64,000 bases of DNA from Nanobdellota archaeon. GTDB lineage: Archaea > Nanobdellota > Nanobdellia > Pacearchaeales > GW2011-AR1. Shown one piece after another: positions 1 through 64,000 of this stretch. A program made the translations under genes and the position numbers. The stretch covers positions 41,526 through 105,525 of the forward strand of contig JAHJSH010000029.1 in NCBI GenBank assembly GCA_018830525.1, read 5' to 3'. Under the pieces are notes generated by a model. The model ran no database searches. It was not told where the DNA came from and worked only from the letters and a program-made list of their open reading frames with translations. Numbering within the stretch: the stretch's first letter is position 1; every line of letters begins with the position of its first letter.

Positions 1-15
1 AAAAATAAAATTATT

Positions 16-510
16 ATGGGAGTTGTTTTAGTCTTTCTGTTAGTCTTTTCTACACTGGGCTATTCGTTGATGAATAATGATGACGATAGGGATACAAAGG
101 TAAACGAAAATGGATTAGATTTTTACAAGGGGGGTGGTCTTTGGAGGGCAGTTATTGATGGACAAGAATTTGGTTTTCAGTATCTTCCTTCAGAAGTTGA
201 AAGTGTTCCAGTGGAAGGGATTTTTGATTTAGGGGGTTATGCAAGTCAGCCGCTTTATTTTGTTAATGTAAATGAAGCTGCCCCCGAGATTTTGAATAAT
301 TTGCAGAGGTATATTATGCGATATCAGGAAGCTTGTATAAATGAATCTGCTTGTGGCGAAGATTTTCCCTTGAAGGATTGTAGTAGCAACGTTATTATTT
401 ATGAGGCTGGAAATGATACAAAAGTTTATAAAAACCAAAGTTGTGTTTATCTCGTCGGTGATGCGATAATGGCAGCCGATGCGTTTCTTTATGAAACATT
501 ACATATTTAA
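16..510 (+). CDS. hypothetical membrane-anchored/secreted protein
   Basis: Complete ATG ORF with N-terminal hydrophobic helix MGVVLVFLLVFSTLGYSL; no family recognised. Confidence 0.45.
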   Translation: MGVVLVFLLVFSTLGYSLMNNDDDRDTKVNENGLDFYKGGGLWRAVIDGQEFGFQYLPSEVESVPVEGIFDLGGYASQPLYFVNVNEAAPEILNNLQRYIMRYQEACINESACGEDFPLKDCSSNVIIYEAGNDTKVYKNQSCVYLVGDAIMAADAFLYETLHI

Positions 511-587
511 AATGGCGCTCAAAGAGTACCAAGATACACAAACAAAATAATGGCGCTCAAAGAGTACCAAGATACACAAACAAAATA
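511..587 (+). repeat. tandem duplication 2 x 38 bp, each copy carrying an ATG mini-ORF; a partial third copy is the start of the 588 CDS
   Basis: AATGGCGCTCAAAGAGTACCAAGATACACAAACAAAAT at 511 and 549; AATGGCG again at 587. Confidence 0.9.
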
Positions 588-1340
588 ATGGCGAAGAAAA
601 AAGCAAAAAAAACTTTTAAGAAAAAATCCTCAAAGCTCAGCAAGGATGAGAAGGAAGAGTTAAAGGCTGAAGGAGAACTTCCGGAGAAGGAAGTTCGTGA
701 GAGTGAGAATCACCAATTAATATGGTTTTTTGTTATTGTGATAGTAATTTTTGCTTCTTTTTTGGTTCCTTATTTTTGGATTCAGAGTTCAAAAACGTTT
801 GAGTTTGGGGGGGTGGATTGGAATATTGACGATGAAGATGAAATTATAACGTTTTACCATACAGAGTTTCCTGCACTCAATGGTGCTAATATTAATTATA
901 ATGTTTATCTGAGGAATGATCCTCGGGAAAATGATGTTTATACAGAAGGAGATTTTCGATATTTTAAGGTGGGGGGTTATCTTTCATGGGGAGAAGATAT
1001 TGAATCCTGCAGGGGTGGCCAGGTTCTTCGTGCAGCTTCAGACTTAACGTCTTTTGTTAGAACGGGTGTAGGAGTAGGAAATATAGCTAATGCCGGTTTA
1101 ACTCCAGAATTTGCCGAAAAGCTAGGGTTTCCTTTCGTGAATTGTCTTACAACTCCTAACCGAACGGTCATTTTATTGGAGATGGGCGAGCCCTCAGTAA
1201 TTCAATCAGGACATAATCCTTATTGTTATATTGTGACCATACGAGATTGTGAGAGTGTTAAACCGATTGAGAAGTTTATTATAAAAACTCTTGAGGATAA
1301 TAGTCTCCGGATTAAAGAACTGCAAGATTTGAAATCCTGA
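588..1340 (+). CDS. hypothetical membrane-anchored protein with Lys-rich N-terminus
   Basis: ATG ORF; KKKAKKTFKKK tail, one TM helix (LIWFFVIVIVIFASFLVPYFWI), Cys-containing ectodomain. Confidence 0.5.
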   Translation: MAKKKAKKTFKKKSSKLSKDEKEELKAEGELPEKEVRESENHQLIWFFVIVIVIFASFLVPYFWIQSSKTFEFGGVDWNIDDEDEIITFYHTEFPALNGANINYNVYLRNDPRENDVYTEGDFRYFKVGGYLSWGEDIESCRGGQVLRAASDLTSFVRTGVGVGNIANAGLTPEFAEKLGFPFVNCLTTPNRTVILLEMGEPSVIQSGHNPYCYIVTIRDCESVKPIEKFIIKTLEDNSLRIKELQDLKS

Positions 1341-1474
1341 CAATATGGAATCTTCTCAACAACTTTAAAAAGATTGTTTCCGAAATTCATCTTGACGTCG
1401 GATTGGAAATCCTCGCAACACGGAATCTTCTCAACAACTTTAAAAAGATTGTTTCCGAAATTCATCTTATGGAT
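1326..1474 (+). repeat. tandem duplication 2 x 75 bp spanning a gene end and the next gene start
   Basis: 47-bp core GGAATCTTCTCAACAACTTTAAAAAGATTGTTTCCGAAATTCATCTT identical at 1347 and 1422; flanks similar. Confidence 0.9.
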
Positions 1475-1948
1475 TTACAAATTTTTATAGGGCTTATTTT
1501 AACCGTTCTTCCGTTTATTGAACTTAGGGGAGGATTGCCTGTTATTGTTGATTATGCTATCCGAAATGGTCAATCGATTTGGCCGTATTTTTTCATAGTT
1601 GTTATCTTGAATATTTTAGTTATTCTATTGATATTCATGTTTTTTGATTTGCTTCACGAGGTATTTATGCGAATGAGATGGTACCAGAAATTTGTCGGAA
1701 AGGTTTTGGCTAGGCTGCAGAAAAGAGTTGATAGGGTTAAGGAACGAATGGACCGTTGGGGCTATTTTGCACTTATTTTATTCGTGGGGATTCCTCTCCC
1801 AATCACCGGAGCTTGGTCTGGCTCACTAATTGCTTGGGCATTAGGATTAAATCGATGGAAGAGTTTCTTAGCTATTTCAGCAGGAGTAGTCATTGCAGGT
1901 TTACTTGTGCTTTTTGCTTCGTTTGGACTTCTTTCTTGGCTTAATTAG
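1469..1948 (+). CDS. small multidrug-export-like (COG2426-type) membrane protein
   Basis: LRGGLPV ... GIPLPITGAWSGSLIAWALGL motifs. ATG 1469 preferred because 1403-1468 is repeat DNA. Confidence 0.5.
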   Translation: MDLQIFIGLILTVLPFIELRGGLPVIVDYAIRNGQSIWPYFFIVVILNILVILLIFMFFDLLHEVFMRMRWYQKFVGKVLARLQKRVDRVKERMDRWGYFALILFVGIPLPITGAWSGSLIAWALGLNRWKSFLAISAGVVIAGLLVLFASFGLLSWLN

Positions 1949-2464
1949 ACTTCTGAAATACATTATATCTGAATAAACTGGGATTGATTTTATTTTGAAT
2001 ATTTTTACCATAGAGAACCAAATCCCGACTACGAATATGGTGGAAATTAAGTGCCAAAAAAACAAATGCGCTAATTGGAAAAAAGAGGTTCTAGCTAATC
2101 CTGCCAATAAAACAATTCTTAGAATATTTATTATGAAAAGAGTTAGTGTCGATAAGATAATGATAAGCGCCCTCTTCCCAGGTTTTATTTCTGTAGCAGA
2201 TAGAATCAAAAATAATAATAGGAAGAATGCTGAGGCGGCCACACATGCAGGGATAATTTCTATCATTATTCCTTTGAAACGAATGATGTTATCTGCCACA
2301 GTGGTTGGAGAGAATATTGATAAAATCCCGCTTGAAGCCTTAATTGTTAATGGGGTTAAAATTTTATCACGAAAAAAGTAAAGATTTGCTCCGAGAAGTA
2401 ATAACGATAAGTATCTTGCGAACAGGCCTATAATCTTTTTAGATTGATTATTCATATAAGTCAA
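1901..2464 (-). CDS. exosortase/archaeosortase-family membrane protease (small form)
   Basis: Polytopic membrane protein with candidate Cys (IIPACVAAS), Arg (NILRIVLL) and His (HLFFWH) motifs; immediately downstream of a surface protein with a C-terminal TM plus basic tail. Confidence 0.55.
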   Translation of the reverse strand: MTYMNNQSKKIIGLFARYLSLLLLGANLYFFRDKILTPLTIKASSGILSIFSPTTVADNIIRFKGIMIEIIPACVAASAFFLLLFLILSATEIKPGKRALIIILSTLTLFIINILRIVLLAGLARTSFFQLAHLFFWHLISTIFVVGIWFSMVKIFKIKSIPVYSDIMYFRSLIKPRKKSKRSKKHK

Positions 2465-2492
2465 TAGAAAGGAAGTTTAAAAAACTTTATAA

Positions 2493-4472
2493 TTAGAATT
2501 GAGGAACTTTTCTTGACCTTCGAGAAACCTTAACAATTAAAGTTAGTAAGATTAAGACAACTAATAATGCTATTCCTGCTGCGCTGTAAAGTACTGTTTT
2601 GCTTATGTCTTCGAAAAGACCTTTCTTCTCTGTAATGTTTACAGAAACTGCTTGATCGTACGACTCCCCATCGGATTCTGCGTTAACCTTGAATGTTTGA
2701 ACTCCGGGCTTATTAGGAATAAATGTGATTGTAACGGTTCCTTCTTCGTCTTCATCTAAAGATAAAGATTGTGGAGATACACTGACAAGTTCTGCCCAGC
2801 TTTCATACCCAGAAACTGAGATGTCATAACTGCCATCTTTTCCGTTATTAATTATTGTTGCAACGATTACCATTTCTTCGCCCACCTTTGCTTCGGATTC
2901 AAGAGATGCGCTGATTGTTGGTTTAGGGATAACTTCAATTCCTTCAGTTACCTTTAAAAAACCATTAAATATTGCTTCATCATCTTCACTATTTTCATAA
3001 ATATCCTTGTCTGCAATCCCCTTATCGTCATAAGCTGAAAGTTCAATCGCATAGGTTTTTGATTCCGCATCTGAAGGGATTTCAAACGAATAAGTAATTT
3101 TTTGGCTGTCAAGGGAATCCAAATCCTTATTAAATTCAATTACTTCTTTAATTCCTAACTCTCCATTATAAACCAAAACAAATATCTCGTCATTTTTGAT
3201 ATCTTTATCCCCTATGTTCCAAACTGTCGCAGTCATTTCTACTTTTCCCCCTTTTGGAAATTCTCCATCAACTAAAGAGAAATCGGAAGAAGTAAATTCT
3301 ATATCTTCAATGACTACAAATTCCTCGTCAGTTCTAATCTCAATTTCTTTTGAAGAAGAATCTCCTGTCTTTTCGTCGTCATAAGGACTAGAAGAATCAT
3401 CAATCTTTCCGATAGCACTAACATATAAGACATAATCTGAATCTTTTCTTAAATCTCTAGGGTGAACTATAAATGAAATTCTTATTGTTTTATCGTCGCC
3501 GAAATCTAGGTCAAAATCCTCTTCATCAATTTCTACATCACTTTCATCTAAGATACAACGATTTTTTGATTCATCTAGTAAACAAAATCCAATTTCTATA
3601 TCCTTTATATCCCAGTCCCCTTTATTGTCCACTTTAATTTCTAATTCTACTTCATCAAGAGGGTACCAATAAGCTTCATCATCCCCAAAACCTTCAAGAG
3701 TGTTTATATCATCAAATGAAACTTCCAATTCTCCCTCATTTTTTCCTGAGTAAAACTCAGACGAAGTAGATAAGGTGATTACCTCGTTGCTGTGGGTTGT
3801 TCCATCTGTTGCTTTTATATTCATTGAACAATCGTCATTGAAATCTAAATCATCAATATTTGTGGATGAAACTTCTATTAAGATAAATTGTCCGGGGTTT
3901 AAATTGAAAATGGATTCATTAAATTGAACATCAAAGTCTGCAGTAGTTGTCTCTACCAATTTTATACCTGTTAAGTTTGTGTTCCCAATATTCATTACTT
4001 TTATCGTTCCGTTTTGGGTTTTTGTTAATGGACTTTCTAGGGAGATTGTTAGTTCTGAGGAGGAGTTTATTGTTATTGTAAAGGGGAGAGTTTTATAGTT
4101 CCCAACATCCATACCTTCCCCGATTACGGAAATTATTCCCTCGATATTTCCAAGTTGGTATTTTTCAAAAGTTACCGTTGCTTTTATTGTTTCAATAACT
4201 GGAGTAGCTGTTCCATTTTCGATATAAAAATCATTAAAATCAATATTAATTACTGCTGTCCCGAGGGAGATTGTAGAACTGCTAAAATCTAAAGTTCCAT
4301 TTGTCCCAGTGTTTTTAAGATTAAAAATAATGTCAAATGAACCTACATTATGATTAACATTTGCAGGGATTGTATATTCTGTAATATCTTGTAGAGATGT
4401 TGCACTCACCATCGCTAAACTAAATACTAAAACTGCAAGAATTCCGATAACTGCGGATGCGTTCTTTACCAT
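2493..4472 (-). CDS. large acidic cell-surface (S-layer-like) protein with signal peptide and C-terminal sorting-like anchor
   Basis: Signal peptide MVKNASAVIGILAVLVFSLAMVSA; repetitive beta-rich acidic domains; C-terminus GLFEDISKTVLYSAAGIALLVVLILLTLIVKVSRRSRK. Confidence 0.6.
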   Translation of the reverse strand: MVKNASAVIGILAVLVFSLAMVSATSLQDITEYTIPANVNHNVGSFDIIFNLKNTGTNGTLDFSSSTISLGTAVINIDFNDFYIENGTATPVIETIKATVTFEKYQLGNIEGIISVIGEGMDVGNYKTLPFTITINSSSELTISLESPLTKTQNGTIKVMNIGNTNLTGIKLVETTTADFDVQFNESIFNLNPGQFILIEVSSTNIDDLDFNDDCSMNIKATDGTTHSNEVITLSTSSEFYSGKNEGELEVSFDDINTLEGFGDDEAYWYPLDEVELEIKVDNKGDWDIKDIEIGFCLLDESKNRCILDESDVEIDEEDFDLDFGDDKTIRISFIVHPRDLRKDSDYVLYVSAIGKIDDSSSPYDDEKTGDSSSKEIEIRTDEEFVVIEDIEFTSSDFSLVDGEFPKGGKVEMTATVWNIGDKDIKNDEIFVLVYNGELGIKEVIEFNKDLDSLDSQKITYSFEIPSDAESKTYAIELSAYDDKGIADKDIYENSEDDEAIFNGFLKVTEGIEVIPKPTISASLESEAKVGEEMVIVATIINNGKDGSYDISVSGYESWAELVSVSPQSLSLDEDEEGTVTITFIPNKPGVQTFKVNAESDGESYDQAVSVNITEKKGLFEDISKTVLYSAAGIALLVVLILLTLIVKVSRRSRKVPQF

Positions 4473-4626
4473 GTTGTAATTCTGGAGTTACACTGGTTTA
4501 TAAAGATTTCTATTATTGAAAAGATAAATTGATTTTGGAGTTTTTGAGGTTTCAGCGACGAAGAAAAGTTTAAATACCTTTAGATAGTTATTATCAGATG
4601 ATACATATGTGTACTAATGAAAGGAG

Positions 4627-4687
4627 TTTTAGATTATGCAATGACAAGGTCCTTGCGGAGCAAAAATCTAAAGATTTTCGCTGATGG
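4627..4687 (+). promoter_or_regulatory. family-1 leader cassette (hairpin A, hairpin B, start codon); TATA-like TTTAAATA at 4569
   Basis: TTTTAGATTATGCAATGACAAGGTCCTTGCGGAGCAAAAATCTAAAGATTTTCGCTGATGG; 7 related copies in the window. Confidence 0.7.
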
Positions 4688-5052
4688 TTAGGTCGAAGGA
4701 GAATTTGGTTGGAGCGTATGCGTTTTTGATAGGTGTAGTTCTTGCGGTAGTTATCGGATTGTTTAGTGAGCCTCTTCAATCTTCGGGGGGCTGGATCTAT
4801 TCAGTTTTGGTGATAATTGGTTTAATTGTAGGATTCATGAATGTGGGTGATAAAAATTCTATGACTTTCCTTGCTGCAAGTCTTTCTTTGGTGGTTGTTG
4901 GTGCACTTGGCTCGGATCCTCTGAAGTATATTGCCCTGAATAATTATGCCGTCAAGGCATTGAGTAGTATTTTGACATCTCTGTTGGTAATGTTTGTTCC
5001 GGCGACAATTATTGTTGCGTTGAAGACTGTCTTTTCTATGGCGAAGATTTAG
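4684..5052 (+). CDS. small integral membrane protein
   Basis: ATG supplied by the family-1 cassette; several hydrophobic helices. Confidence 0.5.
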   Translation: MVRSKENLVGAYAFLIGVVLAVVIGLFSEPLQSSGGWIYSVLVIIGLIVGFMNVGDKNSMTFLAASLSLVVVGALGSDPLKYIALNNYAVKALSSILTSLLVMFVPATIIVALKTVFSMAKI

Positions 5053-5056
5053 CTCA

Positions 5057-5142
5057 GGGAGATATCTCCCTCAGCTGTGTACCCTCTTATTTAACGATAA
5101 TCTAAAATAAATTTTTCATAGAAAATTTATTTTAGATTATCG
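5057..5142 (+). terminator. two perfect or near-perfect palindromes downstream of the 4684 CDS
   Basis: GGGAGATATCTCCC (5057-5070) and a 22-bp inverted repeat CGATAATCTAAAATAAATTTTT/GAAAATTTATTTTAGATTATCG (5095-5142). Confidence 0.5.
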
Positions 5143-5271
5143 CATGTAAGCTCATAAAATTTCTTGACGCGCTTGTCATTGCCTTGCAACGACCCTATCG
5201 CTAAAATTTTATTCGCGACTTGTGGGCTGGAGTGTAATAATAATTAAAAAGATATTTTGAAGGTATTTATT

Positions 5272-5661
5272 ATGATAAGAGTTAATATTGGAAAGAGTGT
5301 TTTGGGAGGCGAGTTAGAAGAGGCTTTGATTTATGCTGCGAATGAGATGGAATTTTCCCACTCTATTAAGGATTGGCATAATGAAGAGTATGTTTTAAAT
5401 CCAACTAGAAGAGGAGAAGTCTATGGGGGGAGTAAATTGGTTGTTAAGGGTTTGTATTCTCATTTTAATATAGATTTTAATCGAGAGAAGCCTTGTGATA
5501 ACTTTCTTTTTGAAGATATCATTGCGCAAGAAAATCAAACAGAAATAGGCGTAGCGGCAATGATGTTAAAAGATACACCTGAAAAAGTTGAATCACCTGA
5601 TGCATATATCCAAGATTATTTGGAGTTTGTTTCTGCAAAATTATATGAAAATACGGATTAG
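5272..5661 (+). CDS. hypothetical protein
   Basis: ORF only; ATG 5272 preferred over TTG 5257. Confidence 0.35.
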   Translation: MIRVNIGKSVLGGELEEALIYAANEMEFSHSIKDWHNEEYVLNPTRRGEVYGGSKLVVKGLYSHFNIDFNREKPCDNFLFEDIIAQENQTEIGVAAMMLKDTPEKVESPDAYIQDYLEFVSAKLYENTD

Positions 5662-6383
5662 AGAAATTCTAAAACATCTGCAAGGTTAATAATTCGCATG
5701 TCGTCTCTTGCGAGACCGAAACAAGCGGTGTTTACCCACATTTGAATTTGCGGAAAATTTTCAAACTCTGAAGTGTCAATGTTGTTTGCTTCGAATAGAT
5801 ATACTTCTTTCCCAGATTTTTCTATTTTTTCGGCTATCTTTTGAATCGCTTTTTGATACCCCTCCGGGGCACGAGAACCTCTGCCGAGGTGTTGGCCATG
5901 TTTTGTGGAAACTAATAGTCCTATATTCTTAGCCATTAGGAATTTCTTCTTCTTGGTTTCGGTCTTTTTATTGTATTCATCAATCTCTTTTTGTTCGATT
6001 TTTTCTAGGGTTTTTGTGGTGAAGATATAGATTTCTTTTTGGAGTTGGATTGCGTTGTTCATAGCGTGGAATTTTCCATCAGTGATTATTAGTCTCGTGT
6101 CGGAAGAGCTATCTAGTGCTGAAGAGTTACAACCTAACACATGGCCTTCGTAATATGCGCCTTTTTTTATGGTTACTTCCTTTCCTTTAGACTCTAAGTA
6201 TTTCTTGACTTTTGGAATTAGCCCTATATATTGTATTGTTGCGGCCAGGGAGATGGTCTTTCCAGGTAATTTATCTAAGAGTTTTAACTGAATGTCCGAA
6301 TCTTTGAACTTTCTACGAGTTTCTATAAACAATACCCTCACGGATTTGGAGCTATTATTGGTTGGGGCACACTGGGTTTTCAT
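5658..6383 (-). CDS. dph2: diphthamide synthase Dph2-like, lacking the N-terminal domain
   Basis: HVLGCNSS, ITDGKFHAMN, LLVSTKHGQ and VNTACFG segments match domains 2-3 of archaeal Dph2 from memory; about 100 aa shorter than usual. Confidence 0.55.
   Translation of the reverse strand: MKTQCAPTNNSSKSVRVLFIETRRKFKDSDIQLKLLDKLPGKTISLAATIQYIGLIPKVKKYLESKGKEVTIKKGAYYEGHVLGCNSSALDSSSDTRLIITDGKFHAMNNAIQLQKEIYIFTTKTLEKIEQKEIDEYNKKTETKKKKFLMAKNIGLLVSTKHGQHLGRGSRAPEGYQKAIQKIAEKIEKSGKEVYLFEANNIDTSEFENFPQIQMWVNTACFGLARDDMRIINLADVLEFL
5849..5890 (+). repeat. family-3 GC-rich hairpin module lying antisense inside dph2
   Basis: GGGGCACGAGAACCTCTGCCGAGG resembles GGTGCGAGAACCTCTTCGAGG of the rps17/rps5 copies; encodes GRGSRAPEG on the minus strand. 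Confidence 0.55.
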
Positions 6384-6427
6384 AATATAAGGTAGAAAAA
6401 TTGGTTTTTAAGAGTTTAGACTCACCC

Positions 6428-6820
6428 CTAGAATCGTTCAATATCACTAGATTTTTGTACTTCAGGTTCTGCTGCACCTTTCTGAATATCAAAAACCTTT
6501 GAAGGTGTTGCGATAACAGTGTTCTCTCCGAATCCTGCAATCTTGCCTTCAAGGGCTTCAACAGTTTTCTTGATCTTCGAGATTGCTCGCTTTAATTCGA
6601 CAACATCCTTTGACTTCAAATGTTTGATATCGATAACTGCGATAGTATATCCTTCTCGGAGTGCATTTAGAATTGGATTTATGTCTTCGTATACCTTTAA
6701 AACAAAAGTTTTTATAAAAATCTTTGAGCTAGATTTTTCTTGTTCTAAATCAATCTCAATGAAATCTGGAGATAAATCTTCATCCCGCCCCATCATCCTT
6801 TTGAATCTGTCAAATACCAT
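6428..6820 (-). CDS. sepF: cell division protein SepF (DUF552)
   Basis: YEDINPILNALREGYTIAVIDIKHLKSKD ... GKIAGFGENTVIATP is typical SepF architecture. Confidence 0.7.
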   Translation of the reverse strand: MVFDRFKRMMGRDEDLSPDFIEIDLEQEKSSSKIFIKTFVLKVYEDINPILNALREGYTIAVIDIKHLKSKDVVELKRAISKIKKTVEALEGKIAGFGENTVIATPSKVFDIQKGAAEPEVQKSSDIERF

Positions 6821-6902
6821 AATATAATTTCATGGACTCAGTATTTAAATATTTATGTGGTAAAATAGTAAGTTAAATAAATTGTGGGAAGTTAAGGGAT
6901 TA

Positions 6903-7133
6903 TCAAAAAGTGGAGTGTCGATCACTAACTGCCGGGTCTGGGTAATAGGTAATTTTTGGATTCGGAAATCCGGCCTCTATTGCTTTTTCTTTTGCGACCA
7001 CCGGATCTTTATCAAATGCTATAATCCGATTATCTCCAATTGAAGGTGTTGCTAAATAAGTTTCATAAAATTCTTTCGGGAGAGGATTCTTTCCAAATAA
7101 TTCATAAGGGTATTCTATATCTTCGAGAGCCAT
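6903..7133 (-). CDS. small hypothetical protein
   Basis: ORF only. Confidence 0.35.
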   Translation of the reverse strand: MALEDIEYPYELFGKNPLPKEFYETYLATPSIGDNRIIAFDKDPVVAKEKAIEAGFPNPKITYYPDPAVSDRHSTF

Positions 7134-7162
7134 AATTTTTTGTGTCGGAGGATTATTTAAAC

Positions 7163-7534
7163 TTATCCTTGAATTGCTTTCATGACTTCGTCACGGATAG
7201 ATTCGATTTTTTCAGAGAATATTTTTTCCTGTTCGTCGATAGATTTCATCCGAGTATCAATTAATTTTTTCTTCTTTTTCATATCTTCAAGAACTGCTTC
7301 TTTTGTAGATTTTATCATAACCTGGTTCCCAATAATTCTAGAAACTTCGCCCTCAGTTTTTCCGACTTCAGCGATAATGTAATCTGTTTCATTTGCTTCC
7401 ATAGAAAATGCATTTTTTTGCATTAGTAACTGCTGAAAACTTTGTTCGAGCATTTGGAGCTCTTGAATTTTCCTCTGAGTATCTTCATCTAAATTTGCTA
7501 AAGGATTTGTAGAGTTATTCTCTTTTTTTGCCAT
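7163..7534 (-). CDS. pfdB: prefoldin beta subunit
   Basis: Coiled-coil QELQMLEQSFQQLLMQK ... ; downstream of rpl37ae-rpoP as in many archaea. Confidence 0.7.
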   Translation of the reverse strand: MAKKENNSTNPLANLDEDTQRKIQELQMLEQSFQQLLMQKNAFSMEANETDYIIAEVGKTEGEVSRIIGNQVMIKSTKEAVLEDMKKKKKLIDTRMKSIDEQEKIFSEKIESIRDEVMKAIQG

Positions 7535-7536
7535 TT

Positions 7537-7674
7537 TTAATCAGATGTAACCGTCTTCATTTTAGTTCTCGGTTTGTAAAAAATTCTCTCGCCACATTTT
7601 ATGCATACGAATCTCTTGTCTAAATCGTCTGATTTTATTTTCGCGCCACAGTGGAAACATTTGTATGTACTCAT
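7537..7674 (-). CDS. rpoP: DNA-directed RNA polymerase subunit P (Rpo12), 45 aa
   Basis: My translation MSTYKCFHCGAKIKSDDLDKRFVCIKCGERIFYKPRTK...; CxxC...CxxC zinc ribbon; below the ORF-track size cutoff. Confidence 0.65.
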   Translation of the reverse strand: MSTYKCFHCGAKIKSDDLDKRFVCIKCGERIFYKPRTKMKTVTSD

Positions 7675-7698
7675 GATATTTTTTATTTTTTATTCTAT

Positions 7699-7914
7699 TT
7701 AATCCTTTAGGTGGAAGGTTCCTCCGGCGAATTTCTTTCCACATTTTGAACATAGCCAGATTGCTCTTGCTTGTCTTTTTGCTCGGCCTTTACAGAACGG
7801 ACAGTCCTGCTTAGTTCGCTGTTTTGCTTCTACCGCTATAAGTTTATTCTTTACTCTTCCGTATCCTGCGCCAAATCTTCCTGCTGCGCCGATTTTTTTT
7901 CTTTTTACTGCCAT
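7699..7914 (-). CDS. rpl37ae: ribosomal protein L37Ae (eL43)
   Basis: GAAGRFGAGYGRVKNK ... CPFCKG ... CSKCGKKFAGG. Confidence 0.9.
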   Translation of the reverse strand: MAVKRKKIGAAGRFGAGYGRVKNKLIAVEAKQRTKQDCPFCKGRAKRQARAIWLCSKCGKKFAGGTFHLKD

Positions 7915-7921
7915 TTTGTTT

Positions 7922-8045
7922 TGAATATTATGGGGCCACTCTCACAATTTGCATTTCGCAAACGGATTTAAACCCTTTGGTTTGCTCAAAGCGAATTGCT
8001 CGGGATTTGTTCAAATCCTTGGGTTTGTGAATATTATGGGGCCAC
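7922..8045. repeat. 18-bp direct repeat (tRNA-Pro 3' end plus flank) bracketing an 88-bp insert
   Basis: TGAATATTATGGGGCCAC at 7922-7939 and 8028-8045. Confidence 0.85.
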
Positions 8046-8109
8046 GCAGATTTGAACTGCGGTCGCGAAGTCCCAAACCTCGAATCATACCAGACTAGAC
8101 CATGGCCCC
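8037..8109 (-). tRNA. tRNA-Pro (anticodon UGG)
   Basis: Minus-strand cloverleaf: acceptor GGGGCCA/TGGCCCC, anticodon arm CGAGG-TTTGGGA-CTTCG, T arm CGCAG-TTCAAAT-CTGCG; no encoded CCA. Confidence 0.8.
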
Positions 8110-8141
8110 ACGATTATGAGGTGATTTTTTGATTAATAAAG

Positions 8142-8828
8142 TTAAGCTTTTGCTGCTACTTCTGGAGCTGCTACTGCAGGTGTTTCTCCTTCTTTCTTTG
8201 TCTCAGTTCCGGCTACAGCCGTTGCTGCCTTAGCTTCTTCTGCTGCAGCGGCTTCTGCTTCTTCAGCCTTCTTTATAGCTTCTTGTTCGGCTTCTACTCC
8301 CTTGAAGAACGTGTCTAATTCTTTCTTCTTTTCAGGGTTAACATCAGTTTTTTGTGCTTCAATTTCTTCCTTATACTTTCCTTCTGCAATTTCATCAAGA
8401 ATTTCCATAGGTTGCTTACTCTCGATTAAAACTCCAAGAGCCTGGCAAGTTCCTATAACAGATTTTACCGTAGAGATAAATTCATTTGAAAGCATGCTAT
8501 TGTGTTTAGCTTTTGAAACAGCGATTACTTGTTCAATTGCAAGATTTCCAACTTTCTGCTTTAATCTTGCACCCGAAGCTTTTTCGATTTTCAATTCTTT
8601 TTTGATTAATTCAGATGTTGGTGGAGATAGAACTTTGATTGAGAACTTTTTTGTCTTTGGATCAACTGTTAAATGGACTGGAACTGTGACTCCCTTGAAC
8701 TCGGATGTTGCTTCATTAACGTCAGAAATAACTTGTCCCATGTTTATTCCCATAGGGCCCAATTGCTGAGCAACTGCTGGACCTGGACTCATTTTTCCGC
8801 CTTCGACCAATAGTTTGATTAATACCAT
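8142..8828 (-). CDS. rpl11: ribosomal protein L11 with about 70-aa Ala/Glu-rich C-terminal extension
   Basis: LVEGGKMSPGPAVAQQLGPMGINMG ... VLSPPTSELIKK. Confidence 0.9.
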   Translation of the reverse strand: MVLIKLLVEGGKMSPGPAVAQQLGPMGINMGQVISDVNEATSEFKGVTVPVHLTVDPKTKKFSIKVLSPPTSELIKKELKIEKASGARLKQKVGNLAIEQVIAVSKAKHNSMLSNEFISTVKSVIGTCQALGVLIESKQPMEILDEIAEGKYKEEIEAQKTDVNPEKKKELDTFFKGVEAEQEAIKKAEEAEAAAAEEAKAATAVAGTETKKEGETPAVAAPEVAAKA

Positions 8829-8887
8829 ATTAATTTTTTGAAAAGTTAGTTTTTAAATTATTCCTAAAGGATAATTAAAAATTAAAG

Positions 8888-8917
8888 TTTTTATCCTGTA
8901 GGTAGGTCTGGTGACCT
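8888..8917 (+). repeat. family-4 element
   Basis: TTTTTATCCTGTAGGTAGGTCTGGTGACCT; stem AGGTC/GACCT around loop TGGT. Confidence 0.7.
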
Positions 8918-8921
8918 GAAA

Positions 8922-9629
8922 CTACTCTTCTTCGAGTTCCTCCCTTCGAATTACTCTGATGTTATCTAACTTAACTGTAACTGGGATTGGAACTACCGCA
9001 CCAAGTAATGATACAACAACTTCTCCTTTTGCTTTGTCGATTCGGACAACTTTTGCTTTCTCATTCTTGAAAGGTTCGGAGATAATTTCGATGATATCAT
9101 TCTTCTCAATCTTGATGTCTGCTGCGACTGGCTCGAGCATTTGTTTTATTTCGTCGTATGTAACTGTCTTTCCGATTATTCCTTTAACATAAGGTAAATT
9201 GAAAACGGCTTCTTCAGCATGTTCTCTGTCTGGAGATTCTAAGAATACATATCCCCGAAGTCCGTGAGGTCTTGCTAAAGCATAAATCCCAACCTTCTTT
9301 TTCTTGACTTTGTCTGCGATCATCTCAAGTGCCTTATCTTCTTTGTTGGTTGTAACTTTTACTACATAAATAACATTCTCAAACTCTCTCTTTGGCTTAT
9401 TTGCCCTAGCTTCCTCACGAGCGATAGCTTTATCTTTTTCAGTAACTTCTTTTTCAATTTCTTTTTCTTCTTCAGCTAATTCTGCTGTAGATTCTTCATT
9501 TGCCTCTTCTTCAGGAATTAAAGATTGCTTTTTTGAGCCTTTAATCTTTGGTGCAAAAGATTCTTCAGCAGCGTTGCTATCATCCCCTTCTTCGAGGTAG
9601 TCAAATTCATCGTCATATCCGATTGCCAT
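8922..9629 (-). CDS. spt5: transcription elongation factor Spt5 (NusG) with about 85-aa acidic N-terminal extension
   Basis: NGN domain IYVVKVTTNKEDKALEMI and KOW domain KAKVVRIDKAKGEVVVSL; secE-spt5-rpl11 order. Confidence 0.85.
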   Translation of the reverse strand: MAIGYDDEFDYLEEGDDSNAAEESFAPKIKGSKKQSLIPEEEANEESTAELAEEEKEIEKEVTEKDKAIAREEARANKPKREFENVIYVVKVTTNKEDKALEMIADKVKKKKVGIYALARPHGLRGYVFLESPDREHAEEAVFNLPYVKGIIGKTVTYDEIKQMLEPVAADIKIEKNDIIEIISEPFKNEKAKVVRIDKAKGEVVVSLLGAVVPIPVTVKLDNIRVIRREELEEE

Positions 9630-9803
9630 GGTTTCTTTCTTTTTAGAAAAAAGAAATTTCCCGCAAGTAGAAAAACTTAATTTCCAAAACTGCGTTTTGA
9701 TCTTTTTTCAAGTGTGATTTAGGGGTCGTGCCCCAGCCAGCTCAAAGATATCTAAGAACTAGATAACTAAACTAGAAATTATTGGTTTTTAAATATTTCT
9801 ATG

Positions 9804-9986
9804 TTAAAACACAGTCTTCATTGCGACAGAAATAGCGAATCCGACAGCCCCGATTATCAAAATACCAATTGCTGAAACTTTTGAGATTGTTTTGAACTCG
9901 GCCATGCTCGGTTTTTTAAGAAGTCTCCATACTCTCAAGTATTTGTGATATTGTGAAGATAATGCTCTTGTTAATTTTCCTGCCAT
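9804..9986 (-). CDS. secE: preprotein translocase SecE (Sec61 gamma)
   Basis: 60 aa with a single C-terminal TM; lies between ftsZ and spt5. Confidence 0.7.
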   Translation of the reverse strand: MAGKLTRALSSQYHKYLRVWRLLKKPSMAEFKTISKVSAIGILIIGAVGFAISVAMKTVF

Positions 9987-10023
9987 AATAATTAGAATCT
10001 GGAAGGCTTTTTAAATTTAGGGT

Positions 10024-10054
10024 TTTTACCCAGTAGGTAGATCTGGTGATCTAA
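10024..10054 (+). repeat. family-4 element
   Basis: TTTTTACCCAGTAGGTAGATCTGGTGATCTA; stem TAGATC/GATCTA around loop TGGT. Confidence 0.75.
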
Positions 10055-10057
10055 GTC

Positions 10058-12289
10058 TTATTCCTCAAAGAATTCTATTCCGAGTTCTCCTTCCATGTCT
10101 TTTCTTCGAGCTTCTTCGATAGGTAATCGTTCTCCTGAAATCTGGGGAGATTTTACTCCGGTGATGATTACCATAACCTTCAGGCTTTTTTCCATGTCTT
10201 TTGAGATTTGGGCTCCAGAGATTAGTTTTGCGTCCGGAGAGAGTTGTTCTCCAATCTTCTGGATTATTTCCTTATATTCATCTAATGCTAAGTCGGTTCC
10301 TCCAATTACGTTCACTAGGGCGCCCCGTGCGTTCTTGATATCTACATCAAGTAGAGGATTATTGAGTGCTTTTTCTACAGCCTCCATTGCCCGGTTGGTT
10401 GAGTCTGATTCTCCCATCCCAATTAATGATACCCCCCCATTCGCCATGACAGCTTTGATATCCGCAAAATCTAGGTTAACTAACCCTGAATTTGTCACCA
10501 ACTCAGTTATTCCTTTTACAGCATTAGTTAGGATTTCGTCTGCAACCCTGAACGCAGTAGGTAATGGTAAGTCTGGTGCTAAGTCTAATAGTTTGTCATT
10601 AGGAATTACAATTAATGTGTCTACGATTCCTTCCATTCGTTCTAGACCTTCCATTGCGTTCTCGATCCTTTTTGCTCCTTCGACTGTGAATGGTAATGTC
10701 ACGACCCCGATAACTAACGCGCCTTGTTTTTTTGCAATTTCTGCTACGACTGGTGCTGCGCCGGTACCCGTATTATGAACTACAAACCCTTCTGCAATAA
10801 AATTGTGGCTTTTATCGACCGTTATATCGTAAACTCCTTCGTCTCCTAATTTTTTGGTGGAGGTTATTCTATTGAATCCGAAGTTTTCAAATATTTCGTG
10901 TTTTTTTCTGCTTCTATATTTATACATAAAGCTTAAACCATTTCTTGTTTTTGGATGGGGTAATTCTTCAAGTAATTCATGGGTTTTGTATATACAAAGA
11001 TTCCACGCAGTGAAATCTTTGGCCATTTTTGAATTTGGTGCTTTGATTGATCTTGTTCTTGATGATACATTGCAAGTTCTAAGCCCGATTTCATCGCATA
11101 GTATTTTGAGTTGTTTGATTAATTTTTCGCTTGACATTTCGAATCTTATTTCTTTTTTTGGAAGACCTGATTTCCCTTTTTGAGTCAGATAGTGACCATC
11201 TGCATCGGCTAAACCAATAATAAATGCCTTCTTTTGTTCTTTTGGTAAGTTGAATACCCAATTCGGAATTTCTTTTTTATTGGCTGGGTGATTTAATCCT
11301 ATTTTGTCAAGAAACTCATAGGCTTTTTTTGAATTGCCATATAGCCAATTTGCAGAGGGAGTGGTTTTCATTTTTATGTTAAAATATTTTTCTATTAGTT
11401 TTATATAATAATTATTTTGTTTCTTGTTTATCGAAGGAGAAAAGTAAATTTTCCATGAGTTTTTTGTTTTACTTATCCAGCCATCCCCCATAAGAAAACC
11501 GAATAGTTTACAAAAGTCTTCATCGCTTTCTCCTAGAGGGATATTTATGGGAGTGCCTTCGATTAAGACATCTCTTAATATAATTACTAAGTCCTCTTTC
11601 TTTAGATTTTTTGCTTGGACCCACTCTAGTCCGAATTTTGAAAAACGGTTACTGCTTAATTTATTTAGTGGTTTAACTTTTAGGAATGGGTGGTCAAATG
11701 AAGCATTGAGTGTTCTATTTTTGGTTTTTATTTCATATACTTTTTTGATGCCGGTTTTCATAGAGGCTATTACTTTTCTTTTTACGAGTTTGTTTTTATA
11801 AAATGTAAATACTTCTTCTCCTTTTTTTATTGAGGAAATTTTTTTGGGACCTTTTATAGTTGAGACTAAAGAGTCCCCCCTTAGACATCCACCACCAAGA
11901 CCACAAGTCACAAAAACTAAATCGGAATTTGATAATTTCTTTTTTATCTCTTGTTGTTGTTCCTTCGCTGCTTCTGCTCCGATTCGTGGATTTGAACCTG
12001 CACCAAGACCTTTAGAAAGTTCTCGTCCGATTAAGATTTTTTGGTCGGCGTTTGTATAAAGAAGGTCTTGTGCGTCGGTATTTATCGCGATAATTTCTCC
12101 ACCCTTGATTCCAACTTCTCGCATTCTGGAAGTTGTGTTTCCTCCAGCACCACCAACACCTACCACTTTTATTCGCGCAGATTGTTTTCTTAGAATTTCC
12201 TCAAGTTCTCTATCAATCTCAGAATTTCCACTGCCCTGCGAAATATGTTGAACCTCAGTCATATGGTTCTCTCTTAATATATCCTCCAT
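10058..12289 (-). CDS. ftsZ: cell division GTPase FtsZ interrupted by an intein
   Basis: N-extein ...KVVGVGGAGGNT...VFVTCGLGGG and C-extein TGTGAAPVVAEIAKK...VIPNDKLL... rejoin into a normal-length FtsZ of about 371 aa. Confidence 0.9.
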   Translation of the reverse strand: MEDILRENHMTEVQHISQGSGNSEIDRELEEILRKQSARIKVVGVGGAGGNTTSRMREVGIKGGEIIAINTDAQDLLYTNADQKILIGRELSKGLGAGSNPRIGAEAAKEQQQEIKKKLSNSDLVFVTCGLGGGCLRGDSLVSTIKGPKKISSIKKGEEVFTFYKNKLVKRKVIASMKTGIKKVYEIKTKNRTLNASFDHPFLKVKPLNKLSSNRFSKFGLEWVQAKNLKKEDLVIILRDVLIEGTPINIPLGESDEDFCKLFGFLMGDGWISKTKNSWKIYFSPSINKKQNNYYIKLIEKYFNIKMKTTPSANWLYGNSKKAYEFLDKIGLNHPANKKEIPNWVFNLPKEQKKAFIIGLADADGHYLTQKGKSGLPKKEIRFEMSSEKLIKQLKILCDEIGLRTCNVSSRTRSIKAPNSKMAKDFTAWNLCIYKTHELLEELPHPKTRNGLSFMYKYRSRKKHEIFENFGFNRITSTKKLGDEGVYDITVDKSHNFIAEGFVVHNTGTGAAPVVAEIAKKQGALVIGVVTLPFTVEGAKRIENAMEGLERMEGIVDTLIVIPNDKLLDLAPDLPLPTAFRVADEILTNAVKGITELVTNSGLVNLDFADIKAVMANGGVSLIGMGESDSTNRAMEAVEKALNNPLLDVDIKNARGALVNVIGGTDLALDEYKEIIQKIGEQLSPDAKLISGAQISKDMEKSLKVMVIITGVKSPQISGERLPIEEARRKDMEGELGIEFFEE
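10772..11887 (-). mobile_element. intein (372 aa) with LAGLIDADG homing-endonuclease domain
   Basis: Starts at Cys (CLRGDSLV), ends VVHN followed by Thr; motifs LFGFLMGDGWI and IIGLADADGHY. Confidence 0.85.
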
Positions 12290-12352
12290 GATTAAATCTG
12301 GTCAGAAGAGTTTTTAAAGAATATTGTGATAGAACACAATAAAGGGAATGAT

Positions 12353-12470
12353 AGTCTTACGACAGAGCTGTGCGATAAATTCGGTCGCACCTAATTCGCA
12401 ATTTGCATTTGCAAATCGTTGTTTTAGGCAAAAGCGAATTGCTCACGCTTGCTACGAATTTTAGGATTTA
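12353..12470 (+). repeat. family-2/5 mosaic intergenic element (diverged copy)
   Basis: AGTCTTACGACAGAGCTGTG ... CAATTTGCATTTGCAAATCG ... AAAGCGAATTGCTC is related to 14691, 18938 and 7948-8003. Confidence 0.55.
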
Positions 12471-12488
12471 TAGGATTTAGTAATATCG

Positions 12489-13043
12489 TTACATTCGGGG
12501 AAGAATTTTCTTGAGGATTGGACCGAGGATTAATCCTAGTAAATATAAGACACCAAATACCCCCAGAACTCTGAAATAAAATTCTTCGAAATCCATGAAG
12601 TCTAAAATAAGTTGAATTACCATTAATGCGACTATGCTCGCGCTAATGAAAGTTCCGATTGCGACTGAACGAAGTGTCTTATTGTTTTGGGGTCGGAGCA
12701 CCCAGGGAGATTGTATTAATAGAACTATTAGGATTAACGAAGTCAAAAAGCCCTTGTAGAAAAACTCCTCGTCTAAAATTTCCCAAATTGTTCCAACAGT
12801 TATTGCGAACATTATTCCAATGAGAGTTATTCCGAGAATTCGGACGTAATCTGTTTTTAGCTTGGAGAAAAGTATTCCAAATAAGCTTGCAGCCGAAATT
12901 GAAGCCATCGTCATGAGAATTCTCACCTCTACCTCATTGAAGCTTCCAAAAAGAAAAATTAGGATACTTGTAGCAGCCATAATGAGTAGGGAGCCAATCA
13001 GAACTATCAAGAAAAATCTTTTTATATCCCCTGTATTATCCAT
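12489..13043 (-). CDS. polytopic membrane protein, unknown function
   Basis: ORF with multiple hydrophobic helices. Confidence 0.45.
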   Translation of the reverse strand: MDNTGDIKRFFLIVLIGSLLIMAATSILIFLFGSFNEVEVRILMTMASISAASLFGILFSKLKTDYVRILGITLIGIMFAITVGTIWEILDEEFFYKGFLTSLILIVLLIQSPWVLRPQNNKTLRSVAIGTFISASIVALMVIQLILDFMDFEEFYFRVLGVFGVLYLLGLILGPILKKILPRM

Positions 13044-13065
13044 ATTTGATTAAAGAATTAGATGT

Positions 13066-13743
13066 TTATAAATTATTTGTCTTCGGACTTTTCTTCTCTT
13101 CGGATTTCGCTTCGACAATTTTGCTTTCAACTTTTAGTCCTAGAATCTCTTCGAACTTTGGTGCAAACATTTTTACGAAAGGTTCAAGTTCTTTTGGAAT
13201 CTTAAAAGTTACTGTCTTATCTGTTTTGTCGAAATCGAATTTCTTTCGGAAGAGGAATTCTTGTAATGCATCTATTTTTTCCTTTTCGTCAGTTATTAAT
13301 TTGTTAATCTTATATTTGTAAGTAATTTTTTTTCCGGCTAGGGGATTGTTAAAATCGACTAATGTTCGGCCCCTGTCGCTTGATAAGATTTTCACTAATT
13401 GTCCATCTAAGGCGAGTTGCATTCCTCTTTGTGGTTCGATTTTCTGTTCATGGAATAATTTTGTAGGAATCATCCTAACCATTTGAGGATTTCTTTTTCC
13501 AAATGCATCTTCGGGTTTGATATCCACGGTGAAAGACTTTCCGGGTTCTTTTCCTTCAATATCTTTATCGAATCCGCTTGGAAGCATTTTATGTCCCACA
13601 GATAAAACAAATGGTTTGATATCTTTAATATCTAGTCCACCTTTTTCTACATCTTCTTTGATATTTGTGTCGAAGATTTCATCTGTATTTGTTATATTTC
13701 CAGTGAATTCAATTTCGATGAAATCATTTTTCTTAATTGCCAT
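13066..13743 (-). CDS. FKBP-type peptidyl-prolyl cis-trans isomerase (long archaeal type)
   Basis: DFIEIEFTGN ... FVLSVGHKMLPSGFDKDIEGKEPG ... FGKRNP. Confidence 0.8.
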   Translation of the reverse strand: MAIKKNDFIEIEFTGNITNTDEIFDTNIKEDVEKGGLDIKDIKPFVLSVGHKMLPSGFDKDIEGKEPGKSFTVDIKPEDAFGKRNPQMVRMIPTKLFHEQKIEPQRGMQLALDGQLVKILSSDRGRTLVDFNNPLAGKKITYKYKINKLITDEKEKIDALQEFLFRKKFDFDKTDKTVTFKIPKELEPFVKMFAPKFEEILGLKVESKIVEAKSEEKKSPKTNNL

Positions 13744-13771
13744 AGAAGTTTTGGGGAAATTGAGTTTTTAA

Positions 13772-14008
13772 GTTTGGTGGGTTCCTTAAAAACCAAGATT
13801 TTTACCCAGTAGGTAACTCTGGTGAGTTAAGTTTGGTGGGTTCCTTAAAAACCAAGATTTTTACCCAGTAGGTAACTCTGGTGAGTTAAGTTTGGTGGGT
13901 TCCTTAAAAACCAAGATTTTTACCCAGTAGGTAAGTCTGGGGAATTAAGTTTGGTGGGTTCCTTAAAAACCAAGATTTTTACCCAGTAGGTAACTCTGGT
14001 GAGTTAAG
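13772..14008 (+). repeat. tandem array 4 x 59 bp, each unit containing one family-4 element
   Basis: GTTTGGTGGGTTCCTTAAAAACCAAGATTTTTACCCAGTAGGTAACTCTGGTGAGTTAA starting at 13772, 13831, 13890 and 13949; the third unit is degenerate. Confidence 0.9.
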
Positions 14009-14011
14009 AGT

Positions 14012-14638
14012 TTAGGAGAAGAGATTTATTACTTCCTGATAGATTTTTTCGGAAGATTGTTCTGCATCGATTTCTAAGACTCTGCCCCCATAGTATGCCA
14101 AAACTCCAGGGCTATTCTTTTGGTATTCTGCCATCCGTATTGGAAGTGCTTTTTTGTTGTCATCTTTTCTTCTTATTAGCTCTGAACCACAATCGCATTT
14201 TCTTGCGTATTTTGGAACCTTGGTTACGGAATTGTAAATTCCCTCGCAATCTTTGTTTGAACATGTAAGCCGATTTAAGATTCTTGTTCTTATTGTTTGG
14301 TCGCTTGCGGTTAATAGTAATGGGATATAATCTCCTACGAAGGTGTCGAGTGCTTCAGCCTGATCACGTGTTCTTGGGAATCCATCGAGAATAAAATTTT
14401 CCCGGTATTCGGGTTTTGCTAATGTTATCCTTACTAATTCATTTGTAATTTCGTCCGGGACGAGGTTTCCGTGACCCCAATATTCGTCTCGGGCTTTTGC
14501 CCCTATTGGATCTCCTTCTTCTGCTAATCTTCGGAAGATATCCCCTGTAGAAATATGGGGAATCTGAAAATTCTCGGAGATTTTTTTTGCAAGAGTTCCC
14601 TTCCCAACTCCGGGAGGGCCCAGGGGTACGATTTTCAT
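14012..14638 (-). CDS. adk: adenylate kinase (zinc-lid type)
   Basis: P-loop GPPGVGKGT, ILDGFPRT, and lid CSNKDCEGIY...CDCGSEL. Confidence 0.9.
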   Translation of the reverse strand: MKIVPLGPPGVGKGTLAKKISENFQIPHISTGDIFRRLAEEGDPIGAKARDEYWGHGNLVPDEITNELVRITLAKPEYRENFILDGFPRTRDQAEALDTFVGDYIPLLLTASDQTIRTRILNRLTCSNKDCEGIYNSVTKVPKYARKCDCGSELIRRKDDNKKALPIRMAEYQKNSPGVLAYYGGRVLEIDAEQSSEKIYQEVINLFS

Positions 14639-14690
14639 AATCTGTAAAAACTAGGGAGATTTATATTTATTTATGTAGTTTGATGTTTAG

Positions 14691-14755
14691 TTAGTCTTAC
14701 GGCGGAGCCGTGTAGTAAATTCGTTCTCGTTGAAACTCGCTGCGAATTTTATGTG
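14691..14755 (+). repeat. family-2 element
   Basis: TTAGTCTTACGGCGGAGCCGTGTAGTAAATTCGTTCTCGTTGAAACTCGCTGCGAATTTTATGTG; near-identical at 18938. Confidence 0.8.
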
Positions 14756-14772
14756 GCGGGGATTTAGCAAAG

Positions 14773-14781
14773 TTTTATAAA
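14773..14781 (+). promoter_or_regulatory. TATA box for leaderless aIF5A
   Basis: TTTTATAAA about 25 nt upstream of ATG 14803; the same AAGTTTTATAAA occurs at 19051 and 25631. Confidence 0.55.
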
Positions 14782-14802
14782 TTGATTTTTTTTCTTGTTG
14801 TC

Positions 14803-15192
14803 ATGGTATCTAAAGTTATTGATGCAACGGAGATGCGTGTTGGAACATACATTTTACTCGATGGTGTTGCACATCAAGTCAAAAAGACAGACACTTCTAA
14901 AACTGGTAAGCATGGTCATGCGAAAGTTCGATTTGAGGCAGTTAACATTGTGAGTGGAAAGAAAAAAGTTCAAGTTGTTCCTGGGCATGATAAATTTGAA
15001 GTTCCAATGATTGATAAGAGACAGGCGCAAGTATTGTCCGTTTCTGGAGAAACTGCGAGCATTATGGATAGTGAGAATTATGAGAATTTTGATTTGATAA
15101 TTCCTGGAGAACTACGGGGAACATTGAACGAAGGCGTTACTGTAGAATATTGGAATGTTGAAGGCGATAAATTAATCAAGAAGGTAATGTAA
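14803..15192 (+). CDS. eif5a: translation initiation factor 5A
   Basis: Hypusine loop SKTGKHGHAKV; ATG 14803 preferred over TTG 14782. Confidence 0.9.
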   Translation: MVSKVIDATEMRVGTYILLDGVAHQVKKTDTSKTGKHGHAKVRFEAVNIVSGKKKVQVVPGHDKFEVPMIDKRQAQVLSVSGETASIMDSENYENFDLIIPGELRGTLNEGVTVEYWNVEGDKLIKKVM

Positions 15193-15204
15193 TCTAAAAA
15201 TAAT

Positions 15205-15369
15205 ATGGCAACAAAAATTCCGGCAGCACAAAATAGATTGTTTAAGAATTCTTTTATATGTAAAGTTTGTAAGCACAAGATGAAACTTGAGCCCTTAAAG
15301 ATTTTGACAGGAAAGGCTCGATGTAGAAAATGTGGTGGAAAAGATTTTAGGCCGGTTAGGAAGAAGTAG
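15205..15369 (+). CDS. rpl40e: ribosomal protein L40e, 54 aa
   Basis: My translation MATKIPAAQNRLFKNSFICKVCKHKM...CRKCGGKDFRPVRKK; zinc ribbon; below the ORF-track cutoff. Confidence 0.7.
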   Translation: MATKIPAAQNRLFKNSFICKVCKHKMKLEPLKILTGKARCRKCGGKDFRPVRKK

Positions 15370-15456
15370 ACAGAGATTTTATCGAGGGGTTTGAATAGTT
15401 TTTTAAACTCTTTTCTATAATCATTATTATGATATACAGAATGCCGAAGGCAATAA

Positions 15457-15518
15457 TTTTTAGATTATGCAATGGCAAAGTCCTTGCGAAATTAAAAACT
15501 AAAGTTTTGAATTTATGG
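15457..15518 (+). promoter_or_regulatory. family-1 leader cassette; TATA-like TTTTTTAAA at 15399
   Basis: TTTTAGATTATGCAATGGCAAAGTCCTTGCGAAATTAAAAACTAAAGTTTTGAATTTATGG. Confidence 0.7.
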
Positions 15519-16897
15519 TGAGCTTTTGGGTTTATGATGTTGGTTTTTTGATTCTGTTTAGTGTTTGGGTGGCTTGGTTTTTGCGTTCTAGGAAGAAATC
15601 GTTGAGTCGTGAAGGGATTATTTTTATGTATCGAACTCAATTAGGAGTTAAAGCGATTAAATATATCGGGGATAATTTCAAAAAAATGCTTCATGCGTTG
15701 AAATATGTTATTATCACTGTTGGGCTTGCTCTGATGGGGACGATGATTTGGATGTTATGGACGACGCTTTCGATTTATATTTTGCATCCAGAGATTACGA
15801 AAGTGATTAAGGCACCGCCGATTGCCCCATTGATTCCGTATTTCCCGAAGCTATTTGGGATGCAGAGTTTCTTCCCCCCGTTTTATTTCACTTATTTTAT
15901 TTTAGCTCTTGCGATTGTTGCGATTGTTCATGAGTTTAGCCACGGAATTTTTATGAGGTTGTTTAAGATTAAGATTAAGTCTACAGGGTTAGTTTTTCTT
16001 GGCCCGATTTTAGGAGCTTTTGTTGAGGAAGATCGGAAGGATTTTGAGAAGAAGACGAAAATTGAGCAGATGTCGGTTCTTGGTGCAGGGGTTTTTGCTA
16101 ATGTATTTTTCGCTTTGATATTTTATGGACTTTATGTTGCATTCTTCTTTATTTCATTTAGTGCATCGGGTTACGCGTTTAATGCTTATGCAGATGTTGC
16201 AATTCCTACTGCGAATATAACTGGTATGGAGATTCAAGGGAACCTTACAAGGATAATGACAACGAGTGGAAAAGATTTCTATGCGAATACAGCAATGCTT
16301 GAACAGATTAATCTTAGCTCATATGAATTAATCCCGGTTTATTATGATGCGCCCGCAGTAAAAATTAGGATGGAAGGTGCAATTGTGCAGATGAATGATG
16401 CGAAGATTCGAGAACAAGAAGATATTGTTACATTTATGCAAAACACTGAACCGGGAGATATGGTTAAAGTTATTACCGAAGACGAAGGGGAACAAATAGA
16501 ATATAATATTGTGCTTGGCGAGCATCCTTTAGGAAATGGACTTGGGTATTTAGGAATAGGTTATGGGCAGGTCGCGCCTAAGGGATTTATCCAAAATGCT
16601 TTGATATTTTTTATGTCGTTCAAAGATCGTTCAACTTATTATGCGCCGACTTGGGATGGGGAGTTTGTTTATTTCTTCTACCATTTACTTTGGTGGATTA
16701 TGATTATCAACTTACTCGTTGCTATTTTTAATATGTTGCCGCTTGGAATGCTTGATGGCGGGAGGTTCTTCTATCTGACAATTTGGGGAATTACTCGTTC
16801 GGAAAAAGTGGGAAAAATTGCGTCTAAGGTGATGAAGTACTTTATCTTGGCAGTCTTCGTGTTGTTGATGTATTTCTGGTTCATTAGGATTATTTAA
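15515..16897 (+). CDS. site-2 protease family (M50) membrane metalloprotease
   Basis: HEFSHG zinc motif and NMLPLGMLDGG motif; polytopic. Confidence 0.85.
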   Translation: MVSFWVYDVGFLILFSVWVAWFLRSRKKSLSREGIIFMYRTQLGVKAIKYIGDNFKKMLHALKYVIITVGLALMGTMIWMLWTTLSIYILHPEITKVIKAPPIAPLIPYFPKLFGMQSFFPPFYFTYFILALAIVAIVHEFSHGIFMRLFKIKIKSTGLVFLGPILGAFVEEDRKDFEKKTKIEQMSVLGAGVFANVFFALIFYGLYVAFFFISFSASGYAFNAYADVAIPTANITGMEIQGNLTRIMTTSGKDFYANTAMLEQINLSSYELIPVYYDAPAVKIRMEGAIVQMNDAKIREQEDIVTFMQNTEPGDMVKVITEDEGEQIEYNIVLGEHPLGNGLGYLGIGYGQVAPKGFIQNALIFFMSFKDRSTYYAPTWDGEFVYFFYHLLWWIMIINLLVAIFNMLPLGMLDGGRFFYLTIWGITRSEKVGKIASKVMKYFILAVFVLLMYFWFIRII

Positions 16898-16921
16898 AAG
16901 TCGGGGATTTTTCTAATTAAT

Positions 16922-17998
16922 ATGAAAAAAGTTAAGGATACTTTGAAAAAAATGGGGGAGAAAAGTAATTCAGGAATTAAAAAAGCTGGTTTAGAATTAG
17001 CTAAGGAAAAAATGACCAAAGAAGGTTATGGGATGGTCGGGGATCATAGTGCCGTAAAAGTATGTCTTTGGACTAAGCATTCAATTCGTGGAGATAGGGG
17101 TTGTTGGAAAGAAAAGTTTTATGGAATTAGCTCTGCCGGGTGTTGTCAAATGACGCCGAGTTTATTTCATTGTGAGAACAAATGTCTTCACTGCTGGAGA
17201 GACTTAACGTATACATTTAATAAAAGTATTGAGAATCCTGATGACCCTAAAAAAATTCTTGATGGAATTGTTGCAGTTCGGAAAGATTTGTTGATGGGAT
17301 TTAAGGGTCGTGAGGGAATTGATATGAAGAAGTTTGAGGAAGCACTTGAGCCAAAGTTGTATACGCTGAGTTTGTCTGGAGAGCCTACGCTTTATCCCCG
17401 GCTTGGCGAGATGTTTGCGGAGATTCGGAAGCGAGGCGCTGTTAGTTTTTTAGTTACAAATGGTTTGAATCCAGAAGTAATTAGAAATCTTTCTACTCTT
17501 CCGACACAGATTACTGTTTCTACAAATGCTCCGAATGAGAAATTGTTTTTGAAGTGGCATCGATCTACGAAGAAAGAGGCTTGGAATGTTTTTAATGAAA
17601 CGCTTGATGTTATTCGAGGATTGGGAAGGGCGCCCTCGGGCATACCCTCTGAGGAGGGCAAAGTTAGGCGGGTGATTAGATTGACTTTGGTTGATAAGGG
17701 AAAAGAAGGGAAATTTAAAGATATGACGAATATGACTGAGGAGAATGTAGGAGAGTATTGCGATTTGATTAGGAAGGCGGAGCCTGATTTTGTTCATGTT
17801 AAGGGATATAAGTCTGTTGGGTATGCTCGTCCTCGGATGGGTTATGATAATCAGCCTTGGTTTGAAGCGGTTAAGGAATATGCTTTGAAGATTGAGAAAA
17901 AGTTAGAGGATTATGAGGTTGCGGCGGAAGATGAGAGATGTTGTGTTGTTATGTTGAAGCGGAAAGGTGGAATAGATTTGAAGATTGATAAGGTTTAG
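16922..17998 (+). CDS. taw1: tRNA 4-demethylwyosine synthase (TYW1/Taw1), radical SAM
   Basis: CENKCLHC cluster motif; SLSGEPTLYP; VKGYKSVGYAR. Confidence 0.8.
   Translation: MKKVKDTLKKMGEKSNSGIKKAGLELAKEKMTKEGYGMVGDHSAVKVCLWTKHSIRGDRGCWKEKFYGISSAGCCQMTPSLFHCENKCLHCWRDLTYTFNKSIENPDDPKKILDGIVAVRKDLLMGFKGREGIDMKKFEEALEPKLYTLSLSGEPTLYPRLGEMFAEIRKRGAVSFLVTNGLNPEVIRNLSTLPTQITVSTNAPNEKLFLKWHRSTKKEAWNVFNETLDVIRGLGRAPSGIPSEEGKVRRVIRLTLVDKGKEGKFKDMTNMTEENVGEYCDLIRKAEPDFVHVKGYKSVGYARPRMGYDNQPWFEAVKEYALKIEKKLEDYEVAAEDERCCVVMLKRKGGIDLKIDKV
17630..17663 (+). repeat. family-3 GC-rich two-hairpin module in-frame in TYW1
   Basis: GCGCCCTCGGGCATACCCTCTGAGGAGGGCAAAG, encoding RAPSGIPSEEGK. Confidence 0.75.
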
Positions 17999-18025
17999 GA
18001 TGGAATGAATTTATTTGGACTTAGC

Positions 18026-18463
18026 CTAAATTCCAATTTTCTCAACATCTTCTGACTTTAGAGGACGACTGCCATGCCCAGAAAAATCAATTAAGTAACA
18101 AATACTCTCAGGGTCATTTTCCATTATAACATTATAAACACTCTCCTTTAATGTCCGATTTCTTATCCATTCATTTATTATGGGAAAGATTTCTTCGGTC
18201 GAATTATTAAAATACCCACAATAAATCATACCTTTCATCTTTTGGTTGAATTCTTCATCGTCTCCCAATATGGGCGTTTCTTTTCCTTCACTATACTTCC
18301 TCCCACTTGCAAGGGTAGCATTTTCTATTCCAATTCTTTTCATTAAGGATTGAAAATTTGCATATTGTTCTTTCAGTTTTCTTTGTAGAGAATTTAATTT
18401 ATCTCTTTCAGATTTTATCTCTTTCATTTTATTTGAATAGAATTGAGAACTAGGGTTTTTCAT
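18026..18463 (-). CDS. hypothetical protein
   Basis: ORF; ATG 18463 chosen, 1 nt after the stop of the upstream gene. Confidence 0.4.
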   Translation of the reverse strand: MKNPSSQFYSNKMKEIKSERDKLNSLQRKLKEQYANFQSLMKRIGIENATLASGRKYSEGKETPILGDDEEFNQKMKGMIYCGYFNNSTEEIFPIINEWIRNRTLKESVYNVIMENDPESICYLIDFSGHGSRPLKSEDVEKIGI

Positions 18464-18464
18464 T

Positions 18465-18818
18465 TTACAAAAATATAACACCGTCCTTAGTAAGCGCGGT
18501 AAACCTGATTCCGACAGGTAGAGAAAGTAATGCAGATTGGAGAGCCATATGTTCCTTTCCATTTCCAGATGCGATAGAGAGTGCGACCTCTAGGTTGTTG
18601 AATTTCCCTGCGAGTTTTTTTTCAAGTTCTTTCTTTAATGGAATAAGAGGTTTATCTGTGTCAAATTCGATAAAGTCGAAAGCTTCTCCTTGGACTGTGA
18701 ATTCTTTTGCGAATGCTGGGCCGAGGACTATTACTTTTTCCCATTCACCTTTTTGGATTAGGCCTGCGACTTGTCCCCAAGTTCCTTTTCCGGTCGATAA
18801 TAATGCTACTAATTCCAT
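18465..18818 (-). CDS. hypothetical small alpha/beta protein
   Basis: ORF preceded by Shine-Dalgarno GGAGGTG about 10 nt upstream of the ATG. Confidence 0.45.
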   Translation of the reverse strand: MELVALLSTGKGTWGQVAGLIQKGEWEKVIVLGPAFAKEFTVQGEAFDFIEFDTDKPLIPLKKELEKKLAGKFNNLEVALSIASGNGKEHMALQSALLSLPVGIRFTALTKDGVIFL

Positions 18819-18937
18819 TGCCTAGGACACCTCCGGTTTCCTAAGGCTTCACCTTCCCGCTGAATTAGTCCACTACGCTCGGTATACATAGTTTAAGAAA
18901 ATATTTTTAGTTTATAATGATTTATGTGATGGTTTTA

Positions 18938-19062
18938 TTAGTCTTATGGCAGAGCCACGCGAGTAATTCGTTCTCGTTGAAACTTGCTGCGAATTTTATG
19001 TGATTTGTTATAAGGTCGCCTTCGGGCATACCCCTGCTGCGAGCAAGGGCAAGTTTTATAAA
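18938..19062 (+). repeat. mosaic element: family-2, then family-3 module, then TATA box, upstream of rpl1
   Basis: TTAGTCTTATGGCAGAGCCACGCGAGTAATTCGTTCTCGTTGAAACTTGCTGCGAATTTTATGTG ... GTCGCCTTCGGGCATACCCCTGCTGCGAGCAAGGGCAAGTTTTATAAA. Confidence 0.8.
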
Positions 19063-19147
19063 CCAAATTTTCACTAGGTTATTACTACTGTTAGTAGAAG
19101 GTTTAATACCGCGCGAGAAATCGTTAATTCTAACAGTCTTAAATATC

Positions 19148-19798
19148 ATGGAAATCAAAGCGGCATTGGCTGAATTAAGAAAGGAAAAGAAACGAAAGTT
19201 TGTACAGACGGTAGACCTAGTTATGAACTTGAAGAATTTTGATGTTCGAAAAGAGGCTCTTAATACTTTTATTACAGTTCCTCATCCAAGTGAGAAGAAA
19301 TTGGCGGCGTTTTTTACTAAGCGAAGTAAGTTAATTGATACGATTACTCCTGAAGATTTTGTTAAGTACAAGGAATCGAAGGATATCAAGAAATTAGCGA
19401 AGAAGTATGATGCGTTTATCGCGGTTGCTCCATTGATGGGAAAAATTGCTACAACATTTGGCCGAGTATTTGGTCCGATGAATCGAATGCCTTCTCCGCA
19501 AGCAGGGATTATCCCGAAGGAAGAGGAAGAGATGATTAATATGATGATTGGAAAAATGAAGAAGTCTATCCGAGTTAAGAATAAAGAGATGGCGATTAAG
19601 TTGCCAGTCGGAAAAGAAAATATGAGCGACGATGATTTGAAGGAGAATATCGAGGCAGTTATTAAAGGTCTTACTAAGATTCTTCCACGAGGGAATGATA
19701 ATGTTAGGGAAGTTTTAATTAAATTCACGATGACCAAACCAATTGCAGTCGTTAGTGCTACCAAGCGTACCCCAACTGAAGTGGGGGCAAAGAAGTAA
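19148..19798 (+). CDS. rpl1: ribosomal protein L1
   Basis: FVQTVDLVMNLKNFD ... FDAFIAVAPLMGKI; rpl1-rpl10-rpl12 order. Confidence 0.9.
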   Translation: MEIKAALAELRKEKKRKFVQTVDLVMNLKNFDVRKEALNTFITVPHPSEKKLAAFFTKRSKLIDTITPEDFVKYKESKDIKKLAKKYDAFIAVAPLMGKIATTFGRVFGPMNRMPSPQAGIIPKEEEEMINMMIGKMKKSIRVKNKEMAIKLPVGKENMSDDDLKENIEAVIKGLTKILPRGNDNVREVLIKFTMTKPIAVVSATKRTPTEVGAKK

Positions 19799-19799
19799 G

Positions 19800-20696
19800 A
19801 TGAAAAATTTAGTTATCGAAAATACTGCTCCGGAACATGATACTACTACCCATGTGAGTGAAGCAAAGAAAGCGAAAGTTAAGGAGTTGGCGGAGTTGAT
19901 GAAAAAGAAAACTGTTATGGTTATTTCAGTTAAGGGTTTGCCGTCGGCGCAGTTTCAGGATATTAAGAAAAAGTTGAGAAGCAAAGCGAAAATTCAGGTA
20001 GTTAAGAAGAGTTTAGTTAAGTTTGCTTTAGATCACTGTGGAATAAAAGAACTACATGGTCTTGTTAAGTATGTTGAGGATTCTACTGCAATGTTATTTT
20101 CTGATAGGGATGCTTTTGAGATTTCGGGGATTTTAGCGGATGAGAAAAGTCCGGCAAAAGCTAAGGCTGGACAGATTGCTCCGAGCGATATTGAAGTTAA
20201 GGCGGGTCCGACAAGTTTGTTACCCGGGCCAGATATTTCTGCATTGAGTGCGGTGGGTTTAATCCCAAAGGTAGAGAATGGTAAAATTGCGGTGATGAAA
20301 GATAAGATTATTGTTAAGAAAGGTCAGGAGATTAGTGATGCTCACGCTTCGATTATGGCAAAGTTAGACATTATTCCTTTCGAGGTTGGAGTTGATCCTG
20401 TTGCTGCTTTTGATGGGGATGAGAAGAAAGTTTATGCAGATATTAAGATTGACAAAGAAGCAATGATTGAAGCGATTATGAGCGATTATGCTCGAGGATT
20501 GGCTTTTGCTGTTGAGATTGCTTATCCTTCGGCGGACACAATTAGTTTTATTTTAGGGAAAGCAGCAATTCAAGGGGACGCAATTGATGCTTTGATCGGA
20601 GAGGAAAAAGTTGAAGAAGTCACAGAGGAAAAAGAAGCCCCTGTAGAAAATACTGATGAAGTAAAGGCTGACGAGGCAGTTACTGAATCACAATAA
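19800..20696 (+). CDS. rpl10: ribosomal protein L10 (P0)
   Basis: VSEAKKAKVKELAELMKK ... GLPSAQFQDIKKKLR; ATG 19800. Confidence 0.85.
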   Translation: MKNLVIENTAPEHDTTTHVSEAKKAKVKELAELMKKKTVMVISVKGLPSAQFQDIKKKLRSKAKIQVVKKSLVKFALDHCGIKELHGLVKYVEDSTAMLFSDRDAFEISGILADEKSPAKAKAGQIAPSDIEVKAGPTSLLPGPDISALSAVGLIPKVENGKIAVMKDKIIVKKGQEISDAHASIMAKLDIIPFEVGVDPVAAFDGDEKKVYADIKIDKEAMIEAIMSDYARGLAFAVEIAYPSADTISFILGKAAIQGDAIDALIGEEKVEEVTEEKEAPVENTDEVKADEAVTESQ

Positions 20697-20748
20697 AAAA
20701 AAGTAAGTCAAAGACTTTCATGTTTTTGATTTGCAAACAAAACAAAAA

Positions 20749-21036
20749 ATGGAATACACATATGCAGCTCTTTTGTTGCACAAGGTTGGAAAGGATATCA
20801 ATGCTGATAACTTGAAGGCAGTTATTTCCGCGACTGGCGCTGAGGTTGACGAAGCGAAAGTTAAGGTAATGGTTGCATCTTTGAAAGGCGTAGATATTGC
20901 GGACAAGCTTGCAAATGCATCTATCGCGGCAGCTCCGGCAGCTAGCGCAGGCGCAGCAGTAGCAGAAGTAGCAGAAGAAAAGAAAGAAGAACCAAGGGCT
21001 GAAGCAGCTGAAGGTTTGGCTTCATTGTTCGGATAA
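20749..21036 (+). CDS. rpl12: ribosomal stalk protein L12 (P1)
   Basis: MEYTYAALLLHKVGKDIN ... EEKKEE ... GLASLFG C-terminus. Confidence 0.9.
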   Translation: MEYTYAALLLHKVGKDINADNLKAVISATGAEVDEAKVKVMVASLKGVDIADKLANASIAAAPAASAGAAVAEVAEEKKEEPRAEAAEGLASLFG

Positions 21037-21125
21037 ATTTAGATTACTAAATTTGGAAGCAGTGAGGTCTAGTTAGACTTGTTGCTTACGAGGATGAGGC
21101 CTTTGTAGCTTTGTCTTTGGAATGA

Positions 21126-21500
21126 ATGATGGAGGTAGTTGGGGGGAGAAGTTTTGGGAATGTTTTTAAAGTTAATCAGTCTATTTGTTTTATGAAAAGA
21201 AGAAGTCATCGAAGACCTCGGAGGCACAACAATCCCCACCGGAATCATTCGAAACTATTAAAGATTAGTTTTTTCACGAGAAGGCATCCTCTGGCAACAG
21301 GAGTTTTACTTATTATAGCATCTTTACTTACATTCAGATTCTCTCCAGAAATCGGGGAACTAATAGGCTTTGAGGCTGGATTTTGGATATTTCTTCTTGC
21401 ATTAGGATTAGGTATTGCGGGGATATTGGTCTTAGTGGGTTGGTGGAGAAATAATATTTCTAATTTTAATGTCCAAGCTAATCTTAAGTGGAAACATTGA
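21126..21500 (+). CDS. hypothetical membrane protein
   Basis: ORF with basic N-terminus and 2-3 hydrophobic helices; start uncertain. Confidence 0.35.
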   Translation: MMEVVGGRSFGNVFKVNQSICFMKRRSHRRPRRHNNPHRNHSKLLKISFFTRRHPLATGVLLIIASLLTFRFSPEIGELIGFEAGFWIFLLALGLGIAGILVLVGWWRNNISNFNVQANLKWKH

Positions 21501-21744
21501 ATTCTACGCCTCCACCCAGAATCGAACTGGGATTATTCACAATCATGTCTTCGGAATATGATAAATTGTCGAAGACCTAATTGCTCACCCCGAAACAGCC
21601 TGGATTTCAAGAACTTGAAATCCTACGCCCGCACCCAGAATCGAACTGGGATTATTCACAATCATGTCTTCGGAATATGATAAATTGTCGAAGACCTAAT
21701 TGCTCACCCCGAAATAGCCTGACTTTCAAGAACTTGAAATCCTA
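21501..21744 (-). repeat. two 120-bp tandem units, each re-creating the 3' part of the adjacent tRNA-Ser
   Basis: Units 21501-21620 and 21621-21740. Both contain CCCAGAATCGAACTGGGA (T arm, plus strand), a GTCTTCG/CGAAGAC hairpin and GGATTTCAAGAACTTGAAATCC. Confidence 0.9.
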
Positions 21745-21825
21745 CGCCCGCACCCAGAATCGAACTGGGATGCCCCGGAGGGCCTGGATTTCAAGTCCAG
21801 TGCAATACCATTATACGATGCGGGC
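21745..21825 (-). tRNA. tRNA-Ser (anticodon UGA) with long variable arm
   Basis: Acceptor GCCCGCA/TGCGGGC, anticodon arm CTGGA-CTTGAAA-TCCAG, variable arm GCCCTCCGGGGC, T arm CCCAG-TTCGATT-CTGGG. Confidence 0.8.
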
Positions 21826-21932
21826 CTTGCCAATTGCATTCGCAAAGCGAGAGGATTTACTCCGACTATACGATAGAGGCCTAATTGTCTTGGGAGAAGA
21901 AGGTTTTTAAATTTGTTTAACAAACATATTTT

Positions 21933-22133
21933 ATGTTAGAAAATATTTTGAAGAGGGTGAATCTTTTTGACGTTTTGTTCATACTTATTGCATCTATTGC
22001 TATCGTAGGTTTTTGGAGGGGGGTGTGGCATTTAATGGATATATTTGTGTTCCCAAATAACTATATTTGGAGTGCTATTACGACTATATTGGCGGGTATT
22101 TTGATATTAATTATTATGTCGAGATATAAATAA
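21933..22133 (+). CDS. small membrane protein
   Basis: ORF with two hydrophobic helices; TATA-like TTTTTAAA about 29 nt upstream. Confidence 0.4.
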   Translation: MLENILKRVNLFDVLFILIASIAIVGFWRGVWHLMDIFVFPNNYIWSAITTILAGILILIIMSRYK

Positions 22134-22729
22134 TGAAAAAGAGTTTGAATAAAATTTTGAAGAATAAGGCAGTCGCAATATTTATAATAGCTGTCTTGCT
22201 TGTTGGTTTTACATTCTTTGTAATGAAAATGGTAGATAATATTTTTCCCGGAAATACGAAAGTGAAATTAGAGACGAATGTAGGAGATATAGTGATTGAG
22301 TTGTATTCGGATATGCCAGTTACCGCCGGGAATTTTGAGAAATTAGTTCGGGGGGGATTTTATGATGGAATTATTTTTCATAGAGTGATTAAGGATTTTA
22401 TGATTCAGGGGGGCGATCCGACAGGAACTGGCGCGGGTGGACCCGGGTATGTAATTAAGGATGAGTTTGTTGCGGGGCATTCAAATGTTCGTGGGACAAT
22501 CGCAATGGCAAATTCTGGGCCGAATAGTGGGGGGAGTCAGTTCTTTATTAATTTGAGGGATAATTCTCCGCTAGATTATGATGATATGAGACAACCAGAT
22601 AGTAAGCATCCGGTTTTTGGAGAAGTTGTTGAGGGGATGGAAATTGTAGTAGGTATTAGTGAAGCTGCAACGGGTTCGAGAGATAAACCAATTCAAGAAA
22701 TTAAGATAATTAAGGCGACAGTTATTTGA
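22133..22729 (+). CDS. cyclophilin-type peptidyl-prolyl isomerase with N-terminal membrane anchor
   Basis: FHRVIKDFMIQGGDP ... GTIAMANSGPNSGGSQFFI. Confidence 0.9.
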   Translation: MKKSLNKILKNKAVAIFIIAVLLVGFTFFVMKMVDNIFPGNTKVKLETNVGDIVIELYSDMPVTAGNFEKLVRGGFYDGIIFHRVIKDFMIQGGDPTGTGAGGPGYVIKDEFVAGHSNVRGTIAMANSGPNSGGSQFFINLRDNSPLDYDDMRQPDSKHPVFGEVVEGMEIVVGISEAATGSRDKPIQEIKIIKATVI

Positions 22730-23042
22730 TAACTAACTGCCACACTAATGCAATAGTCAAGATTATCCATGGGAAAATATAATCTGCTAAATATCTTATT
22801 TTCTTTCTACTGAAATTATACCCTGCTTTTTCTAATAAGTAGGAGTAAAATGTCATTTCTCTTTTTTTCGTTTTGAATTGTTTTTTTGTTATTACACAAT
22901 CGCCGAATATAAGAAGTTGCGAATAATAAAATAAAATGAAAAGTAATATTATTTTCCAATTAATAAAAAGGGGTGATGTCCAAATTAAAATTATTAGGAA
23001 TAGATGTGTCCAAAAAAGTGGAACTAAAGTTTTAGTTTTCAT
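22722..23042 (-). CDS. small membrane protein
   Basis: ORF with hydrophobic helices; start overlaps the upstream stop. Confidence 0.4.
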   Translation of the reverse strand: MKTKTLVPLFWTHLFLIILIWTSPLFINWKIILLFILFYYSQLLIFGDCVITKKQFKTKKREMTFYSYLLEKAGYNFSRKKIRYLADYIFPWIILTIALVWQLVIK

Positions 23043-24517
23043 CTTATTTTAATTGGTTTAAATTCCTTTAGATATTCAACAGCTTCTTTTAGTTTTGTTT
23101 TACTCTCGCTGTAAATAGTAATTAATGGTTCTCCTTTCCTTATTTTTCCAACATGTTTGTGGAGATATGCCCCTGATGAAACTGTTTCGGGGGTGCCGAG
23201 AGTCCTACATAAGGAGTTAATTCCCTTGTTACTAATTTCAATTATCCTTCCAGTTTTATTTGCCTTGATCATTTTTTTGTATTTTGCTAAATGTAGATCC
23301 CTAACTTTTTTATCAAAATTATTTTTCCCATTTTGGGCATTAATTATTTCTTTGAATTTTTCATATGCTTGTCCGGAAGATAATATTTCTTCTGCTTTTT
23401 TCTTGGAGTTTTTTATTTTGCAAAGACCCATAAGTTCAGAAGCGAGGAATAATGATTTCTCCCTTAAGTCTTTTGGCTGATCGAACTTATTCTGTAATAC
23501 GGAGATAACATCTAACATTTCTAGTGCTGGGCCGAATCCATTTCCAATCGGTTCTGAACCTTTTGTGTGGACCACCTTTAATTTAAGGTTGAAACTTTTT
23601 CCGAGTAGTTTAAACTTTTTTCCAAGAGCTTCGGCTTTTTTTAGGGTTGTTCTCTTCGAGCCTTTCCCATAAGGAATATCAATCAGAATATATTTTGATC
23701 CAGCGGCAACTTTCTTCGAGATTATTGATGCTAGGAGTTGGGGTTCAATATCTAGGTTTAGAAGTCGTTCGACACGAATAATTTTATCGTCCGAGGGAGC
23801 GAGTCCTAATGAACCTCCCCAGGCGAGACATGCTCCAGTTTTTTTTACTATAGTTTTTATTTCATTTATAGAAAGATCCACATTAGAAATCGTCTCGATC
23901 ACGTCAGCTGTTCCGGATGCGGAAGTAATTGCACGAGAAGAGGTTTTTGGGAGAGTTAATCCGGCAGCCGCGCAAATTGCAACGACCAAGGGTGTTGTTC
24001 TATTCCCTGCGATTCCACCAATGCAGTGTTTGTCTGCGATGTACTTCCCGCTGAACTTTAATCTAGCACCAGTTTTTACCATTGCCCGAGTTAAATCGAT
24101 AGTTTCTTCTATAGACATTCCATTTAGTTTTTCTGCTGCAGTAAAATATGCAATCTCTGCTTCAGTCAAATTATTGTGGACGATTTCTGAAATTAGATAA
24201 GTTATTTCTGTTTGAGATAATTTTTTTCCTGCGACTTTCTTTTGGATTAAGTGTGTGGCATCGGAAAGTTCAGAAGTTCTCACCTTGACATAAGATTTAT
24301 TTTTTAATCGGAGAACATTCGATAGTTCCTCAGATAATCCGATTTCTCCATTTTTAATTACCTTTGGAAAGATATCTACAATAGCATAAACTTTTTTGGA
24401 ATTATTAATTTCAACCCGGTCATTTGCAAATACGTTTAATTTTTTTGCAGTATTATCATTAAGAATTGCTACGGGCCTTCCAGCCAACCAATTAAGATTT
24501 TTTATTCTAAGTTTCAT
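23039..24517 (-). CDS. deoA: AMP phosphorylase / archaeal thymidine-phosphorylase family
   Basis: About 490 aa with N-terminal extension; KHCIGGIAGNRTT, SSRAITSASGTAD. Confidence 0.8.
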   Translation of the reverse strand: MKLRIKNLNWLAGRPVAILNDNTAKKLNVFANDRVEINNSKKVYAIVDIFPKVIKNGEIGLSEELSNVLRLKNKSYVKVRTSELSDATHLIQKKVAGKKLSQTEITYLISEIVHNNLTEAEIAYFTAAEKLNGMSIEETIDLTRAMVKTGARLKFSGKYIADKHCIGGIAGNRTTPLVVAICAAAGLTLPKTSSRAITSASGTADVIETISNVDLSINEIKTIVKKTGACLAWGGSLGLAPSDDKIIRVERLLNLDIEPQLLASIISKKVAAGSKYILIDIPYGKGSKRTTLKKAEALGKKFKLLGKSFNLKLKVVHTKGSEPIGNGFGPALEMLDVISVLQNKFDQPKDLREKSLFLASELMGLCKIKNSKKKAEEILSSGQAYEKFKEIINAQNGKNNFDKKVRDLHLAKYKKMIKANKTGRIIEISNKGINSLCRTLGTPETVSSGAYLHKHVGKIRKGEPLITIYSESKTKLKEAVEYLKEFKPIKIR

Positions 24518-24532
24518 CTCTCTTTTGAACGA

Positions 24533-25552
24533 TTACCTTGGTGTAAATAATTCGTTTAATTTACCTTGTTTGTAAAATTCGAGAATAATCAATACATAAG
24601 CTAAAATTAGTGGACCTAAAACAAGGCCTGCGATTCCGAAGACAAATAGGCCCCCAATAGTTCCTATAACGCTTAAGACGATGGGGAGATTTGAGTTTCG
24701 TGAGAGGAAATAAGGTCTCAAGAAGTTATCGATTATAGATACGAATAGTGCCCCGTAAAGAAGGATGAAGATTCCGGAGAATACTTTTCCAGTTGCTAGA
24801 AGAATTATCCCCAGGGGTAGCCAGACAAGCCAAGAACCTAGTACTGGAATTATGGAGACGATGCAAGTGATAACGGTCAATAATAATGCTTTTGGAACTC
24901 CTAAGAAAAATAATCCGGCACCAAGTGTAAGACCCTGTACGATTCCGATGAATACCTGTCCAAATACAATCGCGTTTGTTATCCCCCGGAACTCCTTTAA
25001 GAACTTCTTTTCAGTAGATTTTGAAAATGGGGATAAATCTGAAATGAATTGAGTTAGTTTATCTAAGTCCCTTACTACAAAGTAAAAAGTAAAAAGGAAA
25101 ACTGCAAATTGAAGAAGAAACCTTGGAAGATCCCTTAGAAAGTCTGAAACTCCTCCGACTAATGTTGGGAAGATATTACCAAAGATATTATCTAACTGTA
25201 TTGCCATACTTGTCGCAAGGTCTCCTTCAAAGAATCTTCCGAGAACCTCACTAAAATTCGTGTTTTGAAGAAGCACATATAACTCAAAAATTTGACGTCC
25301 AAGTACCGGGATTAGAAAGATTAATGGAACTACAATCAAGACAGTCAATCCTCCCAGTAAGATAAATGCGGAAATATTGCTTCCTCTGAGAACGTGTTTT
25401 ATTCTTTTATAGACCGGGCTGAAAATGTATCCGAATAAAAGTCCAAAGATGATTGGGATGAGGATAGGTTTTAGAACAATGAAGGCTAAAATGAAAATTC
25501 CTAGGATGAATAAACTTGCCAGTCCTTGTTTTACGATGTGGCTCTTTTCCAT
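24533..25552 (-). CDS. AI-2E (PerM) family transporter
   Basis: Polytopic membrane protein of about 340 aa; IPVLGSWLVWLP ... FLRPYF. Confidence 0.75.
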   Translation of the reverse strand: MEKSHIVKQGLASLFILGIFILAFIVLKPILIPIIFGLLFGYIFSPVYKRIKHVLRGSNISAFILLGGLTVLIVVPLIFLIPVLGRQIFELYVLLQNTNFSEVLGRFFEGDLATSMAIQLDNIFGNIFPTLVGGVSDFLRDLPRFLLQFAVFLFTFYFVVRDLDKLTQFISDLSPFSKSTEKKFLKEFRGITNAIVFGQVFIGIVQGLTLGAGLFFLGVPKALLLTVITCIVSIIPVLGSWLVWLPLGIILLATGKVFSGIFILLYGALFVSIIDNFLRPYFLSRNSNLPIVLSVIGTIGGLFVFGIAGLVLGPLILAYVLIILEFYKQGKLNELFTPR

Positions 25553-25596
25553 ACAATTATAGCGATTAAGAATTTATAAATCTGTGTAATTCTTGG

Positions 25597-25642
25597 GCTG
25601 CCTTCGGGCATACCTTCCCTCGGAGAAGGTAAGTTTTATAAA
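25597..25642 (+). repeat. family-3 module fused to a TATA box
   Basis: GCTGCCTTCGGGCATACCTTCCCTCGGAGAAGGTAAGTTTTATAAA. Confidence 0.75.
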
Positions 25643-25692
25643 TAGAATTTCCATTTTTTAAGGATGATGAAAAAATTATTGGGGGTAAGAGT

Positions 25693-25753
25693 TTTTAGAT
25701 TATGCAATGACAAAGTCCTTGCGAAATTAAAAACTAAAGTTTTGAATTTATGG
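25693..25753 (+). promoter_or_regulatory. family-1 leader cassette
   Basis: TTTTAGATTATGCAATGACAAAGTCCTTGCGAAATTAAAAACTAAAGTTTTGAATTTATGG, about 58 nt downstream of the TATA at 25634. Confidence 0.7.
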
Positions 25754-26454
25754 TTATGAAAAAAATCTTTGAAAGAATTTTTGATGATGAAGTGCATGCT
25801 AATTTTTTGAAGTTTGGTCGAGGAGAATATAAGAATAAATATTTACTTGAAGGAAAAAAGCAGGTGAAGAAATGGGGGATTAAAGCAGGAGCAGAGTATG
25901 CGAATCTTTTAGTCAGAAAATGTTTAGAAAAAGTTAATGGACCTATTGCTGTCACTGGAGTAATTGTTTCGACCTTGGACTTAAGGGATAAAATTAAATT
26001 TGATATTAAGAAGGTTAGTAATTTTCAGGGGGTTCGGAAGCACGTGATTGACGGTGAGGTTGAGCCGGCCCAGATTTTTGAATTGATGGATAAATATCCT
26101 AAGGCATTTTTTGCATTGACTTTTAAAAGTGATGATTTTGTTTTGAAGATTAAACCTAAGGCTCCGGCAAGCGGGAAACCAGGTAAGGAAAAAGACGAGG
26201 GACCTGTTGTAGATTTTTGTTCTCTGAAAACAGGAGATAGAAGTCTTATTGATTATTTGTTTTTCGGAGTTGGGGAGTTTAGTGAAGTTAAGATTAACCA
26301 TACTATTAATGTTACAGAGATTGTTTATCCGGAGAATATTGAAGAGTTGAAACCGGTAGAAGTTCGTGAGTTGGCAAAGAGAAAAGGTGTTGTTACTCGG
26401 ACTGCTACGGTGGACGGTGTTCAGCAAGTTAGTGAATCTGGGTTTGTTGCTTGA
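25750..26454 (+). CDS. hypothetical protein
   Basis: ORF with its start supplied by the family-1 cassette; no family recognised. Confidence 0.45.
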   Translation: MVMKKIFERIFDDEVHANFLKFGRGEYKNKYLLEGKKQVKKWGIKAGAEYANLLVRKCLEKVNGPIAVTGVIVSTLDLRDKIKFDIKKVSNFQGVRKHVIDGEVEPAQIFELMDKYPKAFFALTFKSDDFVLKIKPKAPASGKPGKEKDEGPVVDFCSLKTGDRSLIDYLFFGVGEFSEVKINHTINVTEIVYPENIEELKPVEVRELAKRKGVVTRTATVDGVQQVSESGFVA

Positions 26455-26692
26455 ACCAATCCAACTTATCCCATTTTTCTAATGTTTTAATATGGCACTC
26501 GGCCTTGCATGCATCGGATTTGTTTTTGCATTCCTTAGATCTTAGGAGACATTTGAATTTTTTGTGGCAGACGTATTTGCTTCCCTTGCCTTCGGCGTGA
26601 GCTTTCATTCGTTTATCTAAGTTGTTTGTAACGCCAGTATAGAAAGAGCCGTCCTGGCATTCGAGAATGTAAACGAACCAAGATTTTTCCAT
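26429..26692 (-). CDS. GIY-YIG nuclease family protein with Cys-rich tail
   Basis: WFVYILECQDGSFYTGVTNNLDKRMKAH; ATG 26692 overlaps the upstream stop (TGATG). Confidence 0.75.
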   Translation of the reverse strand: MEKSWFVYILECQDGSFYTGVTNNLDKRMKAHAEGKGSKYVCHKKFKCLLRSKECKNKSDACKAECHIKTLEKWDKLDWFKQQTQIH

Positions 26693-27342
26693 CAGAAATC
26701 TAGACCTTTGCTTTTTGCACAAGCGGGACAAATTAATGCAGTGTCCTTCAGAGACATATAATATCGGTTCCCTTCTTCTAGAATGTTATTGAATTTTTCC
26801 CATCCCTTTTCGATAGTTAATTTTCCGGAAATCACTTCTTCGGGAACTTTTGAAGCTTTTTCCAGAAGGCCCATCCTTTTCTGGAACATTTTAAAATGGT
26901 ATAGATTGGGTTTTGCAGTTTTTGAAATGTTTTTCCCGCAAAGTTTGCATTTTTCCTGAGTCATTAAAAGTTCTTGCTCTCGGATCGCCCATTGAAGTTG
27001 GAAATCTGCATCTTGAATTAAGTGTTTGAAATTTCCGATTCCTCCGAATCTTTGAAAAGTCAAGATTAATTCTTCTTGGGGAGTGCCTTTGTTTTTTATT
27101 GTAATTTCTCCAATCTTTTTTGAGTATCTCCAAATCGGATATTTTCTTTCTTTATTGGGCATAGTTTTTGGCTTACCTATACGATACCATTTAAATCCAG
27201 TTTTGATTTTTCCAAGATTCATCTCTTTTTTTTCTTTAGACTTTCTTGCCTTTCGTTCAGTATTTTTTTTCTTCATAGTTTTTTCTTTTCTAGAAAGATA
27301 TCCTTCCTCTCCAGGGAGAATATCCGGGGTTTTGATGGCCAT
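26692..27342 (-). CDS. hypothetical basic protein with CxxC...CxxC zinc-ribbon/HNH-like motifs
   Basis: CKLCGKNISKTAKPNLYHF ... CPACAKSKG. Confidence 0.4.
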   Translation of the reverse strand: MAIKTPDILPGEEGYLSRKEKTMKKKNTERKARKSKEKKEMNLGKIKTGFKWYRIGKPKTMPNKERKYPIWRYSKKIGEITIKNKGTPQEELILTFQRFGGIGNFKHLIQDADFQLQWAIREQELLMTQEKCKLCGKNISKTAKPNLYHFKMFQKRMGLLEKASKVPEEVISGKLTIEKGWEKFNNILEEGNRYYMSLKDTALICPACAKSKGLDF

Positions 27343-27416
27343 GATATGTAAACGCGAATTTGTTTTATAAAGGTTGGCGTCGAAAGAGTTTTATATCCTG
27401 GAATCGTCGATAAAAT

Positions 27417-27800
27417 ATGAAAAAAGAGGCTCATAGTTGGATTAAAACTGCTGCGCGAGACATTATTGCGATTGGCGGGATTCCTTTTTTTATTTTAGTA
27501 TTAGTTAGAGTATATATGCTGAACAACCCAACATACTTTAGTCAGTTTGTTATTTCGGGAGTCTTATTTGTGGCACTTTTCTTTTTGTTTAAACAAAATC
27601 TTTACGCGGGATTGGGTTTGATTATTTTGACATTTACTTCGCTATATTATCAGGATTTGATGTATGTTATATTCGGGGTCGGTGCGTATGTTCTTCTTTT
27701 GGTTAGTTTGTTTTACCTAAAAGAAGATCTGAAGAAGATATTTTTTGGAATAGTATTTGGTGGGATTGGAATTGGAGTTAGCTTCTTTATTTTGGGCTGA
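27417..27800 (+). CDS. membrane protein
   Basis: ORF with 4 hydrophobic helices. Confidence 0.4.
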   Translation: MKKEAHSWIKTAARDIIAIGGIPFFILVLVRVYMLNNPTYFSQFVISGVLFVALFFLFKQNLYAGLGLIILTFTSLYYQDLMYVIFGVGAYVLLLVSLFYLKEDLKKIFFGIVFGGIGIGVSFFILG

Positions 27801-27846
27801 AATCGACCACAATAATCCTTATTAATATCTTCTAGGATTGAATTTT

Positions 27847-29013
27847 ATGAGAAAAGGTTCAGTTGATTGTTTGGTCGGATTGCAATGGGGTTCTGAGGGA
27901 AAAGGAAAAATTTCGGCTTATCTTGCGAGAGAATATAATGCGATGATTCGGTCAGGAGGACCCCAGGCAGGACATAGTTTTTATGTTGGAGATAAAAAAT
28001 TTGTTAATCGGCAAATTCCTTGCGGGGTGTTTAACCCGGATTGTTACTTTTATTTATCTGCGAGTAGTCTAATTAATTTAGATGTTTTGAATGAGGAGAT
28101 TCAGAGATATGGGATTTGCCCGGATAGGTTGATGATTGATAATCATGCTATGGTTGTGACGGATAAGCACGTCAAGTTAGAAGGAGAAAGAAAATTGAAA
28201 GAGAGGTTGGCTTCTACTCTTGAGGGAGTCGGTGCGGCACAGGTTGAAAAAGTTTGGAGAGAAGCGAAAGTATTTGATTCATATGCGAGCGAAATTCCAG
28301 AGCTATACTTTTTTTGCAATGATACCGAAAGTGCGATTGATCATCAGATACTGGCCGGACATACGATCTTGTTAGAGGGAACCCAAGGATTTGGTCTTAG
28401 TTTGAATCACGGAGATTATCCTTATGTCACGAGCCGGGATGTTACTTCTTCCGCGCTTCTTGCTGATGCGGGGATCGCTCCGAAGTTTCATGGCCAGACA
28501 ATTGGAGTTATGAGGACTTATCCGATAAGGGTTGGGGGGAATAGCGGTCCGACTGGGTCTGATGAATTGACTTGGGAAGAGATTGCAAAACGAAGTGGCT
28601 CACCAAAATCTATTTGTGAGTATACAACATTAACTGGAAGACAGAGAAGAATCTTTGAACAATCTTCTGAATCTTTGGAAAAGGCCGTGAAGGTAAACCA
28701 ACCAGACCAAATTGCTCTGATGTTTATTGATTATATCAATCATGAGGACTACGGCAAAAGCCAGTTTGAGGATTTGTCAGAAGAATCTCGGCGATATGTT
28801 TTTGAATTAGAGGATGAGTCGAATATTCCTATTACATTGATTGGAACGGGCCCTAAGACGGAGCATATTATTGATAGAAGGGAAGATTTTGAAAGGCGAA
28901 AAGCGAAAAGTAATATTCATAAGGAAATGAGATGGTTTTTTCCAGATAATTTTATGGGGACTGATTGGGAATCTGGTTATTGGAAAAGATATACTGAAAG
29001 GATGACAGCATAA
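27847..29013 (+). CDS. purA: adenylosuccinate synthetase
   Basis: GLQWGSEGKGKIS P-loop-like motif, GPQAGHS, EGTQGFGLS; ATG 27847 preferred over TTG 27838. Confidence 0.8.
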   Translation: MRKGSVDCLVGLQWGSEGKGKISAYLAREYNAMIRSGGPQAGHSFYVGDKKFVNRQIPCGVFNPDCYFYLSASSLINLDVLNEEIQRYGICPDRLMIDNHAMVVTDKHVKLEGERKLKERLASTLEGVGAAQVEKVWREAKVFDSYASEIPELYFFCNDTESAIDHQILAGHTILLEGTQGFGLSLNHGDYPYVTSRDVTSSALLADAGIAPKFHGQTIGVMRTYPIRVGGNSGPTGSDELTWEEIAKRSGSPKSICEYTTLTGRQRRIFEQSSESLEKAVKVNQPDQIALMFIDYINHEDYGKSQFEDLSEESRRYVFELEDESNIPITLIGTGPKTEHIIDRREDFERRKAKSNIHKEMRWFFPDNFMGTDWESGYWKRYTERMTA

Positions 29014-29015
29014 CG

Positions 29016-29172
29016 TTTAAATACCTTAATTTCTGATTATTTTTAAGGTTCCATCCAAAACTTAAATGTTTGGATGATGAGAATTTTGTGATTGGTTGGT
29101 CACGATAAAGCGCTTGAGTGCTATCAAGTTAATTATCCGATAGTTGAAACTATCAGGGACAAGAATATAAAA
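29016..29172 (+). promoter_or_regulatory. TATA box (TTTAAATA) plus structured leader of about 130 nt for the rpl3 cluster
   Basis: Hairpins CATCCAAA/TTTGGATG (29052-29076) and GATAGTT/AACTATC (29139-29154). Confidence 0.5.
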
Positions 29173-30117
29173 ATGACAGATAATAATGGAATACACAGTG
29201 GAAGTTTACAGTTTTACCCGAGGGTGCGAGCTAAGAAAATTATCCCGAGGGTGAATTGGAAGCCAGTTTCTAAAGAAGGTATTGGATTTATGGGTTTTGT
29301 AGGATATAAGGTTGGGATGATTTCTGTCTGGGTAAAAGATGATACTGAGGCTTCTTTGACAAAAGGTAAGAAAATTGTGGTCCCAGCAACAGTTATTGAG
29401 TGCCCGGCTATGAAAATTTATTCAGTTAGGTTTTATAAAAATAACAAGGTTATGAAAGATGTGGTTGTTTCAAATAATAAGGACTTGAAGAGGAGTGTGA
29501 AGATTCCTAAAAAAGTTGGGGAAATTAAGAACGATTTGGACTTCGATGATGTTCGTGTGATTCTGTATTCCGGGGTGAAGAATACTTGTGTGGATAAAAA
29601 TAGGGCGGATTTACTTGAGATTGGTGTTTCTGGTTCGGTTGAAGAAAAATTGAATTTTATCAAGGAAAAGATTGGAAAGGAAATTTCTATTACAGAGGTT
29701 TTCCCGAAAGGTTTAGTTGATGTTCGAGGGGTTACTAAAGGTTTTGGAACTAGCGGACCTGTGAAGCGATTTGGGATTTCATTAAAATCTCATAAGTCTG
29801 AGAAGGGAGTTAGAAGACCGGGTTCATTAGCTCCATGGCATCCTTGCCGAGTTACATTCAGAGCACCCCAAGCGGGACAGACTGGATACTTTAGCAGGGT
29901 TACCTATAATAGTTTAATTTTGGAAGTGGGAAAAATTTCTGAAAAAGATATTAACCAAAAAGGTGGATTTGAACATTATGGAGTTATTAAGACCGATTAT
30001 ATTATTTTGAAAGGTTCAATCCCGGGTCCACAGAAGAGGGGACTTGTGATAACAACTGCTATTCGACCAACTAAATCTACGGTTAAGAAAAAGTTCGAGG
30101 TGCTTGAGTTACGATGA
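29173..30117 (+). CDS. rpl3: ribosomal protein L3
   Basis: SGSLQFYPRVRAKK ... FMGFVGYKVGM; ATG 29173 preferred over TTG 29092. Confidence 0.9.
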   Translation: MTDNNGIHSGSLQFYPRVRAKKIIPRVNWKPVSKEGIGFMGFVGYKVGMISVWVKDDTEASLTKGKKIVVPATVIECPAMKIYSVRFYKNNKVMKDVVVSNNKDLKRSVKIPKKVGEIKNDLDFDDVRVILYSGVKNTCVDKNRADLLEIGVSGSVEEKLNFIKEKIGKEISITEVFPKGLVDVRGVTKGFGTSGPVKRFGISLKSHKSEKGVRRPGSLAPWHPCRVTFRAPQAGQTGYFSRVTYNSLILEVGKISEKDINQKGGFEHYGVIKTDYIILKGSIPGPQKRGLVITTAIRPTKSTVKKKFEVLELR

Positions 30118-30899
30118 AAACAAAATTAATTGATAAATCTGGAAAGGAAAAGGGCTCGGTAGACTTGCCTAAGAATTTTTCAGTTAGAATTCGAGAAGAT
30201 ATTTTGTCGAAGGTATTTGAGGCGCAGAAGGGAATTTATGCTCAAGCTTATGGTTCAATGGAAGGTGCGGGGGCTCAATATTCCGCATCAGGGATCTCTA
30301 GAAAGAAACGACATGCTTGGAAAGGAACTTATGGTAAGGGAATCTCAAGAATTCCTCGAAAGATCATGTCTCGACATGGAACTAGTTTTAATTGGATTGG
30401 TGCGACTGTTTCAAGTACGCGAGGTGGACGAAGACCACATGCTCCGCGAAGTGCGAAAAATCCGTTTAATAAGATTAACAAGAAAGAACTTTTGATTGCA
30501 TTTAATTCTGCGTTTGCAGGGACGGTAGATGCTAAATTTTTAGAGAAGAAATATGGCCAGAAAGTTGAATCAGGATTTGTATTTGAGGATAAAATTTTAG
30601 AAGTTAAGACTAAAGAATTTATTGTAGTAATGAAAAAGATTTTTGGTAAAGGATTTAGTACAGTTTTAAAGCATAAATCTGTTCGGGCAGGAATTGGGAA
30701 GATGCGTGGGCGAAAATACAAGTCTAATGCTGGAATGTTATTTGTCTTAGGAAATGAAGAGAAGATGAATAGAAAAGGGATCGAAGTTATCAATGTAAAC
30801 GATTTAACTGTTAAGGACTTGTCGCCGAATGGTGAACCCGGGAGATTAGTTTGTTATACTGAAAAAGCAATTAAAGAAATTGGGGAGAGATTTAAGTAA
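30114..30899 (+). CDS. rpl4: ribosomal protein L4
   Basis: Position after rpl3; QAYGSMEGAGAQYSASG ... RGGRRPHAP. Confidence 0.9.
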   Translation: MKTKLIDKSGKEKGSVDLPKNFSVRIREDILSKVFEAQKGIYAQAYGSMEGAGAQYSASGISRKKRHAWKGTYGKGISRIPRKIMSRHGTSFNWIGATVSSTRGGRRPHAPRSAKNPFNKINKKELLIAFNSAFAGTVDAKFLEKKYGQKVESGFVFEDKILEVKTKEFIVVMKKIFGKGFSTVLKHKSVRAGIGKMRGRKYKSNAGMLFVLGNEEKMNRKGIEVINVNDLTVKDLSPNGEPGRLVCYTEKAIKEIGERFK

Positions 30900-30900
30900 T

Positions 30901-31158
30901 ATGGGTAAAACAATAATTTTGGAAAAGGTAAAATCTACGGAAAAGATTGTTAGACAGATTGAAGCGGATAATATTTTGGTTTTTGTAGTTGACCGAGCTA
31001 TCAATAAGCCCGAGATTAAGACAGAAGTTGAAGATTTATTTGATGTCAAGGTTGCAAAGGTTCGGACACATACAATGAAGAATAAAAAATTGGCTTATGT
31101 TAAATTAAATGCGGAGTACCCTGCGGTTGATGTTGCAACTAAGCTGGGATTGATGTAA
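30901..31158 (+). CDS. rpl23: ribosomal protein L23
   Basis: ILVFVVDRAINKPEIKTEVEDLFDVKVAKVRT. Confidence 0.9.
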   Translation: MGKTIILEKVKSTEKIVRQIEADNILVFVVDRAINKPEIKTEVEDLFDVKVAKVRTHTMKNKKLAYVKLNAEYPAVDVATKLGLM

Positions 31159-31160
31159 AG

Positions 31161-31505
31161 ATGATTTCTGCTACTTCATTATGTTGTGGTCGTGTAATCT
31201 CCGACAGGGTAGAAAAGGGAATAGAAAGAATGATTGGGGATAATTTTGATAATATGGAGAAGGTAGTAGCAACACCTTACCCAAACAAAGAAGTTAAAGT
31301 TTTATCATTAGAACAACTACCTAAAAGCTATGGGTTTTATGATGATGAAAAAATTAGGGTAGATAGAGATATGAATAAAAGATATGGTGGGAAGATTAGA
31401 GTAGATTTTATTGAAAATTCAAAGCGTACAGGATTTATAAAGTTTAAAGAAGGTGGAGAAGGTTATGTTTATTTTGATAGGTTGTTAACGGAGGCAAAAT
31501 TGTAG
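31161..31505 (+). CDS. orphan ORF between rpl23 and rpl2
   Basis: Complete ORF; 2-nt and 1-nt gaps to the flanking r-protein genes; no family recognised. Confidence 0.5.
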   Translation: MISATSLCCGRVISDRVEKGIERMIGDNFDNMEKVVATPYPNKEVKVLSLEQLPKSYGFYDDEKIRVDRDMNKRYGGKIRVDFIENSKRTGFIKFKEGGEGYVYFDRLLTEAKL

Positions 31506-31506
31506 A

Positions 31507-32205
31507 ATGGGTAAGAGAATTATTTCACAGCGAAGAGGAAAGGGAAGTCATACTTACAAGACTAGAGAGAAAGCGGGGAAGTTTAGGCCCGGTTATAGTT
31601 CTGATGCGGAAGGAGAATATGAATGTATTAAGTTAACTGCTTCTCCAGGACATTCTGTTCCAATTGCTAAGTTTGCAAATAAGGAAGGAAAGATTTTTGA
31701 GACTTTCGCGGCTAATTTGCTTTATGTTGGTCAGAAGATTAATGTTGGTGGAAACAAAGTTGGGGATATTGCGAAGATTGGAGATTTGAAAAATGGTATT
31801 GAAGTTTTTAATATTGAACATAATCCGAAGGACGGTGGAAAATTCGTTCGAACTGGTGGAAATGCGGCAGTAGTTATGGCAAAAGAAGGAGATATCGTTA
31901 AGTTATTAATGCCTTCTAAGAAGGAGAAAAAATTTAATGCTAATTGTAGAGTCACTATCGGACGAGCTGCTGGAGATGGTAGAATGGATAAGCCAATTTT
32001 GAAGGCAGGTAAGCAGTTTCATATAATGAAGACGAAGTCAAAGTTATGGCCAAGAGTTTCTGCGGTAAAGATGAACGCAATTGATCATCCCTTCGGATCA
32101 GGTCGGGGAAAGAGAATGAAAAGTAAAATCGCTAAACGAAATGCATCACCAGGTAAGAAGGTCGGTTTAATCAGACCAAGACGAACTGGTAGGAAGAAAC
32201 GATGA
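31507..32205 (+). CDS. rpl2: ribosomal protein L2
   Basis: IISQRRGKGSHTYK ... IDHPFGSGRGK. Confidence 0.92.
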   Translation: MGKRIISQRRGKGSHTYKTREKAGKFRPGYSSDAEGEYECIKLTASPGHSVPIAKFANKEGKIFETFAANLLYVGQKINVGGNKVGDIAKIGDLKNGIEVFNIEHNPKDGGKFVRTGGNAAVVMAKEGDIVKLLMPSKKEKKFNANCRVTIGRAAGDGRMDKPILKAGKQFHIMKTKSKLWPRVSAVKMNAIDHPFGSGRGKRMKSKIAKRNASPGKKVGLIRPRRTGRKKR

Positions 32206-32269
32206 TAGCTCATCGTATCATGCGCCAATTTAATAAATTAAATGGACGAAAGAAACGGTAAATAATAAT

Positions 32270-32671
32270 ATGGCAGAATTAGTAAAGAAAAGCAAAGATA
32301 AGTTTTATCGAGGAAAGAACGTCAATGACTTGAAGTTGTTGGATATTCGGGAATTCGCTAAGTTGGTTAAGGCTCGAGCTCGAAGAACTCTTTTGAGAAA
32401 CTATGATGTTGTTGCGGCATTTGTTAAGAAATGTGAGATTAAAGATAGAAAGAAACGACCAATCAAGACGCACGATCGAGCATTAGTTATTGTTCCGCAG
32501 ATGGTTGGAAAATCAATTGGAGTTCATAACGGAAAAGAATTTGTTAAAGTTGTAGTTACAGAAGAAATGTTGGGACACCGATTAGGTGAATTCTCTATGA
32601 CAAGAAAAATAGCTAAACATACAAAGATGGGTATTGGAGCAAGCAAATCCACCTCATCTATGGCAAAGTAA
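32270..32671 (+). CDS. rps19: ribosomal protein S19
   Basis: GKSIGVHNGKEFVKV. Confidence 0.9.
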   Translation: MAELVKKSKDKFYRGKNVNDLKLLDIREFAKLVKARARRTLLRNYDVVAAFVKKCEIKDRKKRPIKTHDRALVIVPQMVGKSIGVHNGKEFVKVVVTEEMLGHRLGEFSMTRKIAKHTKMGIGASKSTSSMAK

Positions 32672-32672
32672 A

Positions 32673-33278
32673 ATGGTAGCACCAATAAGTGTACCCGTTG
32701 AATCGGGCAAAGAAATAAAGAAAATTGAAATCAAGAAAGTGGAAACTAAGCCAGAAACTAAGACGGCACCTGAAGGTGTACCTTCTGAAGAAGGCAAAGA
32801 AAAGAAAGTGGAAAAAGATACTAAGAAAGTTGAGAAGAAAGCTAAGGAAGTTCCTAAGAAAGAGCTAGCTGTTGCTAATGGATATTCTTTGAGGATTTCT
32901 CCAAAGCAATCTGTTTATGTTTGTAAGGTTATTCGGGGAAAGAGTCCCGAGGCTGCGATTGAGAGATTACAAGCAGTTATTGATGAGCGAAGACCGGTTC
33001 CAATGGCCGGTTTGGAAGTTGGACATAAGAAAGGGAAAGGTTTGGCTGGTGGAAAGTTTCCGAAGAATGCATGTCAAGGAATTATGGAAATTGTAAAGCA
33101 GGCTAGCGCTAATGCAGTTGTTGCAGGAATTGAGAACCCAGTTATCACAATCGCGAAATCTGACCGAGCATCAGCACCATATCGAAGAGCTGGTCGAAAG
33201 GCGAAGAGAACACATATGCATATTGAAGTTAGAGATAAAACTAAATTGTTAAAGAAGAAAAAGGAGAACCGAAGATAA
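32673..33278 (+). CDS. rpl22: ribosomal protein L22 with about 60-aa N-terminal extension
   Basis: YSLRISPKQSVYVCKVIRGK; the extension contains two family-3 modules. Confidence 0.88.
   Translation: MVAPISVPVESGKEIKKIEIKKVETKPETKTAPEGVPSEEGKEKKVEKDTKKVEKKAKEVPKKELAVANGYSLRISPKQSVYVCKVIRGKSPEAAIERLQAVIDERRPVPMAGLEVGHKKGKGLAGGKFPKNACQGIMEIVKQASANAVVAGIENPVITIAKSDRASAPYRRAGRKAKRTHMHIEVRDKTKLLKKKKENRR
32679..32712 (+). repeat. family-3 module in the rpl22 5' extension
   Basis: GCACCAATAAGTGTACCCGTTGAATCGGGCAAAG, encoding APISVPVESGK. Confidence 0.7.
32766..32799 (+). repeat. family-3 module in the rpl22 5' extension
   Basis: GCACCTGAAGGTGTACCTTCTGAAGAAGGCAAAG, encoding APEGVPSEEGK. Confidence 0.75.
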
Positions 33279-33372
33279 AATGATACATAAAATATTATGC
33301 AATGACAAAGTCCTTGCGGATCACCCGGTAGGTGATCTGGTGATCAAAAAACTTGGAGGTTTTTGCTAATGG
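33276..33372 (+). promoter_or_regulatory. long family-1 cassette with embedded family-4 element, filling the rpl22-rps3 spacer
   Basis: 97 bp identical, bar one mismatch that I found, to 39668-39764; ends in SD GGAGGT and ATG 33369. Confidence 0.8.
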
Positions 33373-34163
33373 AAGCAAGAAAATTTGTTGGCGTGAGAAA
33401 GGATGAATATAACATCAAGCAATTTGTAAAGCGAATGTTCGGAAAAGGGAAAGTTTCAAAGGTTCGAATTGAGTATACCCCTGTTGGAGAAAAGATTATT
33501 ATTTCTACACATAAACCGGGTTGGATTATTGGAAAGAAAGGGGAAAAAATTAATGAGTTGACGGAAGTTTTGAAGAAGCGATTCAAGATGGAGAATCCCC
33601 ATGTAGACATTGATGAGATTTTGCATCCAGAGTTTGATGCTCAGTTAGTCGCAGATGATATTGCATTGACTCTTGAGAGATTTGGAGCTATGAAATATAA
33701 GGCTTCGGCATATAGGGCTCTTGGTAGGATTAAGAATGGTGGGGCTCTTGGAGCAGAACTAAGAGTATCTGGTAAACTTCCAAGCGATCGGGCTCGAAGT
33801 TGGAGATTTGCATTTGGATATTTGAAGAAAACTGGAGACGCTGCAAAGTTAGTTGACCGAGCAGAATCAGTGGCACATACTAAACAAGGTGTTGTTGGAA
33901 TTAAGGTTGCGATTTTATCTCCAGGAGTTAAGATGCCTGATCAGATTATTATTGATGAAGAATTTATGAACGAAGTAAAAAAGAATTCGACTTTTGACGC
34001 CCAAAATGGGCATGACCCTGCTGGTCCCGAAGTTGAAGAAACTATACGCGCTTCGCAAGTACCCTCTTCGAGGGCAAAAATTAAAAAGAAAAGGAAGTCG
34101 ACACGTAATAGTGTACCCTCTAAGAAGGATTCTGACAAACCGGCTTCATCGGGCAAGAAATAA
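33369..34163 (+). CDS. rps3: ribosomal protein S3
   Basis: KH domain IISTHKPGWIIGKKGEKINEL; ATG 33369 preceded by GGAGGT. Confidence 0.9.
   Translation: MEARKFVGVRKDEYNIKQFVKRMFGKGKVSKVRIEYTPVGEKIIISTHKPGWIIGKKGEKINELTEVLKKRFKMENPHVDIDEILHPEFDAQLVADDIALTLERFGAMKYKASAYRALGRIKNGGALGAELRVSGKLPSDRARSWRFAFGYLKKTGDAAKLVDRAESVAHTKQGVVGIKVAILSPGVKMPDQIIIDEEFMNEVKKNSTFDAQNGHDPAGPEVEETIRASQVPSSRAKIKKKRKSTRNSVPSKKDSDKPASSGKK
34048..34080 (+). repeat. family-3 module in the rps3 C-terminal tail
   Basis: GCGCTTCGCAAGTACCCTCTTCGAGGGCAAAAA. Confidence 0.65.
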
Positions 34164-34164
34164 A

Positions 34165-34365
34165 ATGGCATCTGAAAAAAAAATACTAACAGAGAAAGAA
34201 TTGAACAAGAAAATTAAGGATTTGAAGATTGAAATATTAAAAAATCCGACGAAAAAGAAAAGCATTAAAAAGGAAATTGCGCGATTGTTAACTGTGGGAA
34301 ATCAAACTAAACTCGAAGGGGTCGCACCCAAGGGTGTACCCCAAAAGACTGGAGGTAGGAAATAA
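34165..34365 (+). CDS. rpl29: ribosomal protein L29
   Basis: KELNKKIKDLKIEILK; position after rps3. Confidence 0.85.
   Translation: MASEKKILTEKELNKKIKDLKIEILKNPTKKKSIKKEIARLLTVGNQTKLEGVAPKGVPQKTGGRK
34324..34356 (+). repeat. family-3-like module at the rpl29 3' end
   Basis: GCACCCAAGGGTGTACCCCAAAAGACTGGAGGT, encoding APKGVPQKTGG; its GGAGGT serves as the SD for the next gene. Confidence 0.55.
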
Positions 34366-34366
34366 A

Positions 34367-34666
34367 GTGGATATTTGCCCGAAGTGTGGATTGCCGGTTC
34401 CGGCATGTGTCTGTGGCGAGATTGCTAAGACACAACAGCAGATTGCTGTGACAACGGAAAAAAGGCGTTTCGGAAAAGTAAACACAATGATTAGTGGATT
34501 TGACGACGGCGTGAACATCAAAGACATCGCAAGGCAACTCAAAATAAAGAGAGCTTGTGGTGGTACGGTCAAAAACAAAGTTATCGAATTGCAAGGAAAT
34601 CACAAAGGACACATAAAACCAATTTTGGTTTCAATGGGTTTCAGTGAAGAACAAATAAACGAATAA
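34367..34666 (+). CDS. translation initiation factor aIF1 (SUI1)
   Basis: RRFGKVNTMISGF ... LKIKRACGGTVK; GTG start after GGAGGT. Confidence 0.8.
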   Translation: MDICPKCGLPVPACVCGEIAKTQQQIAVTTEKRRFGKVNTMISGFDDGVNIKDIARQLKIKRACGGTVKNKVIELQGNHKGHIKPILVSMGFSEEQINE

Positions 34667-34667
34667 A

Positions 34668-35114
34668 ATGGTAGAAAAGAAAAAAACGACGAAAAAGAAA
34701 GTAATGAAGATAGTTGCACCCAAAGGTGTACACCAAGGAGGTGCGAGAACCTCTTCGAGGCCTCCGGCCCAGAAGGTATCCGCTAACGCGGACAAGGTCG
34801 GCAAAACTGCGGGCTGTAAAGATAGACTTTGTCCTGAACATGGAGATAGAAAATTGAAGATGCGAGGACGAACCTTTGAGGGAATTGTTATTAAGAAACT
34901 TCCCGGAAGAGTTACAATTCAATTTGAGAGAATGCTTAAGGTTCCAAAATATGAAAGATATGAAAAGCGAAAGACAAAGATCCATGCGAGATTGCCGGAT
35001 TGTATGAATGATGACGTTGCTGAAGGGGATTTGATTCAGATTGCGGAGACTCGTCCGATTTCTAAGATGATTCATTTTGTTGTAAGTAAAGTTGTGCGGA
35101 GGAAAACAGAATGA
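34668..35114 (+). CDS. rps17: ribosomal protein S17 with N-terminal extension
   Basis: GRTFEGIVIKKLPGRVTIQFER ... IHARLP. Confidence 0.88.
   Translation: MVEKKKTTKKKVMKIVAPKGVHQGGARTSSRPPAQKVSANADKVGKTAGCKDRLCPEHGDRKLKMRGRTFEGIVIKKLPGRVTIQFERMLKVPKYERYEKRKTKIHARLPDCMNDDVAEGDLIQIAETRPISKMIHFVVSKVVRRKTE
34716..34807 (+). repeat. long (92-nt) family-3 variant inside the rps17 5' region
   Basis: GCACCCAAAGGTGTACACCAAGGAGGTGCGAGAACCTCTTCGAGGCCTCCGGCCCAG...GGTCGGCAAAAC; paralogous copy at 40356. Confidence 0.85.
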
Positions 35115-35512
35115 AAGCAGTAAGTGGACGAGCAACTCGAAGTTTGAATATTGGAAGTATTTTGGAGGCTTGTGATAATAGTGGGGCCCGAATTTGTAAG
35201 ATTGTCGGAGTTAAACATAGTAAAACAAGTAAGGGACGAATGACTTATGCTAAAATTGCGGACCAGGTTAAAGTTTCTGTTCGGAAGGGAGATCCAAAGA
35301 TGAAGGGAGAAATTTTCGATGCTGTTTTGGTTAGACAGAGAAAGCCTTGGAGAAGGAATACTGGAGAACGAGTTTGTTTCAGTGATAATGCAGTTGCACT
35401 TTTGAAAGATGAAAAGGGAAATCCGAAGGGAACTCAGATCAAGGGAGCTGTTGCAAGAGAAGTTCAGGAAAGATGGAAGGAGGTCGCTAAAATAGCGAGT
35501 ACAATTTATTAA
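35111..35512 (+). CDS. rpl14: ribosomal protein L14
   Basis: LEACDNSGARICKIVGV. Confidence 0.92.
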   Translation: MKAVSGRATRSLNIGSILEACDNSGARICKIVGVKHSKTSKGRMTYAKIADQVKVSVRKGDPKMKGEIFDAVLVRQRKPWRRNTGERVCFSDNAVALLKDEKGNPKGTQIKGAVAREVQERWKEVAKIASTIY

Positions 35513-35513
35513 C

Positions 35514-35978
35514 ATGAAATCAGAATTTAGTAAAACATGGAATTCGAGTAAGCAGCCAAGAAAGCAAGTTAAATTCAGAGCAAATGCTCCAAATCATATT
35601 AAGAGAACTTTTATGGGTTCAACTTTGGATAAAGCACTTAGAACAAAATATGGAATGAGAAATATTGAAGTTCGAAAAGGCGACGAAGTGAAGATTATGC
35701 GAGGAAAGTTCAGAGGTAAGCAAGGGAAGGTTGGAACTGTTGATGTTAAACACACTCGAGTTCAGATTGATGGAGTTCAGAGAGCTAAGAAAGGCGGCGA
35801 GAAAGTTGAGACTTGGTTTCACCCATCAAATGTAAAGATTATTGTTTTGAATAGTGACGATAGGAAGAGAATGAAAAAGGGTAAGATTGAAGAAAAAGTT
35901 CCGGCTAAAGAAATTAAACCAGCGACGAAGAAAGTTGTGGAGAAGACACCTAGTGTACCTTTGGAGGGCAAAAAATAA
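35514..35978 (+). CDS. rpl24: ribosomal protein L24 with C-terminal extension
   Basis: KOW motif MRGKFRGKQGKVGTVD. Confidence 0.88.
   Translation: MKSEFSKTWNSSKQPRKQVKFRANAPNHIKRTFMGSTLDKALRTKYGMRNIEVRKGDEVKIMRGKFRGKQGKVGTVDVKHTRVQIDGVQRAKKGGEKVETWFHPSNVKIIVLNSDDRKRMKKGKIEEKVPAKEIKPATKKVVEKTPSVPLEGKK
35945..35975 (+). repeat. family-3 module at the rpl24 stop / rps4e start junction
   Basis: GACACCTAGTGTACCTTTGGAGGGCAAAAAA followed by TAATG. Confidence 0.7.
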
Positions 35979-36778
35979 TGGCACATATTAAGAAAACACA
36001 AATGCCCAAGTCGTGGCCAGTCCCGAGAAAAGGTAGGGGAAAGAGATTTGTAGCTGTGCCAAGCCATGCGACTAGTAAGGGAATTTCTTTATTGTTCTTG
36101 CTTCGAGATGTTTTAAAAATTGTTAATACTCGGAAGGAAGCAAGGCATATGACACTTAATGGGATGGTTAAAATTAATAATGTTACTCGGAAAGATGAGA
36201 ATTTTCCAGTTCAAGTTTTTGATACAGTTAACTTGTCCTCAAAGGATGACTCCTCAAAGGATGACTCCTCAAAGGATGACTCCTCAAAGGATGACTCCTC
36301 AAAGGATGACTCCTCAAAGGATGACTCCTCAAAGGATGACTCTGGTGAGCCTTCTGGTGAGCCTTCTGGTGAGCCCGAAAAGACTAAGTTGAATTATAAG
36401 TTGGAGATTATTAATAAGAAGTTTAGTTTGGTGGAGATTTCGGCTAAGGAAGCAGAGACTAAGATTGTTAAGATTGTTGGAAAGAGAACAATTGGAAAAG
36501 ATAAGATTCAGATGAACCTTGATGATGGACAGAATGTTTTGACTAAAGAGAAATTCTCCATCGGGGATTCTGTTGTTTTGAACACTAAGGAGACTAAGAT
36601 TGTTAAGATTCTTCCCTTGAAGGAAGGGGCTAAGATTGAAGTTGTTCTTGGAAAGCATGCAGGTGAGAAGGGCGAACTTGTTGGATTCGATGAATTGGTT
36701 CGGGGAAGAAATTATAAAATTAAATTAGAAGATAGGACTGTGAGTTTGCCTTATAAGACTATCTTGGTGATTGCATAA
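35978..36778 (+). CDS. rps4e: ribosomal protein S4e with internal low-complexity repeat insert
   Basis: MAHIKKTQMPKSWPVPRKGRGKRFVAVPSH. Confidence 0.9.
   Translation: MAHIKKTQMPKSWPVPRKGRGKRFVAVPSHATSKGISLLFLLRDVLKIVNTRKEARHMTLNGMVKINNVTRKDENFPVQVFDTVNLSSKDDSSKDDSSKDDSSKDDSSKDDSSKDDSSKDDSGEPSGEPSGEPEKTKLNYKLEIINKKFSLVEISAKEAETKIVKIVGKRTIGKDKIQMNLDDGQNVLTKEKFSIGDSVVLNTKETKIVKILPLKEGAKIEVVLGKHAGEKGELVGFDELVRGRNYKIKLEDRTVSLPYKTILVIA
36236..36376 (+). repeat. perfect 7 x 15 bp plus 3 x 12 bp tandem repeats in-frame in rps4e
   Basis: TCCTCAAAGGATGAC x7 (SSKDD) then TCTGGTGAGCCT x3 (SGEP). Confidence 0.95.
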
Positions 36779-36779
36779 A

Positions 36780-37325
36780 ATGACAGCAGAACAAAAAATG
36801 GCTAATCCTATGAGAGAAATTAAGTTGGAGAAAGTTATTTTAAATATTGGTGGAGTTGCTGAGAAGCTTGACAAGGGAGTTATTTTACTTGAGAAGATCA
36901 GTGGCAAGAAAGCGATTAAGGTTAAAGCGACAAAGAGAATTCCGACATGGAATGTTCGACCTGGATTAGAAGTTGGAACAAAAGTTACTCTTCGAGGAGA
37001 AAAAGCTGTTGAGATGATTAAGAAATTATTGCCTGCGATTGATAATACTTTGAAGGAAAAACAAATTCAGCCAAATTGTTTCTCTTTTGGAATTCATGAA
37101 TATATTGAAATTCCAGGGGTGGAGTATATTAGGGAAGTTGGAATCATGGGATTCGAGGTAACTGTTGTTTTCACACGAGCTGGAAAGGCGGTTGAGAAGA
37201 AAAAAGTTAAGCGAGGAAAGGCGCGAAGAATAACTGTAACGCGAGAAGAGATTGAAGAATATTTAGTAACTAAATTTAACACCGAGATTTTGCGAAAGCA
37301 AAAGAAGGTTGTAGAGGAAGATTAA
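36780..37325 (+). CDS. rpl5: ribosomal protein L5
   Basis: NPMREIKLEKVILNIGG. Confidence 0.9.
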   Translation: MTAEQKMANPMREIKLEKVILNIGGVAEKLDKGVILLEKISGKKAIKVKATKRIPTWNVRPGLEVGTKVTLRGEKAVEMIKKLLPAIDNTLKEKQIQPNCFSFGIHEYIEIPGVEYIREVGIMGFEVTVVFTRAGKAVEKKKVKRGKARRITVTREEIEEYLVTKFNTEILRKQKKVVEED

Positions 37326-37376
37326 AATGAAAGTGAATTATAAATTCTCATTCATAAAAATTGGGAGAGCATTTTT

Positions 37377-37607
37377 ATGACAGCGAGCGATTGGAGAAAA
37401 ATAACTAGACAGCTTCGAGGAAAGCCTGCTGTTTTGAAGAAGTTTTTGAAACATAATAAGCCCAAGGCTCGAGCTTTTGGAGTTGCTGCTCAGAAATGTG
37501 AAGTTTGTGGAAGACACGGCGCACATATTTCATCTTATAATCTAAATTTGTGTCGACACTGTTTCAGAGAGTTGGCAGTTGAACTCGGGTTCAAGAAATA
37601 TTCATAA
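37377..37607 (+). CDS. rps14: ribosomal protein S14 (zinc type) with N-terminal extension
   Basis: CEVCGRHGAHISSYNLNLCRHCFRELAVELGFKKYS. Confidence 0.88.
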   Translation: MTASDWRKITRQLRGKPAVLKKFLKHNKPKARAFGVAAQKCEVCGRHGAHISSYNLNLCRHCFRELAVELGFKKYS

Positions 37608-37608
37608 A

Positions 37609-37845
37609 ATGGTAGAAAATAAACAATATACAATAATCGGGCAAGTATACGGGGATATAGGAAGTGCATATAAAAGCTTGGCATTGGGACATATTAATTT
37701 AGCTAATAATTCGGAGAGACAGGCTAGAAGACTATTTGATGAATCATCTCAGGAGGCTGAGATTAATCTGGCAATTAGAGAAGATGTAGAAAAATCCTTA
37801 GGCACACTTATTCAGCATATAAATAAAGTGGAGGAAGCACAATGA
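37609..37845 (+). CDS. orphan ORF between rps14 and rps8
   Basis: ATG 1 nt after the rps14 stop; its stop overlaps the rps8 start (ATGA); no family recognised. Confidence 0.5.
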   Translation: MVENKQYTIIGQVYGDIGSAYKSLALGHINLANNSERQARRLFDESSQEAEINLAIREDVEKSLGTLIQHINKVEEAQ

Positions 37846-38219
37846 GTCAAGATATAGTATCCGATGGATTAAACCAAATAATGAATGCGAAGAGAATTGA
37901 GAAGCGAGAACTTACAATTAGGAAGTACTCAAAAGTTCTACTTGGATTATTCAAAATGATGAAGGAGAAAGGCAACATCGATTATGAAGTTAATGAAGAA
38001 GCTAAAACAGTTAGTGTTAAGATTATCAAGTTGAACGAATGTAAAGCGATCAAGCCGAGGTATTACGTTGGTGTTGATGATATCGATAAATATTTGAGAA
38101 GGTTCTTACCTTCGAGAAATTTCGGGAGTTTAGTAATCTCTACAAATCAAGGATTGTTAAATCATAAGGAAGCAGTTAAGAATGAAATTGGAGGAAGCGT
38201 AATTGCTTATTTCTATTAA
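37842..38219 (+). CDS. rps8: ribosomal protein S8
   Basis: DIVSDGLNQIMNAKRIEKRE. Confidence 0.9.
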   Translation: MSQDIVSDGLNQIMNAKRIEKRELTIRKYSKVLLGLFKMMKEKGNIDYEVNEEAKTVSVKIIKLNECKAIKPRYYVGVDDIDKYLRRFLPSRNFGSLVISTNQGLLNHKEAVKNEIGGSVIAYFY

Positions 38220-38281
38220 GATGAACAAAGTAACATCAAAGATGTTTCATAAATTCATTTGTTCAATGGAGGATATGAAAA

Positions 38282-38824
38282 ATGAATAAGGATTTGGAAA
38301 GAATTATTGAGATCCCGGAAGGAGTTGAAGTTGTTGTTAGTAAAAACAAGGTAACTGTTAAGGGAAATGGAAAGGAACTTGTTCGAGAATTTGATAAGGG
38401 GAAAGTTTCTATGGCCGTAGCTGATGGAAAGTTTGTTTTAACCGCTAAGGGTGCCACTCGAAGAGAATCTAAGATGATTGGAACAATCTGGGCACATTTG
38501 AAGAATATGATTAAAGGTGTTGGAAAAGAATTTGTTTACGAACTTGAAATTGCTAATGTCCATTTCCCTATGAATGTTAAGGCTGGGGGAGATAAGGTTA
38601 CTATCAAATCATTTTTGGGAGAAACAACATTGAGAGAAGCTAGAATTATGCCTAATGCGAAAGTAGAGGTTAAGGGAAGTCAGATTACAGTTACATCTCA
38701 CGACATCGAGGCTGCTGGACAAACTGCGGCTAACTTGGAGAAGGCTACACGATTAACTGGAAGAGACCGGAGAATTTTTCAGGATGGAATTTTCATAACT
38801 AAAAAACCGTACAGAGTAATTTAA
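38282..38824 (+). CDS. rpl6: ribosomal protein L6
   Basis: IPEGVEVVVSKNKVTVKGNGKEL; SD GGAGG upstream. Confidence 0.9.
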   Translation: MNKDLERIIEIPEGVEVVVSKNKVTVKGNGKELVREFDKGKVSMAVADGKFVLTAKGATRRESKMIGTIWAHLKNMIKGVGKEFVYELEIANVHFPMNVKAGGDKVTIKSFLGETTLREARIMPNAKVEVKGSQITVTSHDIEAAGQTAANLEKATRLTGRDRRIFQDGIFITKKPYRVI

Positions 38825-38825
38825 T

Positions 38826-39269
38826 ATGGTAGAAAAAGAAAAACCTACAGCGAGAAAGAAACCAGGATTTTTGAGAAAGGACTGGCACAAACATATCAAG
38901 TTAGGTAAGACTGTGAAGAAGGCTCGGAAGTGGAGAGCTGCTAAAGGGCGACAGAATAAGATTCGATTGGGAGTAAAGGGACATCAGGCAAGGCCAAAAG
39001 TTGGATGGTGTGCTGATGCGAGGACTAAAGGTTTCGTTGGAGGAATCGAGGCTGTTAGAGTAGAAAATATAAAAGAAATGGAAGCTGTGAAGGCCCTCAA
39101 CAGGCATGACTCTGGTGAGCCTAAAGGAATAGGAGTTATTATCGGATCGGTTGGGAAGAAAAAGAAAACGGAATTAATTGCAAAAGCGAAAGAAATGAAA
39201 ATTACAATTTTAAACAAATACAAAAAGGAGGAGAAGGTTGCACCGAGTGTACCCTTGGAGGGAAAATGA
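38826..39269 (+). CDS. rpl32e: ribosomal protein L32e
   Basis: PGFLRKDWHKHIKLG ... WRAAKGRQNK. Confidence 0.88.
   Translation: MVEKEKPTARKKPGFLRKDWHKHIKLGKTVKKARKWRAAKGRQNKIRLGVKGHQARPKVGWCADARTKGFVGGIEAVRVENIKEMEAVKALNRHDSGEPKGIGVIIGSVGKKKKTELIAKAKEMKITILNKYKKEEKVAPSVPLEGK
39240..39266 (+). repeat. family-3 module at the rpl32e end / rpl19e start junction
   Basis: GCACCGAGTGTACCCTTGGAGGGAAAA followed by ATGA. Confidence 0.7.
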
Positions 39270-39670
39270 ATTTAGCAAAGAAGAAAGAATTGGCGGCGAA
39301 AGTTTTGAAAGTTGGAAAGAACAGAATCGTTTTTGTAGAAGGACATTTGTTAGAAATTAAGGAAGCTATCACAAGATTGGATATCAAGGATCTTCATAAG
39401 GCAGGTGCAATTCAGATTAAGGAAGTTGGTGGACGAAAGAAAATTGTTAGAAGGAAACACCGAAGGAGAACCGGTAAGATTAAGAAAAAAGTTAATACAC
39501 GAAAGGCGGACTATGTGATTATTACTCGGAAATTGAGAGCGTTTGTTCGAGGGCTTGTTAGAACTGGTGCAATTGACAAAGAACAGAATCGGGACATCCG
39601 AAAAGAGATTCGGGCTAGAGGATTCAAAAGTAAAAGACATTTAAAGGAGAGTTTGGAGGAAACTAAGTAA
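39266..39670 (+). CDS. rpl19e: ribosomal protein L19e
   Basis: MNLAKKKELAAKVLKVGKNRI. Confidence 0.9.
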   Translation: MNLAKKKELAAKVLKVGKNRIVFVEGHLLEIKEAITRLDIKDLHKAGAIQIKEVGGRKKIVRRKHRRRTGKIKKKVNTRKADYVIITRKLRAFVRGLVRTGAIDKEQNRDIRKEIRARGFKSKRHLKESLEETK

Positions 39671-39764
39671 AATGATACATAAAATATTATGCAATGACAA
39701 AGTCCTTGCGGATCACCCAGTAGGTGATCTGGTGATCAAAAAACTTGGAGGTTTTTGCTAATGG
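39668..39764 (+). promoter_or_regulatory. long family-1 cassette with embedded family-4 element, filling the rpl19e-rpl18 spacer
   Basis: Near-identical to 33276-33372. Confidence 0.8.
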
Positions 39765-40273
39765 GACTAAGAACAATGAAACGAAGGAGAAAGGAAAACA
39801 AGACAGACTACAAATTGAGAACTGGTTTGTTGAAGTCAGGAATTCCGAGGATAGTTGTACGAAGGACGAATAAGTATTTTATTCTTCAAGCTGTTGAAAG
39901 TCATGAGGCTCAAGATAAAGTTATCGCAACAATTACTTCTAAAGAGCTTTTGTCCCCAAGGGATGGCCCTGATGGCCCCAATAATGGGTGGGATGCTAAG
40001 AAGAGTGGAAGTTTGAAATCTATCCCGGCAGGATATTTAACCGGGTTGTTATTCGCTAAGAAATTAAAATCTGGGAAATATATTGTGGATCTTGGAATGG
40101 CTCGAACAGAATCTGGTTCAAGAGTATTCGCAGTTGTTAAAGGTTTGATTGATGGTGGCTTGGACATTTCGGCTAATGAGGAAGTTTTCCCTTCGGAAGA
40201 GAGATTGAGTGGAGAACATTTAAAAGAAGATGTTAAGGCAATGATTGCAAAAGTTAAGGGAGGCTTAAAATAA
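39761..40273 (+). CDS. rpl18: ribosomal protein L18
   Basis: RRRKENKTDYKLR ... IVVRRTNKYFILQAV. Confidence 0.9.
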   Translation: MGLRTMKRRRKENKTDYKLRTGLLKSGIPRIVVRRTNKYFILQAVESHEAQDKVIATITSKELLSPRDGPDGPNNGWDAKKSGSLKSIPAGYLTGLLFAKKLKSGKYIVDLGMARTESGSRVFAVVKGLIDGGLDISANEEVFPSEERLSGEHLKEDVKAMIAKVKGGLK

Positions 40274-40274
40274 G

Positions 40275-41246
40275 ATGGCAGTTACTGGGGAGGATAAGAA
40301 AGAGAAGCAGGCAGAGGAATTGGCTGAGAAAGAAATGGAGAAAGATTTAGACGCAGCACCCAAGGATGTACACCAAGGAGGTGCGAGAACCTCTTCGAAG
40401 CCTCCGGCCCAGATGGCATCCACTGACGCGGACAAGGTCGGCAAAGAACTATTGAAAGAAATGGAGAAGGTAGTTGAAGCTGAAGAGAAAAAGAAAGATA
40501 AAAAAATATCTAAGGAATTTGATGCTAAGGCTAAGACTGATGAAGGTCGAGGAGAATGGAAGAGAGAATCTCGGGAAGACAGATTTGCTAGGGAGGCTCA
40601 GGAGAAATTGGATAATTGGGTACCGAGAACTCAGTTAGGAAAAGATGTTCGAGCTGGGAAGGTTAAGAGTATTGAGGAAGTTTTTGATGCAGGACAAAAA
40701 ATATTGGAGCCAGAAATTGTTGACCTTTTGGTTAAGGGTTTGCATACAGATACTTTATTTATTGGACAAGCAAAAGGAAAGTTTGGTGGGGGAAAACGAA
40801 GAGCATTCAGACAAACTCAAAAGAAAACTAAGGAAGGAAATGTTTTGACTTTTGGAGTTATGGCTGTTGTCGGAGATGGACACGGACATGTTGGTATTGG
40901 ATATGGGCGGGCTGCTGAAACCTTGCCGGCGAAAGAGAAAGCAGTTAGAAAAGCTAAGTTAAATATTGTTAAGATTCCTCGGGGATGTGCAAGTTATGAT
41001 TGTTCATGTGATGAGGACCATAGTATTCCTATCGCGGTTGAGGGAAAATGCTCTTCAGTAATAGTTAAGTTAATGCCGGCACCCCAGGGAACTGGTTTAG
41101 TTATTGGAAATGAAATGAAGAAGATTTTAAGGGCAGTTGGAATTAAAGACGTTTATGGAAAATGTTCTGGGAAAGTTAAAACTACATTTAATACTGCTAA
41201 GGCTTGTATGGCTGCTTTGAATAAATTAGGAGAGATTCAATATTAA
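40275..41246 (+). CDS. rps5: ribosomal protein S5 with about 100-aa N-terminal extension
   Basis: WVPRTQLGKDVRAGKV ... VVGDGHGHVGIGYGRA. Confidence 0.9.
   Translation: MAVTGEDKKEKQAEELAEKEMEKDLDAAPKDVHQGGARTSSKPPAQMASTDADKVGKELLKEMEKVVEAEEKKKDKKISKEFDAKAKTDEGRGEWKRESREDRFAREAQEKLDNWVPRTQLGKDVRAGKVKSIEEVFDAGQKILEPEIVDLLVKGLHTDTLFIGQAKGKFGGGKRRAFRQTQKKTKEGNVLTFGVMAVVGDGHGHVGIGYGRAAETLPAKEKAVRKAKLNIVKIPRGCASYDCSCDEDHSIPIAVEGKCSSVIVKLMPAPQGTGLVIGNEMKKILRAVGIKDVYGKCSGKVKTTFNTAKACMAALNKLGEIQY
40356..40446 (+). repeat. long family-3 variant inside the rps5 5' extension
   Basis: GCACCCAAGGATGTACACCAAGGAGGTGCGAGAACCTCTTCGAAGCCTCCGGCCCAG...GGTCGGCAAAG; about 90 percent identical by eye to 34716-34807. 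Confidence 0.85.
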
Positions 41247-41247
41247 A

Positions 41248-41592
41248 ATGGCAATTTTAGTTTTAAGAATCGCGGGGCAAGTTGCTAATCGGAAGAAAGA
41301 TAATGAAACTTTGAAGAGATTGAAGATGAATAAGAAGTTTACTGCGATTTTGGTTGAAGAGACAGACAGTATCCGAATGGGAATGGTTAAGGCTGTTGGA
41401 CATATGGTTTCTTACGGAAAGATTGATGACGCTTTCGTTAAAGAATTGAATTCAAAGAGGAAGGCAAAAGATGGAGTTTACTTTTTACATCCTCCGAGGG
41501 GGGGATTCAAGAAGAGTTCTAAGTTGCCGACACCGAAGGGAATTTTAGGTAAGCATGAAGATATCACTAAATTAGTTGGGAGAATGTTGTAG
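41248..41592 (+). CDS. rpl30: ribosomal protein L30
   Basis: ILVLRIAGQVANRKKDNETLKRLKM; position after rps5. Confidence 0.85.
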   Translation: MAILVLRIAGQVANRKKDNETLKRLKMNKKFTAILVEETDSIRMGMVKAVGHMVSYGKIDDAFVKELNSKRKAKDGVYFLHPPRGGFKKSSKLPTPKGILGKHEDITKLVGRML

Positions 41593-41596
41593 TACG

Positions 41597-42121
41597 ATGG
41601 TTAAGGTTCACAAGAGAACAAAGAATTCGCGAATTCGTGGAGCTAGAACCTGTGGTTGGGGATTCAGACAGAAGCATAAAGGTCATGGTAATAAGGGTGG
41701 TTTTGGAATGGCCGGGACTGGTAAGCGAGGAGACCATAAAAAACAATCTGCGGCAATGTCGGTTAAGGGAAAATACTTTGGGAAACAAGGAGCTACATCT
41801 AGAGGAACTCAAAAAGATAAGTCCGAAAAGATTAATTTGAAAGATATTAAGTCTAATTTCTTCAAGAAAGATGGAGATAAGATTAATTTCTCTAAACATA
41901 AGATTCTTGGAACTGGAGACGGATTTAAAGCGGAGATTACTGCTTTGAGCGCGAGTGCGGGTGCTATTGCCAAGATGGAGAAGGCTGGTGGGAAAATTAT
42001 CTTGCCAGCTAAGAAAGGTCCAGCTAAGCAATATGTTGTGAAGGAGCCCTCAATTCAGGGTACCTCTGGCGAGGCAAAGAAGGTCGAGGCTAAGGAAGAA
42101 GTTAGTGATGACAAGGAATAG
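41597..42121 (+). CDS. rpl15: ribosomal protein L15
   Basis: RTKNSRIRGARTCGWGFRQKHKGHGNKGG. Confidence 0.9.
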   Translation: MVKVHKRTKNSRIRGARTCGWGFRQKHKGHGNKGGFGMAGTGKRGDHKKQSAAMSVKGKYFGKQGATSRGTQKDKSEKINLKDIKSNFFKKDGDKINFSKHKILGTGDGFKAEITALSASAGAIAKMEKAGGKIILPAKKGPAKQYVVKEPSIQGTSGEAKKVEAKEEVSDDKE

Positions 42122-42174
42122 AGTCTACAAAACTTTATAAATATTAAATTATTTAGATAAGTAAGAATAATAAC

Positions 42175-42408
42175 ATGGAAAAAGTAATGGTTACATTTGA
42201 TGAAGGATCTAAGGAGGATGTTGTTGCAGCCTTGGGATTGGTTGAATCTGAAGAGACTTTGAAAGATTCAGAAGGTTTATTTATTACTAATCAGAATTTT
42301 GAAGGAGTGGAGTTAAAAAATTTTGGAGGAGTTTTGATGGGATCAAAGGTTTTTATAAATAATGACTCTATTGAATTAGTTAAGTTTTTTTCTTCCCATT
42401 TAGAATAG
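42175..42408 (+). CDS. hypothetical small acidic protein, first gene of a 2-gene insert between rpl15 and secY
   Basis: ORF with its own TATA-like TTTATAAATA upstream. Confidence 0.45.
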   Translation: MEKVMVTFDEGSKEDVVAALGLVESEETLKDSEGLFITNQNFEGVELKNFGGVLMGSKVFINNDSIELVKFFSSHLE

Positions 42409-42411
42409 GTC

Positions 42412-43203
42412 ATGGTTGGTTTTTCCGAAATCTTAAGCAAAGTTCCTGGAATAAGTTTTAATATTGGAACTAAAGTAACCAATATCCATATTACGAATTC
42501 TGGAGTTTTGGTTAATGGGAAGGATCAAGGTTCTATAGCAAGACAAGCAATTTTAGATAATATAAACTCTGGCAAAGATGATGATAGTTATCCTTGTGAT
42601 ATTCTCCATGAGGATCTACTTGGAGACTACAAATCTCTTGAGGAAATTATTAATAAAGAAAAAGACCTGCTAAAGATTCTAAAAAAAGTTTTGCCTGAAA
42701 ATCGTTTTGAAATGATTTTAATGGCAAGACGTGTTCATTTTGCAATAGAGAAGAATGAAGGAAGTCAAAAAATTATTGCTCTAGTGAGTAAACTTGACGG
42801 GGACTTCCCGAGAGATGGGAAAAAGGTTCTAAATTTATTCAGTGCTGACTACTTCAATAGCACAATCTTTCCTTTAATTGAATCATTCAAGGAACATGAT
42901 CCTGACAGTTATGTTGAAAAGTCTAATGACTTATTTGAATCGATCTTGAGATTTTTTCCAATTGCAATATTTGTCAACAATAATACTTCTGTTGGTAAGA
43001 TTTCTGAGGAATTGAGAAAGAGATTAGGGTTGAAAAAAATTCCTTTTATAAAAATCCATGCTATTGGACTAGATAATATTTCTAAAGTGGAAACGGCATT
43101 ATTAGATCTGAAAGATATACGCTTTAGTATCGAGGATAACCGATTCACGACTTCTCGAGGGATTGCTGCCCAGATGGTTAAAATAAAGTTTAACTATAAT
43201 TAA
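42412..43203 (+). CDS. hypothetical 263-aa protein, second gene of the insert
   Basis: ORF 3 nt after the previous stop; no family recognised. Confidence 0.45.
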   Translation: MVGFSEILSKVPGISFNIGTKVTNIHITNSGVLVNGKDQGSIARQAILDNINSGKDDDSYPCDILHEDLLGDYKSLEEIINKEKDLLKILKKVLPENRFEMILMARRVHFAIEKNEGSQKIIALVSKLDGDFPRDGKKVLNLFSADYFNSTIFPLIESFKEHDPDSYVEKSNDLFESILRFFPIAIFVNNNTSVGKISEELRKRLGLKKIPFIKIHAIGLDNISKVETALLDLKDIRFSIEDNRFTTSRGIAAQMVKIKFNYN

Positions 43204-43338
43204 AGATTTTTCGACATAACAATCTTTATAAAACAAATTTATCTTCATTAAATCATGATAAATAGTATAAGGGGACATTAGATTAAGATTGTTTAACGAT
43301 AGAATCGTTAATTATCAAAAATCTAAAGATTTTTTCTT

Positions 43339-44706
43339 ATGGGATTGCGAGAATTATTGCATAATTTGCCGGAGGTTCGAGGGCCGACGGAGAAGAAAGT
43401 TAGTTTCAATGTTAAGCTTAAATGGACTTTAGTGATTCTTGTTGCGTTTTTTGTTCTTGCTAATATTCCTTTATTTGGTATCGCAGGAGGTTCTCTTGAG
43501 AGATTTGAGTATTTGGCGATTCTGATGGGTACTTCGTTCGGTTCGATTATCTCGTTGGGTATCGGTCCAATCGTGATGGCTTCTATTATTCTGCAGTTAC
43601 TTAATGGTGCGCAGATTTTGAACATTGATACTAATACTGATGAGGGTAAAAAGTTTTTTCAGGGAATGCAGAAGCTATTGGCGTTTGCGTTTGTAATTTT
43701 TGAAGCAATGGTTTATGTTTTGATGAAAGGTATTCAGGCACAGCCGGGGTTTGTCGGGATGGTTATCTTACAGTTGTGTCTTGGTGGTTTCCTAATTATC
43801 TTTATGGATGAAGTTGTTCAGAAATGGGGATTCGGTAGTGGTGTTTCATTATTCATTGCAGGTGGTATCGGTTGGAGGTTATTTACTCAGCTATTCCAAT
43901 TCATCGGGACTACTGGAGCTTTTGAACCAGTGGGGAAAGTTTGGGCGTTGATCTATGCTGTAACTCAAGGGCTGGGGGTAGATGCAGCTTGGGCTATTTT
44001 CCCGATTCTTGTTACCGTCGCTTTATTCCTAGCAGTAGTATTTGCGCAGAGCTTGAAAGTTGAAATCCCGTTAGCATTTGATAGGGTTCGGGGTCATTCA
44101 GTTAAATGGCCATTACAGTTTTTCTATGCAGGAGTTATCCCAGTAATTTTGGTTTCGGCTTTGGCCGCGAACATACAGTTGTTTGCATCGCTTTTGCAAA
44201 ATTGGATGGGCCATGCAACTTTCCTTGGAGGGTTTGGTTCTACAGGTACTCCGATTTCGGGTTTAGCATATTGGATTAATTCTACTCCGTTATTGGAGAT
44301 GATTATTAAGGGAAGTTTCAGGTGGATTTATGCATTCCAGGCATTTTTCCATGTTCTATTTTATGTAGCGTTCTCAGTTTTATTTGCATTCTTTTGGGTT
44401 GGAACTTCTGGACAAGACGCTCGAAGTCAGGCTAAGAGGATTATGAGTTCAGGTATGAGTATGCCCGGGTTTAGAAAAGATGAAAGGGTTTTGGAATCGA
44501 TTTTGAAGAGATACGTTACTCCGCTGACAGTGATGGGTGGTGTGGCGATTGGTATTTTAGCTTCGGTAGCGAACCTTCTTGGAGCTTTAGTTGGTGGAAC
44601 TGCGATTCTTTTAGTAGTTATGATTCTTTATCAGTTATACCAGAACATTGCACAGCAACATGCGGTTGATATGAATCCTGCACTAAAAGGATTCTTTGGT
44701 GCTTAG
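43339..44706 (+). CDS. secY: preprotein translocase SecY
   Basis: 10-TM protein; LGIGPIVMASIILQLL; follows the r-protein cluster. Confidence 0.93.
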   Translation: MGLRELLHNLPEVRGPTEKKVSFNVKLKWTLVILVAFFVLANIPLFGIAGGSLERFEYLAILMGTSFGSIISLGIGPIVMASIILQLLNGAQILNIDTNTDEGKKFFQGMQKLLAFAFVIFEAMVYVLMKGIQAQPGFVGMVILQLCLGGFLIIFMDEVVQKWGFGSGVSLFIAGGIGWRLFTQLFQFIGTTGAFEPVGKVWALIYAVTQGLGVDAAWAIFPILVTVALFLAVVFAQSLKVEIPLAFDRVRGHSVKWPLQFFYAGVIPVILVSALAANIQLFASLLQNWMGHATFLGGFGSTGTPISGLAYWINSTPLLEMIIKGSFRWIYAFQAFFHVLFYVAFSVLFAFFWVGTSGQDARSQAKRIMSSGMSMPGFRKDERVLESILKRYVTPLTVMGGVAIGILASVANLLGALVGGTAILLVVMILYQLYQNIAQQHAVDMNPALKGFFGA

Positions 44707-44736
44707 ATTTAAATAGGTGTTTTATGAAATATTAAT

Positions 44737-45135
44737 ATGACGATAACAGAGATGATGATTGCGAATCCTATTCCGGCTTTGATTGTAGTCTCGGTGTTGG
44801 TAACTTTTGTTTCTACTCTAGCACATAAGTGGTTGACGAACCAGGAACATATGAAGAGTCTTAAGAAGAGGCAGAAAGAAATTCAGAAAGAGCTTAAAGG
44901 TTGTAAGGATGAATGTTTGATGAAGGAATTGAATTCGGAAATGCTTAAGCTTACGGGCGTAATGATGAAGTCTTCATTTAAACCAATGTTTGTGACAATT
45001 ATCCCCTTCCTTCTTTTATTCTGGTGGCTTAGGGGAATTTATACTCCGATTATGGGTGGGAGCTGGATTTGGTATTATTTGGGATTTAGTATTGTTTCTT
45101 CAATAATTCTTAGAAAGGTTATGGATGTTAGCTAA
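44737..45135 (+). CDS. DUF106 / archaeal Oxa1-YidC-like membrane insertase
   Basis: TM, basic coiled coil, two TM; conserved position after secY in archaea. Confidence 0.6.
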   Translation: MTITEMMIANPIPALIVVSVLVTFVSTLAHKWLTNQEHMKSLKKRQKEIQKELKGCKDECLMKELNSEMLKLTGVMMKSSFKPMFVTIIPFLLLFWWLRGIYTPIMGGSWIWYYLGFSIVSSIILRKVMDVS

Positions 45136-45137
45136 TC

Positions 45138-45404
45138 ATGAAAGTCGAAAAGAAAATCTGGCCGCAATATTTTCAAAATATTATTGATGGTAAAAAGAAA
45201 TTTGAGTTGCGGCTGGCGGATTGGAAATGTAATGAGGGAGATATCTTGGTTCTAAAAGAATGGGATCCTGAAACGAAAGGATATACTGGGCGAGTTGTCG
45301 AGAAAAAAGTGGGTTATGTTCTTAAAACAAACGATATTAATTTTTGGCCGAAGGAAGATGTTGAAAAATATGGTTATCAGATTATTTCTTTAATTTCTCT
45401 TTAG
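45138..45404 (+). CDS. ASCH/DUF3850-like small protein
   Basis: WPQYFQNIIDGKKKFELRL ... GDILVLKEW. Confidence 0.5.
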   Translation: MKVEKKIWPQYFQNIIDGKKKFELRLADWKCNEGDILVLKEWDPETKGYTGRVVEKKVGYVLKTNDINFWPKEDVEKYGYQIISLISL

Positions 45405-46206
45405 CTTTTTTTACAAATTGTCTTGGAGTTAGAATTCCAAACTCAGAGACTATTCCTGTCACATCTTTCATATTTGTTTTATCAAATGCAGGGTTGAGGA
45501 CTTTTATTTTATCATCACGTCTATCCCAAACTTCCCATGAGGGACGTTTTTCAATTTTTACTTTATTCGTGAATTTTCCTGAAACCCCGCAAGAGTAAGT
45601 TGGAACTCGGTGGTTTTTTGCCATACGATTTAGGGTGCTTGTTCCTATTTTATTCGCCACGATATTTTTGGTAAATGCATCTGCTCCGAATAAAAAAAGG
45701 TCACACTTTGATATGGATTCTTCTGCCGCAAGGTCTGGCGCTATGAAAACTTTTATCTTTGCTTTTGCTAAATCGTTGGCAGTCGTACGTCCTTGGAGCA
45801 AGGGTTCGACTTCGGAGGTATAAACTACAAAATCTTTTTTTCTTTTTTTCTTTGCATATTTTAGAATATCAATTACCGTTGAGGAATGGCAGTGGGTGTA
45901 AATGTTCATGTCGTTCTTGATGAGCATAGCACCTTTTTTTACAGTTATCTCGTGAGATTTCTTTAAGTCATCTAGAAACTTTTTTGCAGCAGTTTCGGGA
46001 GTTTTTGATTTTAGTAATATTTTTATTGCGTTTTGCATTAAGGGTTCGGTCGGACGCGTTGCTAGGATTTTTTTTGCGGAGGATTTTTTCGGATCTAAGA
46101 GGAATGCCTTTATCCCTGCCTTCGCCACATTTTCCGCGCCTTGAATCTTCACTGATTTTATATCCTCCAAGAGACTTTTGAATCTTGTGCTCACCTTTTT
46201 TTCCAT
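45382..46206 (-). CDS. eIF-2B alpha/beta/delta-like isomerase (candidate ribose-1,5-bisphosphate isomerase)
   Basis: IQGAENVAKAG ... THCHSSTV ... GADAF family motifs; ATG 46206 preferred. Confidence 0.6.
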   Translation of the reverse strand: MEKKVSTRFKSLLEDIKSVKIQGAENVAKAGIKAFLLDPKKSSAKKILATRPTEPLMQNAIKILLKSKTPETAAKKFLDDLKKSHEITVKKGAMLIKNDMNIYTHCHSSTVIDILKYAKKKRKKDFVVYTSEVEPLLQGRTTANDLAKAKIKVFIAPDLAAEESISKCDLFLFGADAFTKNIVANKIGTSTLNRMAKNHRVPTYSCGVSGKFTNKVKIEKRPSWEVWDRRDDKIKVLNPAFDKTNMKDVTGIVSEFGILTPRQFVKKAKEKLKK

Positions 46207-46333
46207 GATAGTCTTAGTAGATATAAGTATAAAAGTTTGCCGAATACTATATAAATGAGAGATTGTTTTTAGGGGGAGGTGATAAAATGAAAGTAAACAA
46301 TAAGTTTTCATTCATCGCTCAGGAGACTTCGCG

Positions 46334-47188
46334 ATGATTGAGATGTTGATAAAACCAAAGCGGGCTGAAAGGCGGCCTTGGGAAATGTTTTTTGTGGGGT
46401 TGTTCTATGCTTCGGTTTCCTTACTTCTAGTAACATTCGTTTTTGGTAAAGATTCTATCTTGAAGGAAGGTTCGGGACTTTTAGTGGTTATCTTTACTGT
46501 TATCGCATGTTTGCCTTTTATGTATTATATTATTAAGTTAGAAGAGGGTAAGGATGTGCAGATTAATGATTCAGGGAGATTAATTAAAGAGCATTCTAAA
46601 GCAATTCATGCATTGGTGTGGCTGTTCTTAGGATTTGTCGTTGCATTTTCTTTTTGGTATTTAGTGTTGCCAGGGTCTGCAGGACAAAATTTTAATTTTC
46701 AAATAAAAACTTTCTGTGCGATTAATAGTCCCTCGAGTTATGGGAATTGTATTGAACAGCATGGAATCCCTGTCGGAACTGGGGCGGCGACTAGTGGGGA
46801 TTTCTTTTTACGAATATTTTCTAATAATGTCTATGTCTTGATATTTACGATTTTATTTTCGTTAGCGTTGGGGGCAGGGGCGATTTTTATCCTGGTTTGG
46901 AATGCTTCAGTAATTGCGGCAGCCATAGGAATCTTTGCAAAGGGAGAATTGTCGGGACTGGGGACTGGACTAATGAGATATATGATTCATGGAATCCCGG
47001 AGATTAGCGCGTATTTTGTCGGGGCATTGGCTGGGGGAATAGTTTCGGTAGCGATTATTAGAAGAGATCTTCATGGGGAAGGAACTTGGAAAATTTTGCA
47101 GGATTCTTTGATAATGGTAATTATTGCGATAGTCATTCTAATTATTGCAGCATTAATGGAAGTTTATTTGACTCCCCTTCTTTTTTAG
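46334..47188 (+). CDS. SpoIIM/DUF95-like membrane protein
   Basis: Polytopic; HGIPEISAYFVGALAGG motif. Confidence 0.55.
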   Translation: MIEMLIKPKRAERRPWEMFFVGLFYASVSLLLVTFVFGKDSILKEGSGLLVVIFTVIACLPFMYYIIKLEEGKDVQINDSGRLIKEHSKAIHALVWLFLGFVVAFSFWYLVLPGSAGQNFNFQIKTFCAINSPSSYGNCIEQHGIPVGTGAATSGDFFLRIFSNNVYVLIFTILFSLALGAGAIFILVWNASVIAAAIGIFAKGELSGLGTGLMRYMIHGIPEISAYFVGALAGGIVSVAIIRRDLHGEGTWKILQDSLIMVIIAIVILIIAALMEVYLTPLLF

Positions 47189-47323
47189 TTGCTGCGAATT
47201 TAGAGAGTGATAAATTATGCAATGGCAAAGCCCTTGCGGATCACCCAGTAGGTGATCTGGTGATCAAAAAATCTAAAGATTTTTGCTAATGGAAGTTTAT
47301 TTGACTCCTATTCTATTTTAGTT
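47154..47323 (+). repeat. 37-bp imperfect direct repeat of the gene tail flanking a long family-1 cassette
   Basis: TAATGGAAGTTTATTTGACTCC... at 47154 and 47287 (34/37 identical by my count); long family-1 cassette at 47211-47292. Confidence 0.8.
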
Positions 47324-47391
47324 AGTCTTGTGGCAGAGCCACGCGGGAAAAAAGTAGATATCTTTTTAAGGAGTAATTTATAAGATAAATC

Positions 47392-48378
47392 ATGATTGAG
47401 TTGCTATTAATCTCAATATTTGTAAGTTTTTTATTGACAGTATTAGTCTTACCTAAATGGATTCAGAAGTGTAAGAAAATTGGTCTGGTTTGGGAAGATA
47501 TGAATAAGTTCGGTCATCCGAAAAATGTGGCTTCTTCAGGAGGAGTAATGGTCGTTCTTGCATTTGTCCTCGGAGTGTTATCTTACATTGCATTAAAGAC
47601 TTTTGTCTTTGGGGGAACTGTTCGAGCGTTAGAGATTTTTGCTTTGCTTAGTGTTATACTTATATTAGGAATTGTTGGGCTTACAGATGATTTATTGGGA
47701 TGGAAGCATCAGGGTTTGTCAATTAAAATGAGGCTCCTTCTTGCATTTATGGCATCTATCCCTTTGGTAGTTATTAACGCAGGTACTCAGACTGTAGCGG
47801 TTCCTTTTATTGGGATGATTAATTTTGGAATTGTTTATCCTCTTGTTTTAATTCCGTTAGGAATCGCTGGAGCGACCACGACTTATAATTTTTTGGCAGG
47901 ATATAATGGATTGGAAGCGGGGCAAGGAATCTTGATCGTTGGTTTCTTATCTTATGTGGCTTATGTGACCGGGTCCCCATGGCTTGCGATAATTGGGCTT
48001 TGTATGGTCGCGGCATTGTTCGGGTTTTATATTTTTAATAAATTTCCGGCAAAAGTTTTCCCAGGAGATACTTTAACTTATGCGGTTGGGGCGCTCATTG
48101 CTGGAATGGCTATCTTAGGAAATTTTGAAAAAGTTGCAGTTATCGTTTTTATTCCTTATATTATCGAAGTTATTTTGAAATCTCGTGGAGGGTTAAAGAA
48201 ACACTCGTTTGGGATTCCGGATAAAAAGGGGAATTTGAAATTGCCTTATGATAAGGTCTATGGTCTTGAACATTTAGCAATTAAAATTCTAGGAAAGGGT
48301 GCTACTGAGAGAAAGGTCGTTTATCTGATTCATGCATTCCAGATAGTGTTTATTTTAATCGCATTTTTGATGCTTTGA
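47392..48378 (+). CDS. aglH: UDP-GlcNAc:dolichyl-phosphate GlcNAc-1-P transferase (AglH/MraY family)
   Basis: Polytopic; DDLLGW ... NFLAGYNGLEAGQG ... FPGDT. Confidence 0.8.
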   Translation: MIELLLISIFVSFLLTVLVLPKWIQKCKKIGLVWEDMNKFGHPKNVASSGGVMVVLAFVLGVLSYIALKTFVFGGTVRALEIFALLSVILILGIVGLTDDLLGWKHQGLSIKMRLLLAFMASIPLVVINAGTQTVAVPFIGMINFGIVYPLVLIPLGIAGATTTYNFLAGYNGLEAGQGILIVGFLSYVAYVTGSPWLAIIGLCMVAALFGFYIFNKFPAKVFPGDTLTYAVGALIAGMAILGNFEKVAVIVFIPYIIEVILKSRGGLKKHSFGIPDKKGNLKLPYDKVYGLEHLAIKILGKGATERKVVYLIHAFQIVFILIAFLML

Positions 48379-48412
48379 GAATGTTTTTAAATGGATGATA
48401 ATATAAGTTTTC

Positions 48413-51169
48413 ATGGATGTTGCAGTTTACTTTATACTAGCAATTATAGCAGGGATAATTTATGCTATTATGCTCAAGAGAGAATTGGAAGGACAAAAAA
48501 AGCTTTCTTTAAAGGATTTTTTTATTACTACTCCTAAGATTTTCAAGGATAAGCGAGTTCAATGGGCTTTTGTAGGAATAATCCTTTTGTTTGTTTTATT
48601 TACAACTTCATCTATCCGACTTTCTAATTGGGATTTGTTGACTGATCAAACGACTGGTGAAAAAATTCCATTGGCGTTGGACCCATTTTATTTTTTAAGG
48701 TTATCGGAAACTATTGTTGAGCAAGGAAGTTTACCTGAAGTTGATGTTATGAGGTATCCTTCAGCAAATGCAACATTTAGTCCAGAAATTATGCCTCAGG
48801 TTGTTGTCTGGATGTATCGGGCAGGAAACATTTTTGGAGATTATACTCTTCGAGAGGTTAATGTTTTTTCTCCGGTCGCATTTTATTTTGTTGGTTTGAT
48901 AATTTTCTTCTTTTTGATTTATGTTTTGACAAATTCAAAGACTATTGCAACTCTTAGTAGTATATTTTTAGCTTATGCTCCTGCATATCTGTATAGAACA
49001 ATGGCAGGGTTTTCGGATCATGAAGCTATTGGTATGGTAGCTCTTTTTTCAGCAATGTTAGTTTTTAGTTTGTCATTAAAGTGGATAAACAAGCATAAAG
49101 GTCTCTTGGGAGCCGGGCTTTTTGGATTAGGTTCCGCGTTCTTGTCTACCCTAACAATTGCTAGTTGGGGAGGAGTTGCTAAATTATTATTTATGATGTT
49201 CTCTCTAGGTTTTTTAACTTTTTGGTTATTGAGGGTTAGGGAAAATAAAGAATTTGTTAAACGTGGACTTTTGTTTTATTCCACTTGGGTAGTTTTTAGT
49301 TTTCTCTTTGGACCAATATTAGGATATGGTGTTAAGTATATTATTGAGGTATATATGTTATCCTCTGCCGGTTTAATTAGTTTGTTTGTACTCGGGTTTA
49401 TATTTATTGATTCGGGTTTCCTTCTTTGGGGAGATAGAATCTCTTTCATTAAAAAGAAATATCGTGCAGCCTATAGTTTCGCAGGGATATTTGCATTGGG
49501 AGTTGTTGGGCTTACAATATTGGGAAGGAGTATTACATCAGTTCTTGCAGAAGTTTGGTTAAGTATTTTCCATCCGTGGGGGGTCGGAAGGGTTGGACTT
49601 ACGGTTGCTGAAAATGCTCAACCATATCTTTTAGATTGGATTAGCCAGAGTGGAAAAGTTATTTTTTGGATGGCATTTATAGGAATGTTATTGATTGGAT
49701 TTGAGTTTGCAAGAAGAGTAGAAAATAAAAAACTAAAAGTTCTTGGAGTTTTCTTTTGGATAGTGATGGTTTGCAGTTCCTTGTTTAGCCGAATCTCTGT
49801 GGCTTCAATTATGAATGGGACTAATTTCATCAGTCAAGTAGTATATGCTGGAGGGTTATTAATTTCCTTAGGATTTTTTGTCTGGGCTTATTTTAATGGA
49901 AAGCCAAATAGTTCAACTAGACCTGAAATTATTTTTATAGCTGCCTGGGCATTTGTTGTATTACTTTCTGGGCGTGCAGCGCAAAGAATATTTTTTGCAA
50001 TCGCCCCGTTTATGTGTTTTATGGCTGCATATTTTATAGTAAAATTATTTAATTATTATCGAGAAAATAAGGAAGAAATCCTTAAAATTGTATTAGTTAT
50101 TGCAATCATAGTCTCTATATTTTTAGCTGCAAGAAGTGTCTATGATTCTAATGAGGGTATAAAAATACAAGCTTCACAACAAGGTCCTTCAGCACATTAT
50201 CAATGGCAGGCAGCGATGGGGTGGGTTAGAGAAAATACTGGCGAGGAGTCTATATTTATGCATTGGTGGGATTATGGTTACTGGGTAGAGTATCTTGGAG
50301 AACGTAGGACCCTTACTGATGGGGGACATGTGGTTACTCATTGGGACCATTTTATTGGAAGGTATGTCTTAACGACCCCTTACCCAGAGACTGCTTATAG
50401 TTTCATGAAAACTCATAATGTTTCTTATTTATTGATTGACCCCACAGATTTAGGAAAATATGGGGCATATAGTCGGATTGGAAGCGGAGACGATGGGACT
50501 GATAGATATGATGCAATTCCAGTGATTCCATTAGATCCGCGTCAGACAGTAGAATCTGCCGATAAAATTACAATGGTTTATTCTGGAGGAATGGTCCTTT
50601 TTGAAGATATTGAATATGTTACAGATACCGGTACTATCTTTTTGCCTGCGGGGAAAGCAGGTCTCGGAGGGATTATATGGAGTCTTAATAATGAAAATAA
50701 CACAACTAATATTAACCAACCAATAGGGGTTTATTTCTATAATAATCAAAGATATGATATTCCTATTAGGTATGGGCATACGGCGGGAGGACTTATTGAT
50801 TTTGGGGGCGGTCTTGATGCAGTCATTAAAATAATCCCCTCCTTTGATGGCAGGAGTATTAATCAATGGGGGGCGGCTATTTATCTTTCTCCAAAAGTCT
50901 CTAAGGGATTATTCGCTCAACTATATTTATTGGATGATGCTTTTGGAAACTATGGTGATATGAAAATCGCGCATAAACAAGATGATGGTTTGGTTGCGAG
51001 TATTAAGAGTCAGGGTGGCGCAGTGGGAGACTTTATTTATTATGGAGGTTTCCGAGGTCCAATAAAAATCTGGGAAATTAGTTATCCTGAAGGGACCCTT
51101 GCGAGAGAAGAATTTTTTAGGACTTCAGGGGCTTGGGCAGAATTTGATGATTTGGAGTTTGTAGCTTAA
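48413..51169 (+). CDS. aglB: oligosaccharyltransferase AglB (STT3)
   Basis: 13-TM N-terminal domain and WWDYGYW motif. Confidence 0.9.
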   Translation: MDVAVYFILAIIAGIIYAIMLKRELEGQKKLSLKDFFITTPKIFKDKRVQWAFVGIILLFVLFTTSSIRLSNWDLLTDQTTGEKIPLALDPFYFLRLSETIVEQGSLPEVDVMRYPSANATFSPEIMPQVVVWMYRAGNIFGDYTLREVNVFSPVAFYFVGLIIFFFLIYVLTNSKTIATLSSIFLAYAPAYLYRTMAGFSDHEAIGMVALFSAMLVFSLSLKWINKHKGLLGAGLFGLGSAFLSTLTIASWGGVAKLLFMMFSLGFLTFWLLRVRENKEFVKRGLLFYSTWVVFSFLFGPILGYGVKYIIEVYMLSSAGLISLFVLGFIFIDSGFLLWGDRISFIKKKYRAAYSFAGIFALGVVGLTILGRSITSVLAEVWLSIFHPWGVGRVGLTVAENAQPYLLDWISQSGKVIFWMAFIGMLLIGFEFARRVENKKLKVLGVFFWIVMVCSSLFSRISVASIMNGTNFISQVVYAGGLLISLGFFVWAYFNGKPNSSTRPEIIFIAAWAFVVLLSGRAAQRIFFAIAPFMCFMAAYFIVKLFNYYRENKEEILKIVLVIAIIVSIFLAARSVYDSNEGIKIQASQQGPSAHYQWQAAMGWVRENTGEESIFMHWWDYGYWVEYLGERRTLTDGGHVVTHWDHFIGRYVLTTPYPETAYSFMKTHNVSYLLIDPTDLGKYGAYSRIGSGDDGTDRYDAIPVIPLDPRQTVESADKITMVYSGGMVLFEDIEYVTDTGTIFLPAGKAGLGGIIWSLNNENNTTNINQPIGVYFYNNQRYDIPIRYGHTAGGLIDFGGGLDAVIKIIPSFDGRSINQWGAAIYLSPKVSKGLFAQLYLLDDAFGNYGDMKIAHKQDDGLVASIKSQGGAVGDFIYYGGFRGPIKIWEISYPEGTLAREEFFRTSGAWAEFDDLEFVA

Positions 51170-51194
51170 TGGTATATAAATTTAGGGCATTAGA

Positions 51195-51255
51195 TTTTAG
51201 ATTATGCAATGGCAAAGCCCTTGCGGATCAAAAAATTGAAGTTTTTTGCTAATGG
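51195..51255 (+). promoter_or_regulatory. family-1 leader cassette
   Basis: TTTTAGATTATGCAATGGCAAAGCCCTTGCGGATCAAAAAATTGAAGTTTTTTGCTAATGG. Confidence 0.7.
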
Positions 51256-52376
51256 AAAATAAATCACAATTTAAGATAGTAATTGTTATTGGGACTCGTG
51301 CAGAATTTATTAAAACTTTTCCGGTGATGTTAGAGTTTCAGCGGAGAAAAGTTCCTTATTATTTTATTCATACCGGACAGCATAATCTTGGAGAATTGTG
51401 TGAAATTTTTTCTGTAAAAAAACCGGATACAGTTTTGACTCCTGAACCAGGGGAAAGTTCCAAGTTTAATACTCGGCAAGGAAAAGCAATTCTTTGGAAT
51501 TTAAAATTGGTTTGGAGGATACGTAAAGAATTAAAGACGTTGAAAAATTTGAAATATGTACTTTATCATGGCGATACAATGACTACCGCCTCTGCAGCTA
51601 TTGCTTCTTCAAGACTTATGAATCCATTTAAGAGATATAAAAATGTTCATCTCGAGGCAGGATTACGAAGCTGGGATAATTTTGAACCTTTTCCTGAAGA
51701 AATTTCTCGAAGAATAGTTGGGAGATTTTCGGATATTTTGTTTGCACCTTCTGAAGAGTCTAAGACAAATTTAAGAAAACTAAAGAAAAAGAAAATTTTG
51801 GTTTTTGGGAATACTATTGTAGACTCAGCTTACTATGCTTTAGACCTAGCTAAGAAGAAAAAAATTAAACCTTTGGCCGAGGGAAAGTTTGCTTTGGTGA
51901 CAGTTCATCGTCATGAAAATTTGAAGAATAAAAAACGAATGGAAAAAATTGTGGATATTTTGCTTTCAGTAGAAATCCCAACATATTTCGCAGCACATGA
52001 TAATACTCTGAAAAAATTGAAGGATTTTGGGCTTTTGAATCGATTAAAAGAAAATAGAAATATTAAGTTGATAAAACCACAAGATTATGTTAATTTTATT
52101 TATCAGATTAGTAAATGTTCGTTGATAATTTGTGATGGGGGGAGTATGCAGGAGGAGAGTTTGATTTTTGGAAAGCCTTGTGTGATTCTTAGGAATTCTA
52201 CTGAGCGTCCAGAAGGATTAAAAACTAATTTTCAGTTTTTGACTAAACTGGATGTTAACGGGTCCCGAGAGAAGATTCATGAGTATTTGTCTAGGGGTTT
52301 TAAGGTTGGGAAATATAGTAATCCTTATGGAAAAAGAGGTTTGACTAAAAAAATTGTTGATGTTTTAATTAAATAA
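51252..52376 (+). CDS. wecB: UDP-N-acetylglucosamine 2-epimerase (WecB/NeuC family)
   Basis: VIGTRAEFIKTFPV ... HTGQH ... HGDTMTT ... VHRHEN. Confidence 0.85.
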   Translation: MENKSQFKIVIVIGTRAEFIKTFPVMLEFQRRKVPYYFIHTGQHNLGELCEIFSVKKPDTVLTPEPGESSKFNTRQGKAILWNLKLVWRIRKELKTLKNLKYVLYHGDTMTTASAAIASSRLMNPFKRYKNVHLEAGLRSWDNFEPFPEEISRRIVGRFSDILFAPSEESKTNLRKLKKKKILVFGNTIVDSAYYALDLAKKKKIKPLAEGKFALVTVHRHENLKNKKRMEKIVDILLSVEIPTYFAAHDNTLKKLKDFGLLNRLKENRNIKLIKPQDYVNFIYQISKCSLIICDGGSMQEESLIFGKPCVILRNSTERPEGLKTNFQFLTKLDVNGSREKIHEYLSRGFKVGKYSNPYGKRGLTKKIVDVLIK

Positions 52377-52445
52377 ATTGTCTTTGAGATAAGGAATTTT
52401 TGCATAGACAATCTTTTTAATAGGCATTTACTAAATATTATTAAC

Positions 52446-53567
52446 ATGAAGAAATTTAGAGTCAAACCCATTTTTGGAGGACATCAGATTTACCAAGAAA
52501 TTGTAAATTTCCCTCCGAAAGGAGTGGAATATATGGGGGTTTCTAGCGCGACTAAATCGGGGAAATATTATGAAAGCAAGAAGATGAAAGAGAAACTTGG
52601 AAGTTTGTTACAAAAATTTAAATTGCCTCGAATGATTTATGTTAAACCCGGAAAATATAATTTAATTCATTCCTCTAGGGGGATAATTCCATTAAATATG
52701 AGACCTTGGGTGATTGATATGGAACATGTACATTCCTTTTTTGGATTGAATCCTAAATTGATGAAAAATAAATTTTGGAGAAAGTTCATTGAAAAAAAAT
52801 TAGCCTCAAAAAATTGTAAAGCCATCTTGTGTCATTGCGAGGCAACACGACAGGCATTTTTTAGGTATCTTGATTGTTCAAAATTTAAAGATAAGATTAA
52901 AATATTGTATCCTTCCTCGCATATAATTCCGATTAAAAAAGAAAAACATGATAAGATTCGTATATTAGCCATTCTTAGTTTATTTGAACATAAGGGAGGC
53001 TTACAAATTCTAGAAGCTTTTTCTCAGCTTGATAAGAAGTATAAAAATATTGAATTGTGGCTAAGGGCAGATGTCCCTGAGAGTTTCAAGAAAAAATATA
53101 ATTCTAAGAATATTAAATATATGGACTATTTTAAAGATATAATTCCTCGTGAGAGATTATTGAAAGAAGTTTATTCTAAATGTGACATTTTTCTCTATCC
53201 AACTTTTTGTGATAGTTTTGGGTATAGTCTAATTGATGCAATGGTGGCTAAACTCCCAATTATAGGTACTAATATGTTTGCGGTTCCGGAAATAGTTGAA
53301 GATGGAAAAAATGGATTTGTTATCAATATCCCCGGATATTCATTAAAAGATAATTTTCTTCAGTATTATCCTATTGAAAATTTGACAAAGAAAGATAATG
53401 AAATTTTTATTCGGGGACTATTCAAAAGTCTTGAGAAATTAATTAAAGATAAAAAATTAAGAGAAAAGATGTCTAAGGAAAGTTTTCGATTAGTTAATAC
53501 TGGGAAATTTTCTATAAAAGAGAGAAATAAAAAATTGCTTGTAGCTTATGGAGTCAAGAATGGTTGA
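52446..53567 (+). CDS. glycosyltransferase (GT-B, group 1-like)
   Basis: C-terminal FLYPTFCDSFGYSLIDAMVAKLPIIGTN ... PEIVEDGKNGF. Confidence 0.75.
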   Translation: MKKFRVKPIFGGHQIYQEIVNFPPKGVEYMGVSSATKSGKYYESKKMKEKLGSLLQKFKLPRMIYVKPGKYNLIHSSRGIIPLNMRPWVIDMEHVHSFFGLNPKLMKNKFWRKFIEKKLASKNCKAILCHCEATRQAFFRYLDCSKFKDKIKILYPSSHIIPIKKEKHDKIRILAILSLFEHKGGLQILEAFSQLDKKYKNIELWLRADVPESFKKKYNSKNIKYMDYFKDIIPRERLLKEVYSKCDIFLYPTFCDSFGYSLIDAMVAKLPIIGTNMFAVPEIVEDGKNGFVINIPGYSLKDNFLQYYPIENLTKKDNEIFIRGLFKSLEKLIKDKKLREKMSKESFRLVNTGKFSIKERNKKLLVAYGVKNG

Positions 53568-54612
53568 TAAGTTATCTAAGACTAATGAAGAAATTTGGGA
53601 AAAAATTTTCACAAAGGATAAAGAGGCTAGATTTCAACATTCATTAGATTACAAAAAGATTATTGAAGAAACATACAAAAATTGTGAAGCGCATTACTAT
53701 ATCTCATTTAAAAATACGAAATCGGTTGCACTTTTTCCATTTTTTTTAGTTAAGAGTAGAATTTTCGGGAAGAGATTTATATCTGTGCCATTTTTAGATG
53801 TTGGAGGATTTTTGGGGAAATATGATGTTAATAGTTTGAAGGAAGTGATAAAGTTTTTGAAAGAGGGAAATAACAATATAGAGATTAGATTGAATTCTTC
53901 CATGAAAGATTTTGAGAAATATAGAAAATTTTTTATTAGGGAAGGGTTTGGAGCAATTGGTGGAAGGGAACAATTTATTGTTAGTCTTACTTCTGAAGAA
54001 AATATGTGGAAGAAGTTTCACAAACATACTAGAAATGATATAAGAAAAGCAATGAAATCTGGACTTAATATAGTTCAAATTGAAAAGAGTGTAGAACTTA
54101 AGAAATATTATTCTATTTATGTTAGAGAAATGAGAAATTTTGGAACCCCCCAACATTCTTTCAAATTTTTTAAGAATTTGTTTAACACAAAAAAAGTCAT
54201 AGGCTTTAATTGCTATAAGAATAAGAAAATTATTGGATCTTTAATCTTATTATTTAATGAAAAATATGGTTATGTTGCGTTTAATATTTCTGATACAAAA
54301 TATAGAAATTTGCGCCCGAATGATTTACTTTATTGGGAGACTATACGTTGGGCGATTAACAATAAGCTTGAGGAATTGGACCTTGGACAAGTGGAAAATG
54401 GCGCCCCTGAAGGAAGTAGGGCCAGGGGGTTATTTAAATTTAAACAAAAATGGTTGGGGGAAATATATGAAAGGGTTTATTTTACGTTTCCAAAAGAAGA
54501 GAGTTCTAGAAAGAAAAATCAACTGAAGAAATTTAAAAGTATCTGGAGAAAAATTCCATTGCCGATTGTTAAAATCTTGGGCCCGAAAATTTGTTCTGAA
54601 CTTGGAATATAG
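53548..54612 (+). CDS. FemAB-family / GNAT-like acyl- or aminoacyl-transferase
   Basis: KHTRNDIRKA ... YVREMRNFGTP ... NLRPNDLLYWETIRWA ... GLFKFKQKW. Confidence 0.6.
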   Translation: MESRMVDKLSKTNEEIWEKIFTKDKEARFQHSLDYKKIIEETYKNCEAHYYISFKNTKSVALFPFFLVKSRIFGKRFISVPFLDVGGFLGKYDVNSLKEVIKFLKEGNNNIEIRLNSSMKDFEKYRKFFIREGFGAIGGREQFIVSLTSEENMWKKFHKHTRNDIRKAMKSGLNIVQIEKSVELKKYYSIYVREMRNFGTPQHSFKFFKNLFNTKKVIGFNCYKNKKIIGSLILLFNEKYGYVAFNISDTKYRNLRPNDLLYWETIRWAINNKLEELDLGQVENGAPEGSRARGLFKFKQKWLGEIYERVYFTFPKEESSRKKNQLKKFKSIWRKIPLPIVKILGPKICSELGI

Positions 54613-54640
54613 GCAAATTTAAAAGTTCTAGTCTATTGGG

Positions 54641-55423
54641 ATGTCTATGGTATTTTCTCTGAGAATTGATCTTGAATCAGATAAGGGTATTCGGGAAGGA
54701 GTTCCTAAAATTTTAGCATTGCTCAAAAAGTATAACATTAAGGCTAGTTTCTATGTTGCTATGGGTGGCGAATCTAATATTTTGGAACTTTTGAGATATC
54801 AGAAAAAATTACCGGGGAAAAGGAAGATTTCTGTCTTTTCTCGTGGTGAAATGTTAAGGATGGTTTTTTTCCCAAGGGACTTTGTTTTGGGAAACAAGAA
54901 AATTTTTCAGAAAATCTTGGATGAAGGACATGAATTGGGGATTCATGGGTGGAAACATAGGGAATGGACTCGGGGGCTAGAGAAAATTGATGTAAGAAAA
55001 GTTATAAGAAAGGCGGTGGAAAAATATACTAAACTATTCGGTAAAAAACCTCAGAGCTTTTGTGCCCCCGCATTTAGAACAAATAACGAAGTTGTTAGAA
55101 TTCTTTCTTCCCAGGGGATTAAGGTGATTAGTGATTTTGAGGGAGATTCCACTAAAAAGGTAGATGGGCTCATTAATGTTCCGATTACCCTGCGAGGAGA
55201 AGGAAATACTCCAATCATAGAATATTTGGTCGGTGAAGGCTACTTAGACAAAGAAATTCTGGATAAAGTTACTTCCGCCATTAAAAGAAAAAAATTTTCT
55301 TCTCTGTATATCCATGGCCTATTTGAATGTAGAAAAAAAATTGGATTGCTAGAAAATTTGTTTAAATGGTTAGAGAAGAATAAGATAAAAACTAAGAAGA
55401 TTATGGATGTGGTGGATTTATGA
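54641..55423 (+). CDS. polysaccharide deacetylase (NodB homology)
   Basis: FSLRIDLES ... HELGIHGWKH. Confidence 0.7.
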   Translation: MSMVFSLRIDLESDKGIREGVPKILALLKKYNIKASFYVAMGGESNILELLRYQKKLPGKRKISVFSRGEMLRMVFFPRDFVLGNKKIFQKILDEGHELGIHGWKHREWTRGLEKIDVRKVIRKAVEKYTKLFGKKPQSFCAPAFRTNNEVVRILSSQGIKVISDFEGDSTKKVDGLINVPITLRGEGNTPIIEYLVGEGYLDKEILDKVTSAIKRKKFSSLYIHGLFECRKKIGLLENLFKWLEKNKIKTKKIMDVVDL

Positions 55424-56550
55424 AAATCCTTCAAATAACAAGTAGTTTTTATCCTGTAGTGGGGGGGATGGAAAAAGTGGTTTTAGAAATCTCTAGAGGT
55501 TTGGTTAAAAGGGGGCATGAGGTCACCGTTTTGACTACGGATTTGTATTCGACGAGGGCATTAATTGGAGAAGAGAATTTGGAGGGAATAAGAATTGTCA
55601 GATTTAAAAATAAATATAATCTGAGGGGTTATGGTTATTGCCCGCAAGCAATGACATGGTTAAAGAAGAATTTTGAAAAATATGATGTAGTCCATAGTCA
55701 TGGATATAATCGTTATCTAAGCGAATTTGGAATTTCTGATTTATCTGGGAAAGTCCCAACAGTTTTTAGCCCCCATGGGTTTATTCATACAAAAAAACAT
55801 AGGTTTGCTAAAAAGATTCACGATTTATTTATTGGTCGAAGGATTGGCAAGGCAGATGTTTGTACGGCGCTTACAAAGTTAGACCTGAAGGATTATGCTC
55901 GACTCAGGGTAGCCCAAGAGAAAATTATTGAATTACCTAATGGAGTAGATACAAAAAGATATAAAAAAGTAGATGTAAAAAGAGTCGCAGCACTCAAGAA
56001 AAAGTATGGGTTGGATAAAAATACATTGTTATATGTTGGTCGGATTCATAAGAGCAAGGGTTTGCAGTATGTTGTTAAGGCTATAAAAGAGTTAGATTGT
56101 AAATTATTCATTGTTGGGCCGGACGGAGGTTATAAGGAAGAGTTGGTTAAACAAATTAAAGAAGAAGCAGTTGAAGAAAAAGTTGTTTTTTCTGGGGCGA
56201 TTAATGATGAAGATTTGGTCGCCGCATATCATGCTTCAGATATTTTTGTGCTTTTCTCGGAATGGGAAGGTTTTGGGTTGGTAGTTATTGAAGCGATGGC
56301 TACAGGAAAACCAGTAATTGTTAGTGATCGGGGAAGTCTTCCTTTTTTAGTTAACGAGGGTAGAAATGGATTTATAGTTCATTTTCCTAATGTGAATAAA
56401 TTGAAAGAAAGAATTGAGTCCCTCCTGGGGGAGAAGGATAAAGCGAAATCTATTGGAAATTTTGGAAAGAATTTCGTGAAAAAATATGATTGGGGGGAGA
56501 TTGTTAATCAGACATTGAATATTTATAAAAAGATTATGAAAAATTCCTAA
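55420..56550 (+). CDS. GT4 glycosyltransferase
   Basis: GGMEKVV ... SEWEGFGLVVIEAMATGKPVIVSD. Confidence 0.85.
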   Translation: MKILQITSSFYPVVGGMEKVVLEISRGLVKRGHEVTVLTTDLYSTRALIGEENLEGIRIVRFKNKYNLRGYGYCPQAMTWLKKNFEKYDVVHSHGYNRYLSEFGISDLSGKVPTVFSPHGFIHTKKHRFAKKIHDLFIGRRIGKADVCTALTKLDLKDYARLRVAQEKIIELPNGVDTKRYKKVDVKRVAALKKKYGLDKNTLLYVGRIHKSKGLQYVVKAIKELDCKLFIVGPDGGYKEELVKQIKEEAVEEKVVFSGAINDEDLVAAYHASDIFVLFSEWEGFGLVVIEAMATGKPVIVSDRGSLPFLVNEGRNGFIVHFPNVNKLKERIESLLGEKDKAKSIGNFGKNFVKKYDWGEIVNQTLNIYKKIMKNS

Positions 56551-56618
56551 TTTTTGAGTACGGTACAGTAATACTAAATTATAGAAATGTTTAAATAGTA
56601 ATGCTATTTGTACTGTAC

Positions 56619-57650
56619 ATGGCAAAAGAAGGATATTCAAGCATAACAGTCCCAGACGAATTTTCTGAGAGGATTGATAGATTTAACTCTAACCAGGGAA
56701 ATTTATTTCCATCAAAACAAAAAGCATTACAGAGGGCATGGGTGGATTTTGAAAATAAATATTCAAGGGATGGTGAGAAAACTGTTGAAATTGATGGAAA
56801 AATTATTGGTCCTGGACACCCGATTTATGTTATCGCTGAAGTTGGAATAAATCATAATGGGGATATAGATATCTGTAAAAAATTAATTGATATGGCAGTC
56901 GATTCTGGTTGTGACGCGGTAAAGTTTCAAAAGAGAACTGTAGATATTATCTATACTAAAGAAGAACTTGCCAAATCTCGAGATAGTCCATTTGGGAATA
57001 CTAATGGGGATTTAAAGAGGGGATTGGAATTTGGTGATAAAGAGTATAGACAGATTGATAATTATTGTAAAGAAAAAAATATTACCTGGTTTGCTTCTCC
57101 ATGGGATATTCCAAGTGTAGACTTTTTAGAGAAATTTGATGTTTCTTGTTACAAAATTGCTTCTGCATCCTTGACAGATAAAGGTCTTTTGGAAAGAATT
57201 AAAGCGACTAACAAGCCGATTATTTTATCTACTGGGATGAGTGACGCTGAACAAGTTAGGAAAGCAGTAGATATCTTGGGGGAAGATAATCTAGTTTTAC
57301 TTAGTTGTGTTTCTGCATATCCCACCCTTAATCTTGCAGACCAGAATTTGAAAGTTATTGAAACCTTGAAAAAGTCATATAGTTGTCCGGTGGGTTATAG
57401 TGGGCATGAGCCAGACACTTTTCCAACCCTAATGGCAATGGCACTTGGAGCAAATGTTATTGAAAGGCATATTACTCTTGGGCGAACAATGTATGGTAGT
57501 GATCAGGCCTCCAGCCTTGAAAAAAAGGGATTAGAAGTTATATGTAATCGAGCTAAGGAGATACCTAGAATTCTTGGAGATGGTAAAAAGACTGTTACTG
57601 ATTCTGAGGTTCCTATTTCTGCCAAGTTAAGAAGGGTTGACACTATTTAA
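56619..57650 (+). CDS. neuB: N-acylneuraminate (nonulosonate) synthase NeuB-like
   Basis: YVIAEVGINHNGD ... DAVKFQKR ... YKIASAS ... GYSGHE; alternative ATG at 56601. Confidence 0.85.
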   Translation: MAKEGYSSITVPDEFSERIDRFNSNQGNLFPSKQKALQRAWVDFENKYSRDGEKTVEIDGKIIGPGHPIYVIAEVGINHNGDIDICKKLIDMAVDSGCDAVKFQKRTVDIIYTKEELAKSRDSPFGNTNGDLKRGLEFGDKEYRQIDNYCKEKNITWFASPWDIPSVDFLEKFDVSCYKIASASLTDKGLLERIKATNKPIILSTGMSDAEQVRKAVDILGEDNLVLLSCVSAYPTLNLADQNLKVIETLKKSYSCPVGYSGHEPDTFPTLMAMALGANVIERHITLGRTMYGSDQASSLEKKGLEVICNRAKEIPRILGDGKKTVTDSEVPISAKLRRVDTI

Positions 57651-57651
57651 A

Positions 57652-59289
57652 ATGGCAATAAATAATCTTAAGGTATTAGTAGTTATTCCTGCAAGAGGGG
57701 GTTCAAAAGGTTTACCTGGAAAAAATATTAAAGAGATTTGTGGGAAACCTTTAGTTGCATGGTCTATTGAACAAGCTAAGGGAAGTAAGTATGTAGATAA
57801 AGTAATTGTTAGTACAGATGACCAAGAAATAGCAGATATTGCTAAAAAATATGGGGCAGAGGTTCCTTTTTTGAGACCTGCAGAACTTGCTACAGATACT
57901 TCTTCTGTAGCCGATGCAGTTTTGGATGTTATAAAAAATCTTGAAGAAATAAAGGAATGTTATGAGATTGTTGTGGCGTTAGAGCCCACAAAATGTATTC
58001 GGGAATCTTTGGATATAGATAATTGTTTAAAACAATTGGTGGAGACCCTTAATGCAAAATCCATTGTTACACTATTCCCTATTGATAGTCCCGCTCACCC
58101 CGACTGGGCGGCAAGCGTTGATGAAAATAAATTTATTGAGGGAAGGGCAGGAGATACCTTTAGAAGACAGAATTTGTCGAAAAAATATCTTTATAGCGGA
58201 TTTATTCTTGCATCTTATGTATCTTCTTTGAAAGAATCAAAATCTTTTTATAATAGTTCTGTAGGGTATATCATTAATGAGAAGGAGAAAGGGATGGACA
58301 TAAATGATGCTATTGATTTTGTGGCAACTGAAGCAGTAATGAAACTTTTTTTAAAGAATAAAAAGAAATCTGTTTTAGAATTAGTTTCTGGATTTCGGAA
58401 TAAGAAAATAGTTTTATTCGGGGCGGCAAGTTCTGGAAAGAGGACTCTTCTTAGCCTCTTAGAAAAAGGATTAGATAAAAAAGATATTTTATTTTATGAT
58501 AATAATCCTGAAAAATGGGGAAAGGAAATTTTGGGCGTTAATGTTCTATCCTTAGATGAACTTAAGCAAATTCCAGAAGATACACCTATATTAATTTCTA
58601 GTTGTATGTTTGTTGAAATAACTAATCAGCTTGAAAAACTTGGATTTACAGATTTTCATTATATAAGAGATTTACTATATTCTCGAAGAAAGTTATTAAA
58701 GTATGATGAAAAGTTTGAAGAAATTTTAGACTCTGTTAGTGAGTCCTGTAATATGGACAGCGAAGAGAAATTTACACTTTATTCTTCTGTTAAGGCGATT
58801 AGTAAACTCGGAGGAGATATTGCAGAAGTGGGAGTCTATAAGGGGGGTTCTGCAAAGATTCTTTGTGAAATAATGGGAGATAAGGTGTTACATCTATTTG
58901 ATACCTTTGAAGGATTACCCGAAACCGAAAAGGGAGATTTGGTGATTAAGGGCTGGTTAAATGATACTTCGATGGAAGGTGTTCGAGATTATCTTAGAGA
59001 GTATGATAATGTTTTTTTATATAAAGGAATTTTTCCCGAAACATCATTTCCAGTTAAAGATAAAAAATTTTGTCTTGTGCATCTAGATACGGATATTTAT
59101 TCTGGAACCCTTGAAAGCCTGAAGTTTTTTTGGCCCCGAATGATTAGGGGGGGAAGGATAATTTGTCATGATTATAATAATGTGGATTGTCCCGGGGTGA
59201 AAAAGGCATTTGAAGAATTTTTTGTTGGAAGAGAAGATTTGATAATTGATATAGCGGATACTCAAGGGATGGTAATAAAAGATGAGTAA
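57652..59289 (+). CDS. neuA: fusion: CMP-nonulosonate synthetase (NeuA) + PglD_N-like Rossmann segment + TylF-like methyltransferase
   Basis: VVIPARGGSKGLPGKN at the N-terminus; IVLFGAASSGK in the middle; VGVYKGGSA ... HLDTDIYSGT at the C-terminus. Confidence 0.7.
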   Translation: MAINNLKVLVVIPARGGSKGLPGKNIKEICGKPLVAWSIEQAKGSKYVDKVIVSTDDQEIADIAKKYGAEVPFLRPAELATDTSSVADAVLDVIKNLEEIKECYEIVVALEPTKCIRESLDIDNCLKQLVETLNAKSIVTLFPIDSPAHPDWAASVDENKFIEGRAGDTFRRQNLSKKYLYSGFILASYVSSLKESKSFYNSSVGYIINEKEKGMDINDAIDFVATEAVMKLFLKNKKKSVLELVSGFRNKKIVLFGAASSGKRTLLSLLEKGLDKKDILFYDNNPEKWGKEILGVNVLSLDELKQIPEDTPILISSCMFVEITNQLEKLGFTDFHYIRDLLYSRRKLLKYDEKFEEILDSVSESCNMDSEEKFTLYSSVKAISKLGGDIAEVGVYKGGSAKILCEIMGDKVLHLFDTFEGLPETEKGDLVIKGWLNDTSMEGVRDYLREYDNVFLYKGIFPETSFPVKDKKFCLVHLDTDIYSGTLESLKFFWPRMIRGGRIICHDYNNVDCPGVKKAFEEFFVGREDLIIDIADTQGMVIKDE

Positions 59290-60031
59290 TTCTGATTTAT
59301 TTTCATTGAAAGGAAAGGTTGCTTTGGTTACAGGGGCTGCAAGGGGTAATGGTTATGCTATTGCGAATGGCCTGATTGACGCCGGGGCGATAGTTTATTA
59401 TGTAGATATTAATCCTATAGAAATTAATAGGGCCAATGCTTTTGTGATCCAAGTAGATATAACTAAGGAAGAAAATTTAGAAAGGATTTTTAATGAAATC
59501 ATGAATGCACATTCAAGGATAGATATCTTGGTTAATAACGCAGGGAGGGGGAAAGGTGCGCCTGCAGAAAATTATACATTGGAAGAATGGGATCAAACTA
59601 TTGGGATCAATCTTACCGCACCATTTAGATTATCTCAAATTGCTGCGAAGTATATGATAAATAATGGGGCTGGGGGGAATATTATCAACATAACCAGCCT
59701 AGGGGCAGAACTTGGATTTCCGGATAATCCAGCTTATTTAGCTTCTAAGGGAGGATTAAAAATGATGGCAAAAGGATTCGCAAATGATTGGGCGCAGTAT
59801 GGTATTCGGGTAAATAATGTTTGTCCTGGTTATATCCATACCCCCCTCCACGAAGGAAGAGATAGAATCCCAGAGCTTAGTAATCCAAAATTAAATAGGA
59901 TGATGATAAAGAGGTGGGGGGAGCCAGAAGATTTAGTTGGGGCAGTTATTTTTTTGGCATCAAATGCTTCGAATTATGTTACGGGAGAAGATATCCATGT
60001 CGATGGGGGTTGGGCCGCAAAAGGTTTATGA
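59282..60031 (+). CDS. short-chain dehydrogenase/reductase
   Basis: TGAARGNG ... NNAG ... YLASKGG. Confidence 0.85.
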   Translation: MSNSDLFSLKGKVALVTGAARGNGYAIANGLIDAGAIVYYVDINPIEINRANAFVIQVDITKEENLERIFNEIMNAHSRIDILVNNAGRGKGAPAENYTLEEWDQTIGINLTAPFRLSQIAAKYMINNGAGGNIINITSLGAELGFPDNPAYLASKGGLKMMAKGFANDWAQYGIRVNNVCPGYIHTPLHEGRDRIPELSNPKLNRMMIKRWGEPEDLVGAVIFLASNASNYVTGEDIHVDGGWAAKGL

Positions 60032-60588
60032 AAATGGAAAAGATATACGATACATTAAGTCTAGGGTTGAAAGGGAAATTAAAAAATATAAAACTAATTG
60101 CCTTAGATTTTGATGGAGTTCTTACAGATAATACTGTGGTTCATTTAGAAAATGGACTTGAAGGAGTTGTTAGATCTAGGGCAGATAGTTTGGGAGTAGA
60201 TTTACTTAACGATAATGGACTTTATGATAAGGTAAATTACACTAGTGAAGATCATGAAGTCGATATTATTATTATGTCTAGGGAATCGAATAAGGTTGTT
60301 AAATCTGTAGCTGATAAAATTAAAGTTAAGGTTATTAATTCCCTTTATGAAAAGAAAGAGGCCTTTAGGGGGGAAGTTGAAAGAAGGGGGCTTGATTATT
60401 CCCAAGTATTATTTATGGGTAATGATATGAATGATATTGATTGTGTTAATAACGCGGGAGTGGGAGTTGCTGTTGCGGATTCTTATCCTGAAATTTTGAA
60501 GGTTGCAGACTATGTAACCACTAGGAATGGTGGGAGGGGTGCATTTAGAGAGGTGTGTGAATTAATCTTAAAGGCTAAATTAAAATAA
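60028..60588 (+). CDS. HAD-IIIA KdsC-like sugar-phosphate phosphatase
   Basis: LDFDGVLTD ... GNDMNDI; ATG overlaps the SDR stop. Confidence 0.75.
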   Translation: MKMEKIYDTLSLGLKGKLKNIKLIALDFDGVLTDNTVVHLENGLEGVVRSRADSLGVDLLNDNGLYDKVNYTSEDHEVDIIIMSRESNKVVKSVADKIKVKVINSLYEKKEAFRGEVERRGLDYSQVLFMGNDMNDIDCVNNAGVGVAVADSYPEILKVADYVTTRNGGRGAFREVCELILKAKLK

Positions 60589-60596
60589 ATAATAAA

Positions 60597-62306
60597 ATGC
60601 ATCCATCTGAAGTTATAAAAGATATCAAGTATAATGACTTGAAGGGAATGAATGCTGTATTCGTGAATATGCCGATTCGAGAGAGTGCTGCCCCAAATAC
60701 TACCCCTCAGGGCCCCCTCCTATTAGCTACGAATCTAAGAGATAATTATGGGGTAAATGCTAGTGTTATTGATTTGAATGGATATAGAATTCGGGATGGA
60801 ATTTCCGAGCAGCGAGGGCTTCCAAATGGAAGGCACCTTAGTGAAAGGGAAACTTATAGATTGTTTGAAAAACATTTTAAAACTTATGGTGCTCCGGACC
60901 TTGTTGGACTTTCAGGGATAATTACTACGCTTGGTTGGCAGGAGAAAACTGCTAAGATGATTCAAGATATTTCTCCAGATACTTTTTTAGTCTCTGGGGG
61001 AGGATTGGCTACTGAACTGAGAGAAGGTTTGTTCAATTATATTCCAGAGTTGAATGGGGTTGCTAGTGCGGAGGGAGATGATGTCATAGTAAAAATTGCT
61101 TATGACGCAATAACTGTACGAGAAAAAGGATGGGAAAGGGCCATTTCAGGAGGAAATTTGTCACCATATTATTTTGGGAAATTTGGAGGTTTGCCCCGTT
61201 TAGTCTATGGGGGGGCGGGCCCGTTGAATCTTGATGCTGTGCCTTTCGCAGATTTAACACTTATTGAGAGGGATGTAAACGGGGTTCCTATTTTAGAAAA
61301 TTATATTGATGTTGCAGTTTGGGGGGATAAAAAAACGGGAAATAGTTCTGCCGCACCATTTACTGTAGATAGAAGCACCACATTTGTTTCTAGTCGGGGC
61401 TGTCCACATCCTTGTGATTTTTGTTATAAAGGAATGCAGGGGGGAAGTTCATATGATGTAAGGTCTGCAGAAAATGTTGCTGAAGAATTTATATTACATA
61501 AGGAAAAGTATGGGGTTGATTTTATTGGAATGCCGGATGATAACTTTGCGGTCAAGAGGAAAAGAATTGAAGAATTAGTCCCCCTTTTAAAACCACTAAA
61601 TGTAAAATGGGGCACTCATATGAGGCTAGATGAGGCTGCAGATATAAAGAATGTTTCGGGGGATGGACAGATTACGTTTGAAAACCCAAGAAGAGTTGAT
61701 ATGATGGCAGAGGCAGGATGTGTGTATGTGGGGTTCGGGGCGGAAAGTGCAAGTCCTAGAGTTTTAGAATCTATGAAAAAGGGTGGTTTCATTTTGAAAA
61801 ATGGGCTTGAGGAAATTAATGTTGATGGGAAAAATTACTCTTTTCCGCGTTCGATGATCTATGGAATAAAAAATTCAGAAGAGGTGGGAATTCATGCTAA
61901 TTGTACTTGGATAATGGGTTATCCAGGAGAAAGGCTTGAAGATTTGAAGCAGAGTATAGCTTTTATTAAATGGCAAGAAGATTTTTATAATTCAGTGGGG
62001 AAGCCAAGTAGCTCAGTTAATAAGGGATTGTTTACTGCAACGGCATATCCTGGAACTGGAATGTTTTCGCGTCCAGAAGTCATGAGTAAGTTATCTGAAA
62101 ATTTTGGGATTAATTTTGATGCTGAAGGAAAGCCGATTTGTAATGAAAATTTTCGCCAGTATATTCTTGGTCTTGAGGATGCCACAAAGGTTTTAGTGGA
62201 TAAAAATGGTAATCCCTTAAATTATAGCGAAATGGACGATGAAACGTTTCTTAAGGCAAGAGGGCATATAAATAATGGGGATTTGGAAAAAGTTCTTGCA
62301 ATGTAA
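60597..62306 (+). CDS. B12-binding-domain radical SAM enzyme
   Basis: N-terminal Rossmann-like region; CPHPCDFC cluster motif. Confidence 0.75.
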   Translation: MHPSEVIKDIKYNDLKGMNAVFVNMPIRESAAPNTTPQGPLLLATNLRDNYGVNASVIDLNGYRIRDGISEQRGLPNGRHLSERETYRLFEKHFKTYGAPDLVGLSGIITTLGWQEKTAKMIQDISPDTFLVSGGGLATELREGLFNYIPELNGVASAEGDDVIVKIAYDAITVREKGWERAISGGNLSPYYFGKFGGLPRLVYGGAGPLNLDAVPFADLTLIERDVNGVPILENYIDVAVWGDKKTGNSSAAPFTVDRSTTFVSSRGCPHPCDFCYKGMQGGSSYDVRSAENVAEEFILHKEKYGVDFIGMPDDNFAVKRKRIEELVPLLKPLNVKWGTHMRLDEAADIKNVSGDGQITFENPRRVDMMAEAGCVYVGFGAESASPRVLESMKKGGFILKNGLEEINVDGKNYSFPRSMIYGIKNSEEVGIHANCTWIMGYPGERLEDLKQSIAFIKWQEDFYNSVGKPSSSVNKGLFTATAYPGTGMFSRPEVMSKLSENFGINFDAEGKPICNENFRQYILGLEDATKVLVDKNGNPLNYSEMDDETFLKARGHINNGDLEKVLAM

Positions 62307-62317
62307 TCCTGAAAAAA

Positions 62318-64000
62318 ATGAAAAAACAAATTTACTTAACAGATTTGACTCATGAATCTAAGTTGGGTCTTGGTAGTGATACAATCCCATTACAGCTCGG
62401 TTTAATAGGTTCCTATTGTTTAAAAGAACATGGGAATAAAGTAGATGTAAAGATTTTCAAGTTTGTTGATGAATTTGTTGAGGCAGTTGAAAAGCAACCA
62501 CCATTTATAATTGGTGCTTCAAATTATATGTGGAATATTGATTTGACTTCTAAGTTGGTTGGAGCAATCAAAAAGAAACATCCAGGGATAATAACTATTT
62601 ATGGGGGACCTAATTATTCTGATAATCTCGGGGAACAGATAGACTGGCTAAATAAACATCCCGAAGCAGACTTTTATATCTTTAAGGATGGAGAAATACC
62701 ATTTAGTCGTTTGGTGGGGTCTTTACTTGATAATTCAGTATCCGCAATAAAAAAGAATAGATTACCTAGTTGCCATTCTCTTGTTGATGGTGAACCTAAT
62801 TTTGGGAAACTTGAAGAACGACTACAAGATTTATCAATCATCCCATCACCTTACACCACAGGCCTATTAGATAAATTCTTTGAGCAAAAATTACTGCCCA
62901 TGATTCAAACAAATAGGGGATGTCCTTTTACATGTACCTATTGTTCGGAGGGTGATGATTATTATCAGAAAGTTAGGAAAAATTCCTTAAAACATAAAAC
63001 TACTGAAATTGATTATATTGCCAATAAAGTAAAGCATACCAAGACATTATTTATTACAGATTCAAATTTTGGTATGTTTAAGGAGGATGTAGATTTTTGT
63101 AAACACTTGGGAGAGGTGCAAAAAGCCACAGGTTATCCTGAATTGCTATCTTGTAGCACTGGTAAAAACCAGAAAGAACGAGTGTTAAAATGCAATGAAT
63201 TACTCGGAGGAATTATGCGTTTTGCCGCCTCAGTACAATCTTTAGATAAGACTGTTCTAAAAAATATTAAACGAACCAATATCTCCTTGGAAGAGATAAT
63301 GGGATTGTCCGACCAAGTTAGTGACACAGATACGCATTCTTATTCTGAACTTATTCTTGGATTACCGGGAGATTCTCTAAAAATTCAAAAAGAAAGTATT
63401 GCTAAGCTTATGCAAACTGGAATCAGTAATATTACTCAGCATCAATTAAGTTTAGTTTGTGGTACGGAGATTGCTTCTCCTGAAGGTCGTGAAAGATTTG
63501 GTATTAAAGGAAAGTTTAGACCAGTGCAGCGTTGTGCAGGAACATATACTTTTGATGGTGAACCATTTACGGCAATAGAAACTGAAGAAATAGCTGTAGA
63601 AACAGATACCTTATCCTTAGAGGATTATATGGAAGCAAGAAAATTTTATTTGACTACGGGCTTATTTTATAATGATCGGATTTTTGGAGAAGTCCATTCA
63701 CTATTAAGATTATTAAAATTACCTACAGGGGAATGGATTAACTCTATTCATAACAATATCTCTAAAGGTCCAAAAGAGATAAAGGCCATCTATGAAGATT
63801 TTTCCGAAGATACAAGAAATGAATTATGGGGGAGTAGAGAAAGTTTAGTTAAAGATATCAATAGTGAAATTGAAAAATATATCTCTGGAGAAACTGGGGG
63901 AAATCTAATTTACAAATACCGTTCTCAATCCTTAGCTAAGCATTTTGAACAGCTCCATGAAATGGCCTTTGATAATCTGAGGGATTATGTAAGTGATAAA
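62318..64000 (+). CDS. second B12-binding-domain radical SAM enzyme (3' end beyond the window)
   Basis: I translated 561 codons without a stop, from ATG 62318 to the window end; CPFTCTYC motif; absent from the ORF track because it is open-ended. Confidence 0.75.
   Translation, partial: MKKQIYLTDLTHESKLGLGSDTIPLQLGLIGSYCLKEHGNKVDVKIFKFVDEFVEAVEKQPPFIIGASNYMWNIDLTSKLVGAIKKKHPGIITIYGGPNYSDNLGEQIDWLNKHPEADFYIFKDGEIPFSRLVGSLLDNSVSAIKKNRLPSCHSLVDGEPNFGKLEERLQDLSIIPSPYTTGLLDKFFEQKLLPMIQTNRGCPFTCTYCSEGDDYYQKVRKNSLKHKTTEIDYIANKVKHTKTLFITDSNFGMFKEDVDFCKHLGEVQKATGYPELLSCSTGKNQKERVLKCNELLGGIMRFAASVQSLDKTVLKNIKRTNISLEEIMGLSDQVSDTDTHSYSELILGLPGDSLKIQKESIAKLMQTGISNITQHQLSLVCGTEIASPEGRERFGIKGKFRPVQRCAGTYTFDGEPFTAIETEEIAVETDTLSLEDYMEARKFYLTTGLFYNDRIFGEVHSLLRLLKLPTGEWINSIHNNISKGPKEIKAIYEDFSEDTRNELWGSRESLVKDINSEIEKYISGETGGNLIYKYRSQSLAKHFEQLHEMAFDNLRDYVSDK

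Follow-up and report, generated by a model that had tools for sequence, protein, structure and literature searches.

In Haloferax volcanii and E. coli, experiments have established a strict coupling of termination and reinitiation where genes overlap at ATGA or TGATG (Huber et al. 2019, PMC6728339). Rickettsia palindromic elements (RPEs), as PMC10969869 presents the work of Ogata et al. (2000, 2002), are palindromic mobile repeats that lie in frame inside protein-coding genes. We found no described precedent in the literature for a leader that spreads and hands over ribosomes.

Here we describe a short cassette that recurs before start codons in the window, by which we mean the whole 64-kb stretch of DNA that was analysed. 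Judged from sequence, our main reading, to which we assign a probability of about one half, is that this would be a start-codon cassette that is specific to one DPANN lineage and spreads by duplication, and in which ribosomes would be passed on to the host gene by termination-reinitiation.

The 22-nt core ATGCAATGRCAAAGYCCTTGCG occurs in the window at 4636, 15467, 25702, 33297, 39689, 47217, and 51204, always on the + strand and with at most one mismatch, and 100 shuffled sequences gave 0 matches to it. The core ATGCAATGRCAARGYCCTTGCG is common to seven + strand copies where 0 are expected, and a longer 31-mer matches five of the seven. These searches bear out the seven-copy cassette of a preliminary description of this DNA; its start positions hold in general, except that the second copy begins at 15458 and not at 15457. 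The covariance-model search proposed there was run and found copies in related genomes as well as an eighth, diverged window copy before secY (43280–43342, 41 bits, E ~7e-8), for a density of 8 cassettes per 64 kb. The parts of the copies, c1 to c7 and the secY copy, are listed here with one empty site for comparison.

4598–4686, + strand: c1 cassette; TATA 4569–4576, entry ATG 4598, host a membrane protein with ATG 4684
4598–4684, + strand: c1 mini-ORF, encoding MIHMCTNERSFRLCNDKVLAEQKSKDFR and a stop; the TGA at 4682–4684 overlaps the host ATG
4638–4656 and 4658–4683, + strand: c1 hairpins A and B
15429–15521, + strand: c2 cassette (class 2); TATA 15399–15408, S2P protease ATG 15515
15429–15521, + strand: c2 mini-ORF, whose stop is the TGA in ATGGTGA
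15469–15487 and 15489–15514, + strand: c2 hairpins A (G-T variant) and B
25664–25759, + strand: c3 cassette (class 2); TATA 25634–25644, mini-ORF 25664–25759
25704–25722 and 25724–25749, + strand: c3 hairpins A and B
25756, + strand: second ATG of c3, overlapped by the TGA stop (ATGA)
33280–33371, + strand: c4 cassette (class 1 plus 24-nt X); entry ATG 1 nt past the L22 stop (33276–33278)
33280–33369, + strand: c4 mini-ORF, encoding MIHKILCNDKVLADHPVGDLVIKKLGGFC and a stop; TAATG overlaps the S3 ATG at 33369
33299–33317, ~33319–33342 and 33343–33368, + strand: c4 hairpins A, X and B, the last with GGAGG in its loop
39672–39763, + strand: c5 cassette; entry ATG 1 nt past the L19e stop, mini-ORF 39672–39761
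39691–39709, ~39711–39734 and 39735–39760, + strand: c5 hairpins A, X and B
39761, + strand: c5 junction, where TAATG overlaps the L18 ATG
43255–43341, + strand: eighth, diverged cassette before secY; TATA 43225–43233, secY ATG 43339
43293–43311 and 43313–43338, + strand: secY-copy hairpins, a perfect TTAACGAT-AGA-ATCGTTAA in place of hairpin A and a canonical B
47154–47323, + strand: c6 cassette with flanking duplication, in the order SpoIIM-like tail, 24-nt spacer, core at 47215, TAATG at 47287–47291
47219–47237, ~47239–47262 and 47263–47288, + strand: c6 hairpins A (G-C variant), X and B
51169–51254, + strand: c7 cassette (class 1); entry ATG overlaps the AglB/STT3 stop (TAATG 51167–51171)
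51169–51252, + strand: c7 mini-ORF, encoding MVYKFRALDFRLCNGKALADQKIEVFC and a stop; TAATG overlaps the UDP-GlcNAc 2-epimerase ATG at 51252
51206–51224 and 51226–51251, + strand: c7 hairpins A (G-C variant) and B
14774–14815, + strand: empty aIF5A site; promoter TTTTATAAAT, then 20 nt on the leaderless ATGGTATCTAAA with ATG 14804

The genes downstream of c1 to c7 are a small membrane protein without a Pfam match, a Peptidase_M50 (S2P) protein, a hypothetical protein, S3, L18, a 10-codon ORF, and a UDP-GlcNAc 2-epimerase, which confirms the earlier assignments, including that of a wecB-type epimerase. The 10-codon ORF, previously taken for a relic, repeats 37 nt from the 3′ end of the upstream SpoIIM-like gene (47154–47190 vs 47287–47323): the first copy holds the gene's final 10 codons plus stop, and the TAATG at 47287–47291 opens the second. 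In c3, ATGAAAAAA is found twice, at the start of the mini-ORF and at the start of the gene, and the second ATG at 25756 is likely to be the true gene start. The 24-nt insert X is in frame in c4, c5, and c6; the other window copies do without it. X is a related hairpin module that is also scattered at gene 3′ ends, always on the same strand in the window, and a hairpin similar to B together with X directly follows the stops of Spt5, FtsZ, and adenylate kinase.

A search with an exact 24-mer gathered 82 distinct copies, which come from 66 metagenome stretches and from 7 MAGs of DPANN archaea; they share descent, so the copy counts are not counts of independent events. The carriers are Woese-, Pace-, and Nanoarchaeota MAGs, and no match was found in any other of 185,579 species genomes. 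Cassettes measure 50–110 nt, all are sense-oriented, and each ends at a start codon except at the SpoIIM-tail locus. Across relatives, the hosts are mainly housekeeping genes of many kinds, mostly of translation, replication, and secretion. The single regulon of r-protein, envelope, and glycosylation genes suggested in the preliminary description is hypothetical.

Under our main reading, the cassette would sit between a ribosome entry point and the host ATG, usually that of a housekeeping gene. The entry ATG would be either the 5′-terminal AUG of a leaderless transcript just past a TATA box or an ATG at the stop of the preceding gene, and from 5′ to 3′ it would be followed by a short A/U-rich stretch (often duplicating the codons with which the host gene itself begins), then hairpin A, any in-frame inserts, hairpin B, and the host ATG. 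A ribosome would initiate at the entry AUG with no need for a Shine-Dalgarno (SD) sequence, translate the 20–41-codon mini-ORF across both hairpins and so melt them, terminate at the stop overlapping the host AUG, and re-initiate there; without such passage, hairpin B would bury the start region. As in the coupled gene pairs of PMC6728339, the mini-ORF stop overlaps the host ATG or lies directly beside it, only some copies carry an SD-like GGAG, and the operon-internal cassettes appear to be coupled themselves to the stop of the upstream gene. Unlike in those pairs, the upstream partner here is a repeated 20–41-codon cassette found before dozens of unrelated genes and containing two conserved hairpins, and its coupling is putative.

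Each cassette begins at an ATG, with the exception of c6, whose core at 47215 has no in-frame entry ATG. The four window copies with their own promoter (c1, c2, c3, and secY) have the 3′ end of a TATA box 19–21 nt upstream of the entry ATG, and the boxes at 4569–4576, 15399–15408, and 25634–25644, with ATGAT after them, are as first described. At related loci, some 20 own-promoter copies have the TATA roughly 20–23 nt upstream, as read by eye from ATG-anchored sequences. Among intact copies, a regex screen with an 18–27 nt window found 18 associated with a TATA and 20 directly after the stop of an upstream ORF; in copies that lack a TATA, the entry ATG lies 0–4 nt past the preceding gene's stop or overlaps it. 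Four window copies lack their own promoter: c4, c5, and c7, which lie within operons, and c6, which follows the SpoIIM-like stop. The repeated unit does not include the promoter, since empty sites have the TATA box too: the same TATA promoter stands before aIF5A in the window, where the site is empty, and in relatives L001 and L050, where it is filled. This contradicts the preliminary description of the promoter as part of the module. Its placing of the cassette in a plain 5′ UTR does not hold either, as the ATGAT at the expected transcript start opens a frame that runs through both hairpins and closes at a stop overlapping the host ATG. We infer that the transcript would begin at this ATGAT and that the mini-ORF is probably translated.

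An intact mini-ORF, defined as an in-frame ATG leading to a stop no more than 12 nt from the host ATG, is found in 51/71 copies, including 33/39 in class 1, the main class; the 9/20 in class 2 is near chance. In 66/72 copies, the stop is at most 12 nt away from the host ATG, and the overlap takes the forms TAATG, TGATG, ATGA, and ATGGTGA, with TAATG or TGATG in 35 of the 39 class 1 copies. Classes 2 and 3 have the stop at ATGG followed by TRR in 15/33 copies, vs a background of 10.5%. The core-to-ATG stretch, taken with 9 nt before the core and 1 nt after the ATG, measures 63, 87, or 111 nt in 62/72 copies. Four insertion events within cassettes affect at least 12 copies: one of 24 nt downstream of hairpin A, two in the loop of A (24 nt and 45 nt), and one of 24 nt in hairpin B. 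Each has a length divisible by 3 and introduces no stop. In the variable 5′ part, the stop rate per codon is 0.028 in frame, vs 0.157 and 0.139 in the other frames. Copies with a mutated TAATG (L012, L037, and L074) have a new stop at +1 or +4. In L005, the host protein has lost its own ATG and is fused in frame to the mini-ORF through a 29-nt deletion.

As far as PMC10969869 describes them, RPEs share some features with the cassette: they too are short, palindrome-bearing dispersed repeats of a reduced genome in which one frame stays open and codes for a conserved stretch of peptide, and L005 resembles them in being joined to its host protein, the other cassettes being separate mini-ORFs. By that same account, RPEs differ in lying within host ORFs, whereas the cassette precedes the start codon and forms a mini-ORF of its own, the stop of which overlaps that start, and the cassette is smaller (50–110 nt vs ~150 bp) and archaeal.

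The in-frame insertions, the compensating stops, and the class 1 overlap would be unexpected if the cassette were purely non-coding. Such an explanation, which we regard as rather unlikely, holds that it is a structured RNA leader or operator in which hairpin A would be a sequence-specific site for one trans-acting protein or RNA and hairpin B would gate the start codon, the two making up a post-transcriptional regulon of housekeeping genes and the open frame being a by-product of the leaderless AUG and common descent. The near-chance frames of class 2 agree with it, as does the prevalence of translation, replication, and secretion genes among the hosts. Where hairpin A has been replaced, as in three copies, the frame closes after 8–13 codons (in the secY copy, the entry ATG at 43255 opens an 8-codon ORF only) and both hairpins are kept; therefore, translation through the hairpins is not required in all copies, and retention of both with compensatory changes where the ORF is closed is what a non-coding leader would show.

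Hairpin A consists of 8 bp and a 3-nt loop, and its sequence is near-invariant in the main family, in part through ascertainment, because copies were gathered with an exact 24-mer. Across the 82 copies, its variable pair is A-T in 61, G-C in 18, and G-T in 3, and never a non-pair; the seven window copies show the series first reported (A-T in four, G-T in one, G-C in two, plus a T/C mismatch). Among some 95 covariance-model matches, only about 7 diverge in hairpin A, and the exactness of the rest would suit the non-coding leader. Three diverged copies, the secY copy among them, have the entire stem swapped for other perfect hairpins of 8 bp with a 3-nt loop, and the presence of wholly different hairpin A sequences in the same genomes speaks against a single sequence-specific binder. 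We identified no candidate factor for that role, and the Rfam search that had been proposed returned no family: at gathering thresholds, the window yielded two tRNAs only, and the best sub-threshold match on a cassette scored 12.3 bits (E 8.6).

Hairpin B is unrelated to A in sequence and comprises 11 A/U-rich bp, of which 8 are changed on both sides. Its covariation is 0.247, vs 0.097 in shuffles (0/500) and at most 0.119 when the helix is slid. The differing cores noted earlier are real; the helix is longer than had been noted, with 11 bp, and stops 1 nt short of the ATG (alignment column 59, the host ATG occupying columns 60–62). Many copies carry an SD-like GGAG in its loop. Single-sequence folding is modestly better than in shuffles (z −0.35 to −2.27). 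Mismatches of the G-U and A-C types are equally common (10 vs 9), so that structure in RNA and in single-stranded DNA are indistinguishable by this measure. The idea of a shared, gene-start-associated leader module with covarying hairpins is upheld.

The A-run/stem/T-run shape of hairpin B could also suggest transcription attenuation, with B plus its T-run as a terminator and leader-peptide translation selecting between alternative structures, and the B-like hairpin with X after Spt5, FtsZ, and adenylate kinase stands where a terminator would be expected. We consider this highly improbable: a bacterial-type terminator scan did not flag hairpin B, the class 2 T-run is just 3–5 T, and the peptide has no run of regulatory codons. 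MFE folds did suggest a possible pairing between the 5′ arm of hairpin B and the 5′ segment UUUUAGAUU; however, the alternative helix (columns 1–8 with 37–44) has 52% of cells paired, no better than shuffled or slid controls, and short forms of the cassette lack the segment altogether.

Comparison with relatives suggests that the cassette is mobile or duplicative. The L22/S3 and L19e/L18 junctions are filled in the window and are plain TAATG or short junctions in the syntenic L019, which has ~80–84% nt identity to the window over aligned blocks. The S4e site shows the reverse, with a cassette in L019 and none in the window, and L2 is filled in L002, L030, and L069. In relatives L001, L021, L051, and L050, the aIF5A cassette lies directly after the gene's first codons, flanked in L050 by a 12-nt repeat of ATGGTATCTAAA. 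Many copies repeat the first 6–13 nt of the host gene, and a gene-start repeat of at least 8 nt is found in 12/70 copies (null mean 1.1, maximum 6 in 2000 permutations). The direct repeats vary in length (3–4, 6, 7, 8, 9, 12, and 13 nt; 33–37 nt at the SpoIIM locus) and could instead result from short-patch gene conversion. Tandem arrays of copies occur, and c4 and c5 differ at 1/97 nt. These empty and filled sites and the two near-identical copies support the mobile or duplicative module that had been suggested. Under our main reading, an existing cassette would be copied into the start of another gene, with the 3′ junction fixed at (TA)ATGG and a variable, microhomology-mediated 5′ junction that would duplicate the target gene's first nucleotides; the analysis turned up no enzyme that would carry out the copying.

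The same presence/absence, tandem arrays, and near-identical copies would be expected of a selfish palindromic repeat of the REP/REPIN-RAYT (PMC8049555) or IS200/IS605 PATE (PMC3184786) kind, which are also short multicopy hairpin repeats with stem mismatches. Here the hairpins would be single-stranded DNA sites for an HUH (Y1) transposase encoded elsewhere, and the open frame and stop/start overlap would arise because only insertions that do not block host translation survive. The conserved mismatched base in hairpin A, the one-stranded occurrence of X at gene 3′ ends and inside cassettes, and the lack of preference for G-U over A-C could be read this way. We think it quite unlikely, since hairpins A and B differ and do not form matching ends, and target duplications of 3–13 nt (33–37 nt at one locus) with a variable 5′ boundary are unlike the duplication-free HUH mechanism. 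REPs are extragenic, mostly at gene 3′ ends, in either orientation, untied to start codons, and free of target duplication, whereas the cassettes duplicate gene starts and lie, all sense, exactly at start codons (SpoIIM-tail locus excepted). A Pfam scan of 50 window ORFs found no transposase domain, including Y1_Tnp, and no RAYT/Y1 gene was seen in the window.

MITEs that carry expression signals, such as Correia elements (PMC10969869), and reused mobile promoters (PMC3575422) share with the cassette the form of a small non-autonomous repeat directly upstream of unrelated genes that is likely to affect the expression of the genes behind it. MITEs are likewise small, multicopy, without a transposase gene, and variably present between relatives. 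Terminal inverted repeats, a MITE trait, were absent from four representative cassettes: the opening 20 nt matched the reverse-complemented final 20 nt no better than in shuffles (0.50–0.98 of shuffles were at least as good). The varying repeat lengths do not correspond to the fixed-length target-site duplication of MITEs. Unlike mobile promoters, the repeat begins at or after the entry ATG, so the shared part is a putative translated leader that excludes the promoter.

A fuller version of our main reading, which we offer tentatively and hold to be somewhat unlikely in this form, would combine a self-propagating translated leader, inserted among the first codons of other genes by a process such as copy-choice or target-primed synthesis with its 3′ junction fixed at ATGG and its 5′ junction variable, and the use of the shared hairpin A as a common post-transcriptional control. 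If true, dozens of housekeeping genes in minimal archaea would be under one post-transcriptional control via hairpin A, and the cassette would keep its hosts alive by handing ribosomes on through the stop/start overlap.

A scan of the window for the 22-nt core ATGCAATGRCAAAGYCCTTGCG returned seven plus-strand copies with at most one mismatch each, and 100 shuffles yielded 0 matches. In the alignment, each copy divides into three: TTTTAGATTATGC...CTTGCG, which is conserved; a hairpin of an A-run and a T-run; and (G)CTAATGG or TTTATGG at the end. The preliminary description's claim of a seven-copy cassette ending at start codons is thus borne out. Pfam also upheld the identities given there for downstream genes (Peptidase_M50, S3, L18, and UDP-GlcNAc 2-epimerase). 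A covariance model built on 56 gap-free cassette copies recovered all seven window copies (c1 to c7) and an eighth at 43280-43342 (41 bits), before a gene that Pfam identifies as secY. The ribosomal protein order in the window is archaeal (L3-L4-L23-L2-S19-L22-S3 ... L19e-L18-S5-L30-L15-SecY); SUI1, S4e, and aIF5A are also encoded, and promoters are of the TATA-box type.

Related genomes, which the preliminary description had proposed searching with a covariance model, do carry the cassette. An exact-pattern scan of 185,579 species, one genome per species, detected the core in no genomes other than 7 archaeal MAGs labeled Nanoarchaeota, Pacearchaeota, Woesearchaeota, or “archaeon,” and a slightly degenerate pattern located 66 metagenome stretches with the cassette. 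Source environments include an Antarctic lake and groundwater (samples Ga0075122, Ga0307928, and Ga0180009). After de-duplication there were 82 distinct copies, all co-oriented with the downstream ATG and ending there. The genes whose ATG ends the cassette (host genes), assigned from N-terminal sequences and by tblastn with window proteins, are mostly housekeeping and include aIF5A, L2, P0, S4e, S7, S4, S9, L15, L30e, thermosome, PCNA, Kae1, NrdR, ribonucleotide reductase, and SecY. Rfam gave no match to the whole window at gathering thresholds or to a cassette at permissive ones, viral contigs contained no cassette matches, and in the literature we found no description of the cassette sequences or peptide, nor one under DPANN leaderless uORFs, repeats, or RNA motifs. 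Queried with the concatenated peptide of the mini-ORF, the cassette's reading frame, the protein database returned only 7 unnamed tiny ORFs without Pfam domains. The cassette is a genuine feature that a DPANN clade has conserved; its peptide is unannotated and matches no known protein.

Both hairpins covary, as had been claimed. The 5' one, hairpin A, has the consensus GCAATGRC-NAN-GYCCTTGC, and its variable pair, which the search pattern left unconstrained, is A-T in 61 copies, G-C in 18, G-T in 3, and unpaired in none. Less biased evidence comes from copies detectable by the covariance model alone. In three of these, hairpin A has been replaced, at the same place in the cassette, by a perfect 8-bp stem with a 3-nt loop:

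L051, a related locus: GAATTGGC-AGA-GCCAATTC
L050, a related locus: GTAATAGC-TAT-GCTATTAC
The secY copy of the window: TTAACGAT-AGA-ATCGTTAA

Hairpin B pairs alignment columns 34-44 with 49-59 in an 11-bp helix whose last pair, at column 59, abuts the host ATG in columns 60-62. Eight of its pairs changed on both sides, 86% of cells are paired, and its covariation of 0.247 compares with 0.097 in shuffles (0/500) and at most 0.119 in slid controls. The case for structure rests on this covariation, because single-sequence folding of cassettes was only modestly better than that of shuffles (z -0.35 to -2.27). G-U and A-C stem mismatches were about equally common (10 vs 9), so that this comparison, meant to tell RNA from DNA or from the antisense strand, was uninformative, and RNA and single-stranded DNA look alike by it. 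A selfish single-stranded-DNA hairpin element is one of the two main rival readings of the cassette, and we consider it quite improbable. Candidate roles of hairpin A are those of a protein-bound operator, of an RNA-stability element, and of a part required in copying.

In most copies, the frame TTA-TGC-AAT opens at an ATG, often within ATGATAYATAAAAT, and closes at a stop overlapping the host ATG (an example of the predicted peptide segment is MIHKILCNDKVLADHPVGDLVIKK). The entry ATG occurs in two contexts. In the four own-promoter copies of the window, whose entry ATGs stand at 4598, 15429, 25664, and 43255, the 3' end of the TATA box lies 19-21 nt upstream, and our reading of ATG-anchored sequences from related loci gave about 20 own-promoter copies with a TATA box approximately 20-23 nt upstream. 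In archaeal promoters, such spacing puts the transcript start at or beside the A of the ATG; own-promoter cassette transcripts are therefore predicted to be leaderless. In the second context, which includes c4, c5, and c7, the stop of the upstream gene overlaps the entry ATG or lies 0-4 nt before it; in c7, the AglB stop overlaps as TAATG. Of the intact copies, a regex screen over an 18-27 nt range assigned 18 to the TATA context and placed 20 directly behind the stop of an upstream ORF. Altogether, the mini-ORF is intact in 51/71 copies, running from ATG to a stop at most 12 nt from the host ATG. The preliminary description had placed the cassette in a 5' UTR; a shared leader at gene starts it is, but mostly in the form of a putatively leaderless or coupled mini-ORF with stop/start overlap.

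The frame is maintained despite changes in length. The distance from entry ATG to core is a multiple of 3 in 46/59 copies, across eight length classes, and 62/72 copies have a core-to-ATG length of 63, 87, or 111 nt, counting 9 nt ahead of the core and 1 nt beyond the ATG. Four insertion events inside cassettes are all multiples of 3 and free of stops:

X, a 24-nt module present in c4, c5, and c6, after hairpin A
X in the loop of hairpin A
24 nt in hairpin B
45 nt in the loop of hairpin A

In the variable 5' region, stops per codon number 0.028 in frame vs 0.157 and 0.139 in the other frames, a contrast that the conserved start motif exaggerates in part. Where TAATG is mutated (L012, L037, and L074), a substitute stop occurs at +1 or +4. 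In classes 2 and 3, two of the three groups defined by their C-terminal ends, the stop necessarily comes from host sequence, and ATGG|TRR is found in 15/33 copies vs 10.5% of background ORF starts. At L005 (minus strand, about 6448-6503 of a Pacearchaeota MAG), hairpin B and the host ATG have been lost to a 29-nt deletion between GGAT repeats, and the mini-ORF now continues in frame into the host protein (..LCNDKVLADWRADFFEARYHL..; the L023 orthologue starts MDYMGDFMEARYHL), so the cassette's start is the only upstream start left. Together, these features strongly indicate translation through the hairpins in class 1, the main class, where 33/39 mini-ORFs are intact. Class 3 has 5/6 intact but class 2 only 9/20, and in the three copies with a replaced hairpin A the frame closes after 8-13 codons, so such translation would not be universal. 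A non-coding operator, the other main rival reading of the cassette, we find rather doubtful. A functional micro-protein was rejected by eye, as the three C-terminal classes have no common motif and covarying stem changes turn D/V into G/A.

We propose that ribosomes would enter at the 5'-terminal AUG, or re-initiate after the upstream gene, translate the mini-ORF while unwinding hairpins A and B, terminate at the stop/start overlap, and re-initiate on the host gene. Without ribosome passage, hairpin B would hide the 26 nt before the host ATG. Strict coupling at such overlaps has been demonstrated in Haloferax and E. coli (PMC6728339). This mechanism is plausible, and we give the termination-reinitiation model a probability of about one half. 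Many class 1 copies carry GGAG in the hairpin B loop, about 9-10 nt before the host ATG, so de novo SD-dependent initiation may be an alternative or additional route.

Several other candidates were set aside. An antiterminator-like alternative helix proposed from MFE folds was rejected on the alignment, and a scan for bacterial-type terminators did not flag hairpin B. By eye, a C/D-box sRNA was dismissed for want of a D box, a K-turn and a bulge-helix-bulge splice site were dropped, and a 16S rRNA 3'-end mimic was discarded because GGATCACC occurs only in X-insert copies and is not kept in related X modules at gene 3' ends.

The cassette shows clear signs of duplicative spread. Locus L019 holds the same ribosomal protein operon as the window, with approximately 80-84% nucleotide identity over aligned blocks, and the two differ in which junctions are filled:

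L22/S3: plain TAATG in L019, c4 in the window
L19e/L18: short plain junction in L019, c5 in the window
L24/S4e: cassette in L019, TAATG in the window
L23/L2: cassette in L002, L030, and L069, empty in L019, an unrelated 114-aa ORF in the window

Copies c4 and c5 have 1 difference in 97 nt; therefore, at least one is a recent copy. At aIF5A, the window has the empty state (TTTTATAAAT-N20-ATGGTATCTAAAGTT), the same promoter precedes ATGGTA-[cassette]-ATGGTA in L001, and L050 has ATGGTATCTAAA-[cassette]-ATGGTATCTAAA. In 12/70 copies, the mini-ORF start repeats at least the first 8 nt of its host gene (null mean 1.1, maximum 6, in 2000 permutations); the repeat spans 13 nt in L038, for example, and 9 nt in both L026 and L047. 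The SpoIIM locus (c6, L010, and L032) has a duplicated target of 33-37 nt, the last ten codons; duplicates are identical or nearly so inside each genome and different between genomes, and L032 has three tandem units. The piece copied at c6 includes donor-flank sequence, GCTGCGAATTT, related to another repeat family. Tandem cassette arrays are joined by in-frame fusion (66 or 90 nt) or by stop/start overlap (83 or 86 nt).

On the 3' side, every junction falls at (TA)ATGG; the 5' boundary varies within the cassette, with short microhomologies. We found no terminal inverted repeats of the cassette and no transposase among 50 window ORFs scanned. Neither cut-and-paste nor HUH transposition is consistent with a 3' junction that is fixed, a 5' junction that varies, and duplications that vary as well; the pattern may instead reflect copy-choice, target-primed synthesis, or repeated microhomology-mediated recombination. 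Of the mobile promoter-leader module suggested earlier, the mobility is thus retained, on the filled and empty sites and the c4/c5 pair, but the promoter lies outside the repeat.

Short tandem duplications are unusually common in the window, which holds further repeats and features:

8875-8921, 10010-10056, and 13786-14009, plus strand: A-run/T-run hairpin then X module (ACCCAGTAGGTA-NNNTC-TGGT-GANNN), directly after the stops of minus-strand Spt5/NusG, FtsZ, and adenylate kinase; the stem covaries (AGGTC/GACCT, AGATC/GATCT, AACTC/GAGTT), and the third site has four tandem copies with a 59-nt period. The insert of c4-c6 is the same module, 1 nt shorter; in relatives, it also lies upstream of aIF5A promoters (L001, L021, and L051)
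34716-34805 and 40356-40445: 90-nt segment, 92% identical, in frame in the N-terminal extensions of S17 and S5; it encodes a 30-aa insert, APK(G/D)VHQGGARTSS..., is by inspection G+C-rich for the genome, and may represent another class of in-frame repeat within ribosomal protein genes
31161-31505: the 114-aa ORF between L23 and L2, without Pfam match, beginning TAAAGATGAT as cassettes do; L019 has TAATG at this junction
10058-12289, minus strand: FtsZ interrupted by an intein with LAGLIDADG endonuclease domains
14685-14755, 18932-19033, 47317-47350, 17626-17647, and 25594-25615: repeat family (GTTTAGTTAGTCTT-hairpin-...GCTGCGAATTTTATGTG, and AAGGNCGCCTTCGGGCATACC) upstream of promoters of aIF5A, L1, a GT4 glycosyltransferase, and the c3 gene, without Rfam match; the spacer before c6 is a piece of it
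21493-21825, minus strand: tRNA-Ser (21745-21825) preceded by two more 119-nt tandem units, each repeating its 3' part; repeated tRNA 3' parts are often left by integrating elements
36221-36357: tandem 15-nt unit TCCTCAAAGGATGAC within the S4e gene, about 137 nt, an in-frame pentapeptide repeat, unaligned in L019 (blastn blocks break at 36234-36377)
511-586: perfect 38-nt direct tandem repeat
1326-1468: 68-nt repeat, 93% identical, 75-nt spacing

In its proposed function, the cassette is like termination-reinitiation coupled gene pairs. In its evolution, it is like small dispersed palindromic repeats (REP/REPIN; MITEs such as Correia; PMC10969869, PMC8049555), especially the in-frame Rickettsia palindromic elements (PMC10969869), and reused promoters (PMC3575422). 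It has neither the terminal inverted repeats nor the fixed-length duplication of MITEs, its duplications and its unmatched hairpins set it apart from REP/PATE elements, and its promoter position separates it from mobile promoters; since it is also absent from Rfam, it resembles known kinds and is a member of none.

DPANN archaea are uncultured and have tiny genomes, and to our knowledge almost nothing is known of their gene expression. A module before S3, L18, L2, P0, S7, aIF5A, PCNA, thermosome, SecY, NrdR, and other core genes would amount to a major trait of translation control specific to this lineage, and it would exemplify a repeat specialized for start codons. Three traits would make its insertion harmless by design: entry at an AUG independent of an SD, a frame that stays open, and the overlap of stop and start. 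Its fixed 3' and variable 5' junctions raise the question of how short sequences spread without a recognizable transposase, and the cassette offers a directly testable case joining leaderless initiation with termination-reinitiation.

Follow-up and report, generated by a model that had tools for sequence, protein, structure and literature searches.

A short, strand-polar hairpin element of DPANN archaea and CPR bacteria that resembles the REP elements of bacteria

REPs are short extragenic hairpin repeats present in many copies (PMC3733652, PMC6006769, PMC3116915), imperfect palindromes of approx. 20–40 nt in which a guide tetranucleotide, GT[AG]G, lies on the 5' side of the hairpin foot (PMC6006769, PMC3733652), and the RAYT-class (TnpA-REP) enzymes that mobilise them, Y1 HUH proteins whose genes are usually flanked by the cognate REPs, are unreported in Archaea (PMC6006769). 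For insertion sequences of the IS200/IS605 family, the lagging-strand template is the substrate for insertion, and both stalled forks and loci with high transcription attract them (PMC5027513). REP-like elements, along with the enzymes that belong to them, are considered bacterial. The SDRs of Nostocaceae cyanobacteria are reportedly units of approx. 20 nt that behave as mobile insertions, are said to be found nested, arrayed in tandem and lying inside other repeats, with a specific short target motif, and reportedly have no known mobilising enzyme; an absolute strand polarity is not known to have been reported for SDRs. These SDRs were described by Elhai et al. (2008), which is cited in PMC3116915 and PMC5861425, and the features as given here draw also on PMC5861425 and PMC2884548.

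Here we describe a DNA element that looks like an archaeal counterpart of the bacterial REPs. It is a module of 24–26 nt composed of an invariant 10-nt head, ACCCAGTAGG, which includes the sequence GTAG, and, 3' of this head, a small hairpin with a stem of 5–6 bp. The loop TGGT and the two loop-closing pairs TC/GA are fixed, the inner stem pairs vary with pairing kept, and 19 positions are invariant or near-invariant across orders. The invariant or near-invariant GTAG occupies alignment columns 8–11 and the stem runs from column 13, so the tetranucleotide is offset by one base from the hairpin foot.

In the window, i.e. the whole 64-kb stretch of DNA that was analysed, a covariance model run with filters off recovered nine copies, all on the + strand and scoring 37.4–49.5 bits, which are the nine listed by a first-pass annotation of this DNA; the next best match scored 13 bits and no convincing minus-strand match was present. 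With at most one mismatch allowed, ACCCAGTAGG gave ten matches compared with 1.2 expected. The 8-mer TCTGGTGA gave 12 compared with 1.5 expected, and the density of the element is approx. one site per 10 kb. The four stems quoted previously (AGGTC/GACCT, TAGATC/GATCTA, TAACTC/GAGTTA and TGATC/GATCA) are correct. The copy at 8893..8918 (+; 38.5 bits), with the head variant ATCCTGTAGG, the stem TAGGTC/GACCTG and the loop TGGT, lies 3 nt from the spt5 stop codon (8922) and precedes the L11 start by 64 nt; spt5 and L11 are minus-strand genes, and this spt5|L11 site is also occupied in other assemblies (L016, L038 and L029). The copy at 10028..10053 (+; stem TAGATC/GATCTA; 48.7 bits) lies 4 nt from the ftsZ stop codon (10058) and upstream of a 60-aa secE-like gene, an orthologous site that is occupied, with differing stems, in at least seven assemblies; ftsZ of the window contains an intein. 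Between the adk stop and the FKBP start is a tandem array (13768..14008, +) of 4.1 units of 59 nt, each unit comprising an A/T palindrome arm and one copy of the element. The copies at 13804..13829, 13863..13888 and 13981..14006 (all +) have the stem TAACTC/GAGTTA and score 49.5 bits each, the last being 5 nt from the adk stop codon (14012), and the third unit, rightly called degenerate at first pass, is the copy at 13922..13947 (+; TAAGTC-TGGG-GAATTA; 40.9 bits) with its TGGG loop and two stem mismatches. The remaining copies are 24 nt long and lie in family-1 leaders: 33323..33346 (+; ACCCGGTAGG, stem TGATC/GATCA; 37.4 bits) between rpl22 and rps3 and in the same sense as these genes, 39715..39738 (+; 42 bits) between rpl19e and rpl18, and 47243..47266 (+; 42 bits) upstream of a glycosyltransferase gene. 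The 133-nt leader containing the element at 39715..39738 is 88% identical with the copy at 33249–33381. As was first pointed out, the element abuts the stop codons of spt5, ftsZ and adk, ending 3–5 nt away, and this is better explained by insertion into a promoter/terminator palindrome after the genes than by a 3'-UTR function. In-frame CTCTGGTGAGCC strings in rps4e and rpl32e, which had been taken as relatives of the element, are unrelated to it: they share just the 8-mer TCTGGTGA and encode SGEP low-complexity repeats.

The hairpin is a real, selected structure and its covariation is strong. Among 72 distinct copies, 89.9% of the stem cells were paired as against 73.1% after shuffling, a covariation well in excess of chance (0 of 500 shuffled sets reached the observed value), and 88 double-sided stem changes were seen compared with 31 expected. 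Control stems slid along the alignment gave pairing of at most 60%, and two stem positions use all four Watson–Crick pair types. On its own the hairpin is weak (−3 to −4 kcal/mol as DNA, with z-scores of −0.5 to −1.9), the commonest 26-nt variant, TATCTC/GAGCTA (21 occurrences), contains a T.C mismatch, and counts of G.T versus A.C did not identify the folding strand. An alternative pairing, CCAG/CTGG, can form and is the one favoured in the mismatched variant; neither of its sides ever varies, and it was rejected. Likenesses to the hammerhead, K-turn and loop-E motifs and a loop-to-head pseudoknot were drawn by inspection only and receive no support from Rfam, and the pairs proposed are invariant. 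Mimicry of the 16S 3'-end or of an extended Shine–Dalgarno sequence (AGGTGATC) is confined to the GATC-stem variants. The string GTAGCTC..TGGT..GAGC resembles a tRNA D-arm and CTGGTG the Chi site of E. coli, and both likenesses were judged coincidental. No Rfam family matched the element in the window or in four CPR loci, where only tRNAs reached threshold, and the array region gave nothing under an E-value of 2; a literature search by sequence string returned unrelated primer matches only.

Many further copies were found beyond the window, giving 243 copies in 160 low-GC loci, mostly from assemblies of Woesearchaeota, Pacearchaeota and Nanoarchaeota together with a few CPR bacteria, each scanned CPR assembly holding just one exact-match copy. 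Nearly all copies are intergenic, and the genes that recur next to them are all housekeeping genes. Divergent genomes share many copies of the element at orthologous sites (ftsZ|secE, spt5|L11, adk|FKBP, rpoL, S27e, rpoN and rpoE), and this could also mean that it has a host function. Viral contigs gave 0 matches to the element and collections of plasmids and phages gave no match to the array unit. The pattern matches in high-GC bacteria (L008, L015, L020, L045, L072, L106 and others) lack complementary arms and were used as chance controls.

Comparison of empty and filled sites indicates that the element is, very probably, a discrete inserted and mobile DNA unit. The family-1 leader is filled at three sites of the window and empty at 51225..51235 (+), where GGATC^AAAAAA runs uninterrupted; this short leader is, as proposed, the same leader without the element, and L039 carries the element at another position of the leader. 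The Bud32 kinase gene contains zero, one or two in-frame copies depending on the genome: empty orthologues read AAACACTTC|CAAAAC, and filled ones have one or two exact 24-nt units translated as RSPDHLLG, the 24-nt form being the one that lands in frame within a gene. A second hairpin repeat is empty in L018 (GTAAGAAACC^AAGGTTTCTTAC) and filled in L033, L057, L011 and L004 by three different stem variants. In addition, one copy is nested within another (L171), dimers with unlike stems abut each other (L028, L002, L025 and L119/L170), and abutting trimers also occur. The empty and filled comparisons and the nested copy thus bear out the suggestion that the core acts as an insertion, but not the 5-bp duplication of GATCA that was proposed with it, as GATCA is the 3' arm of the hairpin and the cleanest empty/filled pair shows an exact 24-nt insert with no duplication.

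Insertion adds an exact unit without target duplication, usually at a Y^AAR junction, with a loose preference, T-rich sequence or Y preceding the junction and AA[A/G] following it, and no fixed word. Among the targets, the arm GGTTTTT^AAG of A/T palindromes is hit most commonly; its opposite strand reads CTT^AAAAAC, the motif that serves leaderless genes as TATA box and terminator. Other landing places are beside existing copies, in hairpin loops and in att-like duplicates of tRNA 3'-ends. Close relatives whose flanking genes align almost base for base, identity being judged by eye, have different variants of the element, and different numbers of units, at adk|FKBP and at ftsZ|secE. A reading as archaeal BHB introns, whose junctions form two 3-nt bulges on either side of a 4-bp helix in a functional tRNA or rRNA, or as split tRNAs was rejected: inspection of the loci gave no drawable bulge–helix–bulge geometry, the tRNA-linked copies lie in partial att-like 3'-end duplicates downstream of intact tRNA-Lys genes, and the copies in ORFs are in frame. 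In the main context, the order on the gene strand is the stop codon of gene A, the element, AAAAACC-NN-GGTTTTTAAGAG, 9–11 nt, CTCTTAAAAACC, 20 nt and the ATG of gene B. Such a fixed place, and a TATA-like arm that on the element's strand ends 18–20 nt before the first hairpin base, would suit a double-stranded promoter or regulator module, e.g. a transcription factor site upstream of BRE/TATA, copied with the promoter palindromes by recombination. We regard this as very unlikely: a dimeric site should conserve its half-sites, whereas the arms vary yet stay complementary, the element occurs without a promoter palindrome in leaders, the Bud32 ORF, hairpin loops and CPR loci, and the TATA-like motif is split, not formed, by the element.

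The orientation of the element follows the chromosome strand and not the direction of the genes. None of the 160 loci had copies on both strands, neighbouring sites were on the same strand in 25 of 25 pairs, and inverted doublets were absent from these loci, the arrays all being head-to-tail. GC skew was positive in the orientation of the element at 46 of 51 genome loci and 90 of 105 metagenome loci, and the G/T-rich strand carried 154 of 185 sites (105 of 124 site classes); with genes separated by strand, the non-coding strand component was +0.21 for GC and −0.14 for AT. The genes of the window flip direction at approx. 15 kb and the orientation of the element stays, and, of the 73 copies with a called neighbour, 57 have an upstream gene on the opposite strand. 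With replication direction taken by proxy from base composition only, and no origin or terminus seen, the orientation would be that of the lagging-strand template.

This strand behaviour bears on the possibility of a cis-acting RNA motif at the ends of mRNAs, acting e.g. in the 3'-UTR as stabiliser or terminator, or in the 5' leader as regulator, and recognised by a conserved RNA-binding protein. A covarying hairpin placed 3–5 nt after minus-strand stop codons and in the 5' leaders of plus-strand genes, among highly expressed translation and transcription genes, is what such a motif might look like. However, the 3'-end and 5'-leader contexts would give complementary RNA sequences, most upstream neighbours are on the opposite strand, the orientation tracks the chromosome strand, copies are also found in an ORF, in another copy and in tRNA-remnant DNA, no Rfam family matches and the gene strand has no U-tract after the hairpin, and we consider an RNA motif quite unlikely. 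The first-pass annotation had left the choice between a structured RNA and an ssDNA (single-stranded DNA) element; the ssDNA reading fits better, the orientation being that of the chromosome strand whichever way the flanking genes run. A host signal of chromosome polarity (Chi-, KOPS- or priming/fork-like), acting from one strand in replication, repair or segregation and held by selection in one orientation per replichore, would account for the complete strand concordance within loci, the location on the G/T-rich strand, the spacing in the window, the 19 conserved positions and the retention of sites at orthologous positions. We nevertheless think it unlikely, given the selfish appearance of the element (copies are nested, abut as dimers and trimers, form tandem arrays that vary in length, and occur in att-like tRNA remnants and, in frame, in Bud32), the replacement of variants between close relatives and the single exact-match copy per scanned CPR assembly; moreover, the known polar signals are short motifs dispersed through genes and are not known as inserted hairpin cassettes.

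A Y1/RAYT-like partner gene had also been suggested. By tblastn and Pfam checks, no Y1/HUH transposase was found in approx. 1 Mb around the 243 copies or in the window, the tblastn probes being IS200 TnpA and YafM sequences of limited sensitivity. Of two weak matches to these probes, one falls in a glycosyltransferase (Pfam) and the other is antisense to an intein-bearing signal-recognition-particle-like GTPase gene, named from its translation. A GIY-YIG nuclease was rejected as a partner since no consistent linkage was found; the window has one stand-alone GIY-YIG gene, in the CPR locus L053 such a gene (2998–3291) lies 58 nt upstream of a copy, and L015 has a chance pattern match inside a GIY-YIG gene (6600–6836). 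No larger unit bounded by the element was seen.

The resemblance to REPs comprises a multi-copy hairpin repeat of comparable size (24–26 nt, with nine copies in 64 kb), a conserved GTAG close by on the 5' side of the stem, stem pairs that covary while this tag is fixed, a location chiefly downstream of genes and now and then inside them, dimers and clusters arranged head-to-tail, and long vertical persistence with local turnover. It differs from REPs in being smaller, with a stem of only 5–6 bp and a fixed 4-nt loop, in its longer invariant head of 10 nt, in keeping one orientation per locus without the inverted doublets of BIMEs or REPINs, in the failure of the probes, with their limited sensitivity, to match a cognate Y1 HUH gene in the approx. 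1 Mb searched or in the window, and in its host range of DPANN archaea and CPR bacteria. With IS200/IS605 it shares the lack of inverted terminal repeats and of target duplication, an orientation tied by the composition proxy to the lagging-strand template and, putatively, an attraction to highly transcribed regions and stalled forks and recognition of a hairpin with adjacent bases. In contrast, IS200/IS605 elements encode a Y1 transposase between two different subterminal hairpins, whereas the present element is a single hairpin that has neither separate left and right ends nor a transposase gene, and its target is a loose Y^AAR junction and not a fixed tetra- or penta-nucleotide. In being nested, in tandem and variably present, the element also matches descriptions of the SDRs as units of approx. 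20–27 nt; the SDRs are bacterial, reported in Nostocaceae only and presumably of unrelated sequence.

We therefore favour, as fairly probable, a non-autonomous, REP-like mobile hairpin whose insertion takes place in single-stranded DNA at the replication fork. Its strand would fold as ssDNA while exposed as the lagging-strand template, and a structure-specific nuclease or ligase supplied in trans would recognise the hairpin together with the GTAG-containing head, much as HUH Y1 enzymes act on REPs and IS200/IS605 ends. The unit would then be cut and pasted, or copied, into nearby single-stranded targets, favoured among which may be stalled forks at highly expressed head-on housekeeping genes, where insertion would often split the TATA-box/terminator palindromes. 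Recognition by such an enzyme may underlie the sequence invariance across orders, and any use as a 3'-end or 5'-leader hairpin would be secondary. As to the mechanism, HUH-like transposition of single strands at the fork seems to us a little short of an even prospect. More doubtful, if conceivable, is that the element is the smallest self-propagating DNA unit yet described, moved without a Y1 transposase by a mechanism common to DPANN archaea and CPR bacteria; candidates would be an unrecognised single-strand-specific nuclease or ligase, or templated insertion at Okazaki-fragment junctions, and the replication-strand polarity may serve the host as a co-opted strand or fork signal.

An abundant hairpin element of invariant sequence in DPANN archaea that is also present in CPR bacteria would carry REP biology into a second domain or point to another enzyme. 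Its 24-nt size, its exact, duplication-free insertion and its complete strand polarity make single-strand DNA transposition accessible to sharp tests in organisms that so far cannot be cultivated by themselves. It would also provide a ready marker of replication direction for fragmented assemblies, and is a cause of assembly breaks, several arrays ending in runs of N, as well as a source of promoter/terminator rearrangement and of in-frame peptide insertions.

The window is archaeal and low in GC (~36%), and its genes include a ribosomal-protein cluster, spt5, L11 and an intein-bearing ftsZ. Site reading recovered all nine copies of the short hairpin element, E, that the first-pass annotation had claimed here, at the claimed places and all on the plus strand. 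The conserved head, ACCCAGTAGG, occurs ten times with up to one mismatch (1.2 expected) and TCTGGTGA 12 times (1.5 expected). A covariance model built on 72 distinct copies and run on the window without filters scores the nine at 37–50 bits, and the next matches, at 13 bits or less, are not E. Four copies form a tandem array at 13772–14008 (plus strand; 59-nt unit × 4.1), in which the third unit is degenerate, as had been noted. The in-frame strings of rps4e and rpl32e, previously described as related to E, share with it only the 8-mer TCTGGTGA and are unrelated. These belong to perfect in-frame tandem repeats in ribosomal protein genes (15 nt ×7, SSKDD; 12 nt ×3, SGEP), located in rps4e (36236–36375), rpl32e (39108–39120) and rpl15 (42059–42078), and SGEP/SGEA-like strings are present in two other ribosomal proteins as well.

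E reads ACCCAGTAGG, T, two or three variable bases, TC, TGGT, GA, the complementary two or three bases and T, usually followed directly by A; the short-arm form measures 24 nt and the long form 26 nt with the closing A included, and ~19 positions are show little or no variation in all taxa. Over the 72 distinct sequences, the six-pair stem has standard pairs in 89.9% of cells compared with 73.1% in shuffles (0 of 500 reaching the observed value), double-sided changes number 88 against 31 expected, and sliding the partner columns, as a control, lowers pairing to 60% or less. All four Watson–Crick pairs are used at two stem positions, and the T after AGG is itself a stem base, T-A being replaced by C-G in six sequences. 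The hairpin alone is weak (−3 to −4 kcal/mol as DNA) and a frequent variant, TATCTC/GAGCTA, has a T.C mismatch in its stem; a bound protein therefore probably stabilizes the hairpin.

Scanned for the exact pattern, a set with one genome per species gave 58 loci, of which ~50 belong to 17 assemblies of Woesearchaeota, Pacearchaeota, Nanoarchaeota or unnamed archaea, and the same pattern found at least 115 loci in metagenome contigs. In a slightly relaxed form it yielded 243 copies, spread over 160 low-GC loci. The matches seen in high-GC bacterial contigs have no complementary arms and serve as chance controls. Copies thus exist beyond the window and their stems covary, and both grounds for doubt named in the first-pass annotation, a lack of further copies and chance pairing, fall away. 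Perfect-stem copies (GATTC/GAATC, CATTC/GAATG) occur singly on Saccharibacteria, Paceibacterota, Yonathbacteria and other CPR-type contigs, one of which carries bacterial-type S13–S11 genes, and none was found in viral contigs, plasmids or phages. Several arrays of E stop in N runs in public assemblies (L022, L026, L049, L013 and L017), which suggests that tandem arrays are broken or masked there and that copy numbers are therefore underestimates. In addition, a Paceibacterota contig with one E copy (L042) holds at ~2450–2700 several GC-rich palindromes, GGGGTCGGACCCC then TAC, which on the opposite strand are GTAG-tagged REP-like units.

E is a discrete insertion. In a kinase gene that we read, from its translation, as Bud32, one assembly is empty (...AAACACTTC|CAAAAC...), and at the same point other assemblies carry one or two exact 24-nt units in frame (RSPDHLLG), with zero bases duplicated or lost. 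Another repeat family, the hairpin GTAAGAAACC-AA-GGTTTCTTAC, lacks E in L018, and four further copies of it hold E at ACC^AAGG, showing three E stems between them. The window's repeated 5′ leader (family 1) has no E at 51225 and carries one at 33323, 39715 and 47243; in L039, E occupies another point of this leader, the loop of the leader's own hairpin. Of the insertion with a 5-bp duplication proposed earlier, the insertion stands on the leader and Bud32 comparisons, whereas the duplication is contradicted by the exact Bud32 units. E is also nested at GTA^GG of another E with a different stem (L171), and abutting pairs have unlike stems in L028, L002, L025, L119 and L170, which rules out slippage products. 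Two assemblies whose flanking genes are, judged by eye, near-identical base for base carry different variants (GATC versus ATCTC/GAGCT) in unequal unit numbers at adk|FKBP and ftsZ|secE. The 173 distinct junctions have a 5′ flank that is rich in T or has a pyrimidine as its last base, and a 3′ flank starting AA[A/G]. We consider it highly probable that E, as a discrete DNA unit, is inserted and mobile.

The recurrent neighbours are housekeeping genes throughout. Viewed on the opposite strand, the commonest context of E begins with the gene A stop codon. E follows after 3–5 nt, in keeping with the earlier claim that it abuts stop codons, and next come AAAAACC-NN-GGTTTTTAAGAG, 9–11 nt, CTCTTAAAAACC, 20 nt and the ATG of gene B. 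CTCTTAAAAACC is a TATA-like box that many genes have at a fixed 20–21 nt from their start codon, a spacing that, given established archaeal promoter geometry, would yield leaderless transcripts. Because E sits between CTT and AAAAACC, it splits another copy of the TATA-like motif, which explains both why it abuts stop codons in compact intergenic regions and why it recurs beside secE, L11, FKBP, rpoL, S27e, rpoN and rpoE in many assemblies. For many window genes a TATA-like box (TTAAAAAC or TTTATAAA) ends 20–21 nt before the ATG (for example 5658–6383, 8142–8828, 10058–12289 and 13066–13743, minus strand), implying mostly leaderless mRNAs, and operon-internal genes have GGAGG in its place. E is also found in 5′ leaders, in an ORF and in partial tRNA 3′-end duplicates downstream of intact tRNA-Lys genes. 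That E is a double-stranded operator is disfavoured, since its arms covary and promoter-less copies exist.

The polarity of E is uniform relative to the chromosome. With respect to neighbouring genes it is usually antisense, and sense in about one-fifth of cases; even when the criteria are relaxed, no locus carries E on both strands, the 25 pairs of separate sites that share a locus all match in strand, and so do the loci on several contigs from which two or more were sampled. GC skew in the orientation of E is positive at 46 of 51 genome loci and 90 of 105 metagenome loci (154/185 sites; 105/124 site classes, grouped by the gene families next to them). Coding-strand GC skew is +0.38 for genes on E's strand and −0.05 for those on the other, and after gene separation the strand component on E's strand is ~+0.21 (GC) and −0.14 (AT). 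At ~15 kb in the window gene direction switches, and skew and E orientation are unchanged. We infer that this polarity is tied to replication. In general, a G/T-rich strand is leading-strand sequence, the parental form being the lagging-strand template. The strands differ very strongly in composition, both in the window and in most related loci (GC skew often 0.2–0.5 over 8 kb); no origin or terminus was seen in the window or 10 kb beyond each end. An RNA motif is likewise disfavoured: transcripts from the two main contexts would be of complementary strands, and orientation tracks the chromosome. A host polarity signal is possible and compatible with mobility.

The GTAG-containing head beside a covarying hairpin resembles REP/RAYT (PMC3733652, PMC6006769), and the likeness to REP/RAYT and IS200/IS605 extends to the lack of terminal repeats or target duplication, head-to-tail clusters, persistence with turnover, and an orientation probably tied to the single strand at the fork; in those systems the folded strand is bound by a Y1 HUH enzyme, which selects its cleavage sites through the hairpin-foot bases (PMC3733652, PMC6006769, PMC5027513). 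On these features we propose that E, working as REP does, would be moved in trans as single-stranded DNA, its hot spots perhaps being stalled forks at housekeeping genes that are head-on and highly expressed. However, E differs from REP in having no inverted doublets, and our probes found no RAYT in ~1 Mb around the copies. For the Y1/RAYT partner suggested by the first-pass annotation, Y1 transposase probes of limited sensitivity gave nothing credible across this ~1 Mb, and RAYT-class enzymes have no report from Archaea (PMC6006769). The enzyme is the weak point of the model, and HUH-like single-strand transposition at the fork is advanced tentatively, our judgement leaning slightly against it. 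A stand-alone GIY-YIG nuclease gene (100 aa) lies at 26429–26731 on the minus strand, and a homologue (L053, 2998–3291) lies 58 nt upstream of the sole E copy on a Yonathbacteria (CPR) contig; no consistent linkage between GIY-YIG and E was found.

Several other repeats were observed. The family-1 leader, TTTTAGATTATGCAATGRCAAAGYCCTTGCG...AAAAA-CTAAAG-TTTTT...ATGG, is a second repeated cassette preceding unrelated genes (4618–4688, 15449–15519, 25684–25754, 33280–33365, 39672–39757, 47200–47292 and 51186–51256). Its small hairpin has a compensatory change (G-C/A-T), a 37-nt duplication (47154/47287) flanks the leader in the window, and one assembly has it before eIF5A, with ATGGTA duplicated, where a close relative lacks it (L006 versus L046); it, too, may be mobile, as a promoter/leader cassette. 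Two sites, 34716–34805 and 40356–40445, share a GC-rich 90-nt segment (92% identity), which lies in frame in N-terminal extensions of S17-like and S5-like genes and encodes ...PKGVHQGGARTSSRPPAQ...ADKVGK. At 21500–21771, a 119-nt unit (×2.3) including the 3′ part of tRNA-Ser (gene 21745–21825, minus strand) looks like att-type partial tRNA duplication, and tRNA-Lys is likewise trailed by serial 3′-end duplicates in L003, L037, L051, L052, L119 and L170. The FtsZ intein has LAGLIDADG domains by Pfam (10058–12289, minus strand), and on translation a signal-recognition-particle-like GTPase of L047 (1905–5027, minus strand) appears to hold an intein-like insert. Further intergenic families are GTTTAGTTAGTCTTACGGCGGAGCCG... 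(14685–14755, 18932–19002, 47317–47350) and AAGGGCGCCCTCGGGCATACCC (17626–17647, 19012–19033, 25594–25615), and perfect tandem duplications lie at 511–593 (38 nt ×2.2) and 1326–1468 (75 nt ×1.9).

The small dispersed repeats of cyanobacteria, reportedly small units with nesting behaviour (Elhai et al. 2008, cited in PMC3116915 and PMC5861425), are like E in size and nesting. We file E as a hairpin-repeat kind new for archaea, distinguished by its cross-domain occurrence and absolute strand polarity.

Follow-up and report, generated by a model that had tools for sequence, protein, structure and literature searches.

Structure of the interrupted ftsZ gene

The window, by which we mean the whole 64-kb stretch of DNA analysed here, carries on its minus strand a complete open reading frame of 743 aa plus stop (10058..12289) that encodes an FtsZ precursor consisting of an N-extein, an intein and a C-extein. 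Even with the intein still present, this ORF matched the NCBIfam equivalog for ftsZ, TIGR00065, at 399.5 bits (cutoff 295.2), and in Pfam it matched FtsZ_C (4e-32) and Tubulin (4.3e-41), the latter in two separate stretches. The N-extein (11888..12289, minus strand; aa 1-134) carries the opening half of the Tubulin/FtsZ GTPase domain, breaking off after the third signature Gly, and ends in VFVTCGLGGG, and the C-extein (10058..10771, minus strand; aa 507-743 plus stop) begins with Thr+1 (TGTGAAPVVAEI...) and holds the remaining GTPase domain, FtsZ_C and an archaeal C-terminal tail ending in ELGIEFFEE. The 372-aa intein between them (10772..11887, minus strand; precursor aa 135-506) runs from Cys1 to Asn372 and is inserted in frame, at a codon boundary, between G134 and T507, splitting the signature as GGG-TGTG (hyphens in such motifs mark the junction). 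A reading of this DNA from sequence only, made before our analysis, had placed the insert at exactly these positions, from CLRGDSLV at aa 135 to FVVHN at aa 506, and had expected a contiguous FtsZ once it was removed. Such an FtsZ was indeed obtained: the insert-free protein has 371 aa, reads ...FVTCGLGGGTGTGAAPVVAEI... across the junction, and its residues 23-342 align with residues 23-342 of Methanocaldococcus jannaschii FtsZ1 (1w58/1fsz) with no gaps (E 2.7e-119), and only in this form is the signature GLGGG-TGTG reconstituted.

The host protein is an FtsZ1-type division protein of a DPANN archaeon, and its nearest relatives are labelled Pacearchaeota or Nanoarchaeota. The gene order FKBP / ftsZ / small ORF / spt5 / L11 in the window, a cluster generally conserved in archaea, is shared with L001 and L002, two relatives that lack the intein; sepF lies 3.2 kb downstream of ftsZ. 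Searches of the 64-kb window by tblastn with intein and extein queries revealed neither a second intein nor an FtsZ paralogue.

Splicing domain, endonuclease domain and selection

The N-terminal half of the Hint splicing domain (11573..11887, minus strand; intein aa 1 to about 105) opens with block A, C1-L-R-G-D-S-L-V, and its C-terminal half (10772..10912, minus strand) contains blocks F and G, VYDITVDKSHNFIAEGFVVHN, ending in His371-Asn372. Both halves were matched above curated cutoffs, by intein_Nterm TIGR01445 over aa 135-203 (28.5 bits, cutoff 24.5) and intein_Cterm TIGR01443 over aa 486-507 (37.2 bits, cutoff 15.6) in NCBIfam, and Pfam Intein_splicing was matched at 7.5e-16 (58.7 bits, cutoff 35.8). 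Block B, A-S63-F-D-H66-P-F-L (11675..11707, minus strand), lies in the N-terminal half, and T-A-N-H of the Ssp DnaB intein falls in the same alignment columns as its S63-F-D-H66. Most inteins have Thr in this block, as does the SufB relative L028, whereas Ser takes its place throughout the FtsZ intein family; the block B His is invariant. The remaining splicing residues, namely the nucleophile Cys1 (precursor Cys135), H371 and N372, and the +1 residue Thr507, which is the invariant Thr of GGGTGTG, are likewise unchanged in all 21 aligned full-length FtsZ inteins, and the C-terminal blocks match those of mini-inteins in sequence.

The LAGLIDADG homing-endonuclease domain (10913..11572, minus strand; intein aa about 106-325) has approximate bounds, drawn from mini-intein deletions and the AF2 model. 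It was matched by Pfam LAGLIDADG_3 (2.8e-8; 34.4 bits, cutoff 22.5) and contains two motifs, KLFGFLMGDGWISK (11468..11509, minus strand; intein aa 127-140) and AFIIGLADADGHYL (11186..11227, minus strand; intein aa 221-234), both with the catalytic Asp intact (LFGFLMGD135G and IIGLADAD230G). Of the 21 aligned full-length inteins, 20 retain the first Asp and 20 the second, with L024 and L025 having lost one catalytic residue each. All three motifs picked out in the sequence-only reading, SFDH, LFGFLMGDGWI and IIGLADADGHY, are present and conserved among the full-length homologues.

The AF2 model of the intein (pLDDT 87.4, pTM 0.86) found its best Foldseek matches in TliVMA (E 1.6e-22, TM 0.70), PhoVMA, PI-PfuI, PI-SceI and PI-PkoII, followed by I-DmoI. 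A Hint fold is supported by matches to intein crystal structures, including the Ssp DnaB mini-intein (TMt 0.76). The predicted secondary structure of residues 123-300 follows the pseudo-dimeric alpha-beta-beta-alpha-beta-beta-alpha order of LAGLIDADG enzymes, and for this part the matches were I-DmoI and I-Tsp061I (E about 1e-6, TMt 0.56-0.67) and the endonuclease domains of PI-PfuI and PI-SceI. Intein and LAGLIDADG models, predicted structure and Foldseek thus agree with the earlier assignment of a LAGLIDADG intein to the FtsZ signature loop, and such agreement of motifs, models and restored host is far above chance expectation. Judged by its residues and modelled fold, the insert is a canonical class-1 intein with a predicted two-motif LAGLIDADG homing endonuclease.

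Against its closest intein-bearing relative, L005, the window has synonymous differences (pS) of 0.70-0.75, that is, synonymous sites are saturated, and selection is accordingly given as pN and pS in place of dN/dS. The non-synonymous values are 0.073 for the Hint domain and 0.077 for the endonuclease domain (pS 0.70), and low pN at saturated synonymous sites indicates that both domains are under purifying selection. Purifying selection on the exteins is very strong (pN 0.047 against pS 0.71). Conserved residues, predicted fold and selection together suggest that the intein splices and that its endonuclease is active.

These data bear on whether the insertion is dead, so that no splicing takes place, this ftsZ copy is non-functional and division depends on a gene elsewhere. 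Our view of the genome is limited to 64 kb, within which no second FtsZ is present, and an intein-free ftsZ copy may lie elsewhere; the relative P0004 is apparently frameshifted within its own intein, as would be consistent with such decay. However, the frame is open over all 743 codons, none of the splicing residues is missing and all are invariant across homologues, the exteins are constrained as described, and the neighbourhood from FKBP to L11 and on to sepF is the same as in intein-free relatives, so that we regard a pseudogene as very unlikely.

Distribution among archaea and bacteria

The sequence-only reading had suggested a survey of relatives for intein-free alleles at the same site, and the 120 FtsZ proteins most closely related to that of the window (79-93% identity, 359-389 aa) all lack the insert. 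At the syntenic loci L001 and L002 the junction codons GGA-ACA are uninterrupted; the intein-free syntenic allele reads VTCGLGGGTGTGAAP, and the L001 ftsZ allele has GTAACATGCGGACTTGGCGGCGGA before the junction and ACAGGAACAGGTGCCGCCCCAGTC after it. On the other hand, an intein at the same site was found in 26 GTDB species genomes and in about 14 protein clusters, the hosts being DPANN archaea and CPR bacteria. These copies share the identical site GGG-C...HN-TG(T/S)G and 49-86% intein identity with the window, and named hosts include Nanoarchaeota KR11 (L005, 86% identity), L009, Staskawiczbacteria (L006), Saccharibacteria (L007), Patescibacteria (L008) and Aenigmatarchaeota (L013); by sequence, the window intein is a member of this same-site allele family. 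Some copies are full-length and others are mini-inteins, many without the endonuclease, and at least 9 mini-inteins differ in the endpoints of the endonuclease deletion. Empty sites in close relatives, scattered occupied sites and endonucleases in decay are what a homing cycle would be expected to leave.

Dozens of public DPANN and CPR genomes already contain the same intein without any remark on it, a point that the sequence-only reading had missed. Deposited copies are annotated as 'LAGLIDADG family homing endonuclease' or 'hypothetical protein', and some gene calls have lost the N-extein, therefore FtsZ may look absent or truncated in surveys of the division machinery. Three database proteins starting with 'MGGGC' were considered as possible split genes, which was rejected for two of them; their ORFs are continuous through the N-extein, and these two starts are gene-call artefacts.

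The distribution also speaks to the possibility that a 1116-bp block was mis-joined into ftsZ during assembly or binning of metagenomic reads. The window sequence is probably metagenomic, and the GC content of the intein (31.8%) is below that of the exteins (42.2%), as a foreign block might show, but the insertion is exact, in frame and at a codon boundary with canonical splice junctions, and more than 26 genomes, assembled independently in different studies, show this architecture again in sequences that have diverged. An artefact is therefore hardly credible. The GC gap was not relied on as proof of recent import either, because the intein is rich in Lys and Asn and its synonymous divergence from L005 is already saturated.

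Bacterial copies stand in a bacterial context, with ftsA upstream, Pth, S26 peptidase, S21 and YbeY as neighbours, and an EIPAFLRR tail. Across the two domains of life the inteins share 51-77% identity, whereas the exteins share only 38-48%. In a neighbour-joining tree of the inteins, based on about 370 columns and with some weak deep nodes (6-62%), the clade of the window (100% bootstrap) unites three archaeal and three bacterial hosts, and two further bacterial inteins branch as a pair within archaeal ones, so that the domains are mixed at at least 2 places. Both the identities and the tree topology argue that this intein family has crossed between the DPANN archaea and the CPR bacteria. None of the transfers caught is recent, every cross-domain pair being saturated at synonymous sites. 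L014, which is labelled Gammaproteobacteria, was set aside as a case of spread beyond CPR, since its FtsZ has the nearest counterpart (68%) in the Patescibacteria genome L019. As to viral vectors, a scan of IMG/VR gave no FtsZ-borne relative and thus no candidate shuttle; the whole-length relatives there share 23-38% identity and lie in terminase, portal-like and ribonucleotide-reductase genes. With intein similarity far exceeding extein similarity, one intein family in the FtsZ of both groups provides a clean marker of gene flow between these ultra-small radiations.

Predicted splicing and homing, and comparison with known inteins

We propose that a selfish class-1 intein sits at the FtsZ signature, must splice to give a working FtsZ, and persists by homing, a reading that we consider highly probable. 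By the standard class-1 mechanism, translation would yield the 743-aa precursor, in which Cys1 would make an N-S acyl shift, the signature Thr (+1) would attack the resulting thioester, and Asn372, aided by His371, would cyclise and free the intein; an O-N shift would then rebuild the G-T peptide bond, leaving FtsZ as a normal protein of 371 aa and the 372-aa endonuclease set free. With 372 extra residues inside the GTP pocket, the unspliced precursor should have no activity, and efficient splicing would in consequence be obligatory for division. That FtsZ can bind GTP only after splicing, as the sequence-only reading had held, is a reasonable inference given the position of the insert in the phosphate-binding T4 loop. 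Once freed, the endonuclease would presumably cleave ftsZ alleles that lack the intein, at the DNA coding for the signature, and repair would copy the intein in. Bacteria and archaea encode the FtsZ signature in nearly the same way, and this target is not known to vary at first or second codon positions in any form of life.

It may instead be that the intein has been domesticated as a conditional switch, with splicing gated by redox, temperature, nucleotide or host contact and setting the timing of active FtsZ, which would link division to an environmental or physiological cue. Some other inteins are documented to splice conditionally, an insertion in the GTP-binding loop should leave the unspliced protein inactive, intein and endonuclease are both under purifying selection, and the N-extein has a Cys five residues before Cys1 (TCGLGGG-C), making a disulfide trap conceivable. 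However, that Cys is missing from the bacterial hosts L008, L014, L019 and P0010 (TAGMGGG or TAGFGGG), while L006 and L007 keep TCGLGGG; the 120 nearest FtsZ relatives manage without the intein; the sequence gives no indication of a sensor; and a patchy occurrence over distant lineages that crosses domains, with repeated loss of the endonuclease, is the signature of a selfish element. A switch therefore seems improbable to us, and we give equally little credence to its more specific form, in which conditional splicing (redox through Cys1 and the extein Cys, or a host cue) would act as a checkpoint licensing the Z-ring in ultra-small, host-dependent DPANN and CPR cells, the intein being retained for that use rather than as a pure parasite. 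Sporadic presence, repeated decay or deletion of the endonuclease and movement between bacteria and archaea point to a selfish homing element, not a conserved regulator, and the earlier proposal that cell division is tied to intein activity, taken as a regulatory link, is thus left unsupported.

While the element is of an ordinary kind, FtsZ as its host is new to the intein literature that we found. Full-text searches returned no paper on a native FtsZ intein, the matches for FtsZ and intein being purification-tag, optogenetics or unrelated papers, and the literature found on inteins in DPANN or CPR contained no FtsZ inteins. Neither tubulin nor FtsZ comes up in the Anaeramoeba intein paper. 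An intein census (PMC4760082) does not mention FtsZ in its main text and top-15 host tables, and the remark in the sequence-only reading that FtsZ is not among the hosts commonly reported for inteins agrees with both these parts of the census and the searches. Our results add FtsZ, and hence the tubulin/FtsZ fold, to the proteins invaded by inteins, with the signature loop as the site. The rule that inteins settle in the least variable nucleotide-binding loops is thereby extended to a protein other than a P-loop NTPase. The family may also serve as a natural test of how much target degeneracy a LAGLIDADG enzyme tolerates, and a splice-dead precursor could become a tool for conditional control of FtsZ.

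Among known systems, the VMA inteins TliVMA and PhoVMA (PDB 7qsu, 7qss, 7qst) and PI-SceI (1vde, 1lws) are the best structural matches (E 1.6e-22 to 1e-13, TM 0.55-0.72), and 7qsu is also the best PDB sequence match among endonuclease-bearing inteins. In these, as in the FtsZ intein, a two-motif LAGLIDADG endonuclease interrupts the Hint domain, the first residue is Cys, the last two are His-Asn and the host binds nucleotide, but sequence identity is only 13-20%, and the VMA host is a P-loop ATPase rather than a GTPase of the tubulin/FtsZ fold. Splicing has been demonstrated for the VMA inteins and DNA cleavage for PI-SceI, whereas both are predicted for the FtsZ intein.

The nearest relatives outside FtsZ are inteins of phage terminase large subunits from IMG/VR (L037-L039), which share 30-35% identity over the whole 372 aa, endonuclease domain included, and the same blocks ...SHNFIAEGF(V/I)(V/T)HN-T. 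They differ in host protein and insertion site, and their divergence is too great for a direct source.

A parallel in the choice of site is offered by inteins in the P-loops of NTPases, among them the replicative helicases (DnaB-b, MCM-a), as covered in the census of Novikova et al. 2015 (PMC4760082). There too the insertion lies in the most conserved glycine-rich phosphate-binding loop of an essential NTP-hydrolysing protein, and such a position implies both a near-invariant homing target and obligatory precise splicing. The Ssp DnaB mini-intein is the top PDB sequence match for the splicing blocks of the FtsZ intein; the loop occupied in FtsZ, however, is the tubulin signature GGGTGTG, which belongs to a different fold.

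The insert in the FtsZ signature loop

A single long ORF of 743 aa (10058..12289, minus strand) encodes FtsZ together with an insert that starts with CLRGDSLV at residue 135 and ends with FVVHN at residue 506, and is therefore 372 aa long (10772..11887, minus strand); the coordinates and length agree exactly with those that a sequence-only reading had given to a LAGLIDADG intein splitting the signature GGG|TGTG. Pfam searches of the ORF returned Tubulin in two stretches (4.3e-41), FtsZ_C (4e-32), Intein_splicing (7.5e-16) and LAGLIDADG_3 (2.8e-8), each exceeding its gathering score, and NCBIfam returned the ftsZ equivalog TIGR00065 (399.5 bits vs a cutoff of 295.2) along with an intein N-terminal domain at aa 135-203 and a C-terminal domain at aa 486-507, each over its cutoff. 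The two libraries thus support an intein in FtsZ independently, with both the intein and the endonuclease models detected as that reading had expected. Removal of residues 135-506 leaves a protein of 371 aa and restores, as also proposed, a contiguous FtsZ, of which residues 23-342 align without gaps to residues 23-342 of Methanocaldococcus jannaschii FtsZ1 (1w58/1fsz; E 2.7e-119), the junction reading FVTCGLGGGTGTGAAPVVAEI uninterrupted. The GC content is 31.8% in the intein DNA, 42.2% in the exteins (10058-10771 and 11888-12289) and 36.6% in the whole window, and the GC profile in 150-nt steps falls at both intein/extein junctions.

The insert holds a complete set of splicing blocks. Cys1 opens block A, the block B residues S63-F-D-H66 line up one for one with T-A-N-H in the Ssp DnaB intein, and blocks F and G (VYDITVDKSHNFIAEGFVVHN) terminate in His371-Asn372, followed by the invariant Thr of the signature. 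The LAGLIDADG domain sits between the halves of the Hint domain and keeps the catalytic Asp in both of its motifs (LFGFLMGD135G and IIGLADAD230G). An AlphaFold2 prediction of the intein, built on a 13-sequence alignment, was confident (pLDDT 87.4, pTM 0.86), and its closest PDB structures were the endonuclease-bearing inteins TliVMA (E 1.6e-22, TM 0.70-0.72), PhoVMA, PI-PfuI, PI-SceI and PI-PkoII, followed by free LAGLIDADG enzymes such as I-DmoI and by the Ssp DnaB mini-intein. By every criterion of sequence and fold that can be applied in silico, the insert is a class-1 intein with a monomeric LAGLIDADG endonuclease, both predicted to be catalytically active.

Given the intact residues, the precursor would be translated whole and the intein would excise itself by the four-step class-1 pathway, namely an N-S shift at Cys1, transesterification to Thr+1, cyclisation of Asn372 and an O-N shift that would re-form the signature's G-T bond. 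In both FtsZ and tubulin this signature (T4) loop is in contact with the phosphates of GTP, as the structure of M. jannaschii FtsZ established. A domain of 372 residues at this loop should block nucleotide binding and assembly, so splicing would be a precondition for FtsZ function, and to that extent the earlier reading is reasonable.

The host locus and its intein-free relatives

In the 64-kb window, the portion of the genome covered, ftsZ lies among archaeal genes for an FKBP-type isomerase, Spt5/NusG, ribosomal proteins L11 and L37ae, prefoldin, SepF, diphthamide synthase, a wyosine radical-SAM enzyme and AglB/STT3. A second ftsZ copy may lie outside this window. Two metagenomic contigs (L001 and L002) share with the window the order FKBP, ftsZ, small ORF, spt5, L11 ... 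sepF; their FtsZ (P0019) is 92% identical to that of the window and uninterrupted, with the intein-free DNA junction ...GGCGGCGGA|ACAGGAACA... Nor was any intein found in the 120 relatives that scored highest with the spliced FtsZ (79-93% identity, 359-389 aa), which carry Tubulin and FtsZ_C domains only, so that the survey for intein-free alleles suggested by the sequence-only reading did recover them. Since the named proteins among these 120 are labelled Pacearchaeota, Nanoarchaeota or "archaeon", the host is a DPANN archaeon of the Pacearchaeota/Nanoarchaeota group, and since all 120 are free of the intein, the intein is a minority allele there.

SepF, the FtsZ anchor in archaea, is encoded 3.2 kb downstream on the same strand (6428-6820, minus strand; Pfam SepF 4.3e-10), with L11, tRNA-Pro, L37ae and prefoldin in between, in the same order as in intein-free relatives. 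The small ORF (9804-9986, minus strand; 60 aa, one hydrophobic helix) had no Pfam match, has a 60-aa counterpart at the same position in L001 and L002, and occupies the position that SecE/Sec61-gamma has in archaeal ftsZ-secE-nusG clusters. Ribosomal protein L11 (8142-8828, minus strand) has a C-terminal tail of ~90 aa past its Pfam domains, Lys/Glu-rich and then Ala/Glu-rich, and Spt5/NusG (8922-9629, minus strand) an acidic N-terminal extension of ~85 aa; the homologues in L001 and L002 are likewise long (203-236 aa), which makes the two extensions look like a usual trait of the lineage.

Distribution, movement and decay of the intein

A query with the intein only recovered ~14 further protein clusters with a related insert in FtsZ, all with GGG|C...HN|TG(T/S)G junctions, and a scan of GTDB (one genome per species) recovered 26 further genomes with an intein at the identical site. 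By the depositors' own labels, the archaeal hosts are Nanoarchaeota, Woesearchaeota and Aenigmatarchaeota, with an FtsZ tail of ...ELGIEF, and include the nearest intein-bearing relative, the Nanoarchaeota MAG L005 (intein 86%, C-extein 92% identity). Bacterial hosts are labelled Staskawiczbacteria, Saccharibacteria and Patescibacteria; ftsA lies directly upstream in five of six, the tail is ...EIPAFLRR wherever the C-terminus is present, and two contigs viewed more widely carry peptidyl-tRNA hydrolase, S26 signal peptidase, HisRS, S21 and YbeY as neighbours. One of the six, on a 195-kb contig (L014, CAZPLB010000002.1) with ftsA upstream, bears the depositors' label "uncultured Gammaproteobacteria bacterium". 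The FtsZ most similar to its own (68%) belongs to the Patescibacteria genome L019, and the two inteins are sisters. This label may be in error, or the intein may have spread past CPR. Three gene calls, P0002 (L004:6481-8254; "hypothetical protein, partial"), P0003 (L013, Aenigmatarchaeota; "LAGLIDADG family homing endonuclease") and P0008, start at MGGGC and miss the N-extein. The ORF runs unbroken through a normal N-extein in L004 and L013, and in both loci checked this start is evidently an annotation artefact; N-exteins cut off in this way can lead surveys of CPR and DPANN genomes to overlook FtsZ.

Between archaea and bacteria the inteins are 51-77% identical and the C-exteins 38-48%, as in archaeal L009 vs bacterial L006 and L007 (72% vs 40-45%) and archaeal P0006 vs bacterial P0010 (77% vs 42%). 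In a distance-based neighbour-joining tree of 21 full-length inteins rooted with a SufB intein, the archaeal window, L005 and L009 and the bacterial L006, L007 and L008 form a clade with 100% bootstrap support, and L014 and L019, a further bacterial pair (98%), nest among archaeal inteins. These two mixtures imply at least two moves between domains, the exact number being provisional since some of the deeper nodes are weak and the method is simple, and all cross-domain comparisons are old, with synonymous sites saturated. Of the by-products of this analysis, the most interesting is that DPANN archaea and CPR bacteria share one intein allele family.

Outside FtsZ, the nearest relatives lie on IMG/VR contigs (L037:4368-6902, L038:92-2647, L039:950-3523) and are inteins of full length whose LAGLIDADG domain is homologous. 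They sit in a phage terminase large subunit in L037 (Terminase_6C match) and in hosts resembling it by eye in the other two. No vector for the FtsZ intein was identified, its viral relatives being these terminase inteins at 30-35% identity. L038 and the intein-free syntenic contig L001 come from the same JGI sample (3300025669). More distantly, this intein lineage includes P0014 (Woesearchaeota; TPP-dependent enzyme, HN|TGIQ, 31% identity) and the weakest full-length matches, L028 and L032 (25-27% identity; hosts SufB-like by eye, HN|SK).

The endonuclease deletions of at least nine mini-inteins (145-198 aa) end at different points, which implies that the endonuclease was lost independently. 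Elsewhere the LAGLIDADG domain is damaged, by D to N in motif 1 (L024) or a deletion that removes motif 2 (L025), and P0004 (475 aa) loses its frame close to its intein's C-terminal end through a frameshift or assembly error. Between the window and L005 synonymous sites are saturated (pS 0.70-0.75) and non-synonymous divergence is low (exteins 0.047, Hint domain 0.073, endonuclease domain 0.077), which indicates purifying selection on both predicted intein activities in the window lineage.

That splicing further regulates division, tying it to intein activity as the sequence-only reading had put it, is unsupported and in our view very improbable: the single conceivable redox handle, a Cys five residues ahead of Cys1, is absent from four of the six bacterial hosts, and close relatives do without the element, which is patchy in distribution, is decaying in some places and moves horizontally.

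Insertion target and relation to known inteins

All 27 alleles read have GGN GGN GGN in the 9 nt upstream of the site and ACN GGN (A/T)(C/G)N GGN in the 12 nt downstream, thus the target is fixed at codon positions 1 and 2 in both domains. LAGLIDADG enzymes tolerate changes at wobble positions.

The element is a class-1 intein of the standard, endonuclease-bearing type. Its apparent novelty lies in its host and fold (FtsZ, tubulin superfamily) and in its insertion point, the signature motif. No description of a native FtsZ intein turned up in full-text literature searches, and FtsZ is absent from the text and top-host tables of the census PMC4760082. The sequences are public yet unremarked, some misnamed "LAGLIDADG family homing endonuclease" or "hypothetical protein". 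In its preference for a glycine-rich phosphate-binding loop, the FtsZ intein resembles the P-loop inteins of DnaB, MCM, RFC and VMA that Novikova et al. (PMC4760082) describe.
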